Assembly (NCBI GenBank): GCA_963701565.1
Contig: CAVPAN010000016.1
Span: 129,272-193,271, forward strand
DNA length: 64,000 bases
Reading direction: 5' to 3'
Source of the DNA: an uncultured Microthrixaceae bacterium
GTDB lineage: Bacteria; Actinomycetota; Acidimicrobiia; Acidimicrobiales; DATDAH01
The translations under genes and the position numbers were made by a program. Below are positions 1 through 64,000 of this stretch, piece after piece. The notes beneath the pieces are model-generated. The model saw only the letters and a program-made list of their open reading frames with translations. It did not search any database and was not told the origin of the DNA. Numbering within the stretch: position 1 is the stretch's first letter; each line of letters opens with the position of its first letter.

Positions 1-756
1 CTCGCCCTTTCGCTGTTCGGCATGGCCGCCGGTGGGACCCACGCCCACGCGGAAGGCCACGACGAAGCGGCCGGCGGGGGCCACGGGGACAGCCACGGAG
101 ATGCGGCCGCCGCCGGCGACGACCACGGCGACCACACCGATACGGCGGACCACGAGGAGCAGGTCGTGGTCCCGTTCGATCCGGAGCAGCCGATCGACTT
201 CAGTGGCATCGAGGGCGTGACCCCGCGCCAGCAGGCCTGGGCCGAGAACGTCGTGGGGGCCACGCTGCTGCTGCTGCCGCAGTGGTCAGACCCGGAGTAC
301 GCGCTGGCCAACGGCTTCCACAGCATCGGTGACGGTTTCACCGGGACCGAGCACTTCATCAACGACGAGAACATCGATGATCCCTCGATCTTCGACCCGG
401 CCAAGCCGGAGTCGCTGGTCTGGGACACGACCTCGGGCGAGCGTCGCCTGGTGGCCGCTATGTACATGCTCGAGCGGGGCACCCCACTGGAGGACGCGCC
501 GAACCTCGGCGGGAACCTCATGCAGTGGCACATCCACAACAACCTCTGCTACACCCCGTCGGGTCAGGTTGTCGGCATAACCAACGGCGACGGCGAGTGC
601 CCGCCGGGCCTGATCCTGCCCGAGCCCACACCGATGGTCCACGTCTGGCTGGAGCCACAGGCCTGTGGGCCGTTCTCGGCGCTGGAGGGCATCGGCGGCG
701 GTCAGATCGCCGAGGGTGAAGACGTGCTGTGCGACCACCAGCACGGCTCGACCTGA
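1..756 (+). CDS. His/acidic-rich hypothetical protein, probably 5'-partial
   Basis: Open frame from the window edge with GC-rich codon usage; His-rich linker followed by FHSIGD..EHF..PESLVW..WHIHNNLC motifs. Confidence 0.75.
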   Translation, partial: LALSLFGMAAGGTHAHAEGHDEAAGGGHGDSHGDAAAAGDDHGDHTDTADHEEQVVVPFDPEQPIDFSGIEGVTPRQQAWAENVVGATLLLLPQWSDPEYALANGFHSIGDGFTGTEHFINDENIDDPSIFDPAKPESLVWDTTSGERRLVAAMYMLERGTPLEDAPNLGGNLMQWHIHNNLCYTPSGQVVGITNGDGECPPGLILPEPTPMVHVWLEPQACGPFSALEGIGGGQIAEGEDVLCDHQHGST

Positions 757-828
757 GCCCCGCGAAGCACACCCGCCACCTGCTCGGCTCTGACTGAGGC
801 CGGTCGCCCCCTCGAGGAGCCCCCCGCC

Positions 829-2020
829 TCAGCCCTCGCGGTCGAACCGGGTCACGACCTCGACGTGGCCGGTGTGACCGAACATGTCGACCACCACGCT
901 CTCGACGTGGGTGTACCCGGCCGCGACCAGGCCGGCGCTGTCCCGGCCCAGGGAGGCCGCATCACAGCTGACCAGGACGACCCGGGCCGCGCCGGTCGCG
1001 GCGACCCGCTGGATCCCGGCGGCGGTCAGACCCGCTCGGGCCGGGTCGGCGACCACGACCGCGGCGGGCGTCGGGCGCCAGCGGGCCACCGGCTTGGCGA
1101 TCACCCGGGCGGTCCGCCCGGCCAGGTTGTGGCGGGCGTCAGCGGCCCCGGACGGCGAGCGCTCGACCACCACCACCGGGCGGTCGCCGGCGACCGTGAC
1201 GGCGAACAGGCCGATGCCGCCATACAGGTCGACGAAGGTCCCGTCGGGCGCGGCCGCCACCTGGTCGGCGACCACGGTGACGAGAGCCTCGGCCCCCGTC
1301 CCGCGGGTCTGGAGGAACGACGACGCCGACACCCGGAGACGGTGGCCCGCCACCTCCGCGAAGAACCAACGCCGGCGGCCCGCGACCAGCTGGTCGGTGC
1401 CGATCACCGATACGTCCTCGGGGGCCACGACGCCCTCCGCGGTGGGCTCGGCCACGATCAGGCGCTCGCCAGTACCGTCGGCGACGCGGAGCGTCAGCTC
1501 GGTGGCCCGGCCGGGCGCGACGACGCCGGGCGCCAACAGCTCGGCCAGGCGGGGCGACGACGACGAGGCAGTCCTCGACGGGCACCACCGCGTGGCTACC
1601 CCGGCCGCGGTGGCCGAGGCGACCGTCCCGCACCGCCAGGCGCAGCGAGTTCCGCGACCGCTCGGCGGGCACGGGCGGCCCGGCCCGAACGACCGGGGCC
1701 TCGAGGTGACCCAGCCGGCGGAGCGCATCGACCACGATCTCGAGGCGCATGGCCGACTGCAGCGCAGGGGTGGCGTGCTGCCAGTCGCACCCCCCACAGC
1801 CGGCGGCGACGTACGGGCAGGGTGGCTCGACCCGCCCGGCGGCGGCGTCCAGCACCTCGACGACCTCGCCGTGGAGGCTTCCGTGCCGATCCTCGACGGT
1901 GACCGAGGCCCGTTCGCCGGGAAGGGCGCCCGCGACCAGCACGACCCGGCCGTCGTCGTCACGGCAGAGGGCGGTACCGCCGGCCACCATCCGCTCGGCG
2001 CGGACCTCGATGGTCGTCAA
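829..2020 (-). CDS. TRAM-domain class I SAM-dependent RNA (uracil-5) methyltransferase, RlmD/TrmA family (frameshifted ~1545)
   Basis: N-part: VAGALPGE, CPYVAAGCGGCDWQH 4Fe-4S motif. C-part: SFLQ, DLYGGIG, DPARAG, VSCD..SLGRD, DMFGHTGHVE. Confidence 0.85.
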
Positions 2021-2030
2021 CGGGCCCGTC

Positions 2031-2399
2031 TCAGTCCGGCGGGGGGATGCAGCACCAGCCACGGTTGACCAGCTCGGTGGCCATGACCTCCGCGTCCAGG
2101 CGCACCGCGATCTCCTCGTCCCGTTCCCGCCGGCGGCGCTGGTCGGGGGTCTCGACCGCCTCGCCCGGCGTCGACTCCGGTGCCGCGGCGGCCTCGATCT
2201 CGGCCTCCCCCTCCAGGCGGTCGATGAGCTCGTCGACCTCGCCGGTGGTGAACTTCCCCGCCGCCTGTCGCTGGGTCAGCCCGAAGGGATGCCGGGCCTC
2301 TTTGAACGAGTCGAAACCACGGGCTTCGAGCAGCTCGGCCAGCTCGGCCACCCGCCGCTGGGGGGCCGGGGGGCCGGGGGCCTGTCCGAATGCCATCAC
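2031..2399 (-). CDS. hypothetical protein
   Basis: 122-aa ORF with coding-like composition, co-oriented with and just upstream of the methyltransferase. Confidence 0.7.
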   Translation of the reverse strand: MMAFGQAPGPPAPQRRVAELAELLEARGFDSFKEARHPFGLTQRQAAGKFTTGEVDELIDRLEGEAEIEAAAAPESTPGEAVETPDQRRRRERDEEIAVRLDAEVMATELVNRGWCCIPPPD

Positions 2400-2529
2400 G
2401 CCAACCTACGCACGAGGAGTGACAACGCCGGGGACCCGGGGCCGAACACCGGTACCCTGCCCCTGTCCGTTCGTCTCACCGGGGACCCCGAGAGCCTGTC
2501 GCCTCCTCTGAGCACATCTGAGGAGAGAC

Positions 2530-3660
2530 ATGTCCCCCATCCTGCGAGCCCTGCCCACGAGCGCGCTCGACGACGACCGGGACACGGCCATCGTCTACTG
2601 CGAGGCCAACTTCGGCGCCGGCGACGGCAAGACCGCCAACGGCCTCGTCCGCCACTCCGAGCGCTACGAGATCCTCTCGGTCATCGACAGCGCCCAGGCC
2701 GGCCTCGATGCCGGCCTCGTGCTGGACGGCGTGGCCAACGGCATCCCCATCTGCCGGGACCTGGCCGACGCCCTGGACCTGGCCGGCGGGGTGCCCGACT
2801 GGTTCATCTTCGGCATGGCGCCGGCCACCGGGCTGCTCTCGATCCACGAGCGCAGCGTCATCCTCGAGGCCATCGAACTCGGGATGAACATCGTCAACGG
2901 GCTGCACGAGTTCCTCAACGACGACCCGGTCTTCGCCGCGGCCAGCTCGGCCAGCGGCGTGGAGATCCTCGACGTCCGCCGGCCGCGGGCCAAGAAGGAC
3001 CTTCGCCTGTTCAGCGGCCGCATCGACGGGGTCACCTGCCCCCGCATCGCCGTGCTGGGCACCGACAGCGCCATCGGCAAGCGGACGACCGCCACGATCC
3101 TGACCCAGGCCCTCAACGACCACGGCCTGAAGGCGGTGATGGTCGGCACCGGCCAGACCGGCCTGATCCAGGGCGCCCGCTACGGCGTCGCCCTCGACGC
3201 CATCCCGTCCCAGTTCTGTTCCGGCGAGATGGAGGCTGCCGTGGTCGAGGCCTTCGAGGGCGAGAACCCCGACGTGATCGTCATCGAGGGCCAGGGGGCG
3301 CTCAGCCACCCCGCCTACCTCACCTCGACCTTCATCCTGCGGGGCGGCCGGCCCGACGCCGTCGTCCTCCAGCACGCTCCCGGGCGGACGCGCCTCGGAG
3401 ACTTCGGCGACCTGCCGATGCCGACCCCGGCCAGCGAGATCCAGCTCATCGAGACCTTCGCCGACACCAAGGTCATCGGCCTCACGGTCAACCACGAGAA
3501 CATGACCGACGCCGAGGTGAGCGCGGCGATCACCCTCTACGAGGCCGAGCTGGGCATCCCCGCCACCGACGCGCTCAGCCGGCCGCCCGAGGAGCTGGTG
3601 GCCATGGTGCTGGCCGCGTTCCCGGAGCTCGACGAGGAGCTGTCGCCGGCGTGCGATGAG
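2530..3660 (+). CDS. DUF1611 domain protein (DgcN-like P-loop protein)
   Basis: GKTANGLVRHS, GTDSAIGKRTT, IEGQGALSHP motifs; AGGAG RBS; the true stop near 3660 is obscured by a probable indel. Confidence 0.85.
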
Positions 3661-4739
3661 CGCCCCGCGGCTGGAGATCGACCTCGACGAAGGTCCGCCA
3701 CAACGCCCGCACCCTGGTCGAACGCCTCGGCCGCCGGGGCATCGCCGTCACGGCGGTCACCAAGGGGACCCTGGGCTCCGCCGCCGTCGCCCACGAGCTG
3801 GTCCGGGCCGGGGTCGACGGCCTCGGGCGACTCCCGCATCGAGAACGTCGAGGCCCTGCGCCGGGCCGGCGTCACGGCGCCGATCACCCTGCATCCGCTC
3901 CCCCATGCTCAGCCAGGTCGACCGGGTGGTGGCCGCACGCCGACGTGAGCGCCAACACCGAGGTCGTCGTGCTCCGGCGCCTGTCGGCCGCCGCCGTGGC
4001 CCAGGACCGGATCCACGGCGTCCTGCTGATGGTCGAGTCCGGCGACCTCCGGGAGGGCATCCTGCCCGCCGACCTCGTCGGAGTCGTGGACGAGGTGCGG
4101 CGGCTGCCCGGCCTCCGCCTGGCCGGCGTCGGCACCAACCTGGCCTGCCAGAGCGGGGTGGTGCCCAGCCCCGGCAACATGACCGAGCTGTCGCCGACTC
4201 GTGGACCGCCGTCGAGCGCTCGACCGGCGTGGGCGTCGAGCGGGTGTCGGGGGGCAACTCCGCGAACCTGGAGTGGGCCTTCGGGACCACCGACGTCGGT
4301 CGGGTGAACGACCTCCGCCTCGGCGAGGCGATCCTGCTCGGCCGCGAGGCCCTGCACCGGCGCCCAGTCGACGACCTGCACACCGATGCCTTCACCCTCG
4401 TGGCCGAGGTCATCGAGTCCCAGGTGAAGCCGTCGCGGCCGTGGGGAGACATCGCCCAGAACGCCTTCGGGGAGACTGTCGCGGTCCGGGACCGGGGCGA
4501 GGTCCGCCAGGCGATCCTGGCCCTCGGTCGCCAGGACGTCGATCCTCGGGGCCTCGTCCCGCCCGTCGGCATCGAGATCCTCGGGGCCAGCAGCGACCAC
4601 CTGGTCCTGGACACCGGCAGCCCACGACCTGGCCGTCGGCACCGAGGTCCGCTTCGAGATCGACTACGCCGCCCTGCTCGGTGCCATGACCTCCCCGTTC
4701 GTCACCGAGCGGGTCCTCGACGCTCAGACCTGCTCGTAG
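3656..4739 (+). CDS. alanine/ornithine racemase family PLP enzyme (several frameshifts)
   Basis: PRLEIDL, AVTK, GDSRIEN, MVESGDLREG, GTNLAC, SGGNS, LRLGEAILLG, GASSDHL, AMTSPFV motifs spread over different frames. Confidence 0.85.
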
Positions 4740-6188
4740 GCCTCCAGGTCGGGGGCGGCCATCTCCTCACGGAAGCGGTCGAACCGGAAGGGCCAGACCG
4801 CGGGCACGCCGCGGTCGTCGAGGTACCAGCTGGTGCACCCGGTGGCCCAGATCGTGTGCCGGGATGCCTCCAGGCGCTGCGTCCTCGAAGTCGTCGGTGG
4901 CGGCCTGGGTGGCGCTGATCTCGGCGGCACTCGCCCGATCGCAGGCGGTCGATCGAGCTGCAGCACGTAGCCGAGCTGCAGCTCGGCCACCTCGATGAGC
5001 GAGAAGTTGCCCGACCGGGCCGTTCGGGCCGTTGAGCAGGAAGAGGTTGGGGAACTCCGGGATGGAGATGGAGAGGTAGGCCGTGGGACGGTCGGCCCAG
5101 ACCTCGGCCAGGCGTCACGCCGTCGCGGCCGACCACGTCCATCGGGCGCATGAAGGCGTCCGCGTGGAACCCGGTGGCCAGCACCAGCACGTCGAGCTCG
5201 TGGAGCCGCCCGTCCCGGGTGCGCACCCCGCCGGCCTCGACCCGCTCGATGCCTCGGTGACCAGCTCGGCGTTCGGGTGCTGGATCGCCTCGTAGAAGTT
5301 GTCCGACAGGACCAGGCGCTTGCAGCCGGCCCGGTAGTCGGGGCGCAGGCGCTCCCGCAGGTCGGGGTCGGTGACGCTGTTCTCGAGGTTGTCGAGGCAG
5401 GCCTGCTCGACGGCCGCCATCTCCGGCGAGTCGGCCTCGACCACGCAGCGCGAGAAGCCCTCGAAGGCCGCGCTCAGGCTCGTCGTGGACCGCCCGCAGC
5501 CGCTCGGGGTCCTCCCGGAACAGACGGCGGGTCTCCTCGTCGTAGGCCGGGTTCTCGAGCGGGGCGATCCACTGCGCGGTGCGCTGGAAGAGGCTCAGGT
5601 GGGCCACCCGGTCGACGAGGGCCCCGGTGATCTGCACCGCGGTGGAGCCGGTGCCGATCACGCCGACCCGGGCGCCGTCGAGGGCCACGTCGTGGTCCCA
5701 GCGGGCGCTGTGGAAGCAGGCCCCGGCGAAGTCCTCGAGGCCCTCGATGTCCGGGTAGCGGGGATGGTGCAGCACGCCGGTGGCGGCGATGACCACGTCG
5801 GCCTCGTCCTCGGTGCCCGCCGCGGTCGAGAGGTGCCAGCGGCCGTCCCGCCACTCGCAGCGCCGTGACCTCCTCGCCGAAGCGGATGAGCGGGATGACG
5901 CCGTGCTCCTCGGCCACCCGCTCGAAGTAGGCCTGGATCTCCGCGCCCGTCGGAGAACGACCGGCTCCAGTCGGGGTTCAGGGCGAACGAGTAGCTGTAG
6001 AGGTGCGACGGCACGTCGCAGGCGATGCCCGGGTAGGTGTTCTCCCGCCAGGTGCCACCGAGCCGGTCGGCCTTCTCGTAGACGACGACGTCGTCGATGC
6101 CCGCCTCGCGGAGCTTGATGGCGCTGAGGATCCCGGCCATCCCCGCACCGATGACGATGACCCGCAACTCCCGCTCCGCCGTGCCCAT
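4724..6188 (-). CDS. flavin-containing (Baeyer-Villiger-type) monooxygenase (frameshifted)
   Basis: GAGMAG, GGTWRENTYPG, FHSARWD, GTGSTAVQ, ATGF motifs. Confidence 0.9.
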
Positions 6189-6266
6189 GCCGGGCAGTCT
6201 CGCATCCCTGACCACAGGCCCGGACCAGCCGAAGGTCCCGAGTGTCCCTGACCCAGCTGAGGGCGC

Positions 6267-7682
6267 TCAGTCGAGCGGATGGTCGGTGAAGACGAGGCTG
6301 ACGCTGTGCCCGCTCGACGGCCAGTTGGGGACGTTGAACGTCTGGGGGCGGCCGGTGTCACCGCGCGGGATGTTGGTCACGGTGATGATCCCGTCGGCAG
6401 CCTCGGAGGCGGGCACGTACACGTCGACGCCGCTCTGGAACGGTTGGGTGGCGAAGTAGGGCAGGGCGGCGAGCGTGGTCTCGCCCGGGGTCGCCGCGTC
6501 GTCATGGAGGTGCAGGCCGATGGCCCCGTTGCCCACGAAGTCGGCGAGCACGTCGACCGGCTCACCGCCGTCGACGCTGACCTCGAGGACGTCGCTCTGG
6601 TCCCCCGGGAGGTCGGGGTCGTCAGCCGCGTACCACTCCCGCATGCGAATGGCGATCAGCGCGGTGTGGTCGTCGCCGACGTTGGTGTTGGACCGGGTTG
6701 CACCGTCGGGCGGTGAGGACAGCAGGCGCACCAGGCGGCTGCTGCGGATGTAGGGCTGAAGGTAGAGGTGGTGCTGCGTCGGCGAGTCCCGGGCCGAGAG
6801 CAGCCACTCGTAGTGCGCTCCCGATCGGGCCACGAACGGGCCGAACGCCCCGTCGGCGTCGAGGGTGAACGACACGTGGGGCTCGTCGCCGATCCGCTGC
6901 CCGGTGGTGGGGTCCACCTCCCACACGTCGAGGTCCACGCCCTCCCGACCGGTGTTCTCGGGGAAGTTGACGGCCCGGCCCGACAACACGATCGGGTCCC
7001 GCTGCGCAACGATGTCGACCAACTCCGGCTCCTCGCCCACCAGGAACTCGTACTGGGCGGCGAAGGACTCCGACGAGGTCGCCACCTCGACGTGGGCCTG
7101 GCCGGGGTTCGACTCCTGGGTCGGGGCCAGGCAGGGCACGACGTCGGGACAGGGGGCGCCGTCGATGGCGATGTACTTCGCCACCTTCGCCGCCCGGGCC
7201 GGATCGCTGAGGTAGGTGGTGGAGACGAAGGTCCCACGCGAGTGGCCGACCAGGTACACCTGCTCGACGCCGAAGTCCGCCAAGGCCTGGTCGATGAGGG
7301 CGTCCACGGCATCGGCATAGCCCGGGATGTCCACCCCGGCGCCGTCGTGGTCGTAGGCCAGGAGACGCTCCGCCGGGTACCCGTTGGCCACGAAGCGCTG
7401 CGCCTGGGACTCGTACTGCTGGGCCGACCCCGCGAAGCCGTGCACGAACACGATGGGCCGCGCCACCTCCTCGGGCAGCGGGGCCAGGGGGTCCGTACCG
7501 TCCTCGTCGACGGCCGCGACCTCGGCCCCGGGCAGATCCGCCACCTCGGCCGGGATGGTGGTCTCGGTCGGCGCCTCGGTGCCTGCGCCCTGCGCCGAAC
7601 CACCCGAGTCGTCCCCACTGCAAGCGGCCACCGCAACCAGGGCCACGACGAGGGCAACGCGGCCGGCGACGCGGCCGGTCAC
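6267..7682 (-). CDS. lipoprotein alpha/beta hydrolase resembling Archaeoglobus AFL-type lipase with C-terminal beta domain
   Basis: Lipobox AVAAC; PIVFVHGFAGSAQQYESQAQRFVANGYP; nucleophile GHSRG; HVEVATS. Confidence 0.85.
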   Translation of the reverse strand: MTGRVAGRVALVVALVAVAACSGDDSGGSAQGAGTEAPTETTIPAEVADLPGAEVAAVDEDGTDPLAPLPEEVARPIVFVHGFAGSAQQYESQAQRFVANGYPAERLLAYDHDGAGVDIPGYADAVDALIDQALADFGVEQVYLVGHSRGTFVSTTYLSDPARAAKVAKYIAIDGAPCPDVVPCLAPTQESNPGQAHVEVATSSESFAAQYEFLVGEEPELVDIVAQRDPIVLSGRAVNFPENTGREGVDLDVWEVDPTTGQRIGDEPHVSFTLDADGAFGPFVARSGAHYEWLLSARDSPTQHHLYLQPYIRSSRLVRLLSSPPDGATRSNTNVGDDHTALIAIRMREWYAADDPDLPGDQSDVLEVSVDGGEPVDVLADFVGNGAIGLHLHDDAATPGETTLAALPYFATQPFQSGVDVYVPASEAADGIITVTNIPRGDTGRPQTFNVPNWPSSGHSVSLVFTDHPLD

Positions 7683-8110
7683 GAGCCGGCGCCCCCGGCC
7701 TCGATGGCCGCGGCCATCTGGCGGTGGACGGCGTTGACGGCCTGCAGCGGCCGGATCATGACCCGGAACTCCACGATGCGGCCGGTGTCGTCGCAGCGGA
7801 TGATGTCCACCCCGTTCACGTACTTGCCGTCGACGCTGGTCTCGAACTCCAGGACGGCGGTGTCACCGGCCAGGACCTGCTTCGTGTAGCGGAAGCCTCC
7901 CCCGGTCGAGCCGCCGGCCGCGCCGCTGGGCTCACCGGCGAGGCTCCCGAAGGCCGCCTCCAGGTACACCTTGGTGATCGCCTTGCCCTCCTGGGGGGTG
8001 AAGACGATCGGCGAAAGGAACACCACGTCGTCGGCCAGGAGCTCGTCGAGCCCACCCGGCAGTCGGCCCCGCAGGTGCTCGTGCCACTTCGCCACCGTCT
8101 CCTCGATCAC
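7679..8110 (-). CDS. NTF2/SnoaL-like protein
   Basis: LLADDVVFLSP, NGVDIIR, VMIRPL motifs; overlaps the next gene by 4 bp. Confidence 0.9.
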   Translation of the reverse strand: MIEETVAKWHEHLRGRLPGGLDELLADDVVFLSPIVFTPQEGKAITKVYLEAAFGSLAGEPSGAAGGSTGGGFRYTKQVLAGDTAVLEFETSVDGKYVNGVDIIRCDDTGRIVEFRVMIRPLQAVNAVHRQMAAAIEAGGAGS

Positions 8111-8189
8111 GTGCGCCTCCTCGTCCGGACCCGAAGTCTCGCGGATCGCGCTGCGGTCTTCGTCGAGCGCGCTCGCTAGCGTCGCGACC

Positions 8190-8576
8190 GTGCCTGAGGC
8201 CGACACCCTTCCCCTGCCGAAGAAGACCCGCGTCCGGGTGACCAGCCCGATGAAGGGCGTGCCCGAGGGCACGCCCGGGACGGTGACGGCCACCATCGGT
8301 CTGGCCATGCCCCGCCACCGCGTGAAGTTCGACAACGGGACCTTCATCACTTCGGTCGACCGGACCCGGCTCGTGCTGGAGGATGACTGGGACGAGTTCC
8401 TGGCCACCCGGGAGGCGGAGGAGAAGGCCGCCGCCGAGAAGGCGGCGGCCCCACCGGAGCCCGAGGCCGAGCCGGCCCCGCCCGCCGAGGGCGCGGCGTC
8501 CCCGGCCGACGACCGCCTCGCCGCCCTCGCCGCCAAGGCCAAGGCCGCCCGGGAGAAGAAGGCCGCCGGGGGCTGA
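8190..8576 (+). CDS. hypothetical protein (small beta domain plus Ala/Glu/Lys-rich tail)
   Basis: GVPEGTPGTV..RVKFDNG domain with good codon usage. Confidence 0.7.
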   Translation: MPEADTLPLPKKTRVRVTSPMKGVPEGTPGTVTATIGLAMPRHRVKFDNGTFITSVDRTRLVLEDDWDEFLATREAEEKAAAEKAAAPPEPEAEPAPPAEGAASPADDRLAALAAKAKAAREKKAAGG

Positions 8577-8608
8577 CCGCCGCTGCGGTCAGCCGAGGAA
8601 CACCCCCG

Positions 8609-9394
8609 TCAGCGGTTGCGCGCCAGCAGGGCCAGCAGGCGCAGCAGGGTGATGTAGAGCCAGACCAGGGTCACCAGCAGGCCATAGGCGGCGTACCACT
8701 GCAGGCGCTTGGGTGCCCCGGCGGCCACTCCCGCCTCGATCGCGGCGAAGTCGAGCGTGAAGCTCAGGGCGGCCAGCACCACGGCGATGAGGTTCACCAC
8801 GATGCCGATCGTCTGGAACTGGTCGCTGTAGAGCCAGGTCCAGTTGAAGATGGAGAGGACGGCCACGAACAGGTAGAGCAGGCACAGGCCTCCGATGCCC
8901 GCCGCCACCCCGAAGGCCATGCGCTGGGTCGGCCGCACCAGGCGGGTGACGTACATGAACAGGGAGGCCAGGAAGACACAGATCGTGGCCAGGATGGCGG
9001 CGCCGACGATGCCCTCGGTCTGGGCGTCGAACATCGCGCTGATCGCCCCGAGCACGAACCCCTCGGCCAGCGCGTAGAGCATCGCCGGCAGGGCCGCCCG
9101 GGCCGGGTTCACGATGATGTAGATCCCGAGGAGGAAGGCGCCGAAGGACGCCACCCAGAAGCCGCCCGGGATGGTGACGGTGGTGTTGGCGTAGCCCGAT
9201 CCGAGGTCGACCCCCGTCGGCTCGACGGCCGAGGCCCATCCCCAGGCCCCGCCCACGAGCAGGATGATCAGCAGGAACGCGGTCGTGACCGTCGTCCCCG
9301 CGACCGACATCGTGCCGGGGGTGCTGACGGCCCGCGTGGCCTCCTCGAACTTCTCCCCCAGGGCCGGGTTGCCCGAACGTCCCATGGTCTGCAT
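8609..9394 (-). CDS. Bax inhibitor-1/YccA family membrane protein
   Basis: SGNPAL start, about 7 hydrophobic helices, LYALAEG, LDF, GLLVTLVWLY. Confidence 0.9.
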   Translation of the reverse strand: MQTMGRSGNPALGEKFEEATRAVSTPGTMSVAGTTVTTAFLLIILLVGGAWGWASAVEPTGVDLGSGYANTTVTIPGGFWVASFGAFLLGIYIIVNPARAALPAMLYALAEGFVLGAISAMFDAQTEGIVGAAILATICVFLASLFMYVTRLVRPTQRMAFGVAAGIGGLCLLYLFVAVLSIFNWTWLYSDQFQTIGIVVNLIAVVLAALSFTLDFAAIEAGVAAGAPKRLQWYAAYGLLVTLVWLYITLLRLLALLARNR

Positions 9395-9469
9395 CCCGGC
9401 GCGCCCTCCCCCGGTCCGTGTGTCGGGCATTCCTACCCGATCGGCACCACCGCTCCTCTCGTCGGGCCC

Positions 9470-9994
9470 TCAGGCCTCCTCGGCATCCTTCTCGATGGCG
9501 GCGGTGTCGGCCTCGAGCTGCTTGGCCTCGATCTTCTCGGCCTTGGCCATGGCCCGCTCGATCTTGGCCTCCATGTCGGACACGGCCACGACGACCAGGC
9601 CGGCGGTGCCCGCATCGAGGGCCTCGCCGGCCTCCTTCAGGTCCTTGCGGCTCATGCCCGCCGACGCGTGACCGGCGACCGCGCCGAGCACGGCACCGCC
9701 ACCCGTGGCCGCCGCCAGGAGCCCGCCTCCGATGGCGGCCGCCGGGAAGAGGGCGATCACGAGGCCGGTGGCCAGGCCGACGCCGCCGCCCGCCACGCCG
9801 CCGACCCGGGTGGGGGTCTCGTGCTTCTTGACGATCTTGACCTTGCCGTCGTCCCGACGCTCCACCACGGCGGCGTCGTAGGCGTCGATCAGGCCGGTCT
9901 CGACGTGCAGCGACTTGACCGCCTCGTAGTCGGCGATGGCGTCATCGACATCGGCGTACACGCCGATGTAGGCGAAAAAGGTGTCCATGGCCAT
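9470..9994 (-). CDS. DUF1269 family protein
   Basis: DAAVVERRDDGKV, Gly-zipper hydrophobic hairpin, GMSRKDLKE. Confidence 0.85.
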   Translation of the reverse strand: MAMDTFFAYIGVYADVDDAIADYEAVKSLHVETGLIDAYDAAVVERRDDGKVKIVKKHETPTRVGGVAGGGVGLATGLVIALFPAAAIGGGLLAAATGGGAVLGAVAGHASAGMSRKDLKEAGEALDAGTAGLVVVAVSDMEAKIERAMAKAEKIEAKQLEADTAAIEKDAEEA

Positions 9995-10106
9995 GTCGGG
10001 CCTCCGCTGGGTCGGGATCTCGTCGGTCCCGATCATCGCTGATCTCCGGCTCGGGATCCTCATCAGCCGAGGACGAACGCCACTCCTCGACCCCTTTCCG
10101 GGAGGC

Positions 10107-10874
10107 TCAGGCGAACGTTCGGACCAGGCGGAGTACGTCGACGGCGTCGGGGCCTTCGGCGGTGAGGCCGGTGGCGGCGGCTTCGGCCCGCTGCCCGGCG
10201 ACCTCACAGAGGTCGGCGGCCGAGCCCCGGACGATGTTGAGCGACCCGTCCGACCCGTCCGGCCTGTCCGGCCGAAAGGACCAGGAGCCGCCGTCAGGGG
10301 CCGTGAGCTCGAAGGCCACCGGGGCCTGCAGGTCCTGCCCCGCCCGGGCGAAGGCGTAGGGCACCGTTCGCCAGGCCAGTCGGGCTACGTGCCAGAGCCG
10401 GTCGGTGGGCTCGGGCCGCAGGCCGTAGGCCGAGGCCACGTCCACGGTGTGGATCCAGGACTCCGACAGTCGGGTCGAGGCCAGCGTGCGGGCCGCCATG
10501 TCCCCCGCCACCCACAGGACCCGGTCGTGGGGATCGCAGCCCGCGAAGGCGGCGACCTGCGCGTCGGCACTCCGCAGCCACCGGTCCCGGATCTCCGTCG
10601 GTGGGTGGTCCCGCTCGGCGGCGACCGCCAGATCGGCCAGCTCGTCGACGTCACCGGCCCCGGCGTCGTCGACCCCACCGAGGTGGAACTGCCCGAGGCG
10701 GCTCTCGACGCTGGCCACCGCCGCCTCGTTGGTCTGAGCCAGGTGCAGGAGGACATCCACCGCCGTCCAGCCCTCGCAGCGCGTCGTCGCCAGCAGGTCG
10801 GCGTCGTCGCGTTCGGCCACCAGGAGCCGCAACTCCTGCTGCTGACCCGCCAGCGCCTGGATCACCTCGTCCAT
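10107..10874 (-). CDS. MDMPI/maleylpyruvate isomerase family mycothiol-dependent enzyme (TIGR03084-like)
   Basis: CEGWT..DVLLHLA, RLSESWIHTVD, LTAPDG. Confidence 0.85.
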   Translation of the reverse strand: MDEVIQALAGQQQELRLLVAERDDADLLATTRCEGWTAVDVLLHLAQTNEAAVASVESRLGQFHLGGVDDAGAGDVDELADLAVAAERDHPPTEIRDRWLRSADAQVAAFAGCDPHDRVLWVAGDMAARTLASTRLSESWIHTVDVASAYGLRPEPTDRLWHVARLAWRTVPYAFARAGQDLQAPVAFELTAPDGGSWSFRPDRPDGSDGSLNIVRGSAADLCEVAGQRAEAAATGLTAEGPDAVDVLRLVRTFA

Positions 10875-10953
10875 GCGGCAACGCTAGACCCGGCGCCGGG
10901 GCCGGCCGCCTTAGGGTGGGCCGCTTGCGTCCGGTACCGATGTCGTCGCGGTC

Positions 10954-12591
10954 ATGACCGCCCCACCCGACGGTTTGGCGGCCGCGAGGACGGCGCTGGA
11001 GCGCCAGGACTGGCAGGCGGCGTACGACGCGGCGCGAGTGGCGTCGATCGAGGCGGCCGACCTCGAGGCCACCCGCGCGGACCTGCTGGCCGAGGCCGCC
11101 TGGTGGCTCGGCCGCCTCGACGACTCCATCGAGGCCCGCGAGCTCGCCTACCGCAGCTTCGAGGCCCAGGGCGAGCCGCGACAGGCCGGCCAGTGCGCGG
11201 TGTGGTTGTACGAGTCCAACGCCATCGGTGGCCGCCCCGCCGTCGCCGGAGCATGGCTGCGTCGCGCCCGGCGTGCCCTCGAGGACGACCCCGACTGCGT
11301 CGAGTACGGGTCGCTGCTGCTCCGGGAGGCCGAGGCGGCGCACGGCGGCGGCGAACTCGAGCGGGCCTCGGAGCTCGCGACCGAGGCGGTCGCGCTGGCC
11401 CGCCGGCTCCGGTCACCGGACCTGGAGGCCGAGGCCCTCCAGACCAAGGGTCGGGTGCTCATCGACCAGGGTGAGGTGGCCGAGGGGATGGGTCACCTCG
11501 ACGAGGCCATGCTCTTCGCGATCGAGGGCCGCCTCGGGCCGTACTCGACCGGCAAGGTGTACTGCAGCCTCATCAGCGCCTGCGAGGAGCTCGGCGACCT
11601 CGACCGGGCCGCCGAATGGACGGCGGCGACGCTGGAATGGGCCGAGCAGCACCCGTTCGCCATATTTCCGGGGATCTGCCGGGTGCACCGGGCTGTCGTC
11701 CTGAAGCGGCGCGGATCTCTGGCCGAGGCCGAGCGTGAGGCCCTTCGCGCCGGCGAGGAGCTCATCGGGAGCCATGTCGCCAACAGTGGAGCGGCCTACG
11801 CGGAGGTCGGTGACATCCGGCGACGACTGGGCGATCTCGATCGCGCCGAGGAGGCCTTCGTCCAGGCTCGGGAGCTCTGTGGGCGACCGTGCGGTGAGCT
11901 GGCGCTCCTCCGCCTGGCGCAGGGCCGCACCGATGCCGCCATGGCGATCCTCACCTCGTGCCTGCGGGAGACCTCGCAACCGCTCGCCCGGGCCCGGCTG
12001 CTGCCGATCCACGTCCACGTCGCGGTGGCCAGCGGCGACCTGGACGGCGCCGCGGAGGCGCTCAGCGAGCTGGAGGAGATCGCGGCCGTCTACGACACGC
12101 CGATGTTGCACGCCAGCGCCTTTGCCGCCCGCGGCCGCCTTGCCCTGGCCGGCCAGGACATCACCACCGCCCGATCGGCGCTGGAACAGGCACGGGAGCG
12201 GTGGCAGGCCCTCGACGTGCCCTACGAGATCGCCACCACGCTCACCCTGCTCGGCCAGACGTTGCGCGTCGACGGGGACCAGGCCGGGGCGACCGCATCG
12301 TTCGAGGCGGCCGTCGAGCTGTTCGACCAGATCGGCGCCCACCTGGACGCACGGCTGGTGTTCGACGACGCCACCCTGAGCCTGCCCGCGGGGCTCACCG
12401 AACGCGAGGTCGAGGTGCTCCGTCTGGTCGCCCGTGGGCTGCGCAACAACGAGATCGCCGCCGAGCTGCACCTCAGCGCGAAGACGGTCTCGCGTCACCT
12501 GTCGAACATCTTCACCAAGATCGGCGTCACCTCCCGGGCGAGTGCCACCGCCTTCGCCTTCGAGCAGGAGCTCGTCGAGCAACGGCGGTAG
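10954..12591 (+). CDS. LuxR-family regulator with TPR-like region
   Basis: C-terminal GLTEREVEVLRLVARGLRNNEIAAELHLSAKTVSRHLSNIFTK. Confidence 0.92.
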   Translation: MTAPPDGLAAARTALERQDWQAAYDAARVASIEAADLEATRADLLAEAAWWLGRLDDSIEARELAYRSFEAQGEPRQAGQCAVWLYESNAIGGRPAVAGAWLRRARRALEDDPDCVEYGSLLLREAEAAHGGGELERASELATEAVALARRLRSPDLEAEALQTKGRVLIDQGEVAEGMGHLDEAMLFAIEGRLGPYSTGKVYCSLISACEELGDLDRAAEWTAATLEWAEQHPFAIFPGICRVHRAVVLKRRGSLAEAEREALRAGEELIGSHVANSGAAYAEVGDIRRRLGDLDRAEEAFVQARELCGRPCGELALLRLAQGRTDAAMAILTSCLRETSQPLARARLLPIHVHVAVASGDLDGAAEALSELEEIAAVYDTPMLHASAFAARGRLALAGQDITTARSALEQARERWQALDVPYEIATTLTLLGQTLRVDGDQAGATASFEAAVELFDQIGAHLDARLVFDDATLSLPAGLTEREVEVLRLVARGLRNNEIAAELHLSAKTVSRHLSNIFTKIGVTSRASATAFAFEQELVEQRR

Positions 12592-12609
12592 CGCCGGTCC
12601 GGGGTCGCC

Positions 12610-12981
12610 TCAGGGCGACGGCGCCAACTGGGCGGCGACGTGATCGAGGACCGGACGCAGGTCCTCGGGCGGGCTGAACTCCAGGAAGGTGACACCCTCC
12701 TCGGTCCACCCCGTGTGGCCGGCGGGCCAGTAGTAGGCGTCGCCGGCCCGGCTGACCTCCTCGGTGCCGTCGGCGTAACGCAGGCGGATGGAGCCGGCGA
12801 GGACGTAGCCCCAGTGCGGGCACTGACAGGCATCGCCGGGGAGCCCATGGAACAGCGGCCGGAAGTCGGCCCCTGGCGGCAGCGTGAGGTGGCGCACGAG
12901 CTGGCCGCCCCACTCCTCGCCCCGGGTCACGATGTCGCCGACCTCCAACTCGATGTCGATCTCGTTCTCGCTGGCCCGCAT
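12610..12981 (-). CDS. cupin domain protein
   Basis: CQCPHWGYV..G..YWPAGH..EFSP. Confidence 0.85.
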   Translation of the reverse strand: MRASENEIDIELEVGDIVTRGEEWGGQLVRHLTLPPGADFRPLFHGLPGDACQCPHWGYVLAGSIRLRYADGTEEVSRAGDAYYWPAGHTGWTEEGVTFLEFSPPEDLRPVLDHVAAQLAPSP

Positions 12982-13324
12982 GTCCTGGCTCCTCTCCGTC
13001 CCGGGCGATCCGGGACGTTGGCCCATGGTGCAACCCACCCCCTGTGGCCCGCATCGGCCGGGCGCCCCAATCTCAGGATCGGGGGTGCTGGTCCCGGTGG
13101 GGTGTTCGCCCCATCCCCTGCAACGGCGAAGGCGAGCGGAATGGGGCGAGCGACCGATGCCGAGATCGGCATTGCCGAGCGATGATCAGGCCATGGCCGA
13201 CCGGGACCGATCGCTCGCGGTCACCCGGTTGATCGAGGCGGGCCGTGACCGGGAGGCCGCCCGAGAAGGGGCTGCCCGGGCCGATGTCGCAACAGCGAAG
13301 CGCTCGACGGAGAATGGAGAACTC

Positions 13325-13878
13325 ATGGATCCCTTGAACCAGCTGGGCCTGCTCGGCCCCCTGCTCGCCGAGGTGGTCGGCGGCATCGACGCCGACCAGC
13401 TCGACGAGCCCACCCCGTGTGCCGACTTCACCGTCCGCGGCGTGCTCGAGCACATGATCGGCGGAGCCACGGCGTTCGCCGCCTCTTCCGCGGGCAGGAG
13501 GCCGCCGCCCCCGAGCTCGACGATCCGCTCGCCCGCTTCGGCCCGGCGCTCACCGACCTGGCCGACGCGATCAGCGCGCCGGGCGCCCTCGACCGCACGG
13601 TGGCGGCACCGTTCGGTGAGGTCCCGGGTGAGACCTTCGCCCGCTTCGTCGTCCTGGACGGGCTCGTCCACGGCTGGGACCTGGCCACGGCCAGCGGCCA
13701 GCCCTACGACCCGCCGGCCGAGCTGGTCGACGCCGTCGACGGCTTCGCCCACCAGGCCCTCGACCCTCTGCGCGACGGCGGGACCTTCGCCGATGCCGTC
13801 GACTCGGCGCCCGGCGCGACCCCCATCGAACGGCTGGTCGCCTACACCGGCAGGCGCCCGGCCGGCGCCGCCACCTGA
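13325..13878 (+). CDS. TIGR03086 family DinB/MDMPI metal-binding protein (frameshift ~13485)
   Basis: PTPCADFTVRGVLEH, VHGWDLA, RLVAYTGR. Confidence 0.85.
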
Positions 13879-13899
13879 ACGGGGCCGCCACCAGTCGGA

Positions 13900-15691
13900 T
13901 CAGGACCGGAGGGTGCGGCCCCGGTCGGACTTCACGGCCTTGGCGAACTGAGCTGCGGGTACCGCCTTGCTGACGAGGTAGCCCTGGATCGCGTCGCAAC
14001 CGTAGGCCCGGAGGTGCTCGATGGGTTCCACGGTCTCGATGCCCTCGGCGACGACCTCGAGGCGCATGGCGCGAGCGAGGTGACAGATCCCCTCGACCAC
14101 GGATCGGCCCTGCTGGTGGCTCATCTCAGCGATGAACATCCGGTCGATCTTCACCTCGTCGACAGGAAAGCGCCCCAGGTAGGCGAGCGACGAGTACCCG
14201 GTACCGAAGTCGTCTACCGACAGCCCGCGCGCCGGTCGAGCGCAGCTGCGAGAACGTCTGCGTGACGACCCGATCGTCGCCCACCAGGGAGCTCTCGGTC
14301 ACCTCGAGCACGAGCATCGTCGGATCGAACCCTGTCGTCACCAACACCTCCTCGACGCGGGCCGGGAAGCCCGGGTCGAGGATCTGCACCGGTGACACGT
14401 TGACCGACACCGAGATCGGTTCGCCGTTGCGCGCCAGGCGCTGGAACGCCACACCGTCCTGGCAGGCCTGCTGCAGCGCCCAGGAGCCCAGTTGCCGGAC
14501 GAGCCCCGTCTCCTCGGCGACCGCCACAAACGCACCGGGGAAGACCAGGCCGTGCTCGGGGTGCCGCCAGCGCATGAGCGCCTCGGCGCCGACGATCCGC
14601 CCGGTGCGCAGCGACACCTTGGGCTGGTAGTGGAGCTCGAACTGTTCCGCCTCCAGCGCTCGACGGAGATCGCCCTCGGTGTCGAAGCGACGGATGGCCC
14701 GGATCCCCATGATGGGGTCGAAGGCCATGACCCGGTCCCCGCCGGCGGCCTTTGCCTGGTACATGGCGGTGTCGGCATCCCGTAGGAGGTCGGCCGCCTC
14801 GACGCCCTCCTCGTCGGCGTAGACCAATCCGATGCTGGCCGTCAGGAAGTGGTTGCGCTCGCCGACCACCATCGGGAGACGCAGGCCCTCCAGGAGGCGC
14901 TGGGCGATGACCATGACCTCGTGCTCGTGGTCCACACCCTCCACGAGGACGACGAACTCGTCGCCCCCGAAGCGGGCGACGCGACCGTCGGACCCCACGG
15001 CGCTACGGAGACGACGGCCGACCTCGGTCAGCACCCGGTCGCCGATCTCGTGGCCGAGGCTGTCGTTGATGATCTTGAGCCGGTCGAGGTCCAGCAGCAT
15101 CAGGGCGGCCGCACCCTCCTCCCGACCGGCCAGGGACTGCAGCCAGTTCATCAGCTCCCAGCGATTGGGCAGCCCGGTCAGCTGATCGAGGCCGAGCCGA
15201 TCGTCGCGCGGCGTCGACGGGTCGGGGCGGCCGACGGGGCGGACGGTGACCAGCACCTCCTCGTCGGCGGGGGCGGTGACCAGCGCCTCGACCACCAGCG
15301 CCACCGGCATCGGACGGCCGGCCCGGGTGGTCAGGGTGACGTCGAGGCAGCGCACGCCAGGCTGCCTGAGCGCCTGCGTCACGGCGACGTGCAGTGCGTC
15401 GAGATCGACGACGGCCACGGCGTCCTGGAGACGGCTGACCCGGCCCACGTACGTCGCCAGCTGGGGGCTCATCCAGCGCACGGTGAGATCACGACCGATC
15501 ATCACGACACCGTGGGCGAAGCCGGCGGCCGGCGCCGCGACGGTCCCGGACGCGGCGGGGTGATCGGACCCGTGTCGCGTTGAGATCATCTCTGTCGTCA
15601 CGATGTGACGGTCCTCGCTCGATGCCGGCCGCCCCCCATCGGCACCGGCCGATGCGGGCGTGAGGTCGTCCCCATGGGTCGAACGACTCAT
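13900..15691 (-). CDS. PAS-like/GGDEF/EAL diguanylate cyclase-phosphodiesterase (frameshift ~14230)
   Basis: DQLTGLPNR, RFGGDEF, YQP, EALMRW, EVTES, KIDRMF, VAEGIE, QGYL. Confidence 0.92.
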
Positions 15692-15763
15692 TTTCGGGCC
15701 CCTGGAGGCCCCGCGGACAAGGGAACACTCCGGCGGAAGGCCGGGCCTGCCGAGGGATGACCC

Positions 15764-18700
15764 ATGGGTCTGCTCGTGGAGGGCACGCGCACCGATGAGG
15801 TTGCGCAGTGGGGTGCCCGGCCGCGCGCCGCCTTCGTCGCCAAGGCGCTGGCCGTGCTCACCCCCGTCGTCGCCTCTGTCATGGCGACGATCGCGGTCAC
15901 CCGGATCGTCCCCCGTCCGACCAGTGTCATCGCGCTGGTGGCCTGGTGGGTGGGTCTCACGGCGATGGCGACCCTCGTCGCCGTCCTCGTCGAGCGGGTG
16001 GCCCGGCGTCTCCTGCCTCTCGCCTCCCTCCTGAGGCTCTCCGCCGCCTTCCCCGACGAGGCGCCCTCCCGCTTCGCCGTTGTCCTCCGGACCCACTCAG
16101 CGACCCGGCTCGAGGAGACACTGGATCATGCCCGACTGAGCGGTGAGCAGGTCGCCGAAGCCCCCGCGGCCGAGTACCTGCTCGAGTTGCTCGTCCGCCT
16201 GAACACCCACGACCGGTGGACCCGCGGCCACGCCGATCGGGTCAGCGCGTACGCCGAGTTGATCGCCGTGGAGCTCGGGCTACCCGAGCCCGTGCGCGAA
16301 CAGCTGCGCTGGTCGGCGCTGCTCCACGACATCGGCAAGCTCGACCTGCCCGCCGGGCTCCTGAACCTCGCCCGGCGACCCACCGCGATCGAGCGGCGCG
16401 CGCTCGAACGGCACGTCACGGAGGGTGAAGCGCTGACCCGGTCGATGGCCGGGTGGCTGGGCGATTCGCTGCGCGCGGTCGGCGAGCACCACGAACGGTG
16501 GGACGGCGACGGGTATCCGCGGCAGTTGGCGGGGGAACAGATCTCCCTGGCCGCGCGCATCGTTGCCGTGGCCGACGCCTTCGACGCGATGACGGGGGCG
16601 AAGACCTATCAGGAGCGTGTCTCTGCGGTCGAGGCGCGATCCGAGCTCACCCGCGGCGCAGGTGCACAGTTCGACCCGAACGTGGTGCGCGCCTTCCTCA
16701 ACGTCTCGCTCGGGCGGCTGCGCCTCGTGATGGGGCCCCTCACCTGGGTGTCGAACGTCCCCGTCCTGTCGAACCTCCCCGTGGCCGCCGGCCTCAGCGC
16801 AGTCGCGTCGACCGTCGCGGTCACCGGCCTCATCGTCGGCTCGCAGGCGGCGGTGACCGCGGAGACCCCGACCGACGACGTCGTCGAGTTCGTCGCGGCC
16901 GACGACGACTCTCCGGCGACGACGATTCCCCGGACCTCCCCGACCACCGTCCTCCAGGGTGACGAGCAACCCTCCGACGACGACCCGCCGCCCGACGACG
17001 ACCGGCCGGTGGTCGACCCGCCCCTCGACGACCAACCCCCGCCCGACCACCCGGCCCCCGACGACCAACCTCCCCCTGCCCCGCCTCCGCCGCCGGTTGC
17101 CCCGGATCTCACCTTCTCGATCACCGAGGACAGCTCGCTGACCGCCACCCTGGCGCCGGACACCGAGGTCGCCGACGTCGACGACCCGGCCCACGGCACC
17201 GTCACCCGCCTGTCGGGCAACCGGTTCAGCTACCAGCCACCGAACGACTGGAACGGCACCGTGCGCTTCGGTTACCGCCGCTGCGACCACGGCTGCTCGA
17301 CCGCGCTGATCACCGTGAGGGTCCTGGCCGTGAACGACGAGCCGGTGCTGCGTTCAGCCCCGGATCAGGCCATCCTGGAGGACGCCGGCCCCCAGACGGT
17401 GGACGGATGGGTCAGCGTCGACCCCGGCCCGGCCGACGAGTCAGCCCAGCAGAGCACGATCGACACCACGACCGACGATCCCGCCCTCTTCGTCGTCGGC
17501 CCGACCGTCCGCCCCGACGGCACCCTCACCTACACCCCCGCCCCCGACGCCAACGGGACCGCAACCCTCCACCTCACCGCAACCGACGACGGCGGCACCG
17601 CCCGCGGCGGTGACGACACCAGCCGTACCCGGTCTGCGACGATCACGATCCAAGCCGTCAACGACGCCCCCGTGGCCGTCGACGATCCCGTCGAGATCGA
17701 CGAGGACGCCGTCGGCGTCACCATCGACGTCCTGGCCAATGACACCGACATCGACGGCGACCCGCTCGTCCTCTGGGCCTACGACGAGGACATGCTGGAG
17801 GCCGGCACCCTGTCCGCGAGTGGGTCTTCGCTCACCTACGCGCCGGACCCCGACATCAACGGCACCGAGACCTTTTACTACTGGATCACCGACGGCTCCG
17901 GCGCCTTCGACCGCGCCACGGTCACGATCAGCATCCGCCCGATGCCGGACGCGCCCGTCGCCAATGCCGACGGCTACACCACCCCGGAGGCGACGGCGCT
18001 CACGGTTCCCGGCCCGGGGCTCCTCGGCAACGACAGCGACGCCGACGGCGACGACCTCACGGTGGATCCGACGCCGGTCATCCCACCGACCCACGGCGCC
18101 CTCGCCGTCCAGCCGGACGGCGGGTTCACCTACAGCCCCGAGGCTGGGTTCGCCGGGGAAGACACCTTCGCCTACCGGGTCGACGACGGCACCGGCCGGT
18201 CCGCCATCGCCACCGTCTCGATCACCGTCGAAGATGACCTGACCGAGCGGGGCTGGTACCTCGGTGGCACCGGAGCAGGCCCCGACGACTGGTTCCTTCT
18301 CGACGATCCCCTGCCTCCGTCGGATCCCGCCGCCGACTACGACGGTGACGGGGATCCGGGCCTCACGATCAAGAAGCGCGAGGGCGACCTCGACGACGAG
18401 GTCGACGACGACGGTCGACGCTTCCAGCACTGGCAGCTGACACCGGGCACACCGCTCGTGGTCTCCGGCCCGGTGCGCTTGGAGCTCTGGGCCGCCCTCC
18501 GGGACTTCAGGGACGAGAGCCACCCCATAACCGCCTCTGTCTGGCTCCACGACTGCCGCGACGACGGCACCGACTGCCGACGGTTGCTGCGTGCCGACAT
18601 CGCCGTCGAGGACTGGGATCGGGGCACCGATGACTTCGTGCGCCACGATCTCGACCTGGGCCCGCTGTCGACGACCATTGCGTCCGGTCGGATGCTGCGG

Positions 18701-18784
18701 ATGCGGCTCATGTTCGACCACCAGGACATGTGGGTGGCCTTGACCGACGCCCAGCGGAGCCGGCTCGTGCTCACCCTGGGCTGA
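15764..18784 (+). CDS. membrane HD-GYP phosphodiesterase fused to extracellular cadherin/Ig-like repeats
   Basis: N-terminal TMs, HDIGK..HHERWDGDGYP..ADAFDAMT, hydrophobic segment, Pro-rich linker, then VNDEP, VNDAPVAVDD, DAPVANADGY repeats. Confidence 0.9.
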   Translation: MGLLVEGTRTDEVAQWGARPRAAFVAKALAVLTPVVASVMATIAVTRIVPRPTSVIALVAWWVGLTAMATLVAVLVERVARRLLPLASLLRLSAAFPDEAPSRFAVVLRTHSATRLEETLDHARLSGEQVAEAPAAEYLLELLVRLNTHDRWTRGHADRVSAYAELIAVELGLPEPVREQLRWSALLHDIGKLDLPAGLLNLARRPTAIERRALERHVTEGEALTRSMAGWLGDSLRAVGEHHERWDGDGYPRQLAGEQISLAARIVAVADAFDAMTGAKTYQERVSAVEARSELTRGAGAQFDPNVVRAFLNVSLGRLRLVMGPLTWVSNVPVLSNLPVAAGLSAVASTVAVTGLIVGSQAAVTAETPTDDVVEFVAADDDSPATTIPRTSPTTVLQGDEQPSDDDPPPDDDRPVVDPPLDDQPPPDHPAPDDQPPPAPPPPPVAPDLTFSITEDSSLTATLAPDTEVADVDDPAHGTVTRLSGNRFSYQPPNDWNGTVRFGYRRCDHGCSTALITVRVLAVNDEPVLRSAPDQAILEDAGPQTVDGWVSVDPGPADESAQQSTIDTTTDDPALFVVGPTVRPDGTLTYTPAPDANGTATLHLTATDDGGTARGGDDTSRTRSATITIQAVNDAPVAVDDPVEIDEDAVGVTIDVLANDTDIDGDPLVLWAYDEDMLEAGTLSASGSSLTYAPDPDINGTETFYYWITDGSGAFDRATVTISIRPMPDAPVANADGYTTPEATALTVPGPGLLGNDSDADGDDLTVDPTPVIPPTHGALAVQPDGGFTYSPEAGFAGEDTFAYRVDDGTGRSAIATVSITVEDDLTERGWYLGGTGAGPDDWFLLDDPLPPSDPAADYDGDGDPGLTIKKREGDLDDEVDDDGRRFQHWQLTPGTPLVVSGPVRLELWAALRDFRDESHPITASVWLHDCRDDGTDCRRLLRADIAVEDWDRGTDDFVRHDLDLGPLSTTIASGRMLRMRLMFDHQDMWVALTDAQRSRLVLTLG

Positions 18785-18805
18785 TCCGGTCCCGGTGGCG
18801 GCCGG

Positions 18806-20197
18806 TCAGGGGGACAGCGGTAGGCGGACGTGGGCCGTCGTGCCCGCGGGACTCGAGTCGAAGGCGATCTCGCCCGCGTGACGCTCCACGATGATGCGCC
18901 GGGAGATGTCGAGGCCGAGACCGGTGCCCTTGCCCACGTCCTTGGTCGTGAAGAACGGCTCGAAGGCCCGGGCCGCCACCGCCGGGAGCATGCCGTGGCC
19001 GGTGTCGGTGATGTCGACGACGAGATCGCCGCCCTCGCGCCGGGTCGCCACGCGTAGCGAACCCCTCCCGTCCATGGCGTCGACGGCGTTGTCGATCAGG
19101 TTGGTCCAGACCTGGTTCAGCTCGCCGGAGTAGGCGTCGATCTCGGGGACGTCGGGGGCGAACGACCGCTCCACGGCGACCTCTTTCAGCTTCGGCGCCA
19201 GCATCACCAGGGTGGCCTCGAGGCCGTCGCGCACATCCACCCGCTGGCGAGAGGTCCGGTCCATCTGGGAGTAGGACTTCACCGCCTCGACCAACTGAGA
19301 GATCCGGGTGGTCGTGTCGTGCATCTCGGCCAGCAGCGCGTTGGCGCTCAAGGTGCTCGTCGTCCACGCCAGCGCCGCGCCGAGAGCATCGTTGCCGACC
19401 GCCTGTTCGACGCGTTCACACCAGGTCCGGTCCACCCCGGCCGCGGCCAGGACCGGAGCCAGCTGCCACGCCCGCTCGACGCCCCGCAGGGCCAGCCAGT
19501 CGCCGATGGCCTCCTCGCGGTCGGCGTGGGCCAACGGACCGCTGTGGGGCGGTTCGGCGTCCACGGCCTCTCCCCGAAGGGCGTCCAGGGCGATGAACTG
19601 CTCCGCGGTGATGGTGAGCTCGCCCAATGTGGTCAGCGAGGAGAGCATCATGTCGCAGGTGGCCCGCAGTTCCTCGACGGCGCGCAGGGAGGCCGCCGCC
19701 GGGTTGTTGATCTCGTGCGCCAGCCCGGCCGCCAGGGTGCCCAGCGCGACCAGGGACTCCCGCTGGCGGGCCATGGCCTCGATCCCACGGACGGTCTGGT
19801 AGATGCCGACGATCATGTGCCGGCCGAACGGGAACCACTCACCGACGAGGCGACCGAGGTCCTCGGACGGGACCCGCAGGCCGCGGCCGGGCCCCATGGC
19901 CCGCCCAGTGGCCCGGTAGCCGGCACTGGAGTCGTCACCGCCCCAGGCCCGCAGACCCCCCGCCCACTGACCCGGGGTCGACATGGTCGCCAGGACGATG
20001 GTCTCGGTCGCGCTCTGGCGGGAGAGCTCGATCGCCCCGTCGAGCACCATCCACAGATGGTCGGAGGGCTCGCCCTCGACGAACAGGACCTGGCCGGGTT
20101 CGAAGGAGACCTCCTCGGCCACCTCGAGCAGCTGGGCCCGTTCGCTCTCGCTCAGTCCGCTGGTGAGAAAGGCCTCGCGCAGCTCGTCGGCCAGCAT
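18806..20197 (-). CDS. cNMP-binding domain sensor histidine kinase
   Basis: LFVEGEP cNMP domain, AHEINNP H-box, NQVWTNLIDNA, FFTTKDVGKGTGLGL. Confidence 0.92.
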   Translation of the reverse strand: MLADELREAFLTSGLSESERAQLLEVAEEVSFEPGQVLFVEGEPSDHLWMVLDGAIELSRQSATETIVLATMSTPGQWAGGLRAWGGDDSSAGYRATGRAMGPGRGLRVPSEDLGRLVGEWFPFGRHMIVGIYQTVRGIEAMARQRESLVALGTLAAGLAHEINNPAAASLRAVEELRATCDMMLSSLTTLGELTITAEQFIALDALRGEAVDAEPPHSGPLAHADREEAIGDWLALRGVERAWQLAPVLAAAGVDRTWCERVEQAVGNDALGAALAWTTSTLSANALLAEMHDTTTRISQLVEAVKSYSQMDRTSRQRVDVRDGLEATLVMLAPKLKEVAVERSFAPDVPEIDAYSGELNQVWTNLIDNAVDAMDGRGSLRVATRREGGDLVVDITDTGHGMLPAVAARAFEPFFTTKDVGKGTGLGLDISRRIIVERHAGEIAFDSSPAGTTAHVRLPLSP

Positions 20198-21862
20198 CAG
20201 ATCGACTCGAGGTGCAGGTGCACGAGGTGCACTGCGCTGGCGCCCTCACCGACGGCGGAGGCCACCCGCTTCATCGACCCGAGACGGATGTCTCCGGCGG
20301 CGAACACACCCGGGAGGCTGGTCTCCAGCAGGCCCGGCGGGCGCGGGAGCGGCCACCCCCCGACCTGCGGGTCGAGCGCGGCCACGTGGGCCCCGTGAGG
20401 ATGAAGCCGTTGGCGTCACGGGCGACGGTCGCCGGGAGCCAGTCGGTGTGCGGTGATGCGCCGATGAAGACGAACAGCCAGCTCGCGGTGACCTGCTCCT
20501 CTGCGCCCGTCGCCCGATCGCGCAGCGTCAGGGTCTCGAGGTGGTCGGAGCCGGCGCCACCGACCACCTCGGTCTCCAACCGGACCTCGACGTTCTCGGC
20601 GTCGTGGATGCGAGTGACGAGATACTGCGACATCGCCTTCTCCAGCCGGTCCCCGCGCACCACGAGCACCACCCGCTTCGCGAACCGGGCCAGGTGCAGG
20701 GCCGCCTGGCCGGCGGAGTTGGCCGCGCCGACCACATACGACGTCGTCGCCTTCGGTGGCTCGGGCCTCGCTGGCCGAGGCGCCGTAGATAGACACCTCG
20801 ACCGGACAGCTCGGCCAGCCCCGGAGCGTCGAGCAGCCGGTACGACACGCCGGTGGCCACGATGACGGCCCGGGTCTCGATCTCGGTGCCGTCCTCGAGG
20901 CACACAGCGTGGATGCAGCCTCGTGTCTCGATGGCGGTCACGTCACGGGCGAGGACCATCTCGGCCCCTAGTCGCCGGGCCTGGGTGACGGCCCGATGGG
21001 AGAGGTCGGCACCGCTCAGGCCCGACGGGAAGCCGAGGTAGTTCTCGATGCGTGAGCTCTGCCCCGCCTGACCGCCAGGGGCGGCCCGCTCGACCACTGC
21101 GGTGCTCAGCCCCTCGGATGCGCCGTAGACGGCGGCCGCCAGGCCGGCCGGCCCGGCACCGACGATGACCAGGTCGTAGAGCGTGGACTCGGCCCGTGTC
21201 TGCAGCCCGAGGGCGTCGGCCACCTCCAGCAGCGAAGGGTGGCGCAGGGTGGCCCCGTCCGGGAGGAGGACGAGCGGGAGGTCCTCGGCGGTCGCGTCGA
21301 CCCGCGTCAGGAGACGCTCGGCCTCGGGGTCCCGCTCGATCTCCAGCCACTGGTAGGGCACGTGGTTGCGGGCGAGGAAGAGGCGGGTGTCGTGGCTCTG
21401 TTCCGACCAGCGGTGCCCCACGACCCGGACCCCCGCGTACCGGGCGGCATTGGCCCGTTCCCAGTCGGCCAGCAGGTCGTCGACGACGGGGTACAGACGC
21501 TCCTCGGGCGGGGCCCACGGCTTCATCAGGTAGTGGTCGAGGCCGATGTCGTTGATCGCGGTGATGGCGGCATCGGTGTCCGCGTACGCCGTGAGCAGCA
21601 CCAGCTTGGCCTCGGGGGCGAGCGCCCTCGACTGCCCGAGGAACTCGATGCCGGTCATCTCCGGCATGCGGTGGTCGGACACGATCAGCGCCACGGGCTG
21701 GTCGCGTCGGGCCAGCTCGTCGAGCACGCCGAGGGCCTCGGGCCCCGAGTGGGCCCGCACGATCTGGTAGTCGCCGGCGTAGCGCTCCCGGAGGTCCCGC
21801 GTGACGGCCTGGGACACTGCGGGATCGTCGTCGACGGTGAGAATGATCGCTCTGGACATCAA
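20197..21862 (-). CDS. response-regulator receiver fused to thioredoxin-reductase-like FAD oxidoreductase (frameshifted)
   Basis: VDDD..SDHRMP receiver, GAGPAG, SSRIENYLGFP, GAANSAGQAA, ETSLPGVFAAGD..KRVASAVGEG. Confidence 0.9.
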
Positions 21863-21964
21863 CGTTCCTCAGGCGGTGGACAGGTCCCGGAACCTACCGG
21901 AGGACCGATCGCCTAGGGACGGGGCATCGGTGCGGCTCGTGCCGAGGTGACGGAGACCCCGGTG

Positions 21965-22413
21965 TCAGTCCGACGCCGGCCGACACCGGATCAGCGCCGC
22001 GTTCTCGAACGAGAACACCACCTCTCCGCGCTGGTTCAGCAGATCGCACTGGTTGCTGACGATGCCCACCCTGGTCGGGACCCGGACATCCTGCTCTCGA
22101 GGATCGTCGACCGATGGATCAGCCTGTCCCCCGGCCGGACCGGCGCGTGGTTGTCAATGGACCGGAACCCCAAGGAGCTGATCGCGGCGACCGGGATGTC
22201 CTTGACGGAGCTGAGCGAGATGGCGATCGCGAACAGATGGGCCGACGAGGCGACCAACCCGCCGAACGGCGACTCGGCCGCCGCCACGGGGTCGACGTGG
22301 ACCGGCTGCGGGTCCCACCGCTCGCCGAACTCCCGGATCTCCTCCTCGGTGACCAGATACGTCGCCTCGAATTCGATGACCTCGCCCCGGTTGAAGTCCT
22401 CGAAGTACTTCAC
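21965..22413 (-). CDS. MaoC-like dehydratase (frameshifted)
   Basis: YFEDF..DPQPVHVD..FGGLVAS..PVRPGD; C-terminal NQRGEVV in another frame. Confidence 0.85.
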
Positions 22414-22558
22414 GCCCGCCCCCCTCGGCCGGACATCAGGATGTCAGCCCGCACCGCGACACGCTCGCCGAAACGGGCCATGTCGTGTTCCGGTCAGCGT
22501 CGAGACCCTCGACGGGGACCATCCGCAGGTCGCGCTCCACCGACTGGCCCGGAGGCTG

Positions 22559-23836
22559 TCAGGCGTTGGCCGGGGCCCGCATGGCGTCGCTCTGGGTGAA
22601 GAACAGGTAGGCGACGCGGTCGACCATCGCGACGTCGAGCAGCCGGTCCATGTCCTCGTAGTCACTGATCGAGCACACCAGCTCACAGACCACGGCGGGA
22701 AGGTACGGGCGCAGGTCCCCGTCACCCTTCTCACGGCTGACCGCACGGAGGTGTTCGGCCGCGCCGGGACCGACGGTGACGCCGGCCGCGCCGGCGACCC
22801 CGTGGAGGATCTGGTCGAACTGCTCGTCGTTGATCGACGGGATGAGCACCTTGCTGCGGATGCGGCGGAAGAAGGCCTCGTCGGCGAGGTTCGACGGCTC
22901 CATGTTCGTCGAGAAGACGATCTTGGTGAGGCAGGGGAGCTCGAACTTCAATCCGTTGTCGAGCGTGAGGTAGTCGATGCCGCGATCGAGCGGGACGATC
23001 CAACGGTTCAGGAGCTCCTCAGGGGTGAGCGACTGTCGGCCGAAGTCGTCGATCACGAGGATCCCGTTGTTGGCCTGTATCTGCAACGGGGCGGCGTAGA
23101 TCCCCGCGGTTCGGGTCGTAGCTCAGATCCAGCTGGGATGCGTGGAGCTCACCACCGACGATCACGCTCGGCCGCTTGCAGAGGACCCAGCGCGGGATCC
23201 AGGCCCTTGGGCTGGGGATCGACCGGCCGGTGGAGGACCGGATCGAACACCGTGATGATCTGGCCGTCGACCTCGATGGCCCTGGGCACGACGACCTGGT
23301 CGTCGTGGACCCGGATCAGACGCTCGGCGATCGAGGACTTGCCCGTCCCCGGGGGGCCGTAGAGGAAGATCGCGCCCTTGGCCAGGATCGCGGGACCGAG
23401 CTCATCGAGGAGGCGGTCGCTGATGACCAGGTCGGTGAACGCGGCGCGGATCGTGTCGTGGTGGATCTTCGGCTGGCGGTGTTGCCCCCGGACCACCTGG
23501 GCGTAGTCCGCGAGGGGCACCGGCACGGCGCCGGCATACCGGCAGAGCTTCATGCGATCGATCGCCTGTGCCCGTCCGAGGTCCGTGACGCCCAGCTTCA
23601 GGTTGCGGCCTTCAAGGCCGGTGACCTCCAGCAGGCTCTCCCGGCGCAGGTGCTCGACCGCCGTCTCCATCAGACAGCGGCGTGACGGCGAGGCCGGTCG
23701 CCAGTTGCATCGTCGACGTGTGACCGTCGAGCAGGGCCCGGCGCAGCACGATGTCGAGGGTCATCGACTCGGGCACCCCGAGCGCGGTGACGTGCTTGGG
23801 TGCCGTGAAGTCGACCACGGTCACGGTCACCGTCAT
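22559..23836 (-). CDS. AAA+ ATPase (frameshifted)
   Basis: YAGAVPVPL, Walker A GPPGTGKS, ANNGILVIDDFGRQ, LLNRWIVPL, FSTN, DEAFFRRI. Confidence 0.85.
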
Positions 23837-24092
23837 CGTCGCCCGCTCCGGGGCCACGTGCCGGTCACCGTTCTGCCGGGCGGAGTTGTTGGTGGGCGAG
23901 CGGTCCGGTGCATGTCGCCAGCACCTTCGACAGGTTCGCCCCGAGATGAAGCGATCGAGGAGATTCGGGCCATTCGACCTACGTCAGCACACGATCGTCG
24001 ACCACCCGGTCACCGTCACGCTCCAGGTGTCCGGCTTGCGCATGACCCGCACGATGCTGGTCCCTGTCCGTGACCTCTGATGATGGGCCAGG

Positions 24093-25526
24093 ATGACGCC
24101 CGTGGAGACCGACTATCTCGTCGTCGGGGCCGGTGCCGTGGCCATGGCGTTCGTCGATGGCCTGATCGAGGATCCGGACGTCGATGTGATCATGCTCGAC
24201 CGTCGGCCCGGCCCGGGTGGGCACTGGCTGGACGCCTATCCCTTCGTGCGATTGCACCAACCGTCCGCCAACTACGGCGTCAACTCGACGGCGCTCGGTC
24301 ACGATCGCATCGACCACGACGGCCCCAACCAGGGCTTCCAGGAGCTGGCCGGCGGCGATGAGATCTGTGGATACTTCGACGGGGTGATGCGGCACCGTCT
24401 CCTGCCGTCGGGCCGGGTCCGCTTCTTCCCGATGAGCGAGTACCTCGGCGATCGGCGCTTCCGGTCGCTCCTCACGGGCCGGGAGTCCGAGGTGGCCGTG
24501 CGTCGCCGCATCGTCGACGCGACCGTCCTGGCGTCCCACGTGCCCGCGACGGAGCCGCCACCGTTCGAGGTCGACGACGACGCCCGCTGCCTGCCCGTCG
24601 GGGAGCTGGTCCGGGTCACCGACCCACCCGCCGGCTTCGTGATCATCGGCGCGGGCAAGACGGCGATGGACGCGTGCACCTGGCTGCTCGAACAGGGCAC
24701 TCCGCCCGAGGCCATCACCTGGATCCGGCCCCGCGACGGGTGGCTGATGAACCGGGCCAACTTCCAACCCGGCCCCGGCGCCATCGAAACCCTACGGGGC
24801 GTCGTCCACGAGCTCGAGGCCGTGGCGACGTCCGACTCCGTGGACGAGGTCTACGACCGGCTCGAGCAGGCCGGGGTGATGCTCCGCCTCGACCCGGCGG
24901 TGCGGCCGACGATGGCCAAGGGCCCCACCCTGAGCCTCGCCGAGCTGCAGGGGCTGCGCCGGATCGAGAACGTCGTCCGCCTGGGTCACGTGCGCCGCAT
25001 CGAGGGTGACCACGATCGTCCTCGACGAAGGTGTCGATCCCGACGAGCCCCCGTCACCTCCACGTCCACTGCGCGGCCCCCGGCCTGCCCCGAGTGCCGC
25101 CGCGCCCGATCTTCACCGACGACGCGATCACCCTGCAGTGCATCACCCGCATGCACCCGACGCTCTCCGCAGCCCTGGCCGGCTATCCTCGAGACGACCG
25201 ACCGGTCGACCAGCGAGAAGAACCGGCTCCTGCCGCCGAACCCTTACTCCGACACGCCCTTCGACTTCCTGCGAGCGGTGATCATGGGGCTGCACGCGGA
25301 GGTGCGATGGGCGGCGGAGCCGGACGTGCAGGCCTGGCTCGACGCCTCGCGCCTCAACGTGGTGAAGGACGTGGCGTCGACCGACGACCACGACGAGCTG
25401 CGCGACCTGCAGGGCCGGTTCCTGACCGCGATCTTCCCTGCCCTGGAGAAGCTCCGTGCCTTCCGGGCCGTCGCCGGCCCCGCCGAACAGGAGCTCATGT
25501 TCGACCCGGACCTCACCGACGAGTGA
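24093..25526 (+). CDS. NAD(P)/FAD-dependent oxidoreductase (compensating frameshifts ~25010-25190)
   Basis: DYLVVGAG, PGGHWLDAYPFVRLHQPS, GAGKTAMD. Confidence 0.85.
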   Translation: MTPVETDYLVVGAGAVAMAFVDGLIEDPDVDVIMLDRRPGPGGHWLDAYPFVRLHQPSANYGVNSTALGHDRIDHDGPNQGFQELAGGDEICGYFDGVMRHRLLPSGRVRFFPMSEYLGDRRFRSLLTGRESEVAVRRRIVDATVLASHVPATEPPPFEVDDDARCLPVGELVRVTDPPAGFVIIGAGKTAMDACTWLLEQGTPPEAITWIRPRDGWLMNRANFQPGPGAIETLRGVVHELEAVATSDSVDEVYDRLEQAGVMLRLDPAVRPTMAKGPTLSLAELQGLRRIENVVRLGHVRRIEGDHDRPRRRCRSRRAPVTSTSTARPPACPECRRARSSPTTRSPCSASPACTRRSPQPWPAILETTDRSTSEKNRLLPPNPYSDTPFDFLRAVIMGLHAEVRWAAEPDVQAWLDASRLNVVKDVASTDDHDELRDLQGRFLTAIFPALEKLRAFRAVAGPAEQELMFDPDLTDE

Positions 25527-25560
25527 CCACGGTTGCCGGCGGGGAGCACCGACGCCGCGC

Positions 25561-26595
25561 CTACTGGGTCAGGTCGGTGAGGACCGCACGGCCGAGGTAG
25601 GCGCCGGCCTCGAGCTCCTCGAAGATCGCCGGGACGTCGGAGAGGCTCCCGGTGCGGGAGACGTGTGTCCTCACCTTCCCCGCGGCGGCGAGGTCGACGA
25701 GCTCGCGCATCTCCTGCACCGTGCCGACCGCGGAGAAGATGAGCGTCGGGTCCCGCCAGAAGAACTCGAACGGGCTGATCTCGAAGTTGCCGTCACTGGT
25801 CGGAGGCAGCCCGACGCCGATGAAGAGACCCCTCTGGCGCAACAGCTGCAGGCCGAGCTGGAAGCCGGCCACCCGGGCGGCGAACACGAGCACCGCGTCG
25901 ATACCACCCTCGGCCTGGGCCACCCCCGCGGCCTCATCGGCGCTCACCGCACGCTCCGCGCCGAGGGAGCGGACGAACTCGAGGCGCTCCTCCCCGACGT
26001 CGACGCCGAGCACCCGGTAGCCGAAGGCGTTGAGGATCTGGACGGCGTAGTGCCCGAGGCCACCTGCCGCGCCGATCACCCCGATGGTGCGTCCGGGCGG
26101 GATGCCGTGGGCCATGAGCTTGCGCACCGCGCTGTAGGCCGTCAGGCCCCCGCACGCCAGGGGCGCCTCGTCGTCGGCGAGGCCGTCGGGGATCGGAACC
26201 AGGGCCTTGGCCCAGATGCAGTACTGCTCGGCGAAGGTGCCCATCACGGTCTGGGCCTGCGGGCAGTGCCGGGGCCGGCCGCCGAGGCAGTACTCGCAGG
26301 CGCCGCACCAGTAGGCGCCTCCCGCTCCGCCGAGGCCGAGGATCACCCGCTGGCCGACCTGCACGAACTGGTCGGCACCGGGTCCGAGCCGCTCGACCAC
26401 CCCGATCGCCTCGTGGCCGAGCTGCGGGGTCGACACCCCCATCCAGTCCCCTCGGGCGAGGTGGAGATCGGAGTGGCACACCCCCGAGGCGCTGATGCGG
26501 ATCAGGGCCTGGTCCGCCCCCGGCTCCGGCACGGGGAGGTCACCGACGCTCAGCTCGCCGTCGGTGACCAGGACCGCCTTCATGCTGTCGCTCAT
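25561..26595 (-). CDS. zinc-dependent alcohol dehydrogenase
   Basis: GVCHSDLH, GHE, CGACEYC..C, APLACGGLTAY, GAAGGLG. Confidence 0.92.
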   Translation of the reverse strand: MSDSMKAVLVTDGELSVGDLPVPEPGADQALIRISASGVCHSDLHLARGDWMGVSTPQLGHEAIGVVERLGPGADQFVQVGQRVILGLGGAGGAYWCGACEYCLGGRPRHCPQAQTVMGTFAEQYCIWAKALVPIPDGLADDEAPLACGGLTAYSAVRKLMAHGIPPGRTIGVIGAAGGLGHYAVQILNAFGYRVLGVDVGEERLEFVRSLGAERAVSADEAAGVAQAEGGIDAVLVFAARVAGFQLGLQLLRQRGLFIGVGLPPTSDGNFEISPFEFFWRDPTLIFSAVGTVQEMRELVDLAAAGKVRTHVSRTGSLSDVPAIFEELEAGAYLGRAVLTDLTQ

Positions 26596-26789
26596 GGCCC
26601 GACAGTAGAACCGATCCTCGGCGGGCGAGGCCGCCTCCGCACTGGGGCACGGGCGATACCGGGCTCGAACCCGCCTGGCGACCCGGACACGAGTGGCCTC
26701 GGCCGCGGGCGGGGTCCGCGATGCCGTGCCCTTCGGCCCCACCCGGCCGCGTGGGGCTTCAGCAGTGTGACGGGGGCAGGAGGTGGACG

Positions 26790-27679
26790 GTGCTGGCGTT
26801 TGACACAGCCGCGAAGAGGTTCGGTGACCTGGCGGCGCTCGACGGTTGCACCTTCGCCGCCCGGCCGGGACGGCTCACCGGCTTCCTGGGACCCAACGGC
26901 GCAGGCAAGACGACAGCCATGCGGGCCGTGTTCGGGCTCGTGGAGCTCGATGGCGGTCGGGTGTTGTGGCAGGGCGAGCCGATCGGGGTGGCCGAACGGG
27001 CCAGGTTCGGCTACATGCCGGAGGAGCGGGGTCTCTACCCACGCATGCGGGTACGGGAGCAGCTCGTCTACCTCGCCCGGTTGTGCGGGCGCACGAGCTC
27101 GGACGCGGGCCGGACGGTGGACACCTGGCTCAAGCAACGCCTCGGGCTCACCGACCGGGCGGTGACCGCCTCGACACGCTCTCCCACGGCAACCAGCAGC
27201 GGGTGCAGCTGATCGCTGCGCTGGTCAACGAGCCCGACCTGCTCGTACTCGACGAGCCGTTCTCCGGTCTCGATCCCATCGCCATGGGGGTCATGGCCGA
27301 CCTGCTCACCGACGTGGCGGCGACCGGCGCGACCGTCCTGTTCTCCAGCCACCAACTCGACCTGGTCGAGGATCTCTGCGAGGACGTCGTCATCATCGAC
27401 CGTGGCCGAGTGGTCCTGGCCGGCGAGCTCGACGAGCTGCGGGCAGGGGTGGCCCAGCGGTTCGTCGACATCCACTTCCGCCGGGCCGACCCCGGCCTGG
27501 CCCGAGTCAGCGAGGGCGGAGGTAGTCGAGGCGACGGACGGCCGGGCCCGCCTTCGAGTCGACCGGCACACCGATCTGGCCGCGCTCGTGGCCGCCGCGC
27601 AGGGTGCCGACGAGATCCTCTCGTTCGCCTACGAGCCCCGACCCTGTCCGAGCTGTTCCGCGAGGCGGTGACAGCGTGA
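26790..27679 (+). CDS. ABC transporter ATP-binding protein (frameshifted)
   Basis: GPNGAGKTT, GYMPEERGLYP, LSHGNQQR, LDEPFSGLDP, SSH. Confidence 0.9.
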
Positions 27680-28869
27680 GCGGACTTCGGCAGGGATGGC
27701 TGGTCGCCCAGCGGGAATTGCGCGAGCGGAGCCGCTCGAAGGCCTTCCTCGCCGGCCTCGCCCTGATGATCGTGGTCGTCGTCGCGGCGATCGTGGTGCC
27801 CGACGCGGTCGGGGACGCCGGCCCCGTCACCAGGGACGTCGGGGTGACCGGCGCCACCCCCGAGGGGGTGCCGCCGCCATTGTCGAGCAGGGCGAGGCGG
27901 TCGAGGTCACGGTGCGGGTGCACCACTACGACGACGAGGCGTCCGGAGAGGACGCCGTTCGCGACGAGGACATCGACGTCCTCGTGGTCGACGGCCGGCG
28001 ACTGGCCTGGCGGAGCGAGGTCGACGAGCGGCTGAGCATCGTGGTCACGGGTGCCATCCAGGTGGACGCCGTGCAGCAGCGGGCCGCATCGGCCGGCATC
28101 GACCCCGACGAGCTCCTCGCCCTGGTCGCCCCCGGTGCCGGTGGAGGACGTCGAGCTCGGCCTGGTCGCCGGCCGCAGTCCCGACAACGAGACTGCGGCC
28201 ACGGTGATGAGCACCCTGCTGCTCCTGGCGACGACCTACGGCAATCTCGTGCTGACGGGCGTCGTGGAAGAGAAGACCAGCCGGGTCATCGAGGTGCTGC
28301 TGGCCCGCATGCCTGCCCGCAACCTGCTCACGGGCAAGGTCGCCGGCATCGGGCTCCTCGGCTTCGGCCAGTTTCACGCTGACCGCCGTCGCCGCCCTCG
28401 TCGCCGCGATGGTGGTCGACTCCGTCGACATCCCGGCCGTCAGTGCCGGCGTGCTCGCCTCGGTCGTCGCGTGGTTCGTACTCGGCTATGCCCTCTACGC
28501 CATGGCGTACGGCGCCCTCGGCTCACTCGCCTCACGGGCCCAAGGGCACGTCCAGTGCCGCCGGACCGGTGAGTTACGTCCTGATCGCCGCCTACTGGGC
28601 CTCGCTGGTGGCTGTCGGCGAGGACCCGGACAGCTCGGATCGTCCCCTCCTCGCCTCGTTCTTCCCCCCTGACCGCACCGTTCGCCATGCCGGGGCGGGT
28701 TGAGTTGGGCGTCACTGCCGGGTGGGAACCTGTGCTCTCGGCCGCCCTGAGCACCGCGGCAATCGCCGGCCTCGTGGTGTTCGCCGGCCGGGTCTACACC
28801 GGTGCCATGCTCCACTCGGGCTCGACCCTCCGGCTGCGGGACGCCTGGCGAGGCGCATCCGAGCGGTGA
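27676..28869 (+). CDS. ABC-2 type permease (frameshifted)
   Basis: LVAQRELRER, GVVEEKTSRVIEVLL, GKVAGIG, multiple TMs; translationally coupled to the ATPase. Confidence 0.85.
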
Positions 28870-29052
28870 GCGCCGGCGGAGCGGTACCCGACCCTCCGGG
28901 TCTGCGCCTCGGCGGCTGTCCCGCCTTATCTCCGCCCTCCGAACGACCTGCGGCGCTTGACGACGTTCGCCCGGAGCACGACCAGCCCCGGGCAGGCATC
29001 GACGTCCGCCGCCAACGCTTCACGTTGTTCGTCGCCCGGACAGAGGGGGTCG

Positions 29053-29321
29053 ATGGCGCAGGAGGCGCAGGCGCTGGTCGAGCGGGCGTTCCTGTTCACC
29101 GACCTGCAGGGCAGCACACGCGCCTGGGAGCCGAGCACCCGAGGCCGGGGCTGGACCCCGGCGAGGACGCCCGCCTCGACGAGACCTGGGACGCCGGCCA
29201 AGACGCCTGGGCGGCCCTGTCCTCTGACGCCACCATCCTCGTGGTTCCGGACACCGGCCACTACATCCACGTCGACCAGCCCCAGGTCGTCATCCAGCAG
29301 ATCCAGTCGCTGCTCACGTGA
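29053..29321 (+). pseudogene. chimeric remnant: class III cyclase N-terminal fragment joined to alpha/beta-hydrolase C-terminal fragment
   Basis: FLFTDLQGSTRAWE, then in another frame DTGHYIHVDQPQVV..LT*. Confidence 0.55.
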
Positions 29322-29453
29322 ATTGCCATCGGCCTGTGGCCGAGCGTTGGTGACAGGTTGGATCTGAGGGGTGGCCCGATGCCTCGGGCCACCCCTCAGC
29401 ACCACAGCCGGGAACATCCCTACAGGAGGAACCACCTCGCTAGCGTGACCACT

Positions 29454-31292
29454 ATGCCGGGGTGGCGTGGGCGGAAGGTTGTGACCCTGTTCCTGGCCGT
29501 CATCACCACGCTCGGCGCCGTCGTCGCCGTCGACCCGGCGCAGGGCCGGGCCGATCCCCCGGCGGTGACCATCCCGGCGACCACCGCACCGCCCACGACC
29601 GTCCCCGCCACGACCGTCCCGCCGACGACCGTCTCACCGACGACGGCCCCGGCCACGACCGTCTCACCGACGACGGTCCCTGCAGTCACCACCGGATCCG
29701 AGGTCCCGGAGGTGCGGGTCGACCTCGCGGTGCGCCGGGCGCCCGGGGGCCCGTGGCTCGGCGCGGGCGTCGACACCTCGGGCGTACCCCTGACCATCGA
29801 TGTCCCCGCCCGGACCGGCCGGGCGGCGAACGTCACCTTTCGGGTGCGCCACAACGGCGCGGTCACGACGACGATCGGCTTGCATGCGCTCGGGTACGAC
29901 CCGCGCGCCTTCGTGCGGTGGCGACTGGCCGGGCGCGATGTCACCCGCGCCGTGCGCCTCGGCGAGCTGCGGCTGCGAATCGCGCCGGGCGCTCACCGCG
30001 ACCTCACCCTCGTCGTGGGCCTCAGGGCCACCACGCCGGACCGCTTCAGCCTCGGTCGCACACTGACCGCCGACGTCACGGGCTCCGACTCCCGGGATCG
30101 GATCCGGGCCGTCGTGTGGCGGGGACCGGTGCCCGTGCGCTTCCACGACGTGGGTCTCGCCCTGGGTCTCCCCCGTCTCAGCCACAGCTTCGACCTCGAC
30201 GCCGGGCCGATCGACGACGACGGCGTCGACGACCTGGTCCTGGCCACCCACGGGCACGTCGAGGTCCGCCTCAACCGCCAGCCCGGCCTCGAACCCGTCT
30301 TCGCCAACACGGTCGGCGATCTGCATGCCTGTGCTGTCGGTGATGCCAACCGCGACGGCCGCTCCGACGTCTACTGCACGCGGGGCGTGATGCGGGGCAC
30401 CGGCTCAGCGTCGAACGGCCTCTGGCTCCAGGGCGGGAACCTGACGTTCACGAACCGGGCGGGGCAGTACGGCGTCACCGACCCCTTCGGCCGCGGGCGG
30501 TTCCCGACCTTCGTAGATCTCGATCACCGATGGGGCATCGACCTCTTCGTCGGCAACGAGCACCCCCGCCAAGACAGCGAACGATCACTGAACCACACCT
30601 TCCTGCACGCCCAGGGCGACGCCTTCGTCGACGCCTGGCTCGGCCTGCGCCGCGGCATCGGTGGCCTGTGCGTACAGGCCTTCGACCAGGACGGCAACGG
30701 CTGGGCCGACCTCCTGGTCTGCGGCGGGGCCGGACCCGCGACCACTGGTTGGCACCCCTCGCTCAATGAGCTCCACCTCTTCCGCAACCTCCAGGGTCCG
30801 GGCGGCGGCCGCCGCTTGGTCGACGTGGCGCACCGCCTCGGCATCGACTTCGGGGGGGTCGAGGCCGCCCGGCTGGCGCACATGAACGGAGACCGCCACC
30901 CCGACCTCGTGGTGGCCACCCGGTCCTCGCTCACCATCTGGCCCGGCCTGAACGGCGGACACTTCGGCCTCCCGGTCCTCCGCGAAAGGCTCCGCGCCGG
31001 CCACGGCGTCACCCTGGCGGACGTCGACGGCCGCCGCGGCCTCGATGTCTTCGTGGTGCAGGGCTGCGGAGGCCCCCAGAACGTCAACATCGACGACCGG
31101 CTCTACCTCGACACCGGGCCCGGGTGGAGCTGGGACCGCGCCCGGCTGCCCACGGGCATCGCCGGCTGCGGCGATACGGCCGAGGCGCTCGACGTGGACG
31201 GCGACGGCGTGGACGACCTCGTGGTCGGCAACGGCCGGTGGTCGGCCGAGGGCCCGATCCAGGCCCTGACCTCCGGGCGCTACTGGGGCTGA
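29454..31292 (+). CDS. secreted FG-GAP/VCBS repeat protein with Thr/Pro linker and an unnamed beta domain
   Basis: Signal peptide, TTVPP/TTVSP repeats, DDDGVDDL, DANRDGRSD, DQDGNGWADL, DVDGDGVDDL. Confidence 0.85.
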   Translation: MPGWRGRKVVTLFLAVITTLGAVVAVDPAQGRADPPAVTIPATTAPPTTVPATTVPPTTVSPTTAPATTVSPTTVPAVTTGSEVPEVRVDLAVRRAPGGPWLGAGVDTSGVPLTIDVPARTGRAANVTFRVRHNGAVTTTIGLHALGYDPRAFVRWRLAGRDVTRAVRLGELRLRIAPGAHRDLTLVVGLRATTPDRFSLGRTLTADVTGSDSRDRIRAVVWRGPVPVRFHDVGLALGLPRLSHSFDLDAGPIDDDGVDDLVLATHGHVEVRLNRQPGLEPVFANTVGDLHACAVGDANRDGRSDVYCTRGVMRGTGSASNGLWLQGGNLTFTNRAGQYGVTDPFGRGRFPTFVDLDHRWGIDLFVGNEHPRQDSERSLNHTFLHAQGDAFVDAWLGLRRGIGGLCVQAFDQDGNGWADLLVCGGAGPATTGWHPSLNELHLFRNLQGPGGGRRLVDVAHRLGIDFGGVEAARLAHMNGDRHPDLVVATRSSLTIWPGLNGGHFGLPVLRERLRAGHGVTLADVDGRRGLDVFVVQGCGGPQNVNIDDRLYLDTGPGWSWDRARLPTGIAGCGDTAEALDVDGDGVDDLVVGNGRWSAEGPIQALTSGRYWG

Positions 31293-31372
31293 GCCTCGAT
31301 GGAGACCACTGGCCCGCTGCCGTCGACGGGCGTAGCGTGCCGGTCGAGAATGACAAGGTTGGGGGGACCGGT

Positions 31373-32704
31373 ATGGACGTGATCCGACCAGAGGACGCCG
31401 ACTACGACGAGTTGCGCACCGTCTTCAACTCGATGGTGGACAAGCGCCCGGCGGTGATTGCCCAGTGCGCAACACCGGATGATGTGGTGGCGGCGCTGGC
31501 GATGGCCCGCGCCGAGGGCCATGAGGTGGCGGTTCGGGCCGGAGGCCACTCGGTGGCGGGAATGTGCCTGAACGACGGTGGCCTGGTCATCGACGTACGC
31601 CCGATGAAACAGGCGGAGGTGGATCCGGGCGGGCGCACGATCCAGGCAGGAGCGGGTCTGACCTGGGGGGAGTTCGATCGTGCCACCCAGGCCCATGGCC
31701 TGGCCACCACCGGCGGACGGGTGTCGACCACAGGGATCGCGGGGTTGACCCTCGGCGGGGGGTCGGGATGGCTGGAGCGCGCGTATGGCCTGACCTGTGA
31801 CAACCTCCGCTCCGTCGACCTGGTCACCGCCGACGGGAAGTTCGTCACCGCCAGCGACACCGAGCACCCCGATCTCTTCTGGGCGCTGCACGGTGGCGGA
31901 GGCAACTTCGGGGTGGTCACCAGCTTCGAGTTCGCGCTGTATCCGGTGGGCCCGATCGTGCTCGCCGGGCTGATGCTCTGGCCGGGCGAGGCCGCGGGGG
32001 AGGTGGGCCGCGTGTTCCGGGATCTCGCGCCCGGATTGCCCCACGAACTCGGCTCGGCTCTGGTGTTTCTCACCGGCCCACCAGAAGAGTTCGTACCCGA
32101 GCACCTACAAGGAACAACCCTGGTGGGCCTTGCCCTGTGCTGGGCCGGAGCCCCCGCCGCGGGCGAGGACGTGATCCGCCCGTTCCGCGACCTCGGACCC
32201 GAGGTCGATCTCGTCGGCCCGATGCCCTATGCCGAGTTCAACTGCATGATCGATGACCCGCCCGGCATGCGGAACTACTGGACCGCCGACTACCACGAGG
32301 ACTTCCCCGACGACGCGCTCGACGTGTTCGTCTCCTCCGGGTCTCAACGACCCTCGCCACTCAGCCAACAACTCTTACTGCCCTGGGGCGGAGCCGTCGC
32401 CGCCGTCGACGACAACGCGACCCCGATGACCAAACGATCCGCACAATGGATCACCCATCCCTTCGCCGTCTGGGAAGACGCTCGCGACGACGACGCGAAC
32501 ATCGCGTGGGCACGCGGGTTCCGACAGGACATCGCCCGTTACGCGACCGGTGGCGTCTACCTCAACTTCATCGGCGACGAAGGCGAAGAACGCGTCCGCG
32601 CCGCATTCGGTCCCGAGAAGTACACCCGGCTCCAAGGAATCAAGGCCCAGTACGACCCCGGCAACATCTTCCACGGCAACCAGAACATCACCCCCGCCGC
32701 CTGA
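31373..32704 (+). CDS. FAD-binding oxidoreductase (FAD_binding_4 + BBE domain)
   Basis: RAGGHS, GGRVSTTGIAGLTLGGG, GGGGNFGVVT, YLNF..KAQYDPGNIF. Confidence 0.92.
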   Translation: MDVIRPEDADYDELRTVFNSMVDKRPAVIAQCATPDDVVAALAMARAEGHEVAVRAGGHSVAGMCLNDGGLVIDVRPMKQAEVDPGGRTIQAGAGLTWGEFDRATQAHGLATTGGRVSTTGIAGLTLGGGSGWLERAYGLTCDNLRSVDLVTADGKFVTASDTEHPDLFWALHGGGGNFGVVTSFEFALYPVGPIVLAGLMLWPGEAAGEVGRVFRDLAPGLPHELGSALVFLTGPPEEFVPEHLQGTTLVGLALCWAGAPAAGEDVIRPFRDLGPEVDLVGPMPYAEFNCMIDDPPGMRNYWTADYHEDFPDDALDVFVSSGSQRPSPLSQQLLLPWGGAVAAVDDNATPMTKRSAQWITHPFAVWEDARDDDANIAWARGFRQDIARYATGGVYLNFIGDEGEERVRAAFGPEKYTRLQGIKAQYDPGNIFHGNQNITPAA

Positions 32705-32742
32705 CGCCCCGACTCGGATCGGCCACCGGAGGTCTCGAGGAG

Positions 32743-33804
32743 GTGGGCGACGCCACCGATGACCTCGCCGGCCTCTGGCGCTGGTTCGGTGAGCATCAGT
32801 TCCGGGGCTACTCGCCGATCTACGAGCGCATCGCCGACGCGGTGGCAGGCGACCCGGAGGTGCTCGGGCTGTTCAGCGAGGCGCCGCCGGGCGCGCACCT
32901 GCCGCCGGCGCCGCTGGGGGCCGTGCGCTACCTCCTGTTGGACGGCCTCGACCACCCCCTGGGTGAGGTGTACGGCGGGCGGTCGAGTGCCGACCCCGGG
33001 CCCCTCTTCCTCGATCTGTGCCGCGCCCATCGATCCGACCTCCTCGCGTTGCTGCAGACAAGGCGGGTGCAGACGAACGACTGCGGACGCAGCGCGATAC
33101 TCGGACCAGCCCTCACGTGGGTCGCGGAGAGACTCCCGGGTCCCTACTGCCTCGTCGATGTGGGGGCCAGCGCGGGCATCAACCTCCTCTGCGACCGGTT
33201 CCGGCTGGACTACGGCCGCCACGGCACCACCGGTTCGAACGACTCGACCGTGCAGATCAGGTGTGAGGTGACGGGGGGCGATCCGCCCATCGCGGATCGG
33301 CTGCCGGCGCTCGCGCAGCGGGTGGGGATCGATCTCTCGCCGATCGACCTGTCCGACCCTGCCGACGCGCGATGGCTGCTCGCCTGCGTCTGGCCCGACA
33401 CGGGACGGGCCGAGCGGGTCCAGGCTTCCATCCGGCTGGCTCAGCAGGACATGCCGACGGTGGTCGCCGGTCGCGCGAACGCCGTGATCCCGAGCGTCAT
33501 CGCTGGTCTGCCCGCCGGCGCCACCGCGATCGTGACGACCACCTGGGCGTTCGGCTACTTCTCGGAGCAGGAGCGGGCGGAGTTCGTCGATCTGCTCTGC
33601 GCCGAGTCGGGGCGACGGCCCATCGCCTGGGTGAGCGCCGAGGGCACGGGCACCGTCGACGCCCTCGCTGCCGTCGGCGCCGGTGATCCGGAAGGTCCAG
33701 ACGTCCTGGGGGCGCTGCTGCTCGACGGCGGTGTCGGCACGGCCGACGTCCTCGCCCACGTGCATCCGCACGGAAACTGGATCGACTGGTCTGCGTCGTC
33801 CTGA
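32743..33804 (+). CDS. DUF2332 family protein
   Basis: YSPIYE, VQTNDCGRS, DVGASAGINL, GIDLSPID, WLLACVWP, HPHGNW. Confidence 0.85.
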   Translation: MGDATDDLAGLWRWFGEHQFRGYSPIYERIADAVAGDPEVLGLFSEAPPGAHLPPAPLGAVRYLLLDGLDHPLGEVYGGRSSADPGPLFLDLCRAHRSDLLALLQTRRVQTNDCGRSAILGPALTWVAERLPGPYCLVDVGASAGINLLCDRFRLDYGRHGTTGSNDSTVQIRCEVTGGDPPIADRLPALAQRVGIDLSPIDLSDPADARWLLACVWPDTGRAERVQASIRLAQQDMPTVVAGRANAVIPSVIAGLPAGATAIVTTTWAFGYFSEQERAEFVDLLCAESGRRPIAWVSAEGTGTVDALAAVGAGDPEGPDVLGALLLDGGVGTADVLAHVHPHGNWIDWSASS

Positions 33805-33934
33805 CCGGACGACGCTGCTTGGGTCCCCGACGCGCACCTGGCCACCCGCCGCCGTCCCGGCAGTGCCCTCGCCGCCGCGACCGCCTCGACATCGGGCTCG
33901 TGCTCCTCGTCCTCCACAGGGTCCTCCCGTGGTG

Positions 33935-34795
33935 TCATCGGCCGGCGGCCCGGGCCGGCGCCGACTGGTTCATGGCGGCGATGAGGCCGCCGTCCACCCG
34001 CAGGTCGCATCCGGAGACGAACGCGGCCCGCTCGGAGCAGAGGAACGCCACCGCCTCGGCGATGTCGGCCGTGTGCCCCGGCAGCACCGGCTCGGGGCCC
34101 TGCCGGCTCGAGTGGATCGGCGTCAGCTCGACGAGGTGGGCCTTGACCGGGTTCTCGGCCAGCTCCAGCCGCCCCATGCCAGTGTCGATCAGGCCCGGGG
34201 ACAGCGAGACGACCCTTCCACCCGAGGCGCCCCACGCCAACGCAGCCCGCTCGCAGGCCCGGAGCACGCCTCGCTTGGCCAGCCGGTAGGTGGACCCGGG
34301 GTCTGGCTCGCTCCCGAGGCAGGAGCGAAAGCGGCCCGCGAGGTCCGGAGCGAGCGGGGCGTCCAGCACCGCGTCCATCTCCGGGGCGAACTCGCCCATG
34401 TGGGCCGACACGGACGCGAGGCAGACGGCGACGCTCCCCGGCACCACCGCGGGGGCGAAGGCGTCGAGGAGGCGCACCACCCCCGCCAGGTCGACCCGGA
34501 GGATCTCCTCCCAGTCGGTCATCGACGGCGACAGGCCTGCGGTGTGCACGAGCGCCCGCAGCGGCCCGTGGTCGCCGACCTGTCGGACGAGAGCGTCGAT
34601 CACCAGAGGATCGGCGACGTCGCCGACGAGGGTGACCACTGTGGTCCCCTCCGCCTCGAGCACGGCGGCGGTCGCAGCCAGCCCCGCCTCGTCGCGGTCG
34701 GTCAGGAGCAACACCTCGCTCGACGCGCCGAGGGTCTGGGCACAGGCCGAACCCATCGCCCCGGCGGCGCCCGTCACCACAGAGACCGGCATCAT
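33935..34795 (-). CDS. SDR family oxidoreductase
   Basis: VVTGAAGAMG, HTAG, YRLAK, SPGLIDT, DLRVDGG. Confidence 0.9.
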   Translation of the reverse strand: MMPVSVVTGAAGAMGSACAQTLGASSEVLLLTDRDEAGLAATAAVLEAEGTTVVTLVGDVADPLVIDALVRQVGDHGPLRALVHTAGLSPSMTDWEEILRVDLAGVVRLLDAFAPAVVPGSVAVCLASVSAHMGEFAPEMDAVLDAPLAPDLAGRFRSCLGSEPDPGSTYRLAKRGVLRACERAALAWGASGGRVVSLSPGLIDTGMGRLELAENPVKAHLVELTPIHSSRQGPEPVLPGHTADIAEAVAFLCSERAAFVSGCDLRVDGGLIAAMNQSAPARAAGR

Positions 34796-36070
34796 CGCGA
34801 CGTGGTGCCCGTGTGCCGCAACGACGACATCGCGGCGTCCTGGCGGCCGGCGATGGCGGCCCGCTCGCGGAGCAGGCCAGCCTGATCGACGGCGCCGTCG
34901 AGGTCGCCGGGGCGGGGCGGGAGGGCGAACCCCGTGTAGATGACCCGGCGCTCGGCGCTCTCCGGGTGCGTCGACCGGTGGAGCGCGCACGACAAGTGCA
35001 CGGTCACGTCACCCCGGTCCGCCCGCAGCGCAGCCACCGGCAGGTCCACGCCCCGATCGACCTGCCGGCGAGCGATGTGGGCGCGGTGCGACCCGGCGAG
35101 GACGTCCAAGCCGCCGTGGGCGCGGTCGACGGGCGTCAGGCAGATGCCGATGGTCAGGCCCGAGCAGAACATCGAGTGCCCACCCCGCTCGCAGTCCTTG
35201 TGCCACGGCAGGCAGACCAGCCCCTCGACCGACGCCACCCGCTTCACCAGTCCCTCGGCTGTGAGGTCGCTGAAGTGCTCGCCGAAGGGATCACCCGGCT
35301 CGTGGCCGTCGTCCAGGATCCCGCCGATGGCCAGGAAGCGGGGATCGGCGAGCAGGCCGCGGCAGGTGCGGCGACCGGCCCACGAGGTCGAGGATCCGGC
35401 AGGGATAGCGCTCGCCGGTGCTCGTCGCCGCCCACCAGGAGGCCCCGTCGTCGGGCCGGGCCTCCTCGACCGCGGCAGCCAGGTCGGTGTCCACGGCGTC
35501 CATCTCCGCGTCGGTGAAGACCCCCTGCAGCAGGAGGAAGCCGGCTTCGGCGAGGAAGTGGGCCGCCTCCTCGGCGCGTTCACCCAGGACGAAGCGCTGC
35601 TCGAGGTCGAGGGCCGTGCCGTCGGTGCCCTGCACGGCGACCGAATCGAGGCGGTGGAGGGCACGGCCGTCCAGCAGCGAACGCAGGACGGGGTCCCATG
35701 CGCAGAAGGCCTCGTGGGCCGGCCCCTCGCCCGCGACCCGCCCGGCGATGACCAGACCGAGGGCCGTCCGCTCCTCACGCACGAGGTGGGTGAATGCTTC
35801 TCGGTCGAGGTCGACCAGGAGCGCCGCGTGCGTTCCGGGCCGGGCCTCGATCCCTCCCGGGCCGAGCTCCATGGTCCAGGCGTCGCCGTCGACGCGGATC
35901 GTGAGTGCCTCGAGACCGAGCAGCTCAGCGTCGGCGGCCGCCTGAGGACCGTTGCGGGCCGATGCCTCGGCCCACGTCCCGGCCCAGAACTCCGCCGGGT
36001 CGACGACGTCGGTCGGCCGTCGGTCCCGAGTGCGGACGTCGACACTCCGCCGGGCGCCGGTGGGGCTCAT
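34792..36070 (-). CDS. phytanoyl-CoA dioxygenase family protein with SCP2-like N-terminus (frameshift ~35365)
   Basis: GFLLLQGVF, LPWHKDC, GGLDVLAGSH, GDVTVHLSCALH, RRVIY. Confidence 0.8.
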
Positions 36071-36122
36071 CGCGGGTGGTCCACCGGGACGGCGCCGGTG
36101 GCCAATACGTCGCGGGAGATGA

Positions 36123-36549
36123 CTACGCCGGAGGGTCAGCCGGCAGGGCGCCGATCTGCTGCATGAGCGACAGCATGTCGGTGACCCCCCAGTGCTCGCA
36201 CACGAGTCCCGCGTCTGTCGAACCGCATGATGTCGATGAGCTGCACCTCGACGTGCGCGCCGGTCGGGGGCACCCCCATGAACTCGCCTTGGTGCGTTGC
36301 CGTGAACGTTACGCGGGCCACGGCCTTGTCCCCTTCGGTGATCAGGTCCTCGACGTCCATCCGCATGTCGGGAAACGCCGCCAGCAGCATCCGGAAGAAG
36401 TCCAGCGCCCCCTCCTTCGTGGCAGGCATGCCCGGCTCGACCTCGTGCTCGACGAAGTCCTCCGCGACCAGGTCGCCGAACCCGGCGATGTCTCCTGCAC
36501 TGATCCGCTCGTAGGCGCTCCGCATCGTCTCGGCGTGGTCCACGGTCAT
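36123..36549 (-). CDS. SnoaL-like ester cyclase (frameshift near 3' end)
   Basis: AFPD, EGDKAVAR, THQGEFMGVPPTG, EHWG. Confidence 0.88.
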
Positions 36550-36644
36550 CCCCCTGTTCCGGCGGTAGGAGCCTGACCATAGCCCTGGATCGACTCCAGC
36601 CGGATCGACGACCATGCGGGTCGTCAACCCGGTCGCGTCTTCGC

Positions 36645-36956
36645 CTACGGCGACATCTCGTCGTCAACGATCAGGTCGACGAACTCGGGAACGCCGTCGA
36701 AGATCTCTGCCATCGTCGCCCTCGCGGCCTGGAGCGCCTCCTGACGTCGCGGATCGCTCTCGCGGGCACGGGCCTTCTCCTCGCTCTCGAAGACGACGAG
36801 CATGTAGGCCCGGCTCGGATCGTTCTGGTCCCGCATGGCCAGCGAGCGGACGAGTCCTGAGTCTTCTTGTTCAGCCTCCCGCAACTGGTCGACCAACCCC
36901 TGCAGATCGCCTTCCCTACCCGGCTTCAGCCGGGTCGTGATGAGCTGTGCCCACAT
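36645..36956 (-). CDS. ABM-like (dimeric alpha+beta barrel) protein
   Basis: RLKPG..DQNDP..VVFESEEKA; GAGAGGAG RBS. Confidence 0.75.
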   Translation of the reverse strand: MWAQLITTRLKPGREGDLQGLVDQLREAEQEDSGLVRSLAMRDQNDPSRAYMLVVFESEEKARARESDPRRQEALQAARATMAEIFDGVPEFVDLIVDDEMSP

Positions 36957-37306
36957 ACCGGTCTCCTCTCTTCGCAGCTGGTGCCAAACCTACGCGCGTC
37001 ACCCTGCACCCGCTTGGGCAGCTCGGCGAGCACGATCGCCCGGACCGGCTCGGCCAGGAGCTCGACCAGGGGGGCGAACGCACCGGTGGCCGCGGCCTCC
37101 TGCAGGTGCGCGTCACGCGCCTCGGCTGAGTCCCAGTCGGCGATCTCGACCAGCACGTCGGGGTCGTCGAGCACCTCGTGACGCGTGCTGCCGAGGAAGC
37201 CGCTCAAGGTGGGCGCCTGCTGCGCAAGCATGTTCTCGAACAGACGCCTGAGCTCGTCGCGCCCGCCGGGCTTGGCTTTGAGCTCCACGATCACCTTGAT
37301 GGTCAC
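36926..37306 (-). CDS. antibiotic biosynthesis monooxygenase family protein
   Basis: KAKPG, GFLG, DWDSAEARDAH; GAAGGAG RBS; 3' end uncertain. Confidence 0.8.
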   Translation of the reverse strand: MTIKVIVELKAKPGGRDELRRLFENMLAQQAPTLSGFLGSTRHEVLDDPDVLVEIADWDSAEARDAHLQEAAATGAFAPLVELLAEPVRAIVLAELPKRVQGDARRFGTSCEERRPVCGHSSSRPG

Positions 37307-37322
37307 TTCGTCTCCTTCCCGC

Positions 37323-39335
37323 TCAGAAGCGGACGGTCGACGGCGGCGGCCCGAAGGCCGTCCAGCCCTCGGGCGTCCCCGCCAGCCGGAACAGCATGTT
37401 CACGAACTGGCCGCGAGTGACGGGGTCGCGAGGCCGGTAGCGGCCGTCGGAGAAGCCGGTCACCAGCCCCAGGTCCCGGGCCCAGTCGAGGGCGTCGCCG
37501 TAGAAGGCCCCCGGGGGCACGTCGGGAAAGCCGTGGGGCGGGGCGCCCGCGGGCCGGCCGACCATCGCCCAGAAGAGGTTGACCACCTGCCCTCGTGTCA
37601 CCGGGTCCCGGGGACCGAAGCGTCCGTCGGGGTAGCCCGTGACCAGCCCGGCCTCGACCGCCCAGGAGAGCGCGTCCTCGTAGAAGGCTCCCGGGGGGAT
37701 GTCGGGGAAGCCATGGGGCGCTGTGGCCGTGGGCTCGTCGACGTCGTGCCAGAGCGTGTTGACCGCCGCACCCCGGCGGACCGCCACATCGGGGCGGTAC
37801 TCCCCGCCCGCGAAACCGGTGACCAGATCGTGGTGGGCCGCCCAGTCGAGGGCGGGTGCGATCGAGGCCAGGCCGTCGACGTCGACGAACGGGTGGGGCG
37901 GGAACCCGGAGAGCCGCCGGGCGGTGACGACCAGCGGGGCCTCGACCTGCCGGCGGACGGTGCGGGCGTCGGCCACGGTCGCCCCGGGGGGCCGATAGGT
38001 GAGGATCCGCCGACCCTGGAACCGGCTGGCGGGGCCGAACTGGGGATCGGTGTTGCCGATCGCCGCGGTCAGTCGGAGGCCGCTGACGCCGTAGGCCGCA
38101 GTGTCACCCGTGCACAGGTCCCCCGGCGGCGTGACGTCGTCGAGGTAGTAGGAGCTGCGGGAAGAGGGCGGGAGGTCCTGGTTGGTGACCAGGCGGCGCA
38201 CACTGATCAGCGAGCCCTGCGCCCCCCGCACCAGTTCCCAGGAGCTGAAGGCTGTGGACACGGTGTCGGGGACCCCGTCGATAGTGACGTCGGCTCCCAT
38301 CGCCGAGTGGCGATACGTCATGCCCGCCGCGGCCGGGCTGTAGTCGAAGAGGTCCATCATCCCCGGGATCGCGTGGACCCGGAGGTCGCTCACGATCTCG
38401 TGGCGGGCCTCGTAGAAGAGGTGGGAGCGCTGGCTGAGCGGGCCGCTGTTGGCGCCGAGGTACGAGCGGATGGCCCGGACCGGCCCGACCCGGTTGACGA
38501 CGAAGGCGCCCTCGCCGTCCGAGAACGTGTCCTCGGTGCGCCCGCACTGGAAGGGGGCGAACTGGTTGCGGTGCCGATCGAGGATGTCGACCCCAGTCGC
38601 GTCTCCCGCCGTGATGTGGAGCGCGTCGTCGACCCAGCGGTCCGAGAAGTGGTGGACGTAGGCCGCCGTCGTGATCGTCGAGTCCTCGGGGTTGGGACCG
38701 TCGGCCCGGAGGTAGGTGGCCCTGTAGTCGCCGGAGGCGAGCGAGAAGTCGTAGTCGACCAGGTGCTGTCCGGCAGAGGGGTCGAGCGTCCCGTCGTGGG
38801 CGAAGAGGTAGGCCCAGCTCTGGGCGCCGGGCTCGAGCGGGTCGGTGATCGACAGCTCCACACCGGTGTCGGCGTCGACGTGTTCCGGCGGGTCGGCGCC
38901 GAGCGCCTGCTCGCCGGCGTCGCGGGCCATAAGCGCGACCTCGTCGTTGCCGTCCACGGCCGGTCTCGGGTCGGGACCGACCCACGTGTCCGGGTCGGTG
39001 TACTGCAGTACGGCCACGCCGATGGCGGCGGTCCCGTAGACGGTCCCTGTCGACCCCGGGATGCCGTTCGCCGCCGGCTCCGAGCCGAAGTCGACGACGG
39101 CCCGCTCGTCGACCTGCACCGGGATCGGGACCCAGGCTCCGGCCTCGCGGCGGAAGGCGGCGACCCGGTCGGGGGCCACCCCGAACAGCGGCCTGAGCGC
39201 CGGGCCGGTGACTACGACCGGGTCCTCGGGCCGGGATACCGGCTCGGCCGCTACGGGGGGCACCGCGACCGCCGCGACCACCGAGGCCACCAGTCCCAGC
39301 ACCAAGGCACCCACCGCGGCGCGACCTGTCCGCAC
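37323..39335 (-). CDS. secreted protein with three C-terminal SLH domains
   Basis: Signal peptide; PIPVQVDER; FVDV/FPDI/FPDV..ALxWA..LVTG..F/YxP..VTRGQ repeats. Confidence 0.9.
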   Translation of the reverse strand: MRTGRAAVGALVLGLVASVVAAVAVPPVAAEPVSRPEDPVVVTGPALRPLFGVAPDRVAAFRREAGAWVPIPVQVDERAVVDFGSEPAANGIPGSTGTVYGTAAIGVAVLQYTDPDTWVGPDPRPAVDGNDEVALMARDAGEQALGADPPEHVDADTGVELSITDPLEPGAQSWAYLFAHDGTLDPSAGQHLVDYDFSLASGDYRATYLRADGPNPEDSTITTAAYVHHFSDRWVDDALHITAGDATGVDILDRHRNQFAPFQCGRTEDTFSDGEGAFVVNRVGPVRAIRSYLGANSGPLSQRSHLFYEARHEIVSDLRVHAIPGMMDLFDYSPAAAGMTYRHSAMGADVTIDGVPDTVSTAFSSWELVRGAQGSLISVRRLVTNQDLPPSSRSSYYLDDVTPPGDLCTGDTAAYGVSGLRLTAAIGNTDPQFGPASRFQGRRILTYRPPGATVADARTVRRQVEAPLVVTARRLSGFPPHPFVDVDGLASIAPALDWAAHHDLVTGFAGGEYRPDVAVRRGAAVNTLWHDVDEPTATAPHGFPDIPPGAFYEDALSWAVEAGLVTGYPDGRFGPRDPVTRGQVVNLFWAMVGRPAGAPPHGFPDVPPGAFYGDALDWARDLGLVTGFSDGRYRPRDPVTRGQFVNMLFRLAGTPEGWTAFGPPPSTVRF

Positions 39336-39458
39336 CCCTCCAGTTCTAGCCGATCGCCCCGGTCAGTGGGCGTGGACCCTGACCCCAGGCCCTCGACCCG
39401 ACACGCCCCCACGGTTCATTGCGGACGGCCGTGGTGTCAGCCGTGGGCCCGGCGGTGG

Positions 39459-39890
39459 TCAGGTCCGCCTGGTGATGAACCTGACGGTGTCCTTGATGGC
39501 GGGGTCGGTGGTGGAGGTGGCGGTGAGGGTGCGGACCAGCGAGCCGCTGAAGGGCGGGGTGTTGCGCACGGTGACGACGATCGTGACCCGGTGGATGCCC
39601 CCGGGCGCCAGGTTGGGGGTGGCGTAGGTCCCGGCGGTCACCTGGTTGGTGATGTTGGCCCCGGCGCGGTTGCGGTAGACCACAGCGAACCGGGGTGTGG
39701 ATGCCGCACCCCGGACCCGGAGTGTCTCGGCGAAGGCGGCGTCATTCTGGATGGAGGCGTAGTAGACGACGCTGTGGCCCCGGGCGGCCGAACCGGTCCG
39801 GGTCTGGCCGATCCCGGTGGTGTTGTAGATGTCATTGCCCGCCAGCGGGCCCGCGCCGCGACGGATCCGGCCGTCGGGTCGGGCGGCGGC
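39459..39890. repeat. ~430-bp near-identical direct repeat, copy 1 (C-terminal domain coding)
   Basis: Aligns with 41461-41892 at offset 2002 with only scattered substitutions. Confidence 0.95.
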
Positions 39891-41363
39891 CACGGTGTAG
39901 GTGCGGTTCAACACCCGGGCGTTACCGGCGCCATCGGTGGCGGTCACGGTGAAGGTCTTCGGGCCCAGGGTGGCGGTGTTGATGGCCTGTCCGTCGGCCA
40001 CGGTGCCCTCACAGGAGGCCAGCCCGGAGCCGCCCTGATCCGCGCAGGAGAAGTCGGCGTTCACGACCTGGTTCCGGGCGTAGACCGCCCCGGCGGGCGG
40101 CGTGGCGATCGTCACGGTGGGCTGGGTGTTGTCGGTGGTGTCATCGAGTGGGGCGAAGCCGATTCCGTAGTGGTCTTCGCCCCCGAACCGTTCGCCGTCG
40201 CTGCCGACCCACAGCCCTTGTGGGGTGGCGAACAGGACCATGGTGCCGTGGTTGCGGGACTTGGTCGGGTTCCAGGCCAGAGCCATGCCGGTCACCGGGT
40301 CGATGGCGCCGATGCCCGGGCGGGAGACTGCGCCGTCGTCCAGCCAGCGTTGATGGCCGCCCACGTACACCGCCGGTCCGGTGACCGCCACGCTGTAGAG
40401 GGAGTCGCCGTTGGTCTCGTTGATCCACGTGGGCGCGGCCGTGGCGCTGACGTTCGCGGTCTCGAACCGGGCCGCCGCATCGCATATCCCGCTGGGTACG
40501 TTGCCTCCGGTGGCGACGATCACGAAGTAGGTGCCGTCGGGCGAGAAGTCCACGTCCCGCGCACTGATCCCCCTGCTCGAGCGGCACTCCACATCGAAGC
40601 GGGGGGCGTGCCAGGTGCTGAGCGTGGCGGTCGCGCCGAGGTTCAGCATGAACGCCCGTAGGCGGCCCTGGCCGTTGACCGTGGCGAAGTTGCCCGTGGC
40701 CACCAACCGGGTGCCGTCGGGGGAGACCGCGACGTGTCGGACCCTGGTCTCATCGGACGAGACGACCACCCCGGCGACGGTGATGTCAATGGCGCCGGTG
40801 TCCGCCCCGGTCGTCGGATCCAGGGCCACCACGTGCTTGGCGAAGTTTCCCACCGCGATGACCGCACCGTTGGCCAGCTTGATGTCCGACACCGTCCGGA
40901 GGTTCCCCGGCAGGAAGGTCGGGTCGATCTGGTTGTTGACCAGGTCGTACTTGACCAGTCCCCGGCGGGTGATCCCGTCGACCTGGGAGAAGGAGCCCGC
41001 GATGAACAGCGCGGTCCCGTCCGCGGTGGCCTCGATGGCGCCGACGGTCCCGTTGAACGCCAGGTCGAGCGGTGACACCACGCCGGTCTCGCGATCGAAG
41101 GCCACGAAGTTCTGCCGGGCATAGGTGGTCGTCCGGGCCCAGTCCTGCACCTGGTTGAACAGGCCACCGGCATACATGGTCTGACCGACCTGCGCGAACG
41201 CCCGCACGTCCTGCGACGGGGCGTCGAACACGATGTGCGGGGTCGTGTCCGCCGGGTTCTCCGACACCACCGCCGGATGAGAGATCGACGCCTGCGCCGG
41301 CGGCATGCTCCCGACGGCCAGCACCACCAGTGCGCAGGCTGCCGCCTTCTGGACGATCCTCAC
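39459..41363 (-). CDS. secreted beta-propeller protein with Ig-like repeat and shared C-terminal domain
   Basis: Signal peptide, YAGGLF/IAGSF/YVGGHQRW blades, FSCADQGGSGLASC Ig repeat, C-terminal RPDGRIRR..KDTVRFITRRT. Confidence 0.85.
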   Translation of the reverse strand: MRIVQKAAACALVVLAVGSMPPAQASISHPAVVSENPADTTPHIVFDAPSQDVRAFAQVGQTMYAGGLFNQVQDWARTTTYARQNFVAFDRETGVVSPLDLAFNGTVGAIEATADGTALFIAGSFSQVDGITRRGLVKYDLVNNQIDPTFLPGNLRTVSDIKLANGAVIAVGNFAKHVVALDPTTGADTGAIDITVAGVVVSSDETRVRHVAVSPDGTRLVATGNFATVNGQGRLRAFMLNLGATATLSTWHAPRFDVECRSSRGISARDVDFSPDGTYFVIVATGGNVPSGICDAAARFETANVSATAAPTWINETNGDSLYSVAVTGPAVYVGGHQRWLDDGAVSRPGIGAIDPVTGMALAWNPTKSRNHGTMVLFATPQGLWVGSDGERFGGEDHYGIGFAPLDDTTDNTQPTVTIATPPAGAVYARNQVVNADFSCADQGGSGLASCEGTVADGQAINTATLGPKTFTVTATDGAGNARVLNRTYTVAAARPDGRIRRGAGPLAGNDIYNTTGIGQTRTGSAARGHSVVYYASIQNDAAFAETLRVRGAASTPRFAVVYRNRAGANITNQVTAGTYATPNLAPGGIHRVTIVVTVRNTPPFSGSLVRTLTATSTTDPAIKDTVRFITRRT

Positions 41364-41460
41364 GTGTTCCCCTCCCCGGGACTTGCATCGCGCCGCCGCG
41401 AGGCGACATTACACATAGCGTGGCGGATCACACCACCCCTCGTGAGCAAGAGACCGCTCG

Positions 41461-41892
41461 TCAGGTCCGGCGGGTGATGAACCTGACGGTGTCCTTGATG
41501 GCGGGGTCGGTGGTGGAGGTGGCGGTGAGGGTGCGGACCAGCGAGCCGCTGAAGGGCGGGGTGTTGCGCACGGTGACGACGATCGTGACCCGGTGGATGC
41601 GCCCGGGCGCCAGGTTGGGGGTGGTGTAGGTCCCGGCGGTGACCTGGTTGGTGATGTTGGCCCCGGCGCGGTTGCGGTAGACCACCGCGAACCGGGGTGT
41701 GGATGCCGCACCCCGGAGCCGGAGTGTCTCGGCGAAGGCGGCGTCGTTCTGGATGGAGGCGTAGTAGACGACGCTGCGGCCCCGGGCGGCGGAACCGGTG
41801 CGGGTCTGGCCGATCCCGGTGGTGTTGTAGATGTCATTGCCCGCCAGTGGGCCCGCGCCGCGACGGATCCGGCCGTCGGGTCGGGGGGCGGC
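41461..41892. repeat. ~430-bp near-identical direct repeat, copy 2
   Basis: Aligns with 39459-39890. Confidence 0.95.
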
Positions 41893-42806
41893 TGCGGTGA
41901 CATCGAGCACGAAGACCGCGTGGGACATTGGATCCGTGGCCGGCCACGCGGGGGCGTCGGCGCCGTCGGTGACGAGGAGCTGTTCACCGATGACCTCCAC
42001 CCCAGTGGTGTTGAGGAGGCCCAAACCGGTGAGGCTGATGCCGTTCCATCCCGCCCGGAGCGCCCGGGGGGCGTCCATCGAAGCCCGGTAGAGGCGCTCT
42101 GTGTTGGTGACCGCCAGCAGATCGCCCGTGTCATCGTCGAAGTCGACCCCGAGGATCTGGGAGAGCCCGACGATCGAGAACGGGGCCCCGAAGGTGTTGG
42201 TGGGGTAGTCATAGGTGCGGATGTTCGGGCCGTTCGCGACGTAGGTGAGGCCGTCGGCGGAGCGCCAGCCCGCACCGGCGGACTCCGAGTCCACCGCCTG
42301 CCAGGACTCGACCTGGAACTGATCGTTGATGTCCCGGGTGAGGCGGTAGACGGTCGGGTCCGAGGGGGTCGGGACCACGCCGCCGAACGGGGTGCTCCCC
42401 GAGAAGGCGTAGAGGACGTCGGCGTCGGCGTCGTAGGCGAGCGCCTCGAGGTCCTCGTTCCGCGACTGACCGGCGATGCTGCCGCCGCCGAGCGGCAGCA
42501 CGCGTTGATGAAGGCCGACTGCGGGATCTTCTGCCGAAGCGCCCCGGTCGTGCGGTCGACCTCGAACAGCGCGTCGGCCTGGTCATCGGCCATCCACAGC
42601 GCGTCGTCGCTCTCGACATAGGCGCTGCCCTCGTTGTCGAACAGCCGGTTCGGGGCGGGGAACAGCGAGGTCTGGATCAAACGGTTGAGGCTGAGTTGAG
42701 GATGCGGCGTCTGGGTCAACTCCTGCGCCGTGCCTGTCCCGACCATCGCCGACGTGACCAGGATCGACCCCACCACGACCCCGACCAGAAGCTTTCGTGC
42801 TCGCAT
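41461..42806 (-). CDS. secreted beta-propeller (SdiA-regulated-like) protein with shared C-terminal domain (frameshift ~42500)
   Basis: Signal peptide, DNEGSAY, DLEALAYD, TGVEV blades; same C-terminal domain as the neighbour. Confidence 0.8.
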
Positions 42807-43137
42807 CTCGTTCTCCCTGTTTGATCCCAGGCACCGCAACGTACGCCAAATCCACCACCGGGCACCACTTAGAGTGGCGACAACGACTGCAGAGTGACGT
42901 GGCGACCATCGCGGGGACCGTGCCCACCCCCGTGCGGGTCGTGCACGCGAGGCTGGACCGCGGGGCCACCCGGGAGCGGATCGAGGTCGAAGACCAGGTC
43001 TGGGACGGGACCAGTGCGCAGGGCGCGGATGCCGTCGCCGACGGACTGCAATCGCGCGACTGACATCGACGAACGGTCAACCACCCTGAGCGGGTGGGTG
43101 TCGCAAAATCCGCGTTCCGGGTGCTCTTGATGGTGTG

Positions 43138-43605
43138 ATGGACGTCGTGGGGGTGGTCGAGGGCGTCGAGGGCTTCGACGGCTTCTTCGCCGCCGCTGAG
43201 CCCAGCCTGCGACGGGTCCTCGTGGCCCGCTACGGGCTCGACCGCGGCCGGGAGGCCACGGCGGAGGCTCTCGCCTGGGGCTTCGAGCACTGGGACCGGC
43301 TGCGGGCCATGGAGAACCCGACCGGCTACCTCTACCGGGTCGGCTGCACCAAGGTCCGAGGGCGCCGCCGTCGCGTGCTGTTCGAGGCTCCGCCGGCACC
43401 TGGCGAGCCGGAGGTCGAGCCCGGACTGGCCGTCGCGCTCACCCGCCTGTCGGCGAACCAGCGCGCGGCCGTCGTCCTGGTGAAGGGCTACGGCTGGGAG
43501 CTGCACGAGGTCGCGGAGCTGACCGGGTCGTCCATCTCGACGGTGAACACGCACGTCCGGCGGGGCCTGGCCAAGCTCCGCGCCGAGCTTGGAGTCGAGC
43601 CTTGA
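43138..43605 (+). CDS. ECF RNA polymerase sigma factor (SigE-like)
   Basis: EATAEALAW..W..MENPTGYLYRV; LSANQRAAVVL..EVAEL..TVNTHVRRGLAKLR. Confidence 0.9.
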   Translation: MDVVGVVEGVEGFDGFFAAAEPSLRRVLVARYGLDRGREATAEALAWGFEHWDRLRAMENPTGYLYRVGCTKVRGRRRRVLFEAPPAPGEPEVEPGLAVALTRLSANQRAAVVLVKGYGWELHEVAELTGSSISTVNTHVRRGLAKLRAELGVEP

Positions 43606-44693
43606 ACGAAAACGAGCTGCCCGACCGCCTCCGCCGCCTGGTCGAGCGGGCCCAGCCCGTCGACTTCGACGAGGTGATCCACCGTCGCCCGGTGCGCGGC
43701 GCCCGACCGCTCGTCGTCGCCCTCGCCGCCGTCGCCGTCCTCGCCCTCGTGGCCGGCGCCGTGGCCCTGCTGCGGATCGACCGCCACGATGCCGCACCGA
43801 TGACGACCGACCCACCGGCGACGACCGTCCCCGCCGTGGATGCTGTACCGGTCTGGTACGACGGGCGGGGGCTCCACCACGGCGATGTCGTGGAGCAGAC
43901 CCCGGTGGAGATCATGCAGCAGGTCGGGGACGACTCGGTGGCGGGGGCGCTGGCGCTGGTGCGCTCGGGTGCGGTGTACCTCGACCCGGCGACGGGCGAC
44001 GTGTGGTTCCACCCCTGGGGCGGGGAGCCCCGTATCGTGGGCCACGACTCCGCCGCCGGCCCCGGCGGGGACCCGAACGGCGACACCGCCGCCTGGTTCG
44101 ATGGATCCGACCTCGTCGTCTACGACACGGCTGCCGGCCGCGAGATCTCGCGGACACCGCAGGGGCAGAACGTCGTCTCCGGATCCTCCGGCATCGGTGG
44201 CGACCACTTCCCGGCCGGCAACGGCTTCCTGCAGGTCTCTGCCGAGCGCGTGGTCTGGTCCACCGGACCGGGGGTGTTCAGCCATGACCCACGTACGAGG
44301 ACGACGTCGGTGTTCGAGTTCCCGGAGGGCCGCTACCTCGCGGATGTCCACGATCAGGTCGAGGTCTTCGGCACGGGTGAGGCTCCGGTGGTGAGCGTGC
44401 CGGGCCGGGCCGACGTGCGCCTGACGGACCTCGAACCCCACCTCCGGCTGAGTCCCAGCGGCGACGAGGTCCTCGGGGTCGAGGCCACCGAGGAGCGTCA
44501 CGCCGCGGCGATCGTCGACACCAGGACCGGTGAGCTGTGGCCGGTGCCAAGGAACGCGTACCCCTGGATCGCCTGGTCGTACGGCGACATCGCCCTCGTG
44601 GACACCGAGGACGCCTTGCTCGCCTGTGACGCCGCCCGGCGCGCCTGCGCTCCCCTGCCTGCCGAGCGCCCGTTCCTGATGCCCACCAACTGA
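43602..44693 (+). CDS. membrane-anchored putative anti-sigma/sensor partner
   Basis: Overlaps the sigma stop by 4 bp; short N-terminus, one TM, large predicted extracellular domain. Confidence 0.75.
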   Translation: MNENELPDRLRRLVERAQPVDFDEVIHRRPVRGARPLVVALAAVAVLALVAGAVALLRIDRHDAAPMTTDPPATTVPAVDAVPVWYDGRGLHHGDVVEQTPVEIMQQVGDDSVAGALALVRSGAVYLDPATGDVWFHPWGGEPRIVGHDSAAGPGGDPNGDTAAWFDGSDLVVYDTAAGREISRTPQGQNVVSGSSGIGGDHFPAGNGFLQVSAERVVWSTGPGVFSHDPRTRTTSVFEFPEGRYLADVHDQVEVFGTGEAPVVSVPGRADVRLTDLEPHLRLSPSGDEVLGVEATEERHAAAIVDTRTGELWPVPRNAYPWIAWSYGDIALVDTEDALLACDAARRACAPLPAERPFLMPTN

Positions 44694-44720
44694 ATCGCGC
44701 ACTCAAGTCAGGATCGCTCA

Positions 44721-44746
44721 GTGGGTGATTCTGGTTTCGAACCAGT
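44721..44746 (-). repeat. degenerate tRNA-Val 3' fragment (att-like copy E)
   Basis: gtgggtgattctggtttcgaaccagt versus gtgggcgatactggtttcgaaccagt at 60935: 24 of 26 positions identical. Confidence 0.7.
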
Positions 44747-44827
44747 CCCATCGACCCCCGCTGACCGGGGTCACCGTCGGGGCCCACTACCGGGCATGGC
44801 CGACTATGCGGTCGTTAGGGTCTGCGG

Positions 44828-45247
44828 ATGGCAACCACCAAGGAACAGGCCCTGGCCGGCGTCAAGCTCTTCGGGCAGTTGAGCAAACGCCAGTCCTCCC
44901 GGTTGGCGCGGGTCGCCGACATCGTCTCGGTGGACGAGGGCGCAATCCTGATCAAGGAGGGCGAGCGCGGCCGTGAGCTCATCGTCATCGTCGAAGGCTC
45001 CGCGGTCGTCCGCCGCAACAATCGCAAGATCGCCGGCCTGGGGGCCGGCGACAGCCTGGGCGAGATGTCGCTGCTCGACCGCCAGTTGGCGACCGCCACG
45101 GTGGTCACGACCGAGCCCTGCCAGCTCGTCGTGATCGACGGACGGCGGTTCGAATCGGAGCTCGAGAACCTGCCCGGTCTGGCCCGGAACCTGCTGGCCA
45201 CGCTCTCCACCCGCCTCCGCGAGACCAACAAGGCCCTGGACCTCTAG
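44828..45247 (+). CDS. cyclic nucleotide-binding domain protein
   Basis: VKLF..L, EGERG, GDSLGEMSLLD..ATATV. Confidence 0.88.
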   Translation: MATTKEQALAGVKLFGQLSKRQSSRLARVADIVSVDEGAILIKEGERGRELIVIVEGSAVVRRNNRKIAGLGAGDSLGEMSLLDRQLATATVVTTEPCQLVVIDGRRFESELENLPGLARNLLATLSTRLRETNKALDL

Positions 45248-45505
45248 CGGCCGGTGCCGTGACCCGCGTGGACGGGTTCGAACGATGGCTGGCTGTCACG
45301 GAAGGCGGTCTTTGGGTACACGGTCGGAACCGAGCGATCTCCGGGGTCTGGGCGGCGATCCGCACCGCGCGGCAGATGAGGCTCCGAGTTCCCGCCAGTC
45401 GCTTGGAAAGGGCAGCCCGGTCGCATTTGCGGTCGGTGACCCCGCTGGCACAACGAACACCGCGCGGCTACCGCCGGGAGCGGTAGCCGCACGGAGTCGC
45501 CCTGT

Positions 45506-46276
45506 TCAGGCCGGCGTAGCGGCGCTGGCGCTGGCCGGCGAGAGCCCGACGACGCCGTTGCTGCGAGCCCACGCGGCGAGCGGGGCCGACACATCGAGGT
45601 CAGCGGTCGCGCTGGCGCTGGCCGGCGAGAGCCCGACGACGCCGTTGCTGCGAGCCCACGCGGCGAGCGGGGCCGACACATCGAGGTCAGCGGTCGCGCT
45701 GGCGCTGGCCGGCGAGAGCCCGACGACGCCGTTGCTGCGAGCCCACGCGGCGAGCGGGGCCGACACATCGAGGTCAGCGGTCGCGCTGGCGCTGGCCGGC
45801 GAGAGCCCGACGACGCCGTTGCTGCGAGCCCACGCGGCGAGCGGGGCCGACACATCGAGGTCAGCGGTCGCGCTGGCGCTGGCCGGCGAGAGCCCGACGA
45901 CGCCGTTGGTGCGAGCCCAGTCGGCGAGCGGGCCGACACCTCGAGGTCAGCGGTCGCGCTGGCGCTGGCCGGCGAGAGCCCGACGACGCCGTTGCTGCGA
46001 GCCCACTCGGCCAGCCGGGCCGACACATCGAGGTCGGCGGGCGCGCCGGCGCTGGCGGGCGAGAGCCCGACGACGCCGTTGGTGCGAGCCCACGTCGGCG
46101 AGCGGGGCGGACACCTCGAGGTCGGCGGGCGTGGTGATCGTCCTGGCGGGGTCGTCGGTCATCGTCTGAACGGCCCAGTAGCCGACCATGGTCGCCGCCA
46201 CGGCGATCAGGGCGGCGATCGCCGCGTACCGAGCTCGGCGGCTCGCCGTCTGCGGGTGGGTGATGGTGATGGTCAT
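45506..46276 (-). CDS. membrane-anchored/secreted protein with seven 29-aa repeats (two indels)
   Basis: GAAGGAG RBS, MTITITHP..TM, then ADLDVSAPLAAWARSNGVVGLSPASASAT-type repeats to the stop at 45506. Confidence 0.8.
45520..46128. repeat. 87-bp tandem repeat, 7 units
   Basis: gagagcccgacgacgccgtt recurs at 45540, 45627, 45714, 45801, 45888, 45974, 46061. Confidence 0.95.
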
Positions 46277-46338
46277 TGTTGGCTCCTTCTCGGTGACGGG
46301 TTGCACCATCGCCCGCGCCGCCGACGTCCCTCCGACGC

Positions 46339-46371
46339 GGTTCCTGCACGGTTCCTACGGAATCCCTACGA
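46339..46371. promoter_or_regulatory. three 11-bp-period direct repeats, putative SARP binding site
   Basis: ggttcctgcac/ggttcctacgg/aatccctacga between the divergent repeat-protein and SARP genes. Confidence 0.6.
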
Positions 46372-46410
46372 CCCCTTCGTGGGCCACGCCAGGAGTCGTA
46401 CTGTCCGATC

Positions 46411-49023
46411 GTGGAGTTTCGAGTGCTCGGCCCCGTGGAGGTGGCCGACGGCGAGGCGGAGCTCGACAGATCGGCGGGTCGAAGTCGGGATCGCTGATCG
46501 CGGCGTTGCTCGCCCATGGGGGTGAGTCGATCTCCCAGGACCGGTTGGCCGAGGCGATCTGGCCGGAGTCACACCGACCGCGCGACACGCTCCAGTCCTA
46601 CGTGTCGAGGGTGCGCCGTTGGCTGGGGCCGGAGGGCCGGGCGCTGCTCGTGCGTACCGGAGCGGGGTACTCGGTGGCGTGCGGGGGTCGGCTCGATGCC
46701 GAACGGTTCGAGTCGCTCCTGGACCGGGCAGCCGGCGCGCTCGCCGGCGAGGATCCGGCCACGGCGGTCGGCCTCCTCCAGCAGGCGCTGGACCTCTGGC
46801 ACGGGCCCGCGTTCGGCCACCACGCCTCCGACGTGCTCGTGGCGCCCGAAGCGGTCCGCCTGGAGGAGCTTCGTCTGGATCGCCCTCGAGCAGAAGGTCG
46901 AGGCGGAGATCACGCTCGGCGACCACCGCCGGGTGATCGGCGAGCTCGAGGCGCTGTGTGAGGCCCACCCGCTTCGTGAACGGCTGTGGGAGCTCCGCAT
47001 GCTCGCCCTGGCTCGAAGCGGACGGCAGGCCGAGGCCCTGCGGGCGTATCAGCGAGCTCGTCAGGTGCTCGTCGAGGAACTCGGGATCGAGCCGTCGAGT
47101 CGCCTGCAGCGGATGGAGCAGTCGGTGCTGGCGCAGGACCCCTCGCTGGAGCCGACCTCGCCGCCCACCGTGGGCGCCGCCGGCCGGAGGCTTCCGACGG
47201 TCAGCCCGGCGCTCCCTCCCGACGCGACCGCGTTCATCGGCCGAGTCGATGAGATCGTCCGGGTATCTGCGCTGTCGGGGCAGACGAGGCTGCTCACCCT
47301 GACCGGCATCGGCGGCGTGGGCAAGACCCGGCTGGCGATCCAAGTGGCGCGACGGGCGGCGCCGTCCCACCCCGGGGGGGTCGTCATGGTCGACATCTCG
47401 GGGGTCACCGACCCGGAGGAGGCGGCGGCCACCTTCGGCGAGTCCATCGACGGGCTCGGGTCCTCGGAGCTCGAGCGCCTGGTGATCCTCGACAACTGCG
47501 AGCATCTGATCGAGACCTGCGCCAGAGTGGTCGAGGCCGCCCTCAGCAGCCGACCCTCGCTGCGGGTCCTCGCCACGAGCCGAGAGCCGCTCGGCCTTCC
47601 CGGCGAGACGCGCTGGACGGTCGAACCACTGGCGGTGCCCGACGAGGGCGCGCCGGAGGTCGAGCTGGCCTCGAACGACGCCGCTCGGCTCTTCGTCCAA
47701 CGGGCCCGGGCGGCGCGACCGGCGGTGGCCTTCGACAGCACGGCGATGCAGGAGGTGGCGGAGATCTGCCGGCGGGTGGACGGCATCCCGCTCGCGATCG
47801 AGCTCGCCGCCGCGCTCGTGGGCACGATGAGCCTGCGCGAGATCAGGGACGGCCTTGCCGCCCGATTCGAACTGCTGCGTGAGGGGTACCGGACCGCTCC
47901 GGTGCGTCAGCAGACGCTGATGGGCGCCTTCGACTGGAGTTACGCGCTCATCGACGACCGCGACAAGCTCCTGCTCCAACGGCTGCGCCCGTTCCCGCTG
48001 GAGTTCCGGGGGCGCGCCGCAGAGATCATCTGCGCAGCCGATCAGACCGACGAGCCCGCGATACGGCGCGGTCTGGGACGGCTGGTCGACCGCTCGCTCG
48101 TCCACATGTACGAGCGGGACGGCCAGACCACCTACGGCATCCTGCCGACGATCCAGCAGTTCATCTGGGAGCGGACGGGCTGGCAGGGAGGCTTCGAGCA
48201 GCGAGGGTTCGTCGTGGCGCTCGCCCGGCACACCGAGCCCCGACTGCGGGGAACCCTCGACGACATGTGGTCCGCACTCCTCGACGGCCCGACCGACGTG
48301 TCCCGGGCGGCGTTGGACCTCGCGTCCGAGCTCCACGACCTCGAGGCCGGGGCGTTCCTCGCCGGTGTCGCCGCCGCTCGCACGACGCGGTCGCGGCGGG
48401 TTGCCGTCGTCGGCGGGGTTCGCTCGGCGCGTGTCGGTTGCGAGCAGCTCGAGGCGGGGTTCCGCGCCGGAGTCCACCACGCGGCTGACGGCGTGGACGT
48501 CGAGGCGCACTATGTCTCCGAACCACCGGATTTCACGGGCTTCATGGACACCGAGCGAGCCCGGAGGCTCACGACCGCCGCCTACCGCCAGGGTGTCGAC
48601 ATCGTCTTCCAAGCGGCCGGGATGGTCGCCGGTCGGGGGGTGCTCGAGGCCGCCCGGAACTGGCACGAGGCGACCGGCGCCTGGAACTGGGTCATCGGCG
48701 TCGATCTCGACGAACGGGTCACCCGAGAGGCACGGTTGCGGCCCTACGTGCTCACCAGCATGCGCCGTCAGATCCCGAGCGCCGTCTACCTAGCCGTCAA
48801 AGCCGCCGTGGCCGCCGGCGAGCCCGACGCCGCTCCCCGCTTCGATCTCGCGAACGAGGGGGTCGGCCTGTCCCGCACCGGCGGCCACATAGACAGCCTC
48901 GAGCAGGAGCTGGACGCGGTCCGCGCCGACATCCTGGCGGGACGCATCGACGTTCCCCAGGTCACGACTCCTGATGACGTCTCATGGTGGGACGTGCGCT
49001 CCGAGCCGCCCATCGTCGGGTGA
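46411..49023 (+). CDS. SARP/BTAD regulator with NB-ARC ATPase and C-terminal BMP (PnrA-like) domain (frameshifted)
   Basis: VEFRVLGPVEV, LQSYVSRVRR, HPLRERLW, GIEPS; GIGGVGKTRLA, LDNCEH, DGIPLAIELAA; VDIVFQAAG, VIGVDLD, VLTSM. Confidence 0.88.
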
Positions 49024-49151
49024 CAGACCCCCGGTCGGCCATCGCCGCTCGACGACGGGGACGGGCTGACGACAGCAGGTCCGGGCCAAGGCATCCTGAC
49101 CCCCCGGCCGCCACGTCGACCGGAAGGCATACGCCACTGGTTCGTGCCAGA

Positions 49152-50995
49152 GTGAGGCCCTGCGCGCCATCGTCCTCATCAAGCAGGTGCCCGATCTGCG
49201 CACCGTGGCCGTGGGGGTCAGGCCCGACGGCACGATCGCCCGCGAAGATGCGGCGGCCATCACCAATCCCGCCGACCTCCACGCCCTCGAGGCCGCCCTC
49301 CGGCTGGCCGAGGAGGTCTGGGCCCTGAGCATGGGCCCGCCCCGGGCCGTCGAGGTGCTACGCGACGCAGTTGCCCGGGGCGCGCACCGGGGCGTGCTCC
49401 TGAGCGACCGGGCGTTCGCCGGTTCCGACACCTGGGCCACCGCCAACGCCCTCGCCGCCGCCGTCAGCGCCGTCGGCGGTGCCGACCTCGTGCTCGCCGG
49501 GCTGACGGCCATCGACGGCGAGACCGGCCAGGTCGGCCCCCAGGTGGCCGAGCGACTCGGCCTCCCTCAGGCCACGGCCTGTGAGGATCTCGCCCTCGAG
49601 GGCAGTCGCCTGATCGCCCGGCGCATCGTCGAGGGCGGCTACGAGCGCCTCGCCCTCCCCCTTCCGGCGCTGGCCACTGTGGCCGAGACCGGCTTCGTTC
49701 CCCGCTATCCCACTCTGCCGGGTCGTCGTCGGGCCGACCGCGCCGTCTTCGACACGCTCACCGCCGCCGACCTGGGTCTGGGCGACGACCGGGTGGGGTT
49801 GGCCGCGTCGCCCACGAAGGTGGCCCACATGGTCCCGGCCCCGCTGCCGGACCGGACCTGCCGCCTGGTCGGCGACGGTTTCGACCTCGATGACCTCGTG
49901 TCCGAGTTGCAGGCCCTGGGCGCGCTCGATCCGGCCCCCAACGTCGAGGAAGCGGTGGACGTGGCGTCGCCGCCGGAGCACGATCCCCATCGGGGCGTGC
50001 CGCACCTGTGGGTCGTCGGCGAGGTGACCGGAGGTCGCTTGTCCGACGTCGCCGCCGGACTGCTCTCGCGCGCCAGCGAGCTCGCCCCCGCTCTCGGGGG
50101 TGGCGTCGGTGCGGTGGTTCTCGCCGACGACCCCTCGGCGGCGGCGGCGGATGCCGCCGGTTTCGGCGCCGATGTGGTGTACCGGGCCATGGATCCCCGC
50201 CTGACGCCCTACCGCTGCCTCCCGCACACCCGGGTGCTGGTGGACGCCATCCGGACCCACCGCCCCGCCGCCGTCCTGTTCGGAGCCACGACAACCGGGC
50301 GGGACCTCGCCCCCCGCGTGGCGGCCGCCCTGGACGTCGGCCTGGCCGCGGACTGCACCGACCTCACGGTGGGGCCGTGGGAGCGCCGTCACGTTCGGTA
50401 CGAGGCCCTCCTTCACCAGATCCGTCCGGCGATGGGTGGCGGCGTCCTGGCCACCTGCCTCGCCCCGGAGGCCCGGCCGCAGATGGCCACCGTGCGACCC
50501 GGGGTGTTTCCCGCCCGCCGGCAGCCGTGCCGAAGCCGCACCCAGGACCTCGCCGTCGACCTCGAGGCCGACGACCTGACCGTCGAGGTCCTGGACCGGG
50601 ACGTGCGGGAGGTCGACACCCGCCTGGCCGACGCCGACGTCGTGGTGGCAGGCGGCGCGGGGTGCGACGCCGGCTCGTGGCATCTGGTCGAGGCGTTGGC
50701 CGACGCGGTCGGTGGCACCGTGGCCGCCACCCGAGCGGCCGTCGAGGCCGGCCTGGCCCCCCGCTCGCGGCAGGTTGGGCAGACCGGGCAGGCGGTCCAC
50801 CCCCGCCTGTACATCGGTTGCGGCGTCTCCGGGGCCCTCCAGCACCTCGTGGGCATGCGCACGGCTCGCACCGTGCTTGCGATCAACCGGGATCCCGAGG
50901 CCTACCTGTTCCGGATGGCCCACTTCGGCATCGTCGGGGACGTGGCCGATGTCCTGCCCCAGCTCACCGATGCCCTCCATCGCCGCCGAGGCTGA
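49152..50995 (+). CDS. fused electron transfer flavoprotein beta-alpha (FixA-FixB type)
   Basis: IKQVPD, NPAD..ALE, SMGPP, GSDTWATA, DGETGQVG, then GRDLAPR, ADCT, QVGQTG, GVSGALQH, all in one frame; exact start uncertain. Confidence 0.88.
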
Positions 50996-51070
50996 TCCGC
51001 GACCGTCGCCCAACGTCATCCCCGTCGGCCCCGCGGCGTACGTGGGTGACCCGTGGCAGCATCGCGGACG

Positions 51071-52270
51071 ATGCTGTACGCGTTCAACGATGTGGTGGTC
51101 GACACGGAGCGCTACGAACTCCGCCGTGATGGCCAGCTCGTGCACGTCGAGCCGCAGGTCTTCGCCGTCCTCACGGTGCTGCTCGAACGCCGCCACCGGG
51201 TGGTGCTCAAGACCGAGCTGCTCGATGACGTGTGGGGCGACCGGTTCGTCGGCGAGTCGGCGCTCACGAGCCGGATCAAGGCCGCTCGCCAAGCTGTCGG
51301 CGACGACGGCTCCGCCCAACGGGTGATCCGCACCGCCCACGGCCGGGGCTATCAGCTCATCGCCGACGTGAGCGAGGAGGCCAACGAGCGGACCCCGTCG
51401 TCACTGCCCGCCGCCCCGTCGCTCGACCAGGAGATCAGGTTCTGCACCACCGAGGACGGTCATCGGCTCGCCTATGCCACCATCGGCGAAGGACCACCCC
51501 TCGTGCGCTCCGCCCACTGGATCACCCACCTCGACTACGACTGGCACAGCCCCGTCTGGCGTCACTGGCTCGAGGGCCTGGCCCAGGGGCGGACCCTGGT
51601 GCGCTACGACGAGCGGGGTTGCGGGCTCTCGGATCACGACGTCGACGTATGGTCCCTGGAGGCCTTCGTCAACGACCTGGAGACGGTCGTCGATGCCCTC
51701 GGCCTCGAGCGGTTCCCGTTGCTGGGCCTGTCCCAGGGCGGCCCGGTGGCCATGACCTACACCGACCGGCACCCGGAGCGGGTGAGCCATCTGATCCTCG
51801 TGGGCAGCTACGCGAAGGGTCGCGTCCAACGGGCCCGGTCCGACGAGGAGCGGCGGGAGGCGGAGGTGCAGATCGAGCTGGCCCGCCTCGGCTGGGGGCG
51901 CGACGACCCCACCTTCAGGCGCTTCTTCACCTCGTCGTTCATCCCCGACGCCCCCGCGGAGCTGTGGGAGGCCTTCGCCGAGCTGCTCCGCCGCACCACC
52001 TCGGCCGAGAACGCAGCCCACATGATCGAGACGTGGTCCCACGTCGATGTCGTCGACGTCGCCCGGCGGCTCGACGTGCCGACGCTCATCCTGCACGCCC
52101 GGGGCGACCTGCGGGCCCCCTTCGAGGGCGCCCTGGAGCTCGGGACCCTGATCCGGGGCAGTCGGGTGATCCCCCTCGACAGCGCCAACCACCTCCTGCG
52201 AGCCGATGAACCGGCCTGGGCGCAGCTGCTCACCGAGATCGATGCCTTCCTCGCCGCCGACGGCGCCTGA
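51071..52270 (+). CDS. winged-helix (Trans_reg_C) plus alpha/beta hydrolase fold protein
   Basis: VEPQVF..ELLDDVW..LTSRIKAAR..GRGY; YDERGCGLSD, GLSQGG, NHLL. Confidence 0.9.
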   Translation: MLYAFNDVVVDTERYELRRDGQLVHVEPQVFAVLTVLLERRHRVVLKTELLDDVWGDRFVGESALTSRIKAARQAVGDDGSAQRVIRTAHGRGYQLIADVSEEANERTPSSLPAAPSLDQEIRFCTTEDGHRLAYATIGEGPPLVRSAHWITHLDYDWHSPVWRHWLEGLAQGRTLVRYDERGCGLSDHDVDVWSLEAFVNDLETVVDALGLERFPLLGLSQGGPVAMTYTDRHPERVSHLILVGSYAKGRVQRARSDEERREAEVQIELARLGWGRDDPTFRRFFTSSFIPDAPAELWEAFAELLRRTTSAENAAHMIETWSHVDVVDVARRLDVPTLILHARGDLRAPFEGALELGTLIRGSRVIPLDSANHLLRADEPAWAQLLTEIDAFLAADGA

Positions 52271-52309
52271 CCGGCGACCGGGGAACGCTCACCTCTCTCC
52301 CAGCGGGCC

Positions 52310-53728
52310 TCAGGGCACGCCCGTGGTGGTCTCACAAGCAGCCGCGGTGTCCTTGCCGCTGTTACCCCGGCACGTGTCTGCGCCGGTGCCGCCGATGAGT
52401 TGGTCTTTGCCGGTCCCGCCGATGAGCTGGTCAGCGCCCTCGCCACCTCGGAGGGTGTCGTTGCCTGCGGTCCCAAAGATCTGGTCGCGCCCGCTTCCGC
52501 CGTTCACCGTGTCCGCGCCGCCACGGCCACAGACGACATCGCCACCGCCCAGGGCGCTGATGGTGTCATCGGAGGGGGTGCCCGAGATCACATCCGGTCC
52601 CGTCGTCGGCGCCTGGCCCCGGTTCATGTCCACCGTGACCACCCGACCGGCACAGGTCGGCGGCGGCGAACCCGCCAGGGTGACCGCGGCGGTCCGGGCG
52701 ACCGCCACCCCCAGATTGGCGGCGGTGAGGATCGCCACACTTGTGGCCAGAGCCGGCTCGGCCGCGATCGAGACCGTCGTGTTCACCGTGAGCGTGCCGC
52801 TGGAGCCCCTGGTCAGGGTGAAGGGTGCCGGCCAGCTCCACGTGAGCAGCACCCTGCCCTCGCCACAAAGCCCCCCCGTGGTGCGGCTGAGCACCGGTGC
52901 CGGCGACAGCCCGGCGGAGGATCCGTTGGCGGCGCTGGTCAGGTTCGCCGGATCGACCAGATCCATGTCGGGCGGCAGGCAGTCAGTGATGACCGGGTTC
53001 ACCAGATCGTCGGCCGAGTTGGCGTCGACTCCGATGCCGAGCCCCCAGACGACGCCGGCGCCGGCGGACACGACCGACGGCGAGGTCCGCACGTTGCTGA
53101 ACCGAACGGCAAGTGGAGCGGCGACCTGATCGGTGCAGGACCCTCGGGGGATGGTCGTGGCGCCATTCGCGCTGGCGCTGACGGTGATGCAGTTGCGGAT
53201 GTTGGCCCCGGTCGAGACGAGAGCCCCGTCACGGCCGATCCCGTTGGCCGGGCGTCCCGCCCGCATGTGGACGGTGGCGCCGAAGTTCGCCGGCACCGTT
53301 CCGTAGGTGAGTCGGAGCTCGTCGGCATGCGCGGAGACGCCCGCGCCCCAACCGGACTCGACGGTGAAGGTGATCAAGATCTGGAACGTCCCCCCGATCG
53401 GTCGCCACTCGACCTGCGGCGCAGTACCGGTGCCCGTCAGGTTGGCGTGGCCATCGGTGACCATCGACAGCTCGCTCGGGACCTCCTCCAGCACCGTGAG
53501 GTCGTCGAGGGGTCCGGGGTTGGGGTTCCCTGCCGTGATCGTGTAGGTGTCGGACTGCCCGGGGCCGAGGGAACCGAGCGTGTCGCTCATGGCGGCGCTC
53601 GGCCCGAGGCTCCCGGCCTGCGCAAGCGCCTGGTCCGCCCCGGAGCTCACCGTGACCGTCGAGCAGAGCACTGATGCCGTCACGACACCAAGTGCGGTCA
53701 GGTAGCAGGCCAACGGCCGCCTGCGCAT
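52310..53728 (-). CDS. secreted DUF11/Ig-like protein with RTX-type calcium-binding repeats
   Basis: Signal peptide, YTITAGN and ITDCLP domains, GGxGxDxLx nonapeptides at the C-terminus. Confidence 0.82.
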
Positions 53729-53846
53729 CTTCCCCTGCACACCCACGCCGGCCCCTCTCGCCCTGAGACGGCACGCTCCCACATCCCGCCTCCAACTCGC
53801 TGGGAGGAGGTCCCCGCGCCCTGGCCCGTGACCTGGGAAAATGCTC

Positions 53847-53894
53847 GGTGGGCGATACTGGTCTCCGAACTAGTGGCCTCTGCCGTGTGAGGCA
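53847..53894 (-). repeat. tRNA-Val(CAC) 3' fragment (att-like copy A, degenerate)
   Basis: ggtgggcgatactggtctccgaactagtggcctctgccgtgtgaggca followed by the conserved cgcga flank. Confidence 0.85.
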
Positions 53895-54002
53895 CGCGAG
53901 CCGTTCACGAGGACCGCGGGATTCCGGGGTTCCACCGGTCACCAACCGGCTCGGACTGGTCGGCCTATGGTCACCCGCGATGCATCCAGCGGAGGGGTGG
54001 CC

Positions 54003-54734
54003 GTGGCGCTCGATCTGACCGGATACGACGCGCTGAGCTTCGACTGCTACGGCACGCTCATCGACTGGGAGACGGGCATCGCCGCCGTCCTGGGCCCCTG
54101 GGCCCGTCGTCATGATCCGGGCCTCACCGACGAGCAACTGCTCGTCGCCTACTCGGACCACGAAGCCGCGGTCGAGGCCGAGCAGCCCGGGTCCCGCTAC
54201 CCGGAGGTGCTGCGGGAGGCCTTCCGCCGCACCGGCGCAGCACTGGGCTTCCCGGTCTCCGACGCCGAGGCCGACGCGTTCGGCACCTCGGTGCCCGACT
54301 GGCCCGCGTTCGCCGACTCGACGGAGGCGCTCCAGCGTCTGAAGGCGCGCTACCGGCTCATCATCCTCTCCAACGTCGACCGCGAGAGCTTCGCCGGCAG
54401 CAACCGTCGCCTGGGCGTCGAGTTCGACGAGATCCTCACCGCCCAGGACATCGGCTCCTACAAGCCCGATCCCGCCAACTTCGCCGCCCTCCTCGACCGG
54501 GCCGAGGCGATCGGGGTCGGCGGCCGGCTCCTGCACGTCGCCCAGTCGCTCTTCCATGACCACGTCCCCGCCAAAGCCGCGGGCCTCCCCACGGTCTGGA
54601 TCAACCGTCGCCACGACCACAGCGGCTGGGGCGCTACACCCGACCCGCGAGCCGACGTCAGCCCCGATCTCGAGGTCCCGTCCATGGCGGCATTCGCCGA
54701 CGCCGTCGAGGCCGCATTCGCTCCTGACCGTTGA
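54003..54734 (+). CDS. HAD family hydrolase (haloacid dehalogenase type II-like)
   Basis: FDCYGTLIDWE, LSNVD, YKP, HVAQSLFHD. Confidence 0.92.
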   Translation: MALDLTGYDALSFDCYGTLIDWETGIAAVLGPWARRHDPGLTDEQLLVAYSDHEAAVEAEQPGSRYPEVLREAFRRTGAALGFPVSDAEADAFGTSVPDWPAFADSTEALQRLKARYRLIILSNVDRESFAGSNRRLGVEFDEILTAQDIGSYKPDPANFAALLDRAEAIGVGGRLLHVAQSLFHDHVPAKAAGLPTVWINRRHDHSGWGATPDPRADVSPDLEVPSMAAFADAVEAAFAPDR

Positions 54735-54803
54735 CGGCGCGCTGGCGCCTCCCCCGTCGTGACCGGGGTTGGGCGTCGCGTGGTGGGGGGGGACCTCCGG
54801 CCC

Positions 54804-54828
54804 AACGTCTTGGGGGCTGCGGCGTGTA
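54804..54828 (+). promoter_or_regulatory. ECF-type promoter copy (AAC-N16-CGTGTA)
   Basis: Homologous to 56486 and 58575; GTG start follows after a 6-nt spacer. Confidence 0.55.
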
Positions 54829-54834
54829 GCTGCT

Positions 54835-55021
54835 GTGGATGTGGTGACCGCGCCGGCCGACTACGCCGCCATCCCGACCTTCGACTCGTTCTTCGCGGCC
54901 GAGTATGGGCGGGTGGTGGGGCTGGCCGGCGTGCTCTGCGGCCAACGGGCAGTGGCCGAGGAGATCGTCCAGGGACACCTTCGTCCAGGCCTACCGGCGC
55001 TCGTCAGTGGTGTCGGGCTAC
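54835..55021 (+). pseudogene. truncated ECF sigma factor paralog
   Basis: VDVVTAPADYAAIPTFDSFFAAEYGRVVGLA..AVAEEI, homologous to the 56518 gene; similarity ends ~55021. Confidence 0.8.
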
Positions 55022-55099
55022 GGCTGGTGTTCGGACAGATGACCGTCGTGTCCCGCAGCGTCCGAGCTGCGGGCGGACGAGCCGCGGACGAACGGGACG

Positions 55100-56239
55100 T
55101 CACAGGCGGAGCCGCGTGACGACCGCCCGCAGCTCGAGCGAGCACCGCACCACGCCGTTCCGGGCCGCTTCCGCCCGGACGCACCAGGCGGCGTCGAGAT
55201 CTGCGGCGGGCACGGCCCGGGCCTCCGCCAGCAGGTCATCAATCGCCGCTACGGCGGCGCGCAGGGACCGGCCGGCCGTGGGGTCGAGGTCGAGCGGCGG
55301 CGCCGAGGCCAGCTCGCGGGCCCGACCAGGATCGCCGGCGCGCACCGCCTCGATGACCGCCCCGAGCCGCTGGTAGCGGTCGGCGGCGACGTCCTCACCG
55401 GGAAGCACGAACGAGGCGTGCGGCGTGCTGAGCGTGTCGAACACGTAGGCGTCACCGACCTCGACCTCGGCCCGGAACCACCACTCCTGCGCCGGATCGT
55501 GGAGGCACACCCAGATGTCGTTCACCGACTGGTCCTCCTCCCGGTCGAGGAAGCCGTCGACCGGGAGCTGGTAGCGCAGCTGATGCCGCCGTCGATCGAG
55601 CGATCGGCCGTCCATCAAGGTGAGCGGCCGCGTCACCTGGCGCAGTGGTAACCAGAGGTTGACCAGGTGCTGGGTCGACGTTTGGTTGTGGCTGTCGGGG
55701 CTGTCGTGCCCGAACACCTCCGCGGCACCGCCGTCGAACAGTTGGCGCAGCGGCGTCCCGAGGACGTCCTGGTCGATGTGGACGTTGATCGCGCCGTGGT
55801 GCTCGGCGCCGTCGACCTCTATGCCGCCCGGCCCGGCGTGGCGCACGATCACGCCCTCGGCAGCCACGTGGTCGACGCGCAGCCGGGAGCCGTCGGCGAG
55901 CTCGATGGCGGCCCCCGTCAGCAGCGAACGCAGGCGCGTGACCTGCTCGTCACCGGCCTCGCCGGCGTCGCGGATCTCGCCCAGCAGGGAGGTGAGGCCC
56001 GGCTGCCGGGGCAGGCGGACCGCCTCGAAGCCCGCCTCGAGGAACCTCGGGGCCTCGTCGGCGCCGTCGATCTCGTTGATGGCGCAGACCTCGAACGCCA
56101 CGCCCCGGTCGTCGTAGGCCGTGGAGCGCTCGCGGGTCGGCGACCGGAGCAACCCGGGCCGCTCCTGGTCGGCCACGACGGTCCCAGCCGGAGCGAAGCC
56201 GATCGGTGCCGTGACCCTGGTCGTCGCTGCCGCAGCCAT
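55100..56239 (-). CDS. CmcJ/NvfI-like putative Fe(II)/2OG oxidoreductase
   Basis: GFE, VHIDQ, NLWLPL..PLTLMD..SL, FD..TPHASF, RCSLELR. Confidence 0.6.
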   Translation of the reverse strand: MAAAATTRVTAPIGFAPAGTVVADQERPGLLRSPTRERSTAYDDRGVAFEVCAINEIDGADEAPRFLEAGFEAVRLPRQPGLTSLLGEIRDAGEAGDEQVTRLRSLLTGAAIELADGSRLRVDHVAAEGVIVRHAGPGGIEVDGAEHHGAINVHIDQDVLGTPLRQLFDGGAAEVFGHDSPDSHNQTSTQHLVNLWLPLRQVTRPLTLMDGRSLDRRRHQLRYQLPVDGFLDREEDQSVNDIWVCLHDPAQEWWFRAEVEVGDAYVFDTLSTPHASFVLPGEDVAADRYQRLGAVIEAVRAGDPGRARELASAPPLDLDPTAGRSLRAAVAAIDDLLAEARAVPAADLDAAWCVRAEAARNGVVRCSLELRAVVTRLRL

Positions 56240-56290
56240 GCCTTCGCCATTGTGCTCCGCCCGAGGACGCGGGGCGAACAACGGCGCAGC

Positions 56291-56322
56291 TTCGAACCAG
56301 TGACCGCTGCCCTGTGAAGGCA
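56291..56322 (-). repeat. tRNA-Val 3' fragment (att-like copy B)
   Basis: ttcgaaccagtgaccgctgccctgtgaaggca followed by the conserved flank, TGACC-like repeats and a GTGGTCT pair. Confidence 0.8.
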
Positions 56323-56485
56323 CGCGACACACTTCTGAGAACCCCGGAGTTCTGCGGTCTCCCTAGGTCAGCAGCCGATTCCGGCTGACCGCCAGTTACC
56401 GCTGTTGACCATGCGTGCCCATCATTTCGTGGTCTGGACGTGGTCTGGCGGCAAGGATCTCGCTCGGTGGGGGAATCATCGGCCC

Positions 56486-56511
56486 AACGTTTCAGGGGGC
56501 TGCGGCGTGTA
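56486..56511 (+). promoter_or_regulatory. ECF-type promoter AAC-N17-CGTGTA, probably leaderless
   Basis: aac gtttcagggggctgcgg cgtgta, then 6 nt, then GTG; conserved in three paralogs. Confidence 0.65.
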
Positions 56512-56517
56512 GCTGTC

Positions 56518-57039
56518 GTGGACGTGATGACCGCGCCGGCTGACTATGTCGGCGCCCCGACCTTCGAGTCGTTCTTCGCGGCCGAGTACACGCGGGTGGT
56601 GGGGCTGGCCTTCGTGCTCTGCGGCCGGCGGGCCGTGGCCGAGGAGGTGGCCCAGGACGCCTTCGTCCAGGCCTACCGGCGCTGGTCGGTGGTGGCCGGC
56701 TACGACGATCCCGGGGCTTGGGTGAAGCGGGTGGCGGTCAACCTGGCCACCTCGACCTTGCGGCGACGGACCCGGGAGGCACGGGCGCTGGCCCGGCTGG
56801 CTGCCCGCCGGACCGACCCGGCCGAGCTGGTGATCACCAACGAGGCCTTCTGGGAGGCCGTTCGCCGCCTGCCGAAGCGGCAGGCCCAGTGCGTCGCCCT
56901 CCGCTATCTCGAGGACCGGTCGATCGCCGAGATCGCCGCCGTGCTCGACATCGCCGAGGCCACCGTCCGGGGCTATCTCCACCACGGCCGAGCCGCATTG
57001 GCGGTCTCGCTCGACGTGCACCTCGAGGAGGAGACATGA
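56518..57039 (+). CDS. ECF RNA polymerase sigma factor (SigE family)
   Basis: AEEVAQDAF..W..DDPGAWVKRVAVN; LPKRQ..LRYLED..EIAAVL..TVRGYLHHGR. Confidence 0.92.
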   Translation: MDVMTAPADYVGAPTFESFFAAEYTRVVGLAFVLCGRRAVAEEVAQDAFVQAYRRWSVVAGYDDPGAWVKRVAVNLATSTLRRRTREARALARLAARRTDPAELVITNEAFWEAVRRLPKRQAQCVALRYLEDRSIAEIAAVLDIAEATVRGYLHHGRAALAVSLDVHLEEET

Positions 57040-58247
57040 ACCTCGACCAGCTGGCCCGCGACGCGGGTGCTGAAGTCCGTGACCGGGTCGCCACCATCGA
57101 GGCGCCCACACCCGGCGCGATCGCCCGCCGCTCGCGCCGGGGCCGGCTGGCGACCGGGGTGGCTGCCATCGCGGTCCTCGCCTTCGGCGGCGTCGGGCTG
57201 GCCGTCGCCCTCCAAGATGACCCCGCGCCTACGCGCCTGGATGTGACCCACGACCCGGACGCGGCGGTGGCCGACTTCCCGAACCTGACGACGACCTTCG
57301 TCTCGCCGAGGAACGGCTTCTCGGTCGATCATCCCGACCGGGTCGCGCTCACGCCAGCCGAGCAGCTCTGGGGTTTCGTCGACGACGGATTCGATGTCTT
57401 GGAGACTGGCTTGGCCGCCGTGTTCAAGGGAGCGTCGACAGAGTTCTCGCTTGTGGTCTCGCCGACGGAGTTCCCGGACGGGATCTCGATCGATGAACGG
57501 GTCGACGAGTACCTCGAGGGCTTCTTGCTCGGCGGCTGCGGTGTTCCTCGCAGCCAGCAGGCAGAGATCACCATCGACGGGCAGTCCGGCAGGATCGCGG
57601 AGTGTCCGAACCACATCGAGGCAACCGTGGTCGCCGGCGGTCGGCTCTATCTCTTCACCCTGTCGCACCACCGCCGTGATGCCAGAGCGGTCTTCGACGC
57701 CTTCGCCGCCACCATCGACCTGACCCCGGAGACCGCGGTCGACTTCCCGGGCCTGACCACGACCTTCGTCTCGCCGACCTACGGCTACTCCTTCGGGTGG
57801 ATCGACAGAGGAGGGGGGCTCTGGCCGGCCACGGAGCTCTGGGATCCGGTCAACCAACAGCCCATCAGCAACGCCGACAGCCCCTTCAGCAACCCCGACA
57901 ACCCCTTCGGGCGGTTCGACTACGTGGAGACCGGCTTCGGCGCCGATTTCCAGGCCGGGTCGACAGAGATCCCGGAGGGGGTCTCCATCGATGAATTGGT
58001 CGACGAGTACGTCTCGCCCAGCGGGTGCGGTCGGCCGCGCAGCCAGCAAGAGGAGATCACCATCGATGGGCAGCCGGGAAGGATCTTCGAGTGTCCGAGT
58101 CCGACCGACCGGATACTCGCGACCGTCGTCGCCAGCGGGCGGCTCTATCTCTTCACCATGCTCCACCACCGCACCGACGCCAGGGAGTTCTTCGACACCT
58201 GGGTCGCCACCATCGACCTGCGTCCGGAGGCTGCAGCGGAGCCCTAG
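57036..58247 (+). CDS. membrane-anchored putative anti-sigma/sensor with a duplicated extracellular domain
   Basis: Coupled to the sigma gene; TM; two copies of DFPxLTTTFVSP..GCGxPRSQQ.EITIDGQ.GRI.ECP..GRLYLFT..ATIDL. Confidence 0.85.
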   Translation: MNLDQLARDAGAEVRDRVATIEAPTPGAIARRSRRGRLATGVAAIAVLAFGGVGLAVALQDDPAPTRLDVTHDPDAAVADFPNLTTTFVSPRNGFSVDHPDRVALTPAEQLWGFVDDGFDVLETGLAAVFKGASTEFSLVVSPTEFPDGISIDERVDEYLEGFLLGGCGVPRSQQAEITIDGQSGRIAECPNHIEATVVAGGRLYLFTLSHHRRDARAVFDAFAATIDLTPETAVDFPGLTTTFVSPTYGYSFGWIDRGGGLWPATELWDPVNQQPISNADSPFSNPDNPFGRFDYVETGFGADFQAGSTEIPEGVSIDELVDEYVSPSGCGRPRSQQEEITIDGQPGRIFECPSPTDRILATVVASGRLYLFTMLHHRTDAREFFDTWVATIDLRPEAAAEP

Positions 58248-58274
58248 CCCGATGACATCATCGCCATTCTGTCT

Positions 58275-58536
58275 GTGGTCTATTCGTGGTCTGAACGGCG
58301 ACACGATCGTGCTCATCCAGAGGCACGTCCCCCCAAAATCGGTTTCTGACCAGGACATTCACCGAGTGGGCGATGAGGGTGTCGAACCCTCCGCCTCTGC
58401 CGTGTGAAGGCACGCGACACCTCCACGAGAACCCCGAGAGTCCGGGTTTTCCCCAGGCCAGAGGCCGGTTCGGACTGACCGTCGATGACCGCCAGTGACC
58501 ATGAGTGACCACAATTTGTGGTCTGTTTGTGGTCTG
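58275..58536. mobile_element. complete attP-like junction C: arm pair, tRNA-Val core, TGACC x4, arm pair
   Basis: GTGGTCT at 58275/58286 and 58518/58529; core 58366-58412; TGACC at 58476/58486/58496/58506. Confidence 0.75.
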
Positions 58537-58574
58537 GCAGCGAAGCTGTCGCGCCGTGGAGGGGTCATTGACTG

Positions 58575-58600
58575 AACGTTTCGGGGGGCTGCGGCGTGTA
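58575..58600 (+). promoter_or_regulatory. ECF-type promoter AAC-N17-CGTGTA
   Basis: Same layout as 56486; GTG at 58607. Confidence 0.62.
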
Positions 58601-58606
58601 ACGGCC

Positions 58607-59123
58607 GTGGACGTCGTCACGGTGCCTGCCGACTACGCCCCCGCCCCGATCTTCGAGTCATTCTTCGCGGCCGAGTACGCCCAAGTGGTGGGGCTGGCCT
58701 TCGTGCTCTGCGGCCGGCGGGCCGTGGCCGAGGAGGTGGCCCGGGACGCCTTCGTCCAGGCCTACCGGCGCTGGTCGGTGGTGCCGGGCTACGACGATCC
58801 GGGGGGCCTGGGTGCGGCTGGTGGCGGTGAACCTGGTCACCTCGACCCTGCGCCGACGGGCCCGAGAGGTCCGGGCGCTGGCGCGGCTGGCCGGCCGGCG
58901 GTCACCCGTCGCCGAGCTGGTGGTCACCGACGAGGTCTTCTGTGAGGCCGTGCGCCGGTTGCCGAAGCGGCAGGCCCAGTGCGTCGCCCTCCACTACCTG
59001 GAGGACCGGTCGGTGGCCGACGTCGCCGCCCTGCTCGACCTCGCCGAGGCCACCGTCCGGGTCCACCTCCACCAGGGTCGAGCCGCCCTGGCCACCGCCC
59101 TCGGAGAGGAGAACGACTGGTGA
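58607..59123 (+). CDS. ECF sigma factor paralog (frameshift in the G-run ~58801)
   Basis: High similarity to 56518-57039 along its length. Confidence 0.85.
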
Positions 59124-59659
59124 GCCTCGACGAGCGGGCCCGGGACGTGTGTGCCGAGGTCCGTCAGCAGGTGGCCACCATCGAGCGGCCGGGGGCTGGT
59201 ATGACCGCCCGCCGCTCCCGCCGGGGCCGGGTGGCGACCGGGATGGCCACCCTCGCTGTACTTGCCCTCGCCGGCGTCGGGCTGGCCGCCGCCCTGCAGG
59301 ACGACCCCGCGCCCACCCGACTGCAGGTCACCGACGACCCCGCGCCGCCCACGACGCTTCCGGCCAATGGCCGGGTGGTACTCCGGCAACCCGGGCCTGC
59401 TGCAGGTTCCCGTCGACCCCGTTCGACCGCCCATCGTGCTCTCCGACGACCCGCTCACCAACCTGTACACCGACTACACAACCAAGCCCTGGATCGCGCT
59501 CCAGGCATGGCAGCCGGTCCCGTAGCCATGCCGTCGGATGCGGTCTGGCGACGAGGATGTCGGGCAGTGGGCGGCGGCTACGTGTGGGCCCGGATCACCG
59601 AGGTCCTCGTCGCCCAGATCGACCCCGCCACCGACACCGTGGTGGCCCGCTGGCTCTGA
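59120..59659 (+). CDS. anti-sigma/sensor paralog with a different, possibly degenerate C-terminus
   Basis: First ~74 aa match the 57036 protein up to DDPAPTRLxVTxDP, then the sequences are unrelated. Confidence 0.65.
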   Translation: MSLDERARDVCAEVRQQVATIERPGAGMTARRSRRGRVATGMATLAVLALAGVGLAAALQDDPAPTRLQVTDDPAPPTTLPANGRVVLRQPGPAAGSRRPRSTAHRALRRPAHQPVHRLHNQALDRAPGMAAGPVAMPSDAVWRRGCRAVGGGYVWARITEVLVAQIDPATDTVVARWL

Positions 59660-59680
59660 AACCCCCGGCCTGGCGGGTGC

Positions 59681-60853
59681 TCAGTCAGGGAGGGACGAGA
59701 GAGCGGCGATGAGGGCGTCGATGTCGGTGCCATCGTTGTAGGGGGCCAGCGAGACACGGATCCGTCCCCCGCGGGAACCGCAGACGATGCCGGCGGCGGT
59801 CAGGCGCGACAGCGTTCCGGCGGGCAGGTCACCCTCCCGCCCCAGCGAGATCAGATGGTGAGCGGCACCGGCGGCGTCCAGGTCCCGGAACGGTCGCCAC
59901 CCGAAAGGCCGAAGCCCTTCGATGAGGCGGTGACCGAGCGTCTCGGCGTGCGCTGAGATCTCTGCCGCACCGCCGGCGAGCAGTTCGGTGATCGCCGCCG
60001 TCAGCCCGGCCACCGAGACATAGGACATCGTCGACTGCGTGTAGCGCCGCCCACCCTCGGCGAGCATCAGTCGGGTGGCGTCGAACGAAAACGGATCGGG
60101 TGCCCCCATCCAGCCCGGCAGCGGCGGGGGGCGATCGAGCAACGACTCGTGGATGGCCCCGATGGCCACCCCACCATGGCCGCCCAGCCACTTGTACCCG
60201 CTCGACACGATCAGGTCGGCATCCCAGGCAGCCGCGTCGATCGGCTCCGCTCCCGCCTCCTGGGATGCATCGATCACCAGCCGAGCTCCGACGGCATCGG
60301 TGGCGGCCCGGAGCCGAGGCACATCGACACGACTCCCCGTGGCGTACTGCACAGAGCCAACGGCGACGACCGCCGTCGTCTCGTCCACCGCGGCGACTAC
60401 GGCATCGGTCAGGTCCGTGGTCGCCGTGTCGAGCACGAAATGGACGCCAGGCCCGCCTCGATCCTCGGCCAGCAACCACGGGCGGGTCACCGCCGGGAAG
60501 TCGGTGGCGACCAGCACGACGGTGCGGTCCGCGGGCGGCGCCAGCAGCAGCGGCGCCTGACCCAGGAGCTCGCTGGCCCCTGACAGCAACGCGACCTGGC
60601 TCTCACCAGTGCCCAGCACCGCAGCCGCCTGGGCCCTCAGTGCCCCGAGGTAGGCCACCTCGTCGTCGTCACTGAGGTGCAGGTTGCCGTGACGGCCGAC
60701 GTCCTCCAGGAATCGGTGCATGGCCTCCACCGCCGGGCGACCCAAGAGCCCGAGGGCCGCCTGGTTGAGGTAGACCGCCTCGTCGAGGCTGGCGTAGTCG
60801 GCCCGAGGCAACACCGCCGCCGGGTGGTCCTTGGTGTCTCGCGACCTGTCCAC
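59681..60853 (-). CDS. class V PLP aminotransferase / cysteine desulfurase-like
   Basis: YLNQAALG, DFP, VQYATG, DASQ, SSGYKWL, IRVSLAPYN. Confidence 0.9.
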   Translation of the reverse strand: MDRSRDTKDHPAAVLPRADYASLDEAVYLNQAALGLLGRPAVEAMHRFLEDVGRHGNLHLSDDDEVAYLGALRAQAAAVLGTGESQVALLSGASELLGQAPLLLAPPADRTVVLVATDFPAVTRPWLLAEDRGGPGVHFVLDTATTDLTDAVVAAVDETTAVVAVGSVQYATGSRVDVPRLRAATDAVGARLVIDASQEAGAEPIDAAAWDADLIVSSGYKWLGGHGGVAIGAIHESLLDRPPPLPGWMGAPDPFSFDATRLMLAEGGRRYTQSTMSYVSVAGLTAAITELLAGGAAEISAHAETLGHRLIEGLRPFGWRPFRDLDAAGAAHHLISLGREGDLPAGTLSRLTAAGIVCGSRGGRIRVSLAPYNDGTDIDALIAALSSLPD

Positions 60854-60932
60854 GACTGAGTTCTAGCCCGACGCCATCTCGGCCAAGCCTACCTGATCGA
60901 CGCATCGCGGCCGGCGCCGGCCAGGGGAACGA

Positions 60933-60981
60933 TGGTGGGCGATACTGGTTTCGAACCAGTGACCTCTGCCGTGTGAAGGCA
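60933..60981 (-). repeat. best-preserved tRNA-Val(CAC) 3' half including CCA (att-like copy D)
   Basis: Reverse complement is tgcc-ttCACac-ggcag-aggtc-actgg-ttcgaaa-ccagt-atcgccc-acca; no D-arm or 5' acceptor strand upstream. Confidence 0.9.
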
Positions 60982-61376
60982 CGCGATACCTCCGTGAGAA
61001 CCCCGGGATTCCGGCGTGTCCCCAGGTCGGCAGCCCATTCCGAGTGACCGTTGGTGACCCGGAGACAGACGGACCCGAACGGGCTGGAGCTCTGGTACCC
61101 CTACAGCGTCACCTGGTCGCCGGACGGCACGACGCTGCTCTACTCAGCGTGGGCCACGTCGACCGGCGTCCTGGCGGTTCGCGCGGACACGCCGACAGAG
61201 GTGACGGTGCTCCACGACGCTCGTCGTTGACAGGCTTCGTCTACGACCACACATGGGTGCCGGTCCAGATGTGGGGCCGGGAGCCAGGGTGACGGGCCGC
61301 TCGGCGCGCGACATCGCCACCCTGCTCGAGGCGGTGGCTGCCGGAGTGGTTGCGCTCAGCGCGCAGCCTCCAACGG

Positions 61377-61398
61377 CCCCGCTCACCCATGAGCGGGG
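61377..61398 (-). terminator. hairpin downstream of the P450
   Basis: ccccgctca-ccca-tgagcgggg, 9-bp stem, about 20 nt past the stop; no clear U-tract. Confidence 0.4.
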
Positions 61399-61416
61399 TT
61401 CCAGCGCCACCGTCCC

Positions 61417-62736
61417 TCAGCGACGGGTGACGGTCACGGGCAGCCTGGTGTAGCCGTGCACGAAGGACGAGAAGGTCCGCTCGGGCTCGTCCTGGATCTC
61501 GATGCGCTCGAAACGCTCGAGGATCTCCTCCCACAGCACTCGGAGCTGGAGCTCGGCCAGCCTGCTGCCCATGCAGAAGTGGATGCCGTAGCCGAACGAG
61601 AGATGCCGGTCGGCATTTGGGCGTTCGATGTCGATGACATCCGCGTGCTCGAAGACGTCCTCGTCGCGGTTGGCCGACACGTACCACATGAGGATCTGGT
61701 CGCCCTCGAGGATCTGCTTGTCGCGGATCTCGCAGTCCCGGGTCGCGGTGCGGCGCATGTACGACAGCGGGGTCTGCCACCGGATGACCTCCGGGACCAG
61801 CTTCGGCACGAGACCGGGGTCGGCGACCAGCTTGTCGTACTGGTCACGGAAGGCGTTGAGCCCGTACACGCTCCCCGACATCGTGTTGCGGGTCGTGTCG
61901 TTGCCGCCCACGATCAGCAGCAGCAGGTTGCCGAGGTGGGCCAGCGTCGGCATGTCCTTGGTCGCCTCACCGTTCGCCAGCATCGAGACGAGATCGAAAC
62001 CGGGGTTGTCGCGGCGCTCGGCCCAGAGCCCCTCGAAGTAGGCGACGCACTCCATCAGCTCGTCGATCTTCTGCTGCTGGGTCTCGACCACGCCACCGGG
62101 CTCGGGGACTGCGAACACGATGTCGGACCAGCGGGTGAGCTTGCGTCGATCATCCAGCGGGAAGTCGAAGAGGGTCGCCAGCAGCAGCGTCGTGAGCTCG
62201 ATGGACACGGTGTCCACCCAGTCGAAGGTCTCGCCCTCGGGCAACGACTCCAAGACGTCCACGGTCCGCTCACGGATCAGCGGCTCGAGGTTGCGGAGGT
62301 TGCTCGGCGCCGACACGCCCCGCACCGTCTTGCGCTGTTCGGTGTGGGTCGGCGGGTCCATCGAGATGAACGAGGTCAGGCGCTGGAGCAGAGCGTCGCT
62401 CTCCGGGCTGGGTCGGAGCCCGAGCGTGATGCCCCGCGCCGACGAGAACGTCTCCCAGTCACCGTCCACCGCACGGACGTCGTCATAGGCCGTGACCGAC
62501 CAGTACCGGCCGGAGGTCTCCAACTCGTTGAGGTGCACCGGGTCCTCGGCCCGCAGGCGGGCAAAGTGGTCCTGCCAGCGGTCCTCCCTGAACAGGTGGG
62601 GGTTGGCCGGGTTGATGTCGGCCAACGCGAGATCGGCGGCGGCGGGAACGCCGGCGCCGATCTCGGCCATCTCCATCTCGGGGGAGATGAAGTCAGCAGA
62701 CAGGTAGCCCTGCTTCTCGTCGGTCGTGTCGGTCAT
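61417..62736 (-). CDS. cytochrome P450, CYP153-like
   Basis: FISMDPP, LLIVGGNDTTRN, EVIRWQTP, HLSFGYGIHFCMG. Confidence 0.92.
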   Translation of the reverse strand: MTDTTDEKQGYLSADFISPEMEMAEIGAGVPAAADLALADINPANPHLFREDRWQDHFARLRAEDPVHLNELETSGRYWSVTAYDDVRAVDGDWETFSSARGITLGLRPSPESDALLQRLTSFISMDPPTHTEQRKTVRGVSAPSNLRNLEPLIRERTVDVLESLPEGETFDWVDTVSIELTTLLLATLFDFPLDDRRKLTRWSDIVFAVPEPGGVVETQQQKIDELMECVAYFEGLWAERRDNPGFDLVSMLANGEATKDMPTLAHLGNLLLLIVGGNDTTRNTMSGSVYGLNAFRDQYDKLVADPGLVPKLVPEVIRWQTPLSYMRRTATRDCEIRDKQILEGDQILMWYVSANRDEDVFEHADVIDIERPNADRHLSFGYGIHFCMGSRLAELQLRVLWEEILERFERIEIQDEPERTFSSFVHGYTRLPVTVTRR

Positions 62737-62870
62737 CGATTGCCCCCTCGGTCGACGATCAGTGTGCCCCATCCCGCCTCCTGCGCACCGAGGTCGACGG
62801 CCCAGGCCCTCACCTTCGCCGATCGACATGATCCACAGGTGTGTCACGCTTGGGCTGTGGGGAGGGCACG

Positions 62871-63142
62871 GTGAGTCAACCACCTCTGCGGTACACGACG
62901 TCGCCGGACGGTGTGCGCATCGCGTACACGTCCGCCGGTGCCGGCGAGGTGGTGTTCATGTCCTCGCCCCTCACCTTCAGATCCCGGTCGCGACGGTCGT
63001 GGCGATGGTGGCCGACGGCTTGACCGCTGAGGAGATCGTCGCCGATCTGCCTGACCTCGAGAAGGAAGACGTCGCCGAAGCCCTGCGCTACGTGGCCGAG
63101 GCCGTGAGCGAGCGACAACTGCCACTCACCCAGCCTGCGTGA
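62871..63142 (+). pseudogene. hydrolase-regulator N-terminal fragment joined to a 5'-truncated DUF433 antitoxin
   Basis: RYTTSPDGVRIAY fragment, then IPVATVVAMVADG..EEIVADLPDL..DVAEALRY. Confidence 0.65.
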
Positions 63143-63484
63143 AGTTCCTGGTCGACGAGAACCCTCGCCGACCTGCTCCGGACCGCCGGCCATGCACACA
63201 GGCGACATCGACCTGGCCACCGCCGACGACCGCTCGATCATCACGACGGCCGTGCAGCAGAACCGGGTCATCGTGTCGGCCGACATCGACTTCGGCACCC
63301 TCCTCGCCCAGAGCGGTGCCAGATCGCCATCGGTTCTGCTGCTCCGGCCGCGCAGCCCCGGCGAGCCCGACAGCTCGCCGACCTCCTACTGGCGAATCTC
63401 GACGCCGTCGCCGACGACCTGGAGGCCGGAGCGATCGTCGTCGTCGAGGACGAACGCCTCAGGATCAGACACCTCCCCATCTGA
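63139..63484 (+). pseudogene. DUF5615 PIN-like toxin (frameshifted, internal deletion)
   Basis: KFLVDEN, DD..I, RVIVSADIDFG, PSVLLLR, RIRHLPI; overlaps the DUF433 stop. Confidence 0.75.
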
Positions 63485-63548
63485 GTCGCACAGGCCAGCA
63501 AGTCAGCGACGTTGGTCAGTCGCTGAATCGCCCACTTGAATGGGCCCG

Positions 63549-64000
63549 ATGACCAGGATCCCGACCTCGATGCGGGCCGTCGTGCTCGACGCGCCGGGAC
63601 CGCCCGAGGCGTTGCAGATCCGCGAGGTACCGGTGGCGCGGCCCGACCGGGGCCAGCTCCTGATCAAGGTCGAAGCGTTCGGGCTCAACCGTTCGAGCTC
63701 CACACGCGGCTCGGCCTCGCGGAGGGGGTGACGTTTCCTCGTGTCCTGGGCATCGAGGCGGTCGGCACAGTCGTGAGCTGTCCCGGTGGCGAGCTCGCCC
63801 CGGGCTCGCAGGTCGCGGCGTTGATGGGCGGCATGGGCCGCACGTTCGACGGCGGCTATGGCGAGTACACCTGCGTGCCCGTTCGCCAGACCATTCCGTT
63901 CACGAGCGATCTCGATTGGGCCACGCTCGGTGCCGTACCCGAGATGCTGCAGACATCGTACGGTTCGCTCACGATCGGCCTCGACGCCCGACCCGGCCAG
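63549..64000 (+). CDS. zinc-binding/quinone oxidoreductase (MDR family), 3'-partial, frameshifted
   Basis: MRAVVLDAPGPPEAL, FGLNRS, PRVLGIEAVG, GGMGRTFDGGYGEY. Confidence 0.85.

Follow-up and report, generated by a model that had tools for sequence, protein, structure and literature searches.

A probable tandem accretion array of integrase-less, CIME-like modules at tRNA-Val(CAC) in Microthrixaceae

Why should a stretch of bacterial DNA carry repeated 3' fragments of one tRNA gene, all in the same orientation, with small groups of genes between them? The question is raised by the window analysed here, 64 000 nucleotides of contig C16 from an uncultured Microthrixaceae bacterium (G000). The host is described as a soil/sediment actinobacterium. 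An earlier, sequence-only reading took the region for an integron-like array of integrase-less cassettes stockpiled at one tRNA. The genome is metagenome-assembled (78% complete) and includes strain-variant contigs; the comparison set comprised 18 Microthrixaceae family genomes, all of them metagenome-assembled, plus metagenome loci and contigs.

ARAGORN detected no intact tRNA gene throughout the window. Co-oriented tRNA-Val(CAC) 3' fragments are present instead, four of them strong (at 53847, 56291, 58366 and 60933) and one a 26-nt vestige (44722). Aligned in reverse complement with the tRNA-Val(CAC) of contig C20, the copy at 60933 agrees at 46 of 47 positions (tRNA bases 27–73), that at 53847 at 40 of 43, that at 56291 at 29 of 32 (bases 27–58) and that at 58366 at 20 of 20 (bases 27–46, the remainder being a variant T arm), whereas the copy at 44721 matches 24 of 26 over bases 48–73 only. 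The five fragments reported previously are thus four strong copies, far above chance, and a T-arm/acceptor vestige without the shared flank; their spacings (9126, 2444, 2075 and 2567 nt) agree with those first given. As chance controls, a tRNA 26-mer with up to three mismatches was found twice against 0.00 expected, a 21-mer spanning the tRNA/flank junction three times against 0.01, and three 10-bp-phased TGACC motifs three times against 0.01. In all four strong copies, as had been noticed before, identity to the tRNA stops at one common base (after ...GTGTGAAGGCA) and a shared flank lies beyond. This fixed break, after ...GAAGGCA, recurs in all copies of the junction family and in two other flank types in G011, and three different flanks break at the identical tRNA base; other tRNA vestiges, of 6, 26 and 53 nt, break elsewhere.

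Each strong copy lies within an attP-like junction of about 230–350 nt, in which a short trailer is followed by 47 nt of tRNA and then by an arm. On one side of the tRNA 3' part (47 nt) stands a P' arm or trailer; on the other stands a P arm of about 180 nt with palindromes, TGACC repeated four times at a 10-bp phase, and GTGGTCT in pairs. The GTGGTCT pair is present also across the core, in the P' arm. Three arm palindromes are 85–97% paired, with both-side changes in six of 21 pairs, mostly in single sequences (10 cells in total), and two of them have 15% of their cells unpaired. As a control for this test, the tRNA T stem showed real compensation: in the type-B junction, which has its own trailer and P' arm, three of five T-stem pairs are altered on both sides in four sequences. 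The interpretation of the repeats as att-type junctions at tRNA-Val(CAC), already proposed, is supported, and each junction is shown to be an attP-like composite in which two integrated elements abut.

The variable region begins approximately between 42912, where homology to the core flank of G003:C5 ends, and 43090, where homology to the sigma module of the C5 array begins. Its first module (43135–44693, plus strand) comprises an ECF-type sigma gene (43135–43605; Sigma70_r4) and a partner gene (43602–44693; no Pfam match), and shares 83.7% identity with C5 259031–257864 across 1183 nt. The vestigial junction follows (44700–44747, minus strand), with a short trailer and the 26 nt of tRNA-Val T arm and acceptor end, without the shared arm. 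The cargo of the 9.1-kb segment (44828–53782) includes a cNMP-binding protein, a protein with 87-nt repeats, a BTAD/STAND/Bmp regulator, an ETF beta-alpha fusion, an OmpR_C-alpha/beta-hydrolase protein and, on the minus strand, an RTX-repeat protein. Junction 1 (53826–53965, minus strand) has a trailer, a tRNA-Val 3' part that lacks one base, and no more of the arm than its proximal portion. Module 2 (53967–56332) carries a HAD hydrolase gene (53967–54734, plus strand), a sigma-gene remnant (54787–55022) that is 85% identical to 56469–56704, and a 410-aa ORF of no known function (55100–56332, minus strand). In junction 2 (56276–56470, minus strand) the tRNA part is cut short at the acceptor side and stands beside a complete arm, with the phased TGACC repeats and the GTGGTCT pair.

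Module 3 (56440–58247, plus strand) joins an ECF sigma gene (56440–57039; Sigma70_r2, r4_2 and ECF domains) to a 403-aa partner with two internal repeats (57036–58247); over 2016 nt the unit as a whole shares 78.9% identity with G006:C8 4283–2329, and two junctions bound the G006 unit too. Junction 3, of type B (58262–58560, minus strand), is composed of a P' arm with the GTGGTCT pair (58274–58293), trailer B, the tRNA part and a full arm, and its T stem is fully compensated, from ACTGG/CCAGT to GAGGG/CCCTC. Module 4 (58505–59525, plus strand) holds a paralogous ECF sigma gene split over two frames (58505–58945 and 58812–59123) and a disrupted partner gene that ends with TAG at 59523–59525. 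It is followed by an inserted aminotransferase module (59546–60911), which has a 6-nt tRNA-end vestige (59546–59551), a class-V aminotransferase gene (59681–60853, minus strand) and its own trailer, and then by junction 4 (60912–61059, minus strand), with a trailer, the tRNA-Val 3' part (46/47) and the arm as far as the first TGACC repeats. The junction-bounded modules 56291–58365 and 58366–60932 contain only sigma, sensor and aminotransferase genes. Further cargo extends toward the contig end (61044–64000): a decayed sensor/sigma remnant (sigma region 4 at 61294–61329), a P450 gene (61417–62883, minus strand), a DUF433 protein gene (62726–63142, plus strand) and an ORF judged by eye to be DUF5615-like, which Pfam did not confirm (63192–63539).

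The repeated junctions could be mis-joins introduced by assembly or binning, given that G000 is a metagenome-assembled genome with strain-variant contigs and that its tRNA contig breaks exactly at the repeat. However, the same architecture was found in at least 12 independent genomes and in 15 of 28 metagenome loci, and the junction copies differ mutually by 15–40% and are therefore not collapsed repeats; an artefact of this kind is scarcely credible. The full junction was matched in 12 of the 18 family genomes (E ≤ 1e-12), and G006:C8 alone has 13 co-oriented junction places within 2–70.5 kb. Arrays begin at an intact tRNA-Val(CAC) in the relatives G001, G003:C5 and G008, as expected of att junctions, and also on two metagenome contigs (L086 and L079). 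Upstream of the tRNA, relatives have syntenic core that matches the start of G000:C20; judged by eye, this core includes glyoxalase-like, Ku-like and LigD-like genes, and it gave no PF00589 match.

An intact minus-strand tRNA-Val(CAC) had been predicted to the right of the window. The sole copy in G000 is indeed on the minus strand, at bases 1–73 of contig C20 (c[1..73]), and the other side of C20 is syntenic with the upstream side of the tRNA in relatives, but C16 runs 741 nt past the window end and stops, with no tRNA there, and the assembly does not join C16 to C20. The prediction is plausible; because the intact gene sits on a separate contig, we only infer the linkage of the array to it in G000.

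Are the modules independent arrivals, or copies of one another? They range from 1.4 to 9 kb, are recombinase-free and often contain several genes with their own regulators. Their cargo is mostly sensory or regulatory (recurrent pairs of ECF sigma gene and PD40-type partner, cyclases, and cNMP-binding and STAND regulators), with toxin–antitoxin pairs and a few enzymes. The cargo is less unrelated than the sequence-only reading held, since the units at 56291 and 58366 share 80.8% identity across 958 nt and remnants of sigma genes recur (54787–55022 and 61294–61329). Genome-wide, the triple TGACC motif in G000 is confined to junction copies (seven of seven matches). A second array, in opposite orientation, lies on contig C5 (256.7–266.2 kb) and is headed by a 5'-truncated tRNA with no intact gene, so that stockpiling at one tRNA is not supported.

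A sigma/sensor operon beside an old att scar might have been duplicated in tandem together with its upstream region, in which case the arm would be a promoter/operator region. It would fit this reading that a sigma gene comes after each of the full-arm copies in the window (56291 and 58366) and each of the C5 copies (259k and 263k), that in G001 and G009 pieces consisting of the arm alone are found 5' of sigma genes, and that about eight of the 33 junctions aligned continue into one and the same sigma 5' region. Yet many full arms precede other cargo (GNAT or DUF5615 toxin–antitoxin genes, a lipoprotein-like ORF, cyclases) or convergent genes, the arrays are anchored at an intact tRNA, and the GTGGTCT pair flanks the core on its opposite side as well. 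Furthermore, tRNA part and arm have diverged unequally: among 55 pairs in G006 the tRNA part has 94.5% pairwise identity against 64.6% for the arm, and eight of 11 copies are identical to the tRNA at 46 of 46 positions. Duplication of an operon is thus very unlikely to account for the array. The unequal divergence and the type-B junction are signs of what were probably independent integrations rather than local duplication.

Which recombinase would have performed these integrations? Neither PF00589 nor PF00239 has a match inside the arrays of G000, G001, G006, G008/G003 and G009 or anywhere on the window's contig, in agreement with the original remark that no integrase was recognisable. Matches to PF00239 are restricted in G000 to C10 and C4, outside the arrays, and none was obtained in G001, G003, G006 or G009. 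A home-made integrase profile, which recovers both of its controls, had no match among the 343 ORFs of 14 metagenome loci that carry junctions (62 kb), and an integrase with these arm motifs was found neither in the 18 family genomes nor in phage, plasmid and viral collections. The integrases of G000 sit at tRNA-Arg, tRNA-Pro and tRNA-Val(TAC); the one expected near the array did not appear, none being found for tRNA-Val(CAC) in this 78%-complete genome. In G011, G012 and G013, of the sister genus g2, tyrosine-type integrases of 373 aa (92–98% identical among the three) directly adjoin tRNA-Val(CAC) together with xis; the arm motifs of these elements are GCGGACAAAC, unlike the TGACC/GTGGTCT of the window family. 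The G003:C3 array contains an 86-aa integrase remnant, and this and the unrelated-arm g2 elements are the only exceptions to the missing adjacent integrase. The tRNA-Val(CAC) site is, as these cases show, in active use within the family.

The failure to find a cognate integrase anywhere would also be expected if the array were a fossil, in which the modules of a few ancient integrations now undergo duplication, deletion, inversion and exchange between species through RecA-type recombination at the identical 47–70-nt cores and the junctions of about 230 nt, without a site-specific recombinase. Indeed, G009 has only two PF00589 matches genome-wide yet possesses arrays and two near-identical aminotransferase copies, the units at 56291 and 58366 are tandem paralogues, the opposite orientation of the second array is the expected product of inversion between repeats, and incomplete junctions are common, including pieces with only the arm or only the tRNA part. 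The tRNA parts in G000 are more decayed than those in G006 (71.6% pairwise), and the G000 array may therefore be inert. Such a history is, however, difficult to reconcile with near-perfect tRNA parts beside arms about 65% identical, with a foreign, compensated T stem in type-B junctions, or with different flanks whose identity breaks at one tRNA base. Moreover, the element adjoining the tRNA is already integrase-less in five of five assembled genus g1-type cases (G001, G003, G008, L086 and L079), and the conservation of junction arms across two genera argues for a site still under selection. We regard a purely fossil array as unlikely.

Comparison among close relatives, recommended for cassette order with the sequence-only reading, revealed that orthologous loci differ in content: the second locus, with flanks 91–92% identical, has different content in G000 and G003. 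Cargo is 95–97% identical across species whose core is 79–87% identical. The aminotransferase block is 95.4–96.6% identical in G001, G003 and G009 (two copies), with 95.6% to G001 and 96.6% to G009 against about 79% and 87% for the core, and a cyclase block is 97.2% identical to that in G006. A metagenome contig of run X4 joins 59539 to 60935 in an empty-site form and is thus without the aminotransferase module. This joint comes from a single contig (depth 4.9), matched at a 90% likeness threshold and with 37 nt on one side. The gene end at this point lies directly against a full junction in both G003:C3 and G006. One module thus probably shows an occupied/empty polymorphism, and modules are shown, as far as sequence comparison can tell, to have been gained, lost and exchanged between species at att cores. 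No circular form or excision product was found in the available runs, which consist of low-depth contigs, no run covering more than 26% of the stretch.

Such turnover might mean that tRNA-Val(CAC) is an exchange platform for small sensory and regulatory modules, a functional integron analogue with a portable attP-like site of about 350 bp, in which integrase-less mini-elements of 1.4–3 kb are inserted, excised and passed between species by a recombinase in trans or of a kind that current profiles miss; we consider this possible but doubtful. The cargo named for this reading consists of ECF sigma/PD40 pairs, cyclases, toxin–antitoxins and single enzymes.

The region probably represents the distal portion of an array that grew by tandem accretion at the Microthrixaceae tRNA-Val(CAC) and is built of modules that are CIME-like because they keep att sites and have no integration genes. 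Elements of one family would insert successively into the tRNA 3' part by site-specific recombination, each insertion rebuilding the tRNA with the element's own 3' part and moving earlier arrivals outward. The exchange would be catalysed by an integrase supplied in trans, presumably from an autonomous relative absent from these assemblies.

Tandem islands at tRNA and tmRNA genes are already known. In our literature search, long rows of very small recombinase-free modules with one elaborate att site and interspecies turnover were undescribed for Acidimicrobiia. If still mobile, the modules would offer uncultured, abundant soil and sludge actinobacteria a route to trade signalling genes, and the conserved junction could serve as a metagenomic marker of this traffic and, for genetic tools, as a candidate attP/attB pair; if inert, the arrays would still be a clear record of the accretion and decay that shaped a hypervariable locus.

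Integrons have an intI tyrosine recombinase, an attI and a promoter at the array head, and attC sites that are folded imperfect palindromes. The window resembles them in its co-oriented row of small recombinase-free modules, with a conserved site between and content that varies among close relatives. However, no intI-like gene or attI was found at the array head, nor a platform recombinase next to the tRNA; the sites are of attP type and carry phased putative protein-binding repeats, the palindromes show few compensatory changes, and the modules often contain several genes and their own sigma factors. Nothing integron-specific was found, neither a head-of-array intI nor an attC-like folded structure, and the integron comparison first drawn does not extend to membership. 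Actinobacterial AICEs and prophages use a tyrosine integrase at a tRNA, their attP including the tRNA sequence that runs from the anticodon stem to the gene's 3' end, and tRNA integration sites fall into sublocation classes. The shared tRNA 3' part in the junction, and the integrase and xis at the same tRNA in G011, G012 and G013, are similar, although the window junction family was never found beside an integrase. Accretion and CIMEs of the ICESt1 family were reportedly treated by Pavlovic et al. in 2004. Streptococcal CIMEs of that family, as a review of IMEs describes them, accrete in tandem at tRNA or other targets and are att-flanked, with integration and transfer genes lost (PMC5704250). 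The Microthrixaceae modules are likewise att-flanked and without recombination genes, but they form rows of up to 13 junctions, many are only 1.4–3 kb, no resident integrase-bearing partner was found in five genomes, the lineage is Acidimicrobiia, and cis-mobilisation is only putative. The Dehalococcoides ssrA islands are multiple tandem islands in the 100 kb downstream of a single-copy tRNA-like gene, vary in number per strain and are each bounded by a 20-bp direct repeat of the gene's 3' end; 16 have a serine-recombinase (DsiB) module, and some without an integration module are proposed CIMEs (PMC3146451). No CcrB-like serine recombinase module of this type was seen here, PF00239 matching in G000 only outside the arrays. 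Our arrays differ in having 47 nt of tRNA, a trailer of about 22 nt and a conserved arm of about 180 nt, no serine recombinase found in the arrays, and sister-genus integrases of tyrosine type; they share with the ssrA islands tandem elements in variable numbers, 3'-end repeats of a single tRNA-type gene and members free of an integration module. The Microthrixaceae arrays are thus best filed as tandem accretion of CIME-like elements.

A BLAST search with the tRNA-Val(CAC) gene of contig C20 located five fragments of this tRNA in the window, all in reverse complement: at 60933 (46/47, tRNA bases 27–73), 53847 (40/43), 56291 (29/32), 58366 (20/20) and 44721 (24/26, only the T arm and acceptor end). 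Repeat finding and alignment showed a shared flank extending from all four strong copies, and with the BLAST results they bear out the copy coordinates and spacings of the sequence-only reading. The tRNA fragments and the shared flank occur far above chance, with observed and shuffle-expected counts of 2 versus 0.00 for a tRNA 26-mer, 3 versus 0.01 for a 21-mer across tRNA and flank, and 3 versus 0.01 for the phased TGACC motif. ARAGORN detected no tRNA in the whole window, which spans 129272–193271 of contig C16 and stops 741 nt short of the contig's end; among the 52 tRNAs of the 22-contig assembly (G000), the sole tRNA-Val(CAC) lies at C20 c[1..73], the extreme start of that contig.

The anatomy of the junctions was deduced from an alignment of 33, later 37, copies from G000, its relatives and metagenome contigs. 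On the plus strand of the window, a trailer of about 22 nt (CTGACCAGGGGAAAC...) precedes the last 47 nt of the tRNA in reverse complement, which are followed by CGCGAC, a palindrome (GAACCCCGGGATTCCGGGGTTTC) and a second inverted repeat (GGTCAG...CTGACC); then come three to five TGACC repeats at an exact spacing of 10 bp, and finally GACCACCATTTCGTGGTCTG-N3-GTGGTCTG. Genome-wide, the triple TGACC motif is confined to junction copies (7/7 matches). The same trailer is found 3' of the native tRNA gene in the relatives G001, G003 and G008, and its motif, with up to two mismatches, has no match in the window, so that it marks no additional boundaries there. The third junction (58262–58560), of a variant termed type B, has on the opposite side of the core an additional GTGGTCT-N4-GTGGTCT pair, which is separated from the trailer by about 55 nt; in three metagenome contigs this P' arm of about 95 nt again accompanies that core. 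With direct repeats in phase on either arm and a tRNA-derived core between them, the junction looks, by analogy with lambda-type sites, like an attP that has arm-type integrase sites.

Compensatory changes are few in the three arm palindromes but evident in the T stem of the tRNA, and the arms may therefore be read as putative protein-binding DNA rather than as a folded strand. An Rfam scan of 42000–64000 at E ≤ 1 gave a chance AgvB match only, and a sigma-70 promoter scan of 53700–61300 gave no sites. Terminator-like sites number seven in 53700–61300, against 1.3 expected, and one of them is the GACCAC...GTGGTC hairpin in the arm of the third junction (58497–58523, plus strand), followed by a T-rich run. 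ARAGORN scored the junction copies at L068 893–961 and L085 4464–4533, two loci outside G000, as tRNA-Val(cac) of 69–70 nt, the proximal arm (GGGTTCT) pairing 5/7 with the acceptor 3' strand. That the junctions encode a tRNA-like RNA was rejected, since no copy in the window or elsewhere in G000 is called by this program, and the L068 and L085 calls are taken as incidental.

The integrase-less array is a real, lineage-wide feature. The full junction (E ≤ 1e-12) is present in 12 of the 18 genomes of the family, in both genera, and counting tRNA-only matches too, in 24 of 41 sampled relatives; every genome compared is a MAG. Contig C8 of G006 has 13 co-oriented places across 2–70.5 kb, with gaps of 1.4–18.6 kb. 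An nhmmer scan of metagenomes recognized the junction in 15 of 28 loci and not in the remaining 13, and a pattern scan of genome contigs returned 27 stretches, 11 from Microthrixaceae or Acidimicrobiales MAGs and 16 from unrelated taxa. The junction had no match in phage or plasmid records, nor in viral contigs, which were searched with two patterns. A block of about 765 nt is 92–94% identical in three species (L025 9480–10246 in G001, L027 6689–7452 in G009, and G000:C10 404304–405070), and lies within or near arrays in two of them.

Intact tRNA-Val(CAC) heads the series in G001, G003 (contig C5) and G008, and likewise in the metagenome contigs L086 and L079; in L086 the next 5.3 kb after the tRNA contain three junctions. 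On its other side, this tRNA borders conserved core that shares synteny with G000:C20 1–6.8 kb at 79–98% identity. Furthermore, window positions 41363–42912 match G003:C5 718425–720000, which places the left-hand edge of the variable region at about 42.9 kb. Taken together, these observations make it likely, though not proven, that the array in the window extends as far as the tRNA with which C20 starts. The G000 assembly is 78% complete and has strain-variant contigs: the ends of the small contigs C1, C3, C6, C11, C13–C15, C17, C21 and C22 match the interior of large contigs (84–99%), so that strain variants are mixed in it.

Local duplication followed by drift is expected to erode the tRNA part and the arm of a junction equally. 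In G006, 55 pairwise comparisons give 94.5% identity in the tRNA part and 64.6% in the arm, with eight of 11 copies 46/46 identical to the tRNA, a pattern that would be predicted by independent integration of diverged relatives, each requiring a matching core. The type-B T stem, in which ACTGG/CCAGT is replaced by GAGGG/CCCTC in the third junction and three metagenome copies, has all changed pairs compensated, as one would predict if the tRNA 3' part brought in by the element must serve in a working tRNA after integration. Among 401 genomes of the order, the type-B T arm turned up solely in G000's own junction and in no native tRNA, and thus no donor lineage can be named. The tRNA parts in G000 are more eroded (71.6% pairwise), which makes its array look older.

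Pfam matches identified the genes carried by the modules, in which frameshifts may be sequencing errors. ECF sigma genes lie directly after the second and third junctions (56291 and 58366), each followed by a partner gene; a third sigma/partner pair occupies 43135–44693, and sigma remnants are found at 54787–55022 and 61294–61329. The possibility that the partner is a hidden recombinase was discarded in view of the PD40 beta-propeller repeats in its homologues. The units at 56291 and 58366 are 80.8% identical across 958 nt, and the cargo is therefore not unrelated, contrary to the initial description. Other cargo comprises a cNMP-binding protein, a BTAD/STAND/Bmp regulator, an ETF fusion, an OmpR_C-hydrolase, an RTX-repeat protein, a HAD hydrolase, a class-V aminotransferase, a P450 and a DUF433 protein. 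The ETF gene is a single 602-aa ORF (49187–50995) with two ETF domains and an ETF_alpha FAD-binding domain, and looks like a beta-alpha electron-transfer-flavoprotein fusion. The ORF at 45285–46169, which has no Pfam match, includes, at 45435–46129, a run of seven 87-nt units (29 aa each) arranged head to tail.

A second array in G000, on contig C5, has junctions at 259.1, 263.1 and 266.2 kb (the last partial) in the orientation opposite to that of the window, and at its head lies a tRNA truncated at the 5' side (bases 21–73; 256721–256773). An array on G003:C3 has orthologous flanks (91–92% identity over 10 and 14 kb); between the flanks the content differs, that of G003 being more like the window's modules. 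A 1.5-kb hydrolase/adenylate-cyclase block is found in both the C5 array (260825–262351) and that of G006:C8 (L019 17132–18658), with 97.2% identity compared with 76–79% for the other modules shared with G006, and its ORF is shorter in G000 (294 aa versus 542 aa).

For the aminotransferase block of the window (59654–60901), identity is 95.6% with G001 and 96.6% with the two copies of G009, against about 79% and 87%, respectively, when the core of G000 is compared with these genomes. This module is flanked by a 6-nt vestige of the tRNA end, after the stop codon of a sensor gene, and by the junction at 60933, and the same sensor gene end directly abuts a full junction in G003:C3 and G006. One contig of the sequencing run X4 joins 59539 to 60935 without the module (depth 4.9, 37-nt side), which weakly suggests its absence; no run contained more than 0.26 of the sampled words, contigs were short and of low depth, and uncovered parts are uninformative. 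The sigma/sensor module (56291–58365) also occurs in G006, with junctions on both sides. Present-day mobilisation of modules in trans is a plausible hypothesis, and homologous recombination across the repeats, which would reshuffle modules, is a serious rival.

Six-frame searches inside the arrays gave no match to PF00589 in G000, G001, G006, G008 and G009, or to PF00239 in G000, G001, G003, G006 and G009, and a home-made integrase profile that recovered both controls matched none of 343 ORFs in 14 junction-bearing metagenome loci. In genus g1, the element adjoining the intact tRNA is 1.4–8.4 kb long and without a recombinase in all five assembled cases. The integrases of G000 adjoin tRNA-Arg(CCT), tRNA-Pro(GGG) and, broken, tRNA-Val(TAC). 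At G000:C4 7709–14816, a broken tyrosine integrase (13753–14189) and a resolvase fragment (7709–7936) downstream of tRNA-Val(TAC) form a decayed element of their own, distinct from those at tRNA-Val(CAC). Across all 18 family genomes, a 373-aa tyrosine integrase lying immediately downstream of tRNA-Val(CAC), or of a fragment of it, occurs in three genomes of the sister genus g2 (L058 = G013:C17, L059 = G011:C43 and L060 = G012:C14); these integrases are 92–98% mutually identical and accompanied by an excisionase-like gene, and in G013 an interruption of about 5 kb separates xis from int. The P' arm of the g2 element has other repeats (GCGGACAAAC twice) than the window family, and tRNA identity stops at the same base. 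In G003:C3, an 86-aa integrase C-terminus remains between two junction pieces. Integration at tRNA-Val(CAC) is thus live in this family.

The accretion of integrase-less islets at tRNA-Val(CAC), as originally proposed, is thus supported as history. The accompanying integron analogy does not extend to membership, because the recombinase, attI and attC tests were all negative. Our literature search found no such arrays in Acidimicrobiia, from which it cannot be inferred that they are unreported. The pattern fits tandem accretion with CIME-like derivatives, that is, cis-mobilizable elements that keep att sites and lack integration genes (PMC5704250). Among described systems, the ssrA islands of Dehalococcoides come closest: they form a row in which over a dozen direct repeats lie in 100 kb and some islands have no integration module (PMC3146451). 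The tRNA-Val(CAC) arrays differ from these systems in their larger and more elaborate shared site, small modules, lack of a resident recombinase in five genomes, and sensory and regulatory cargo.
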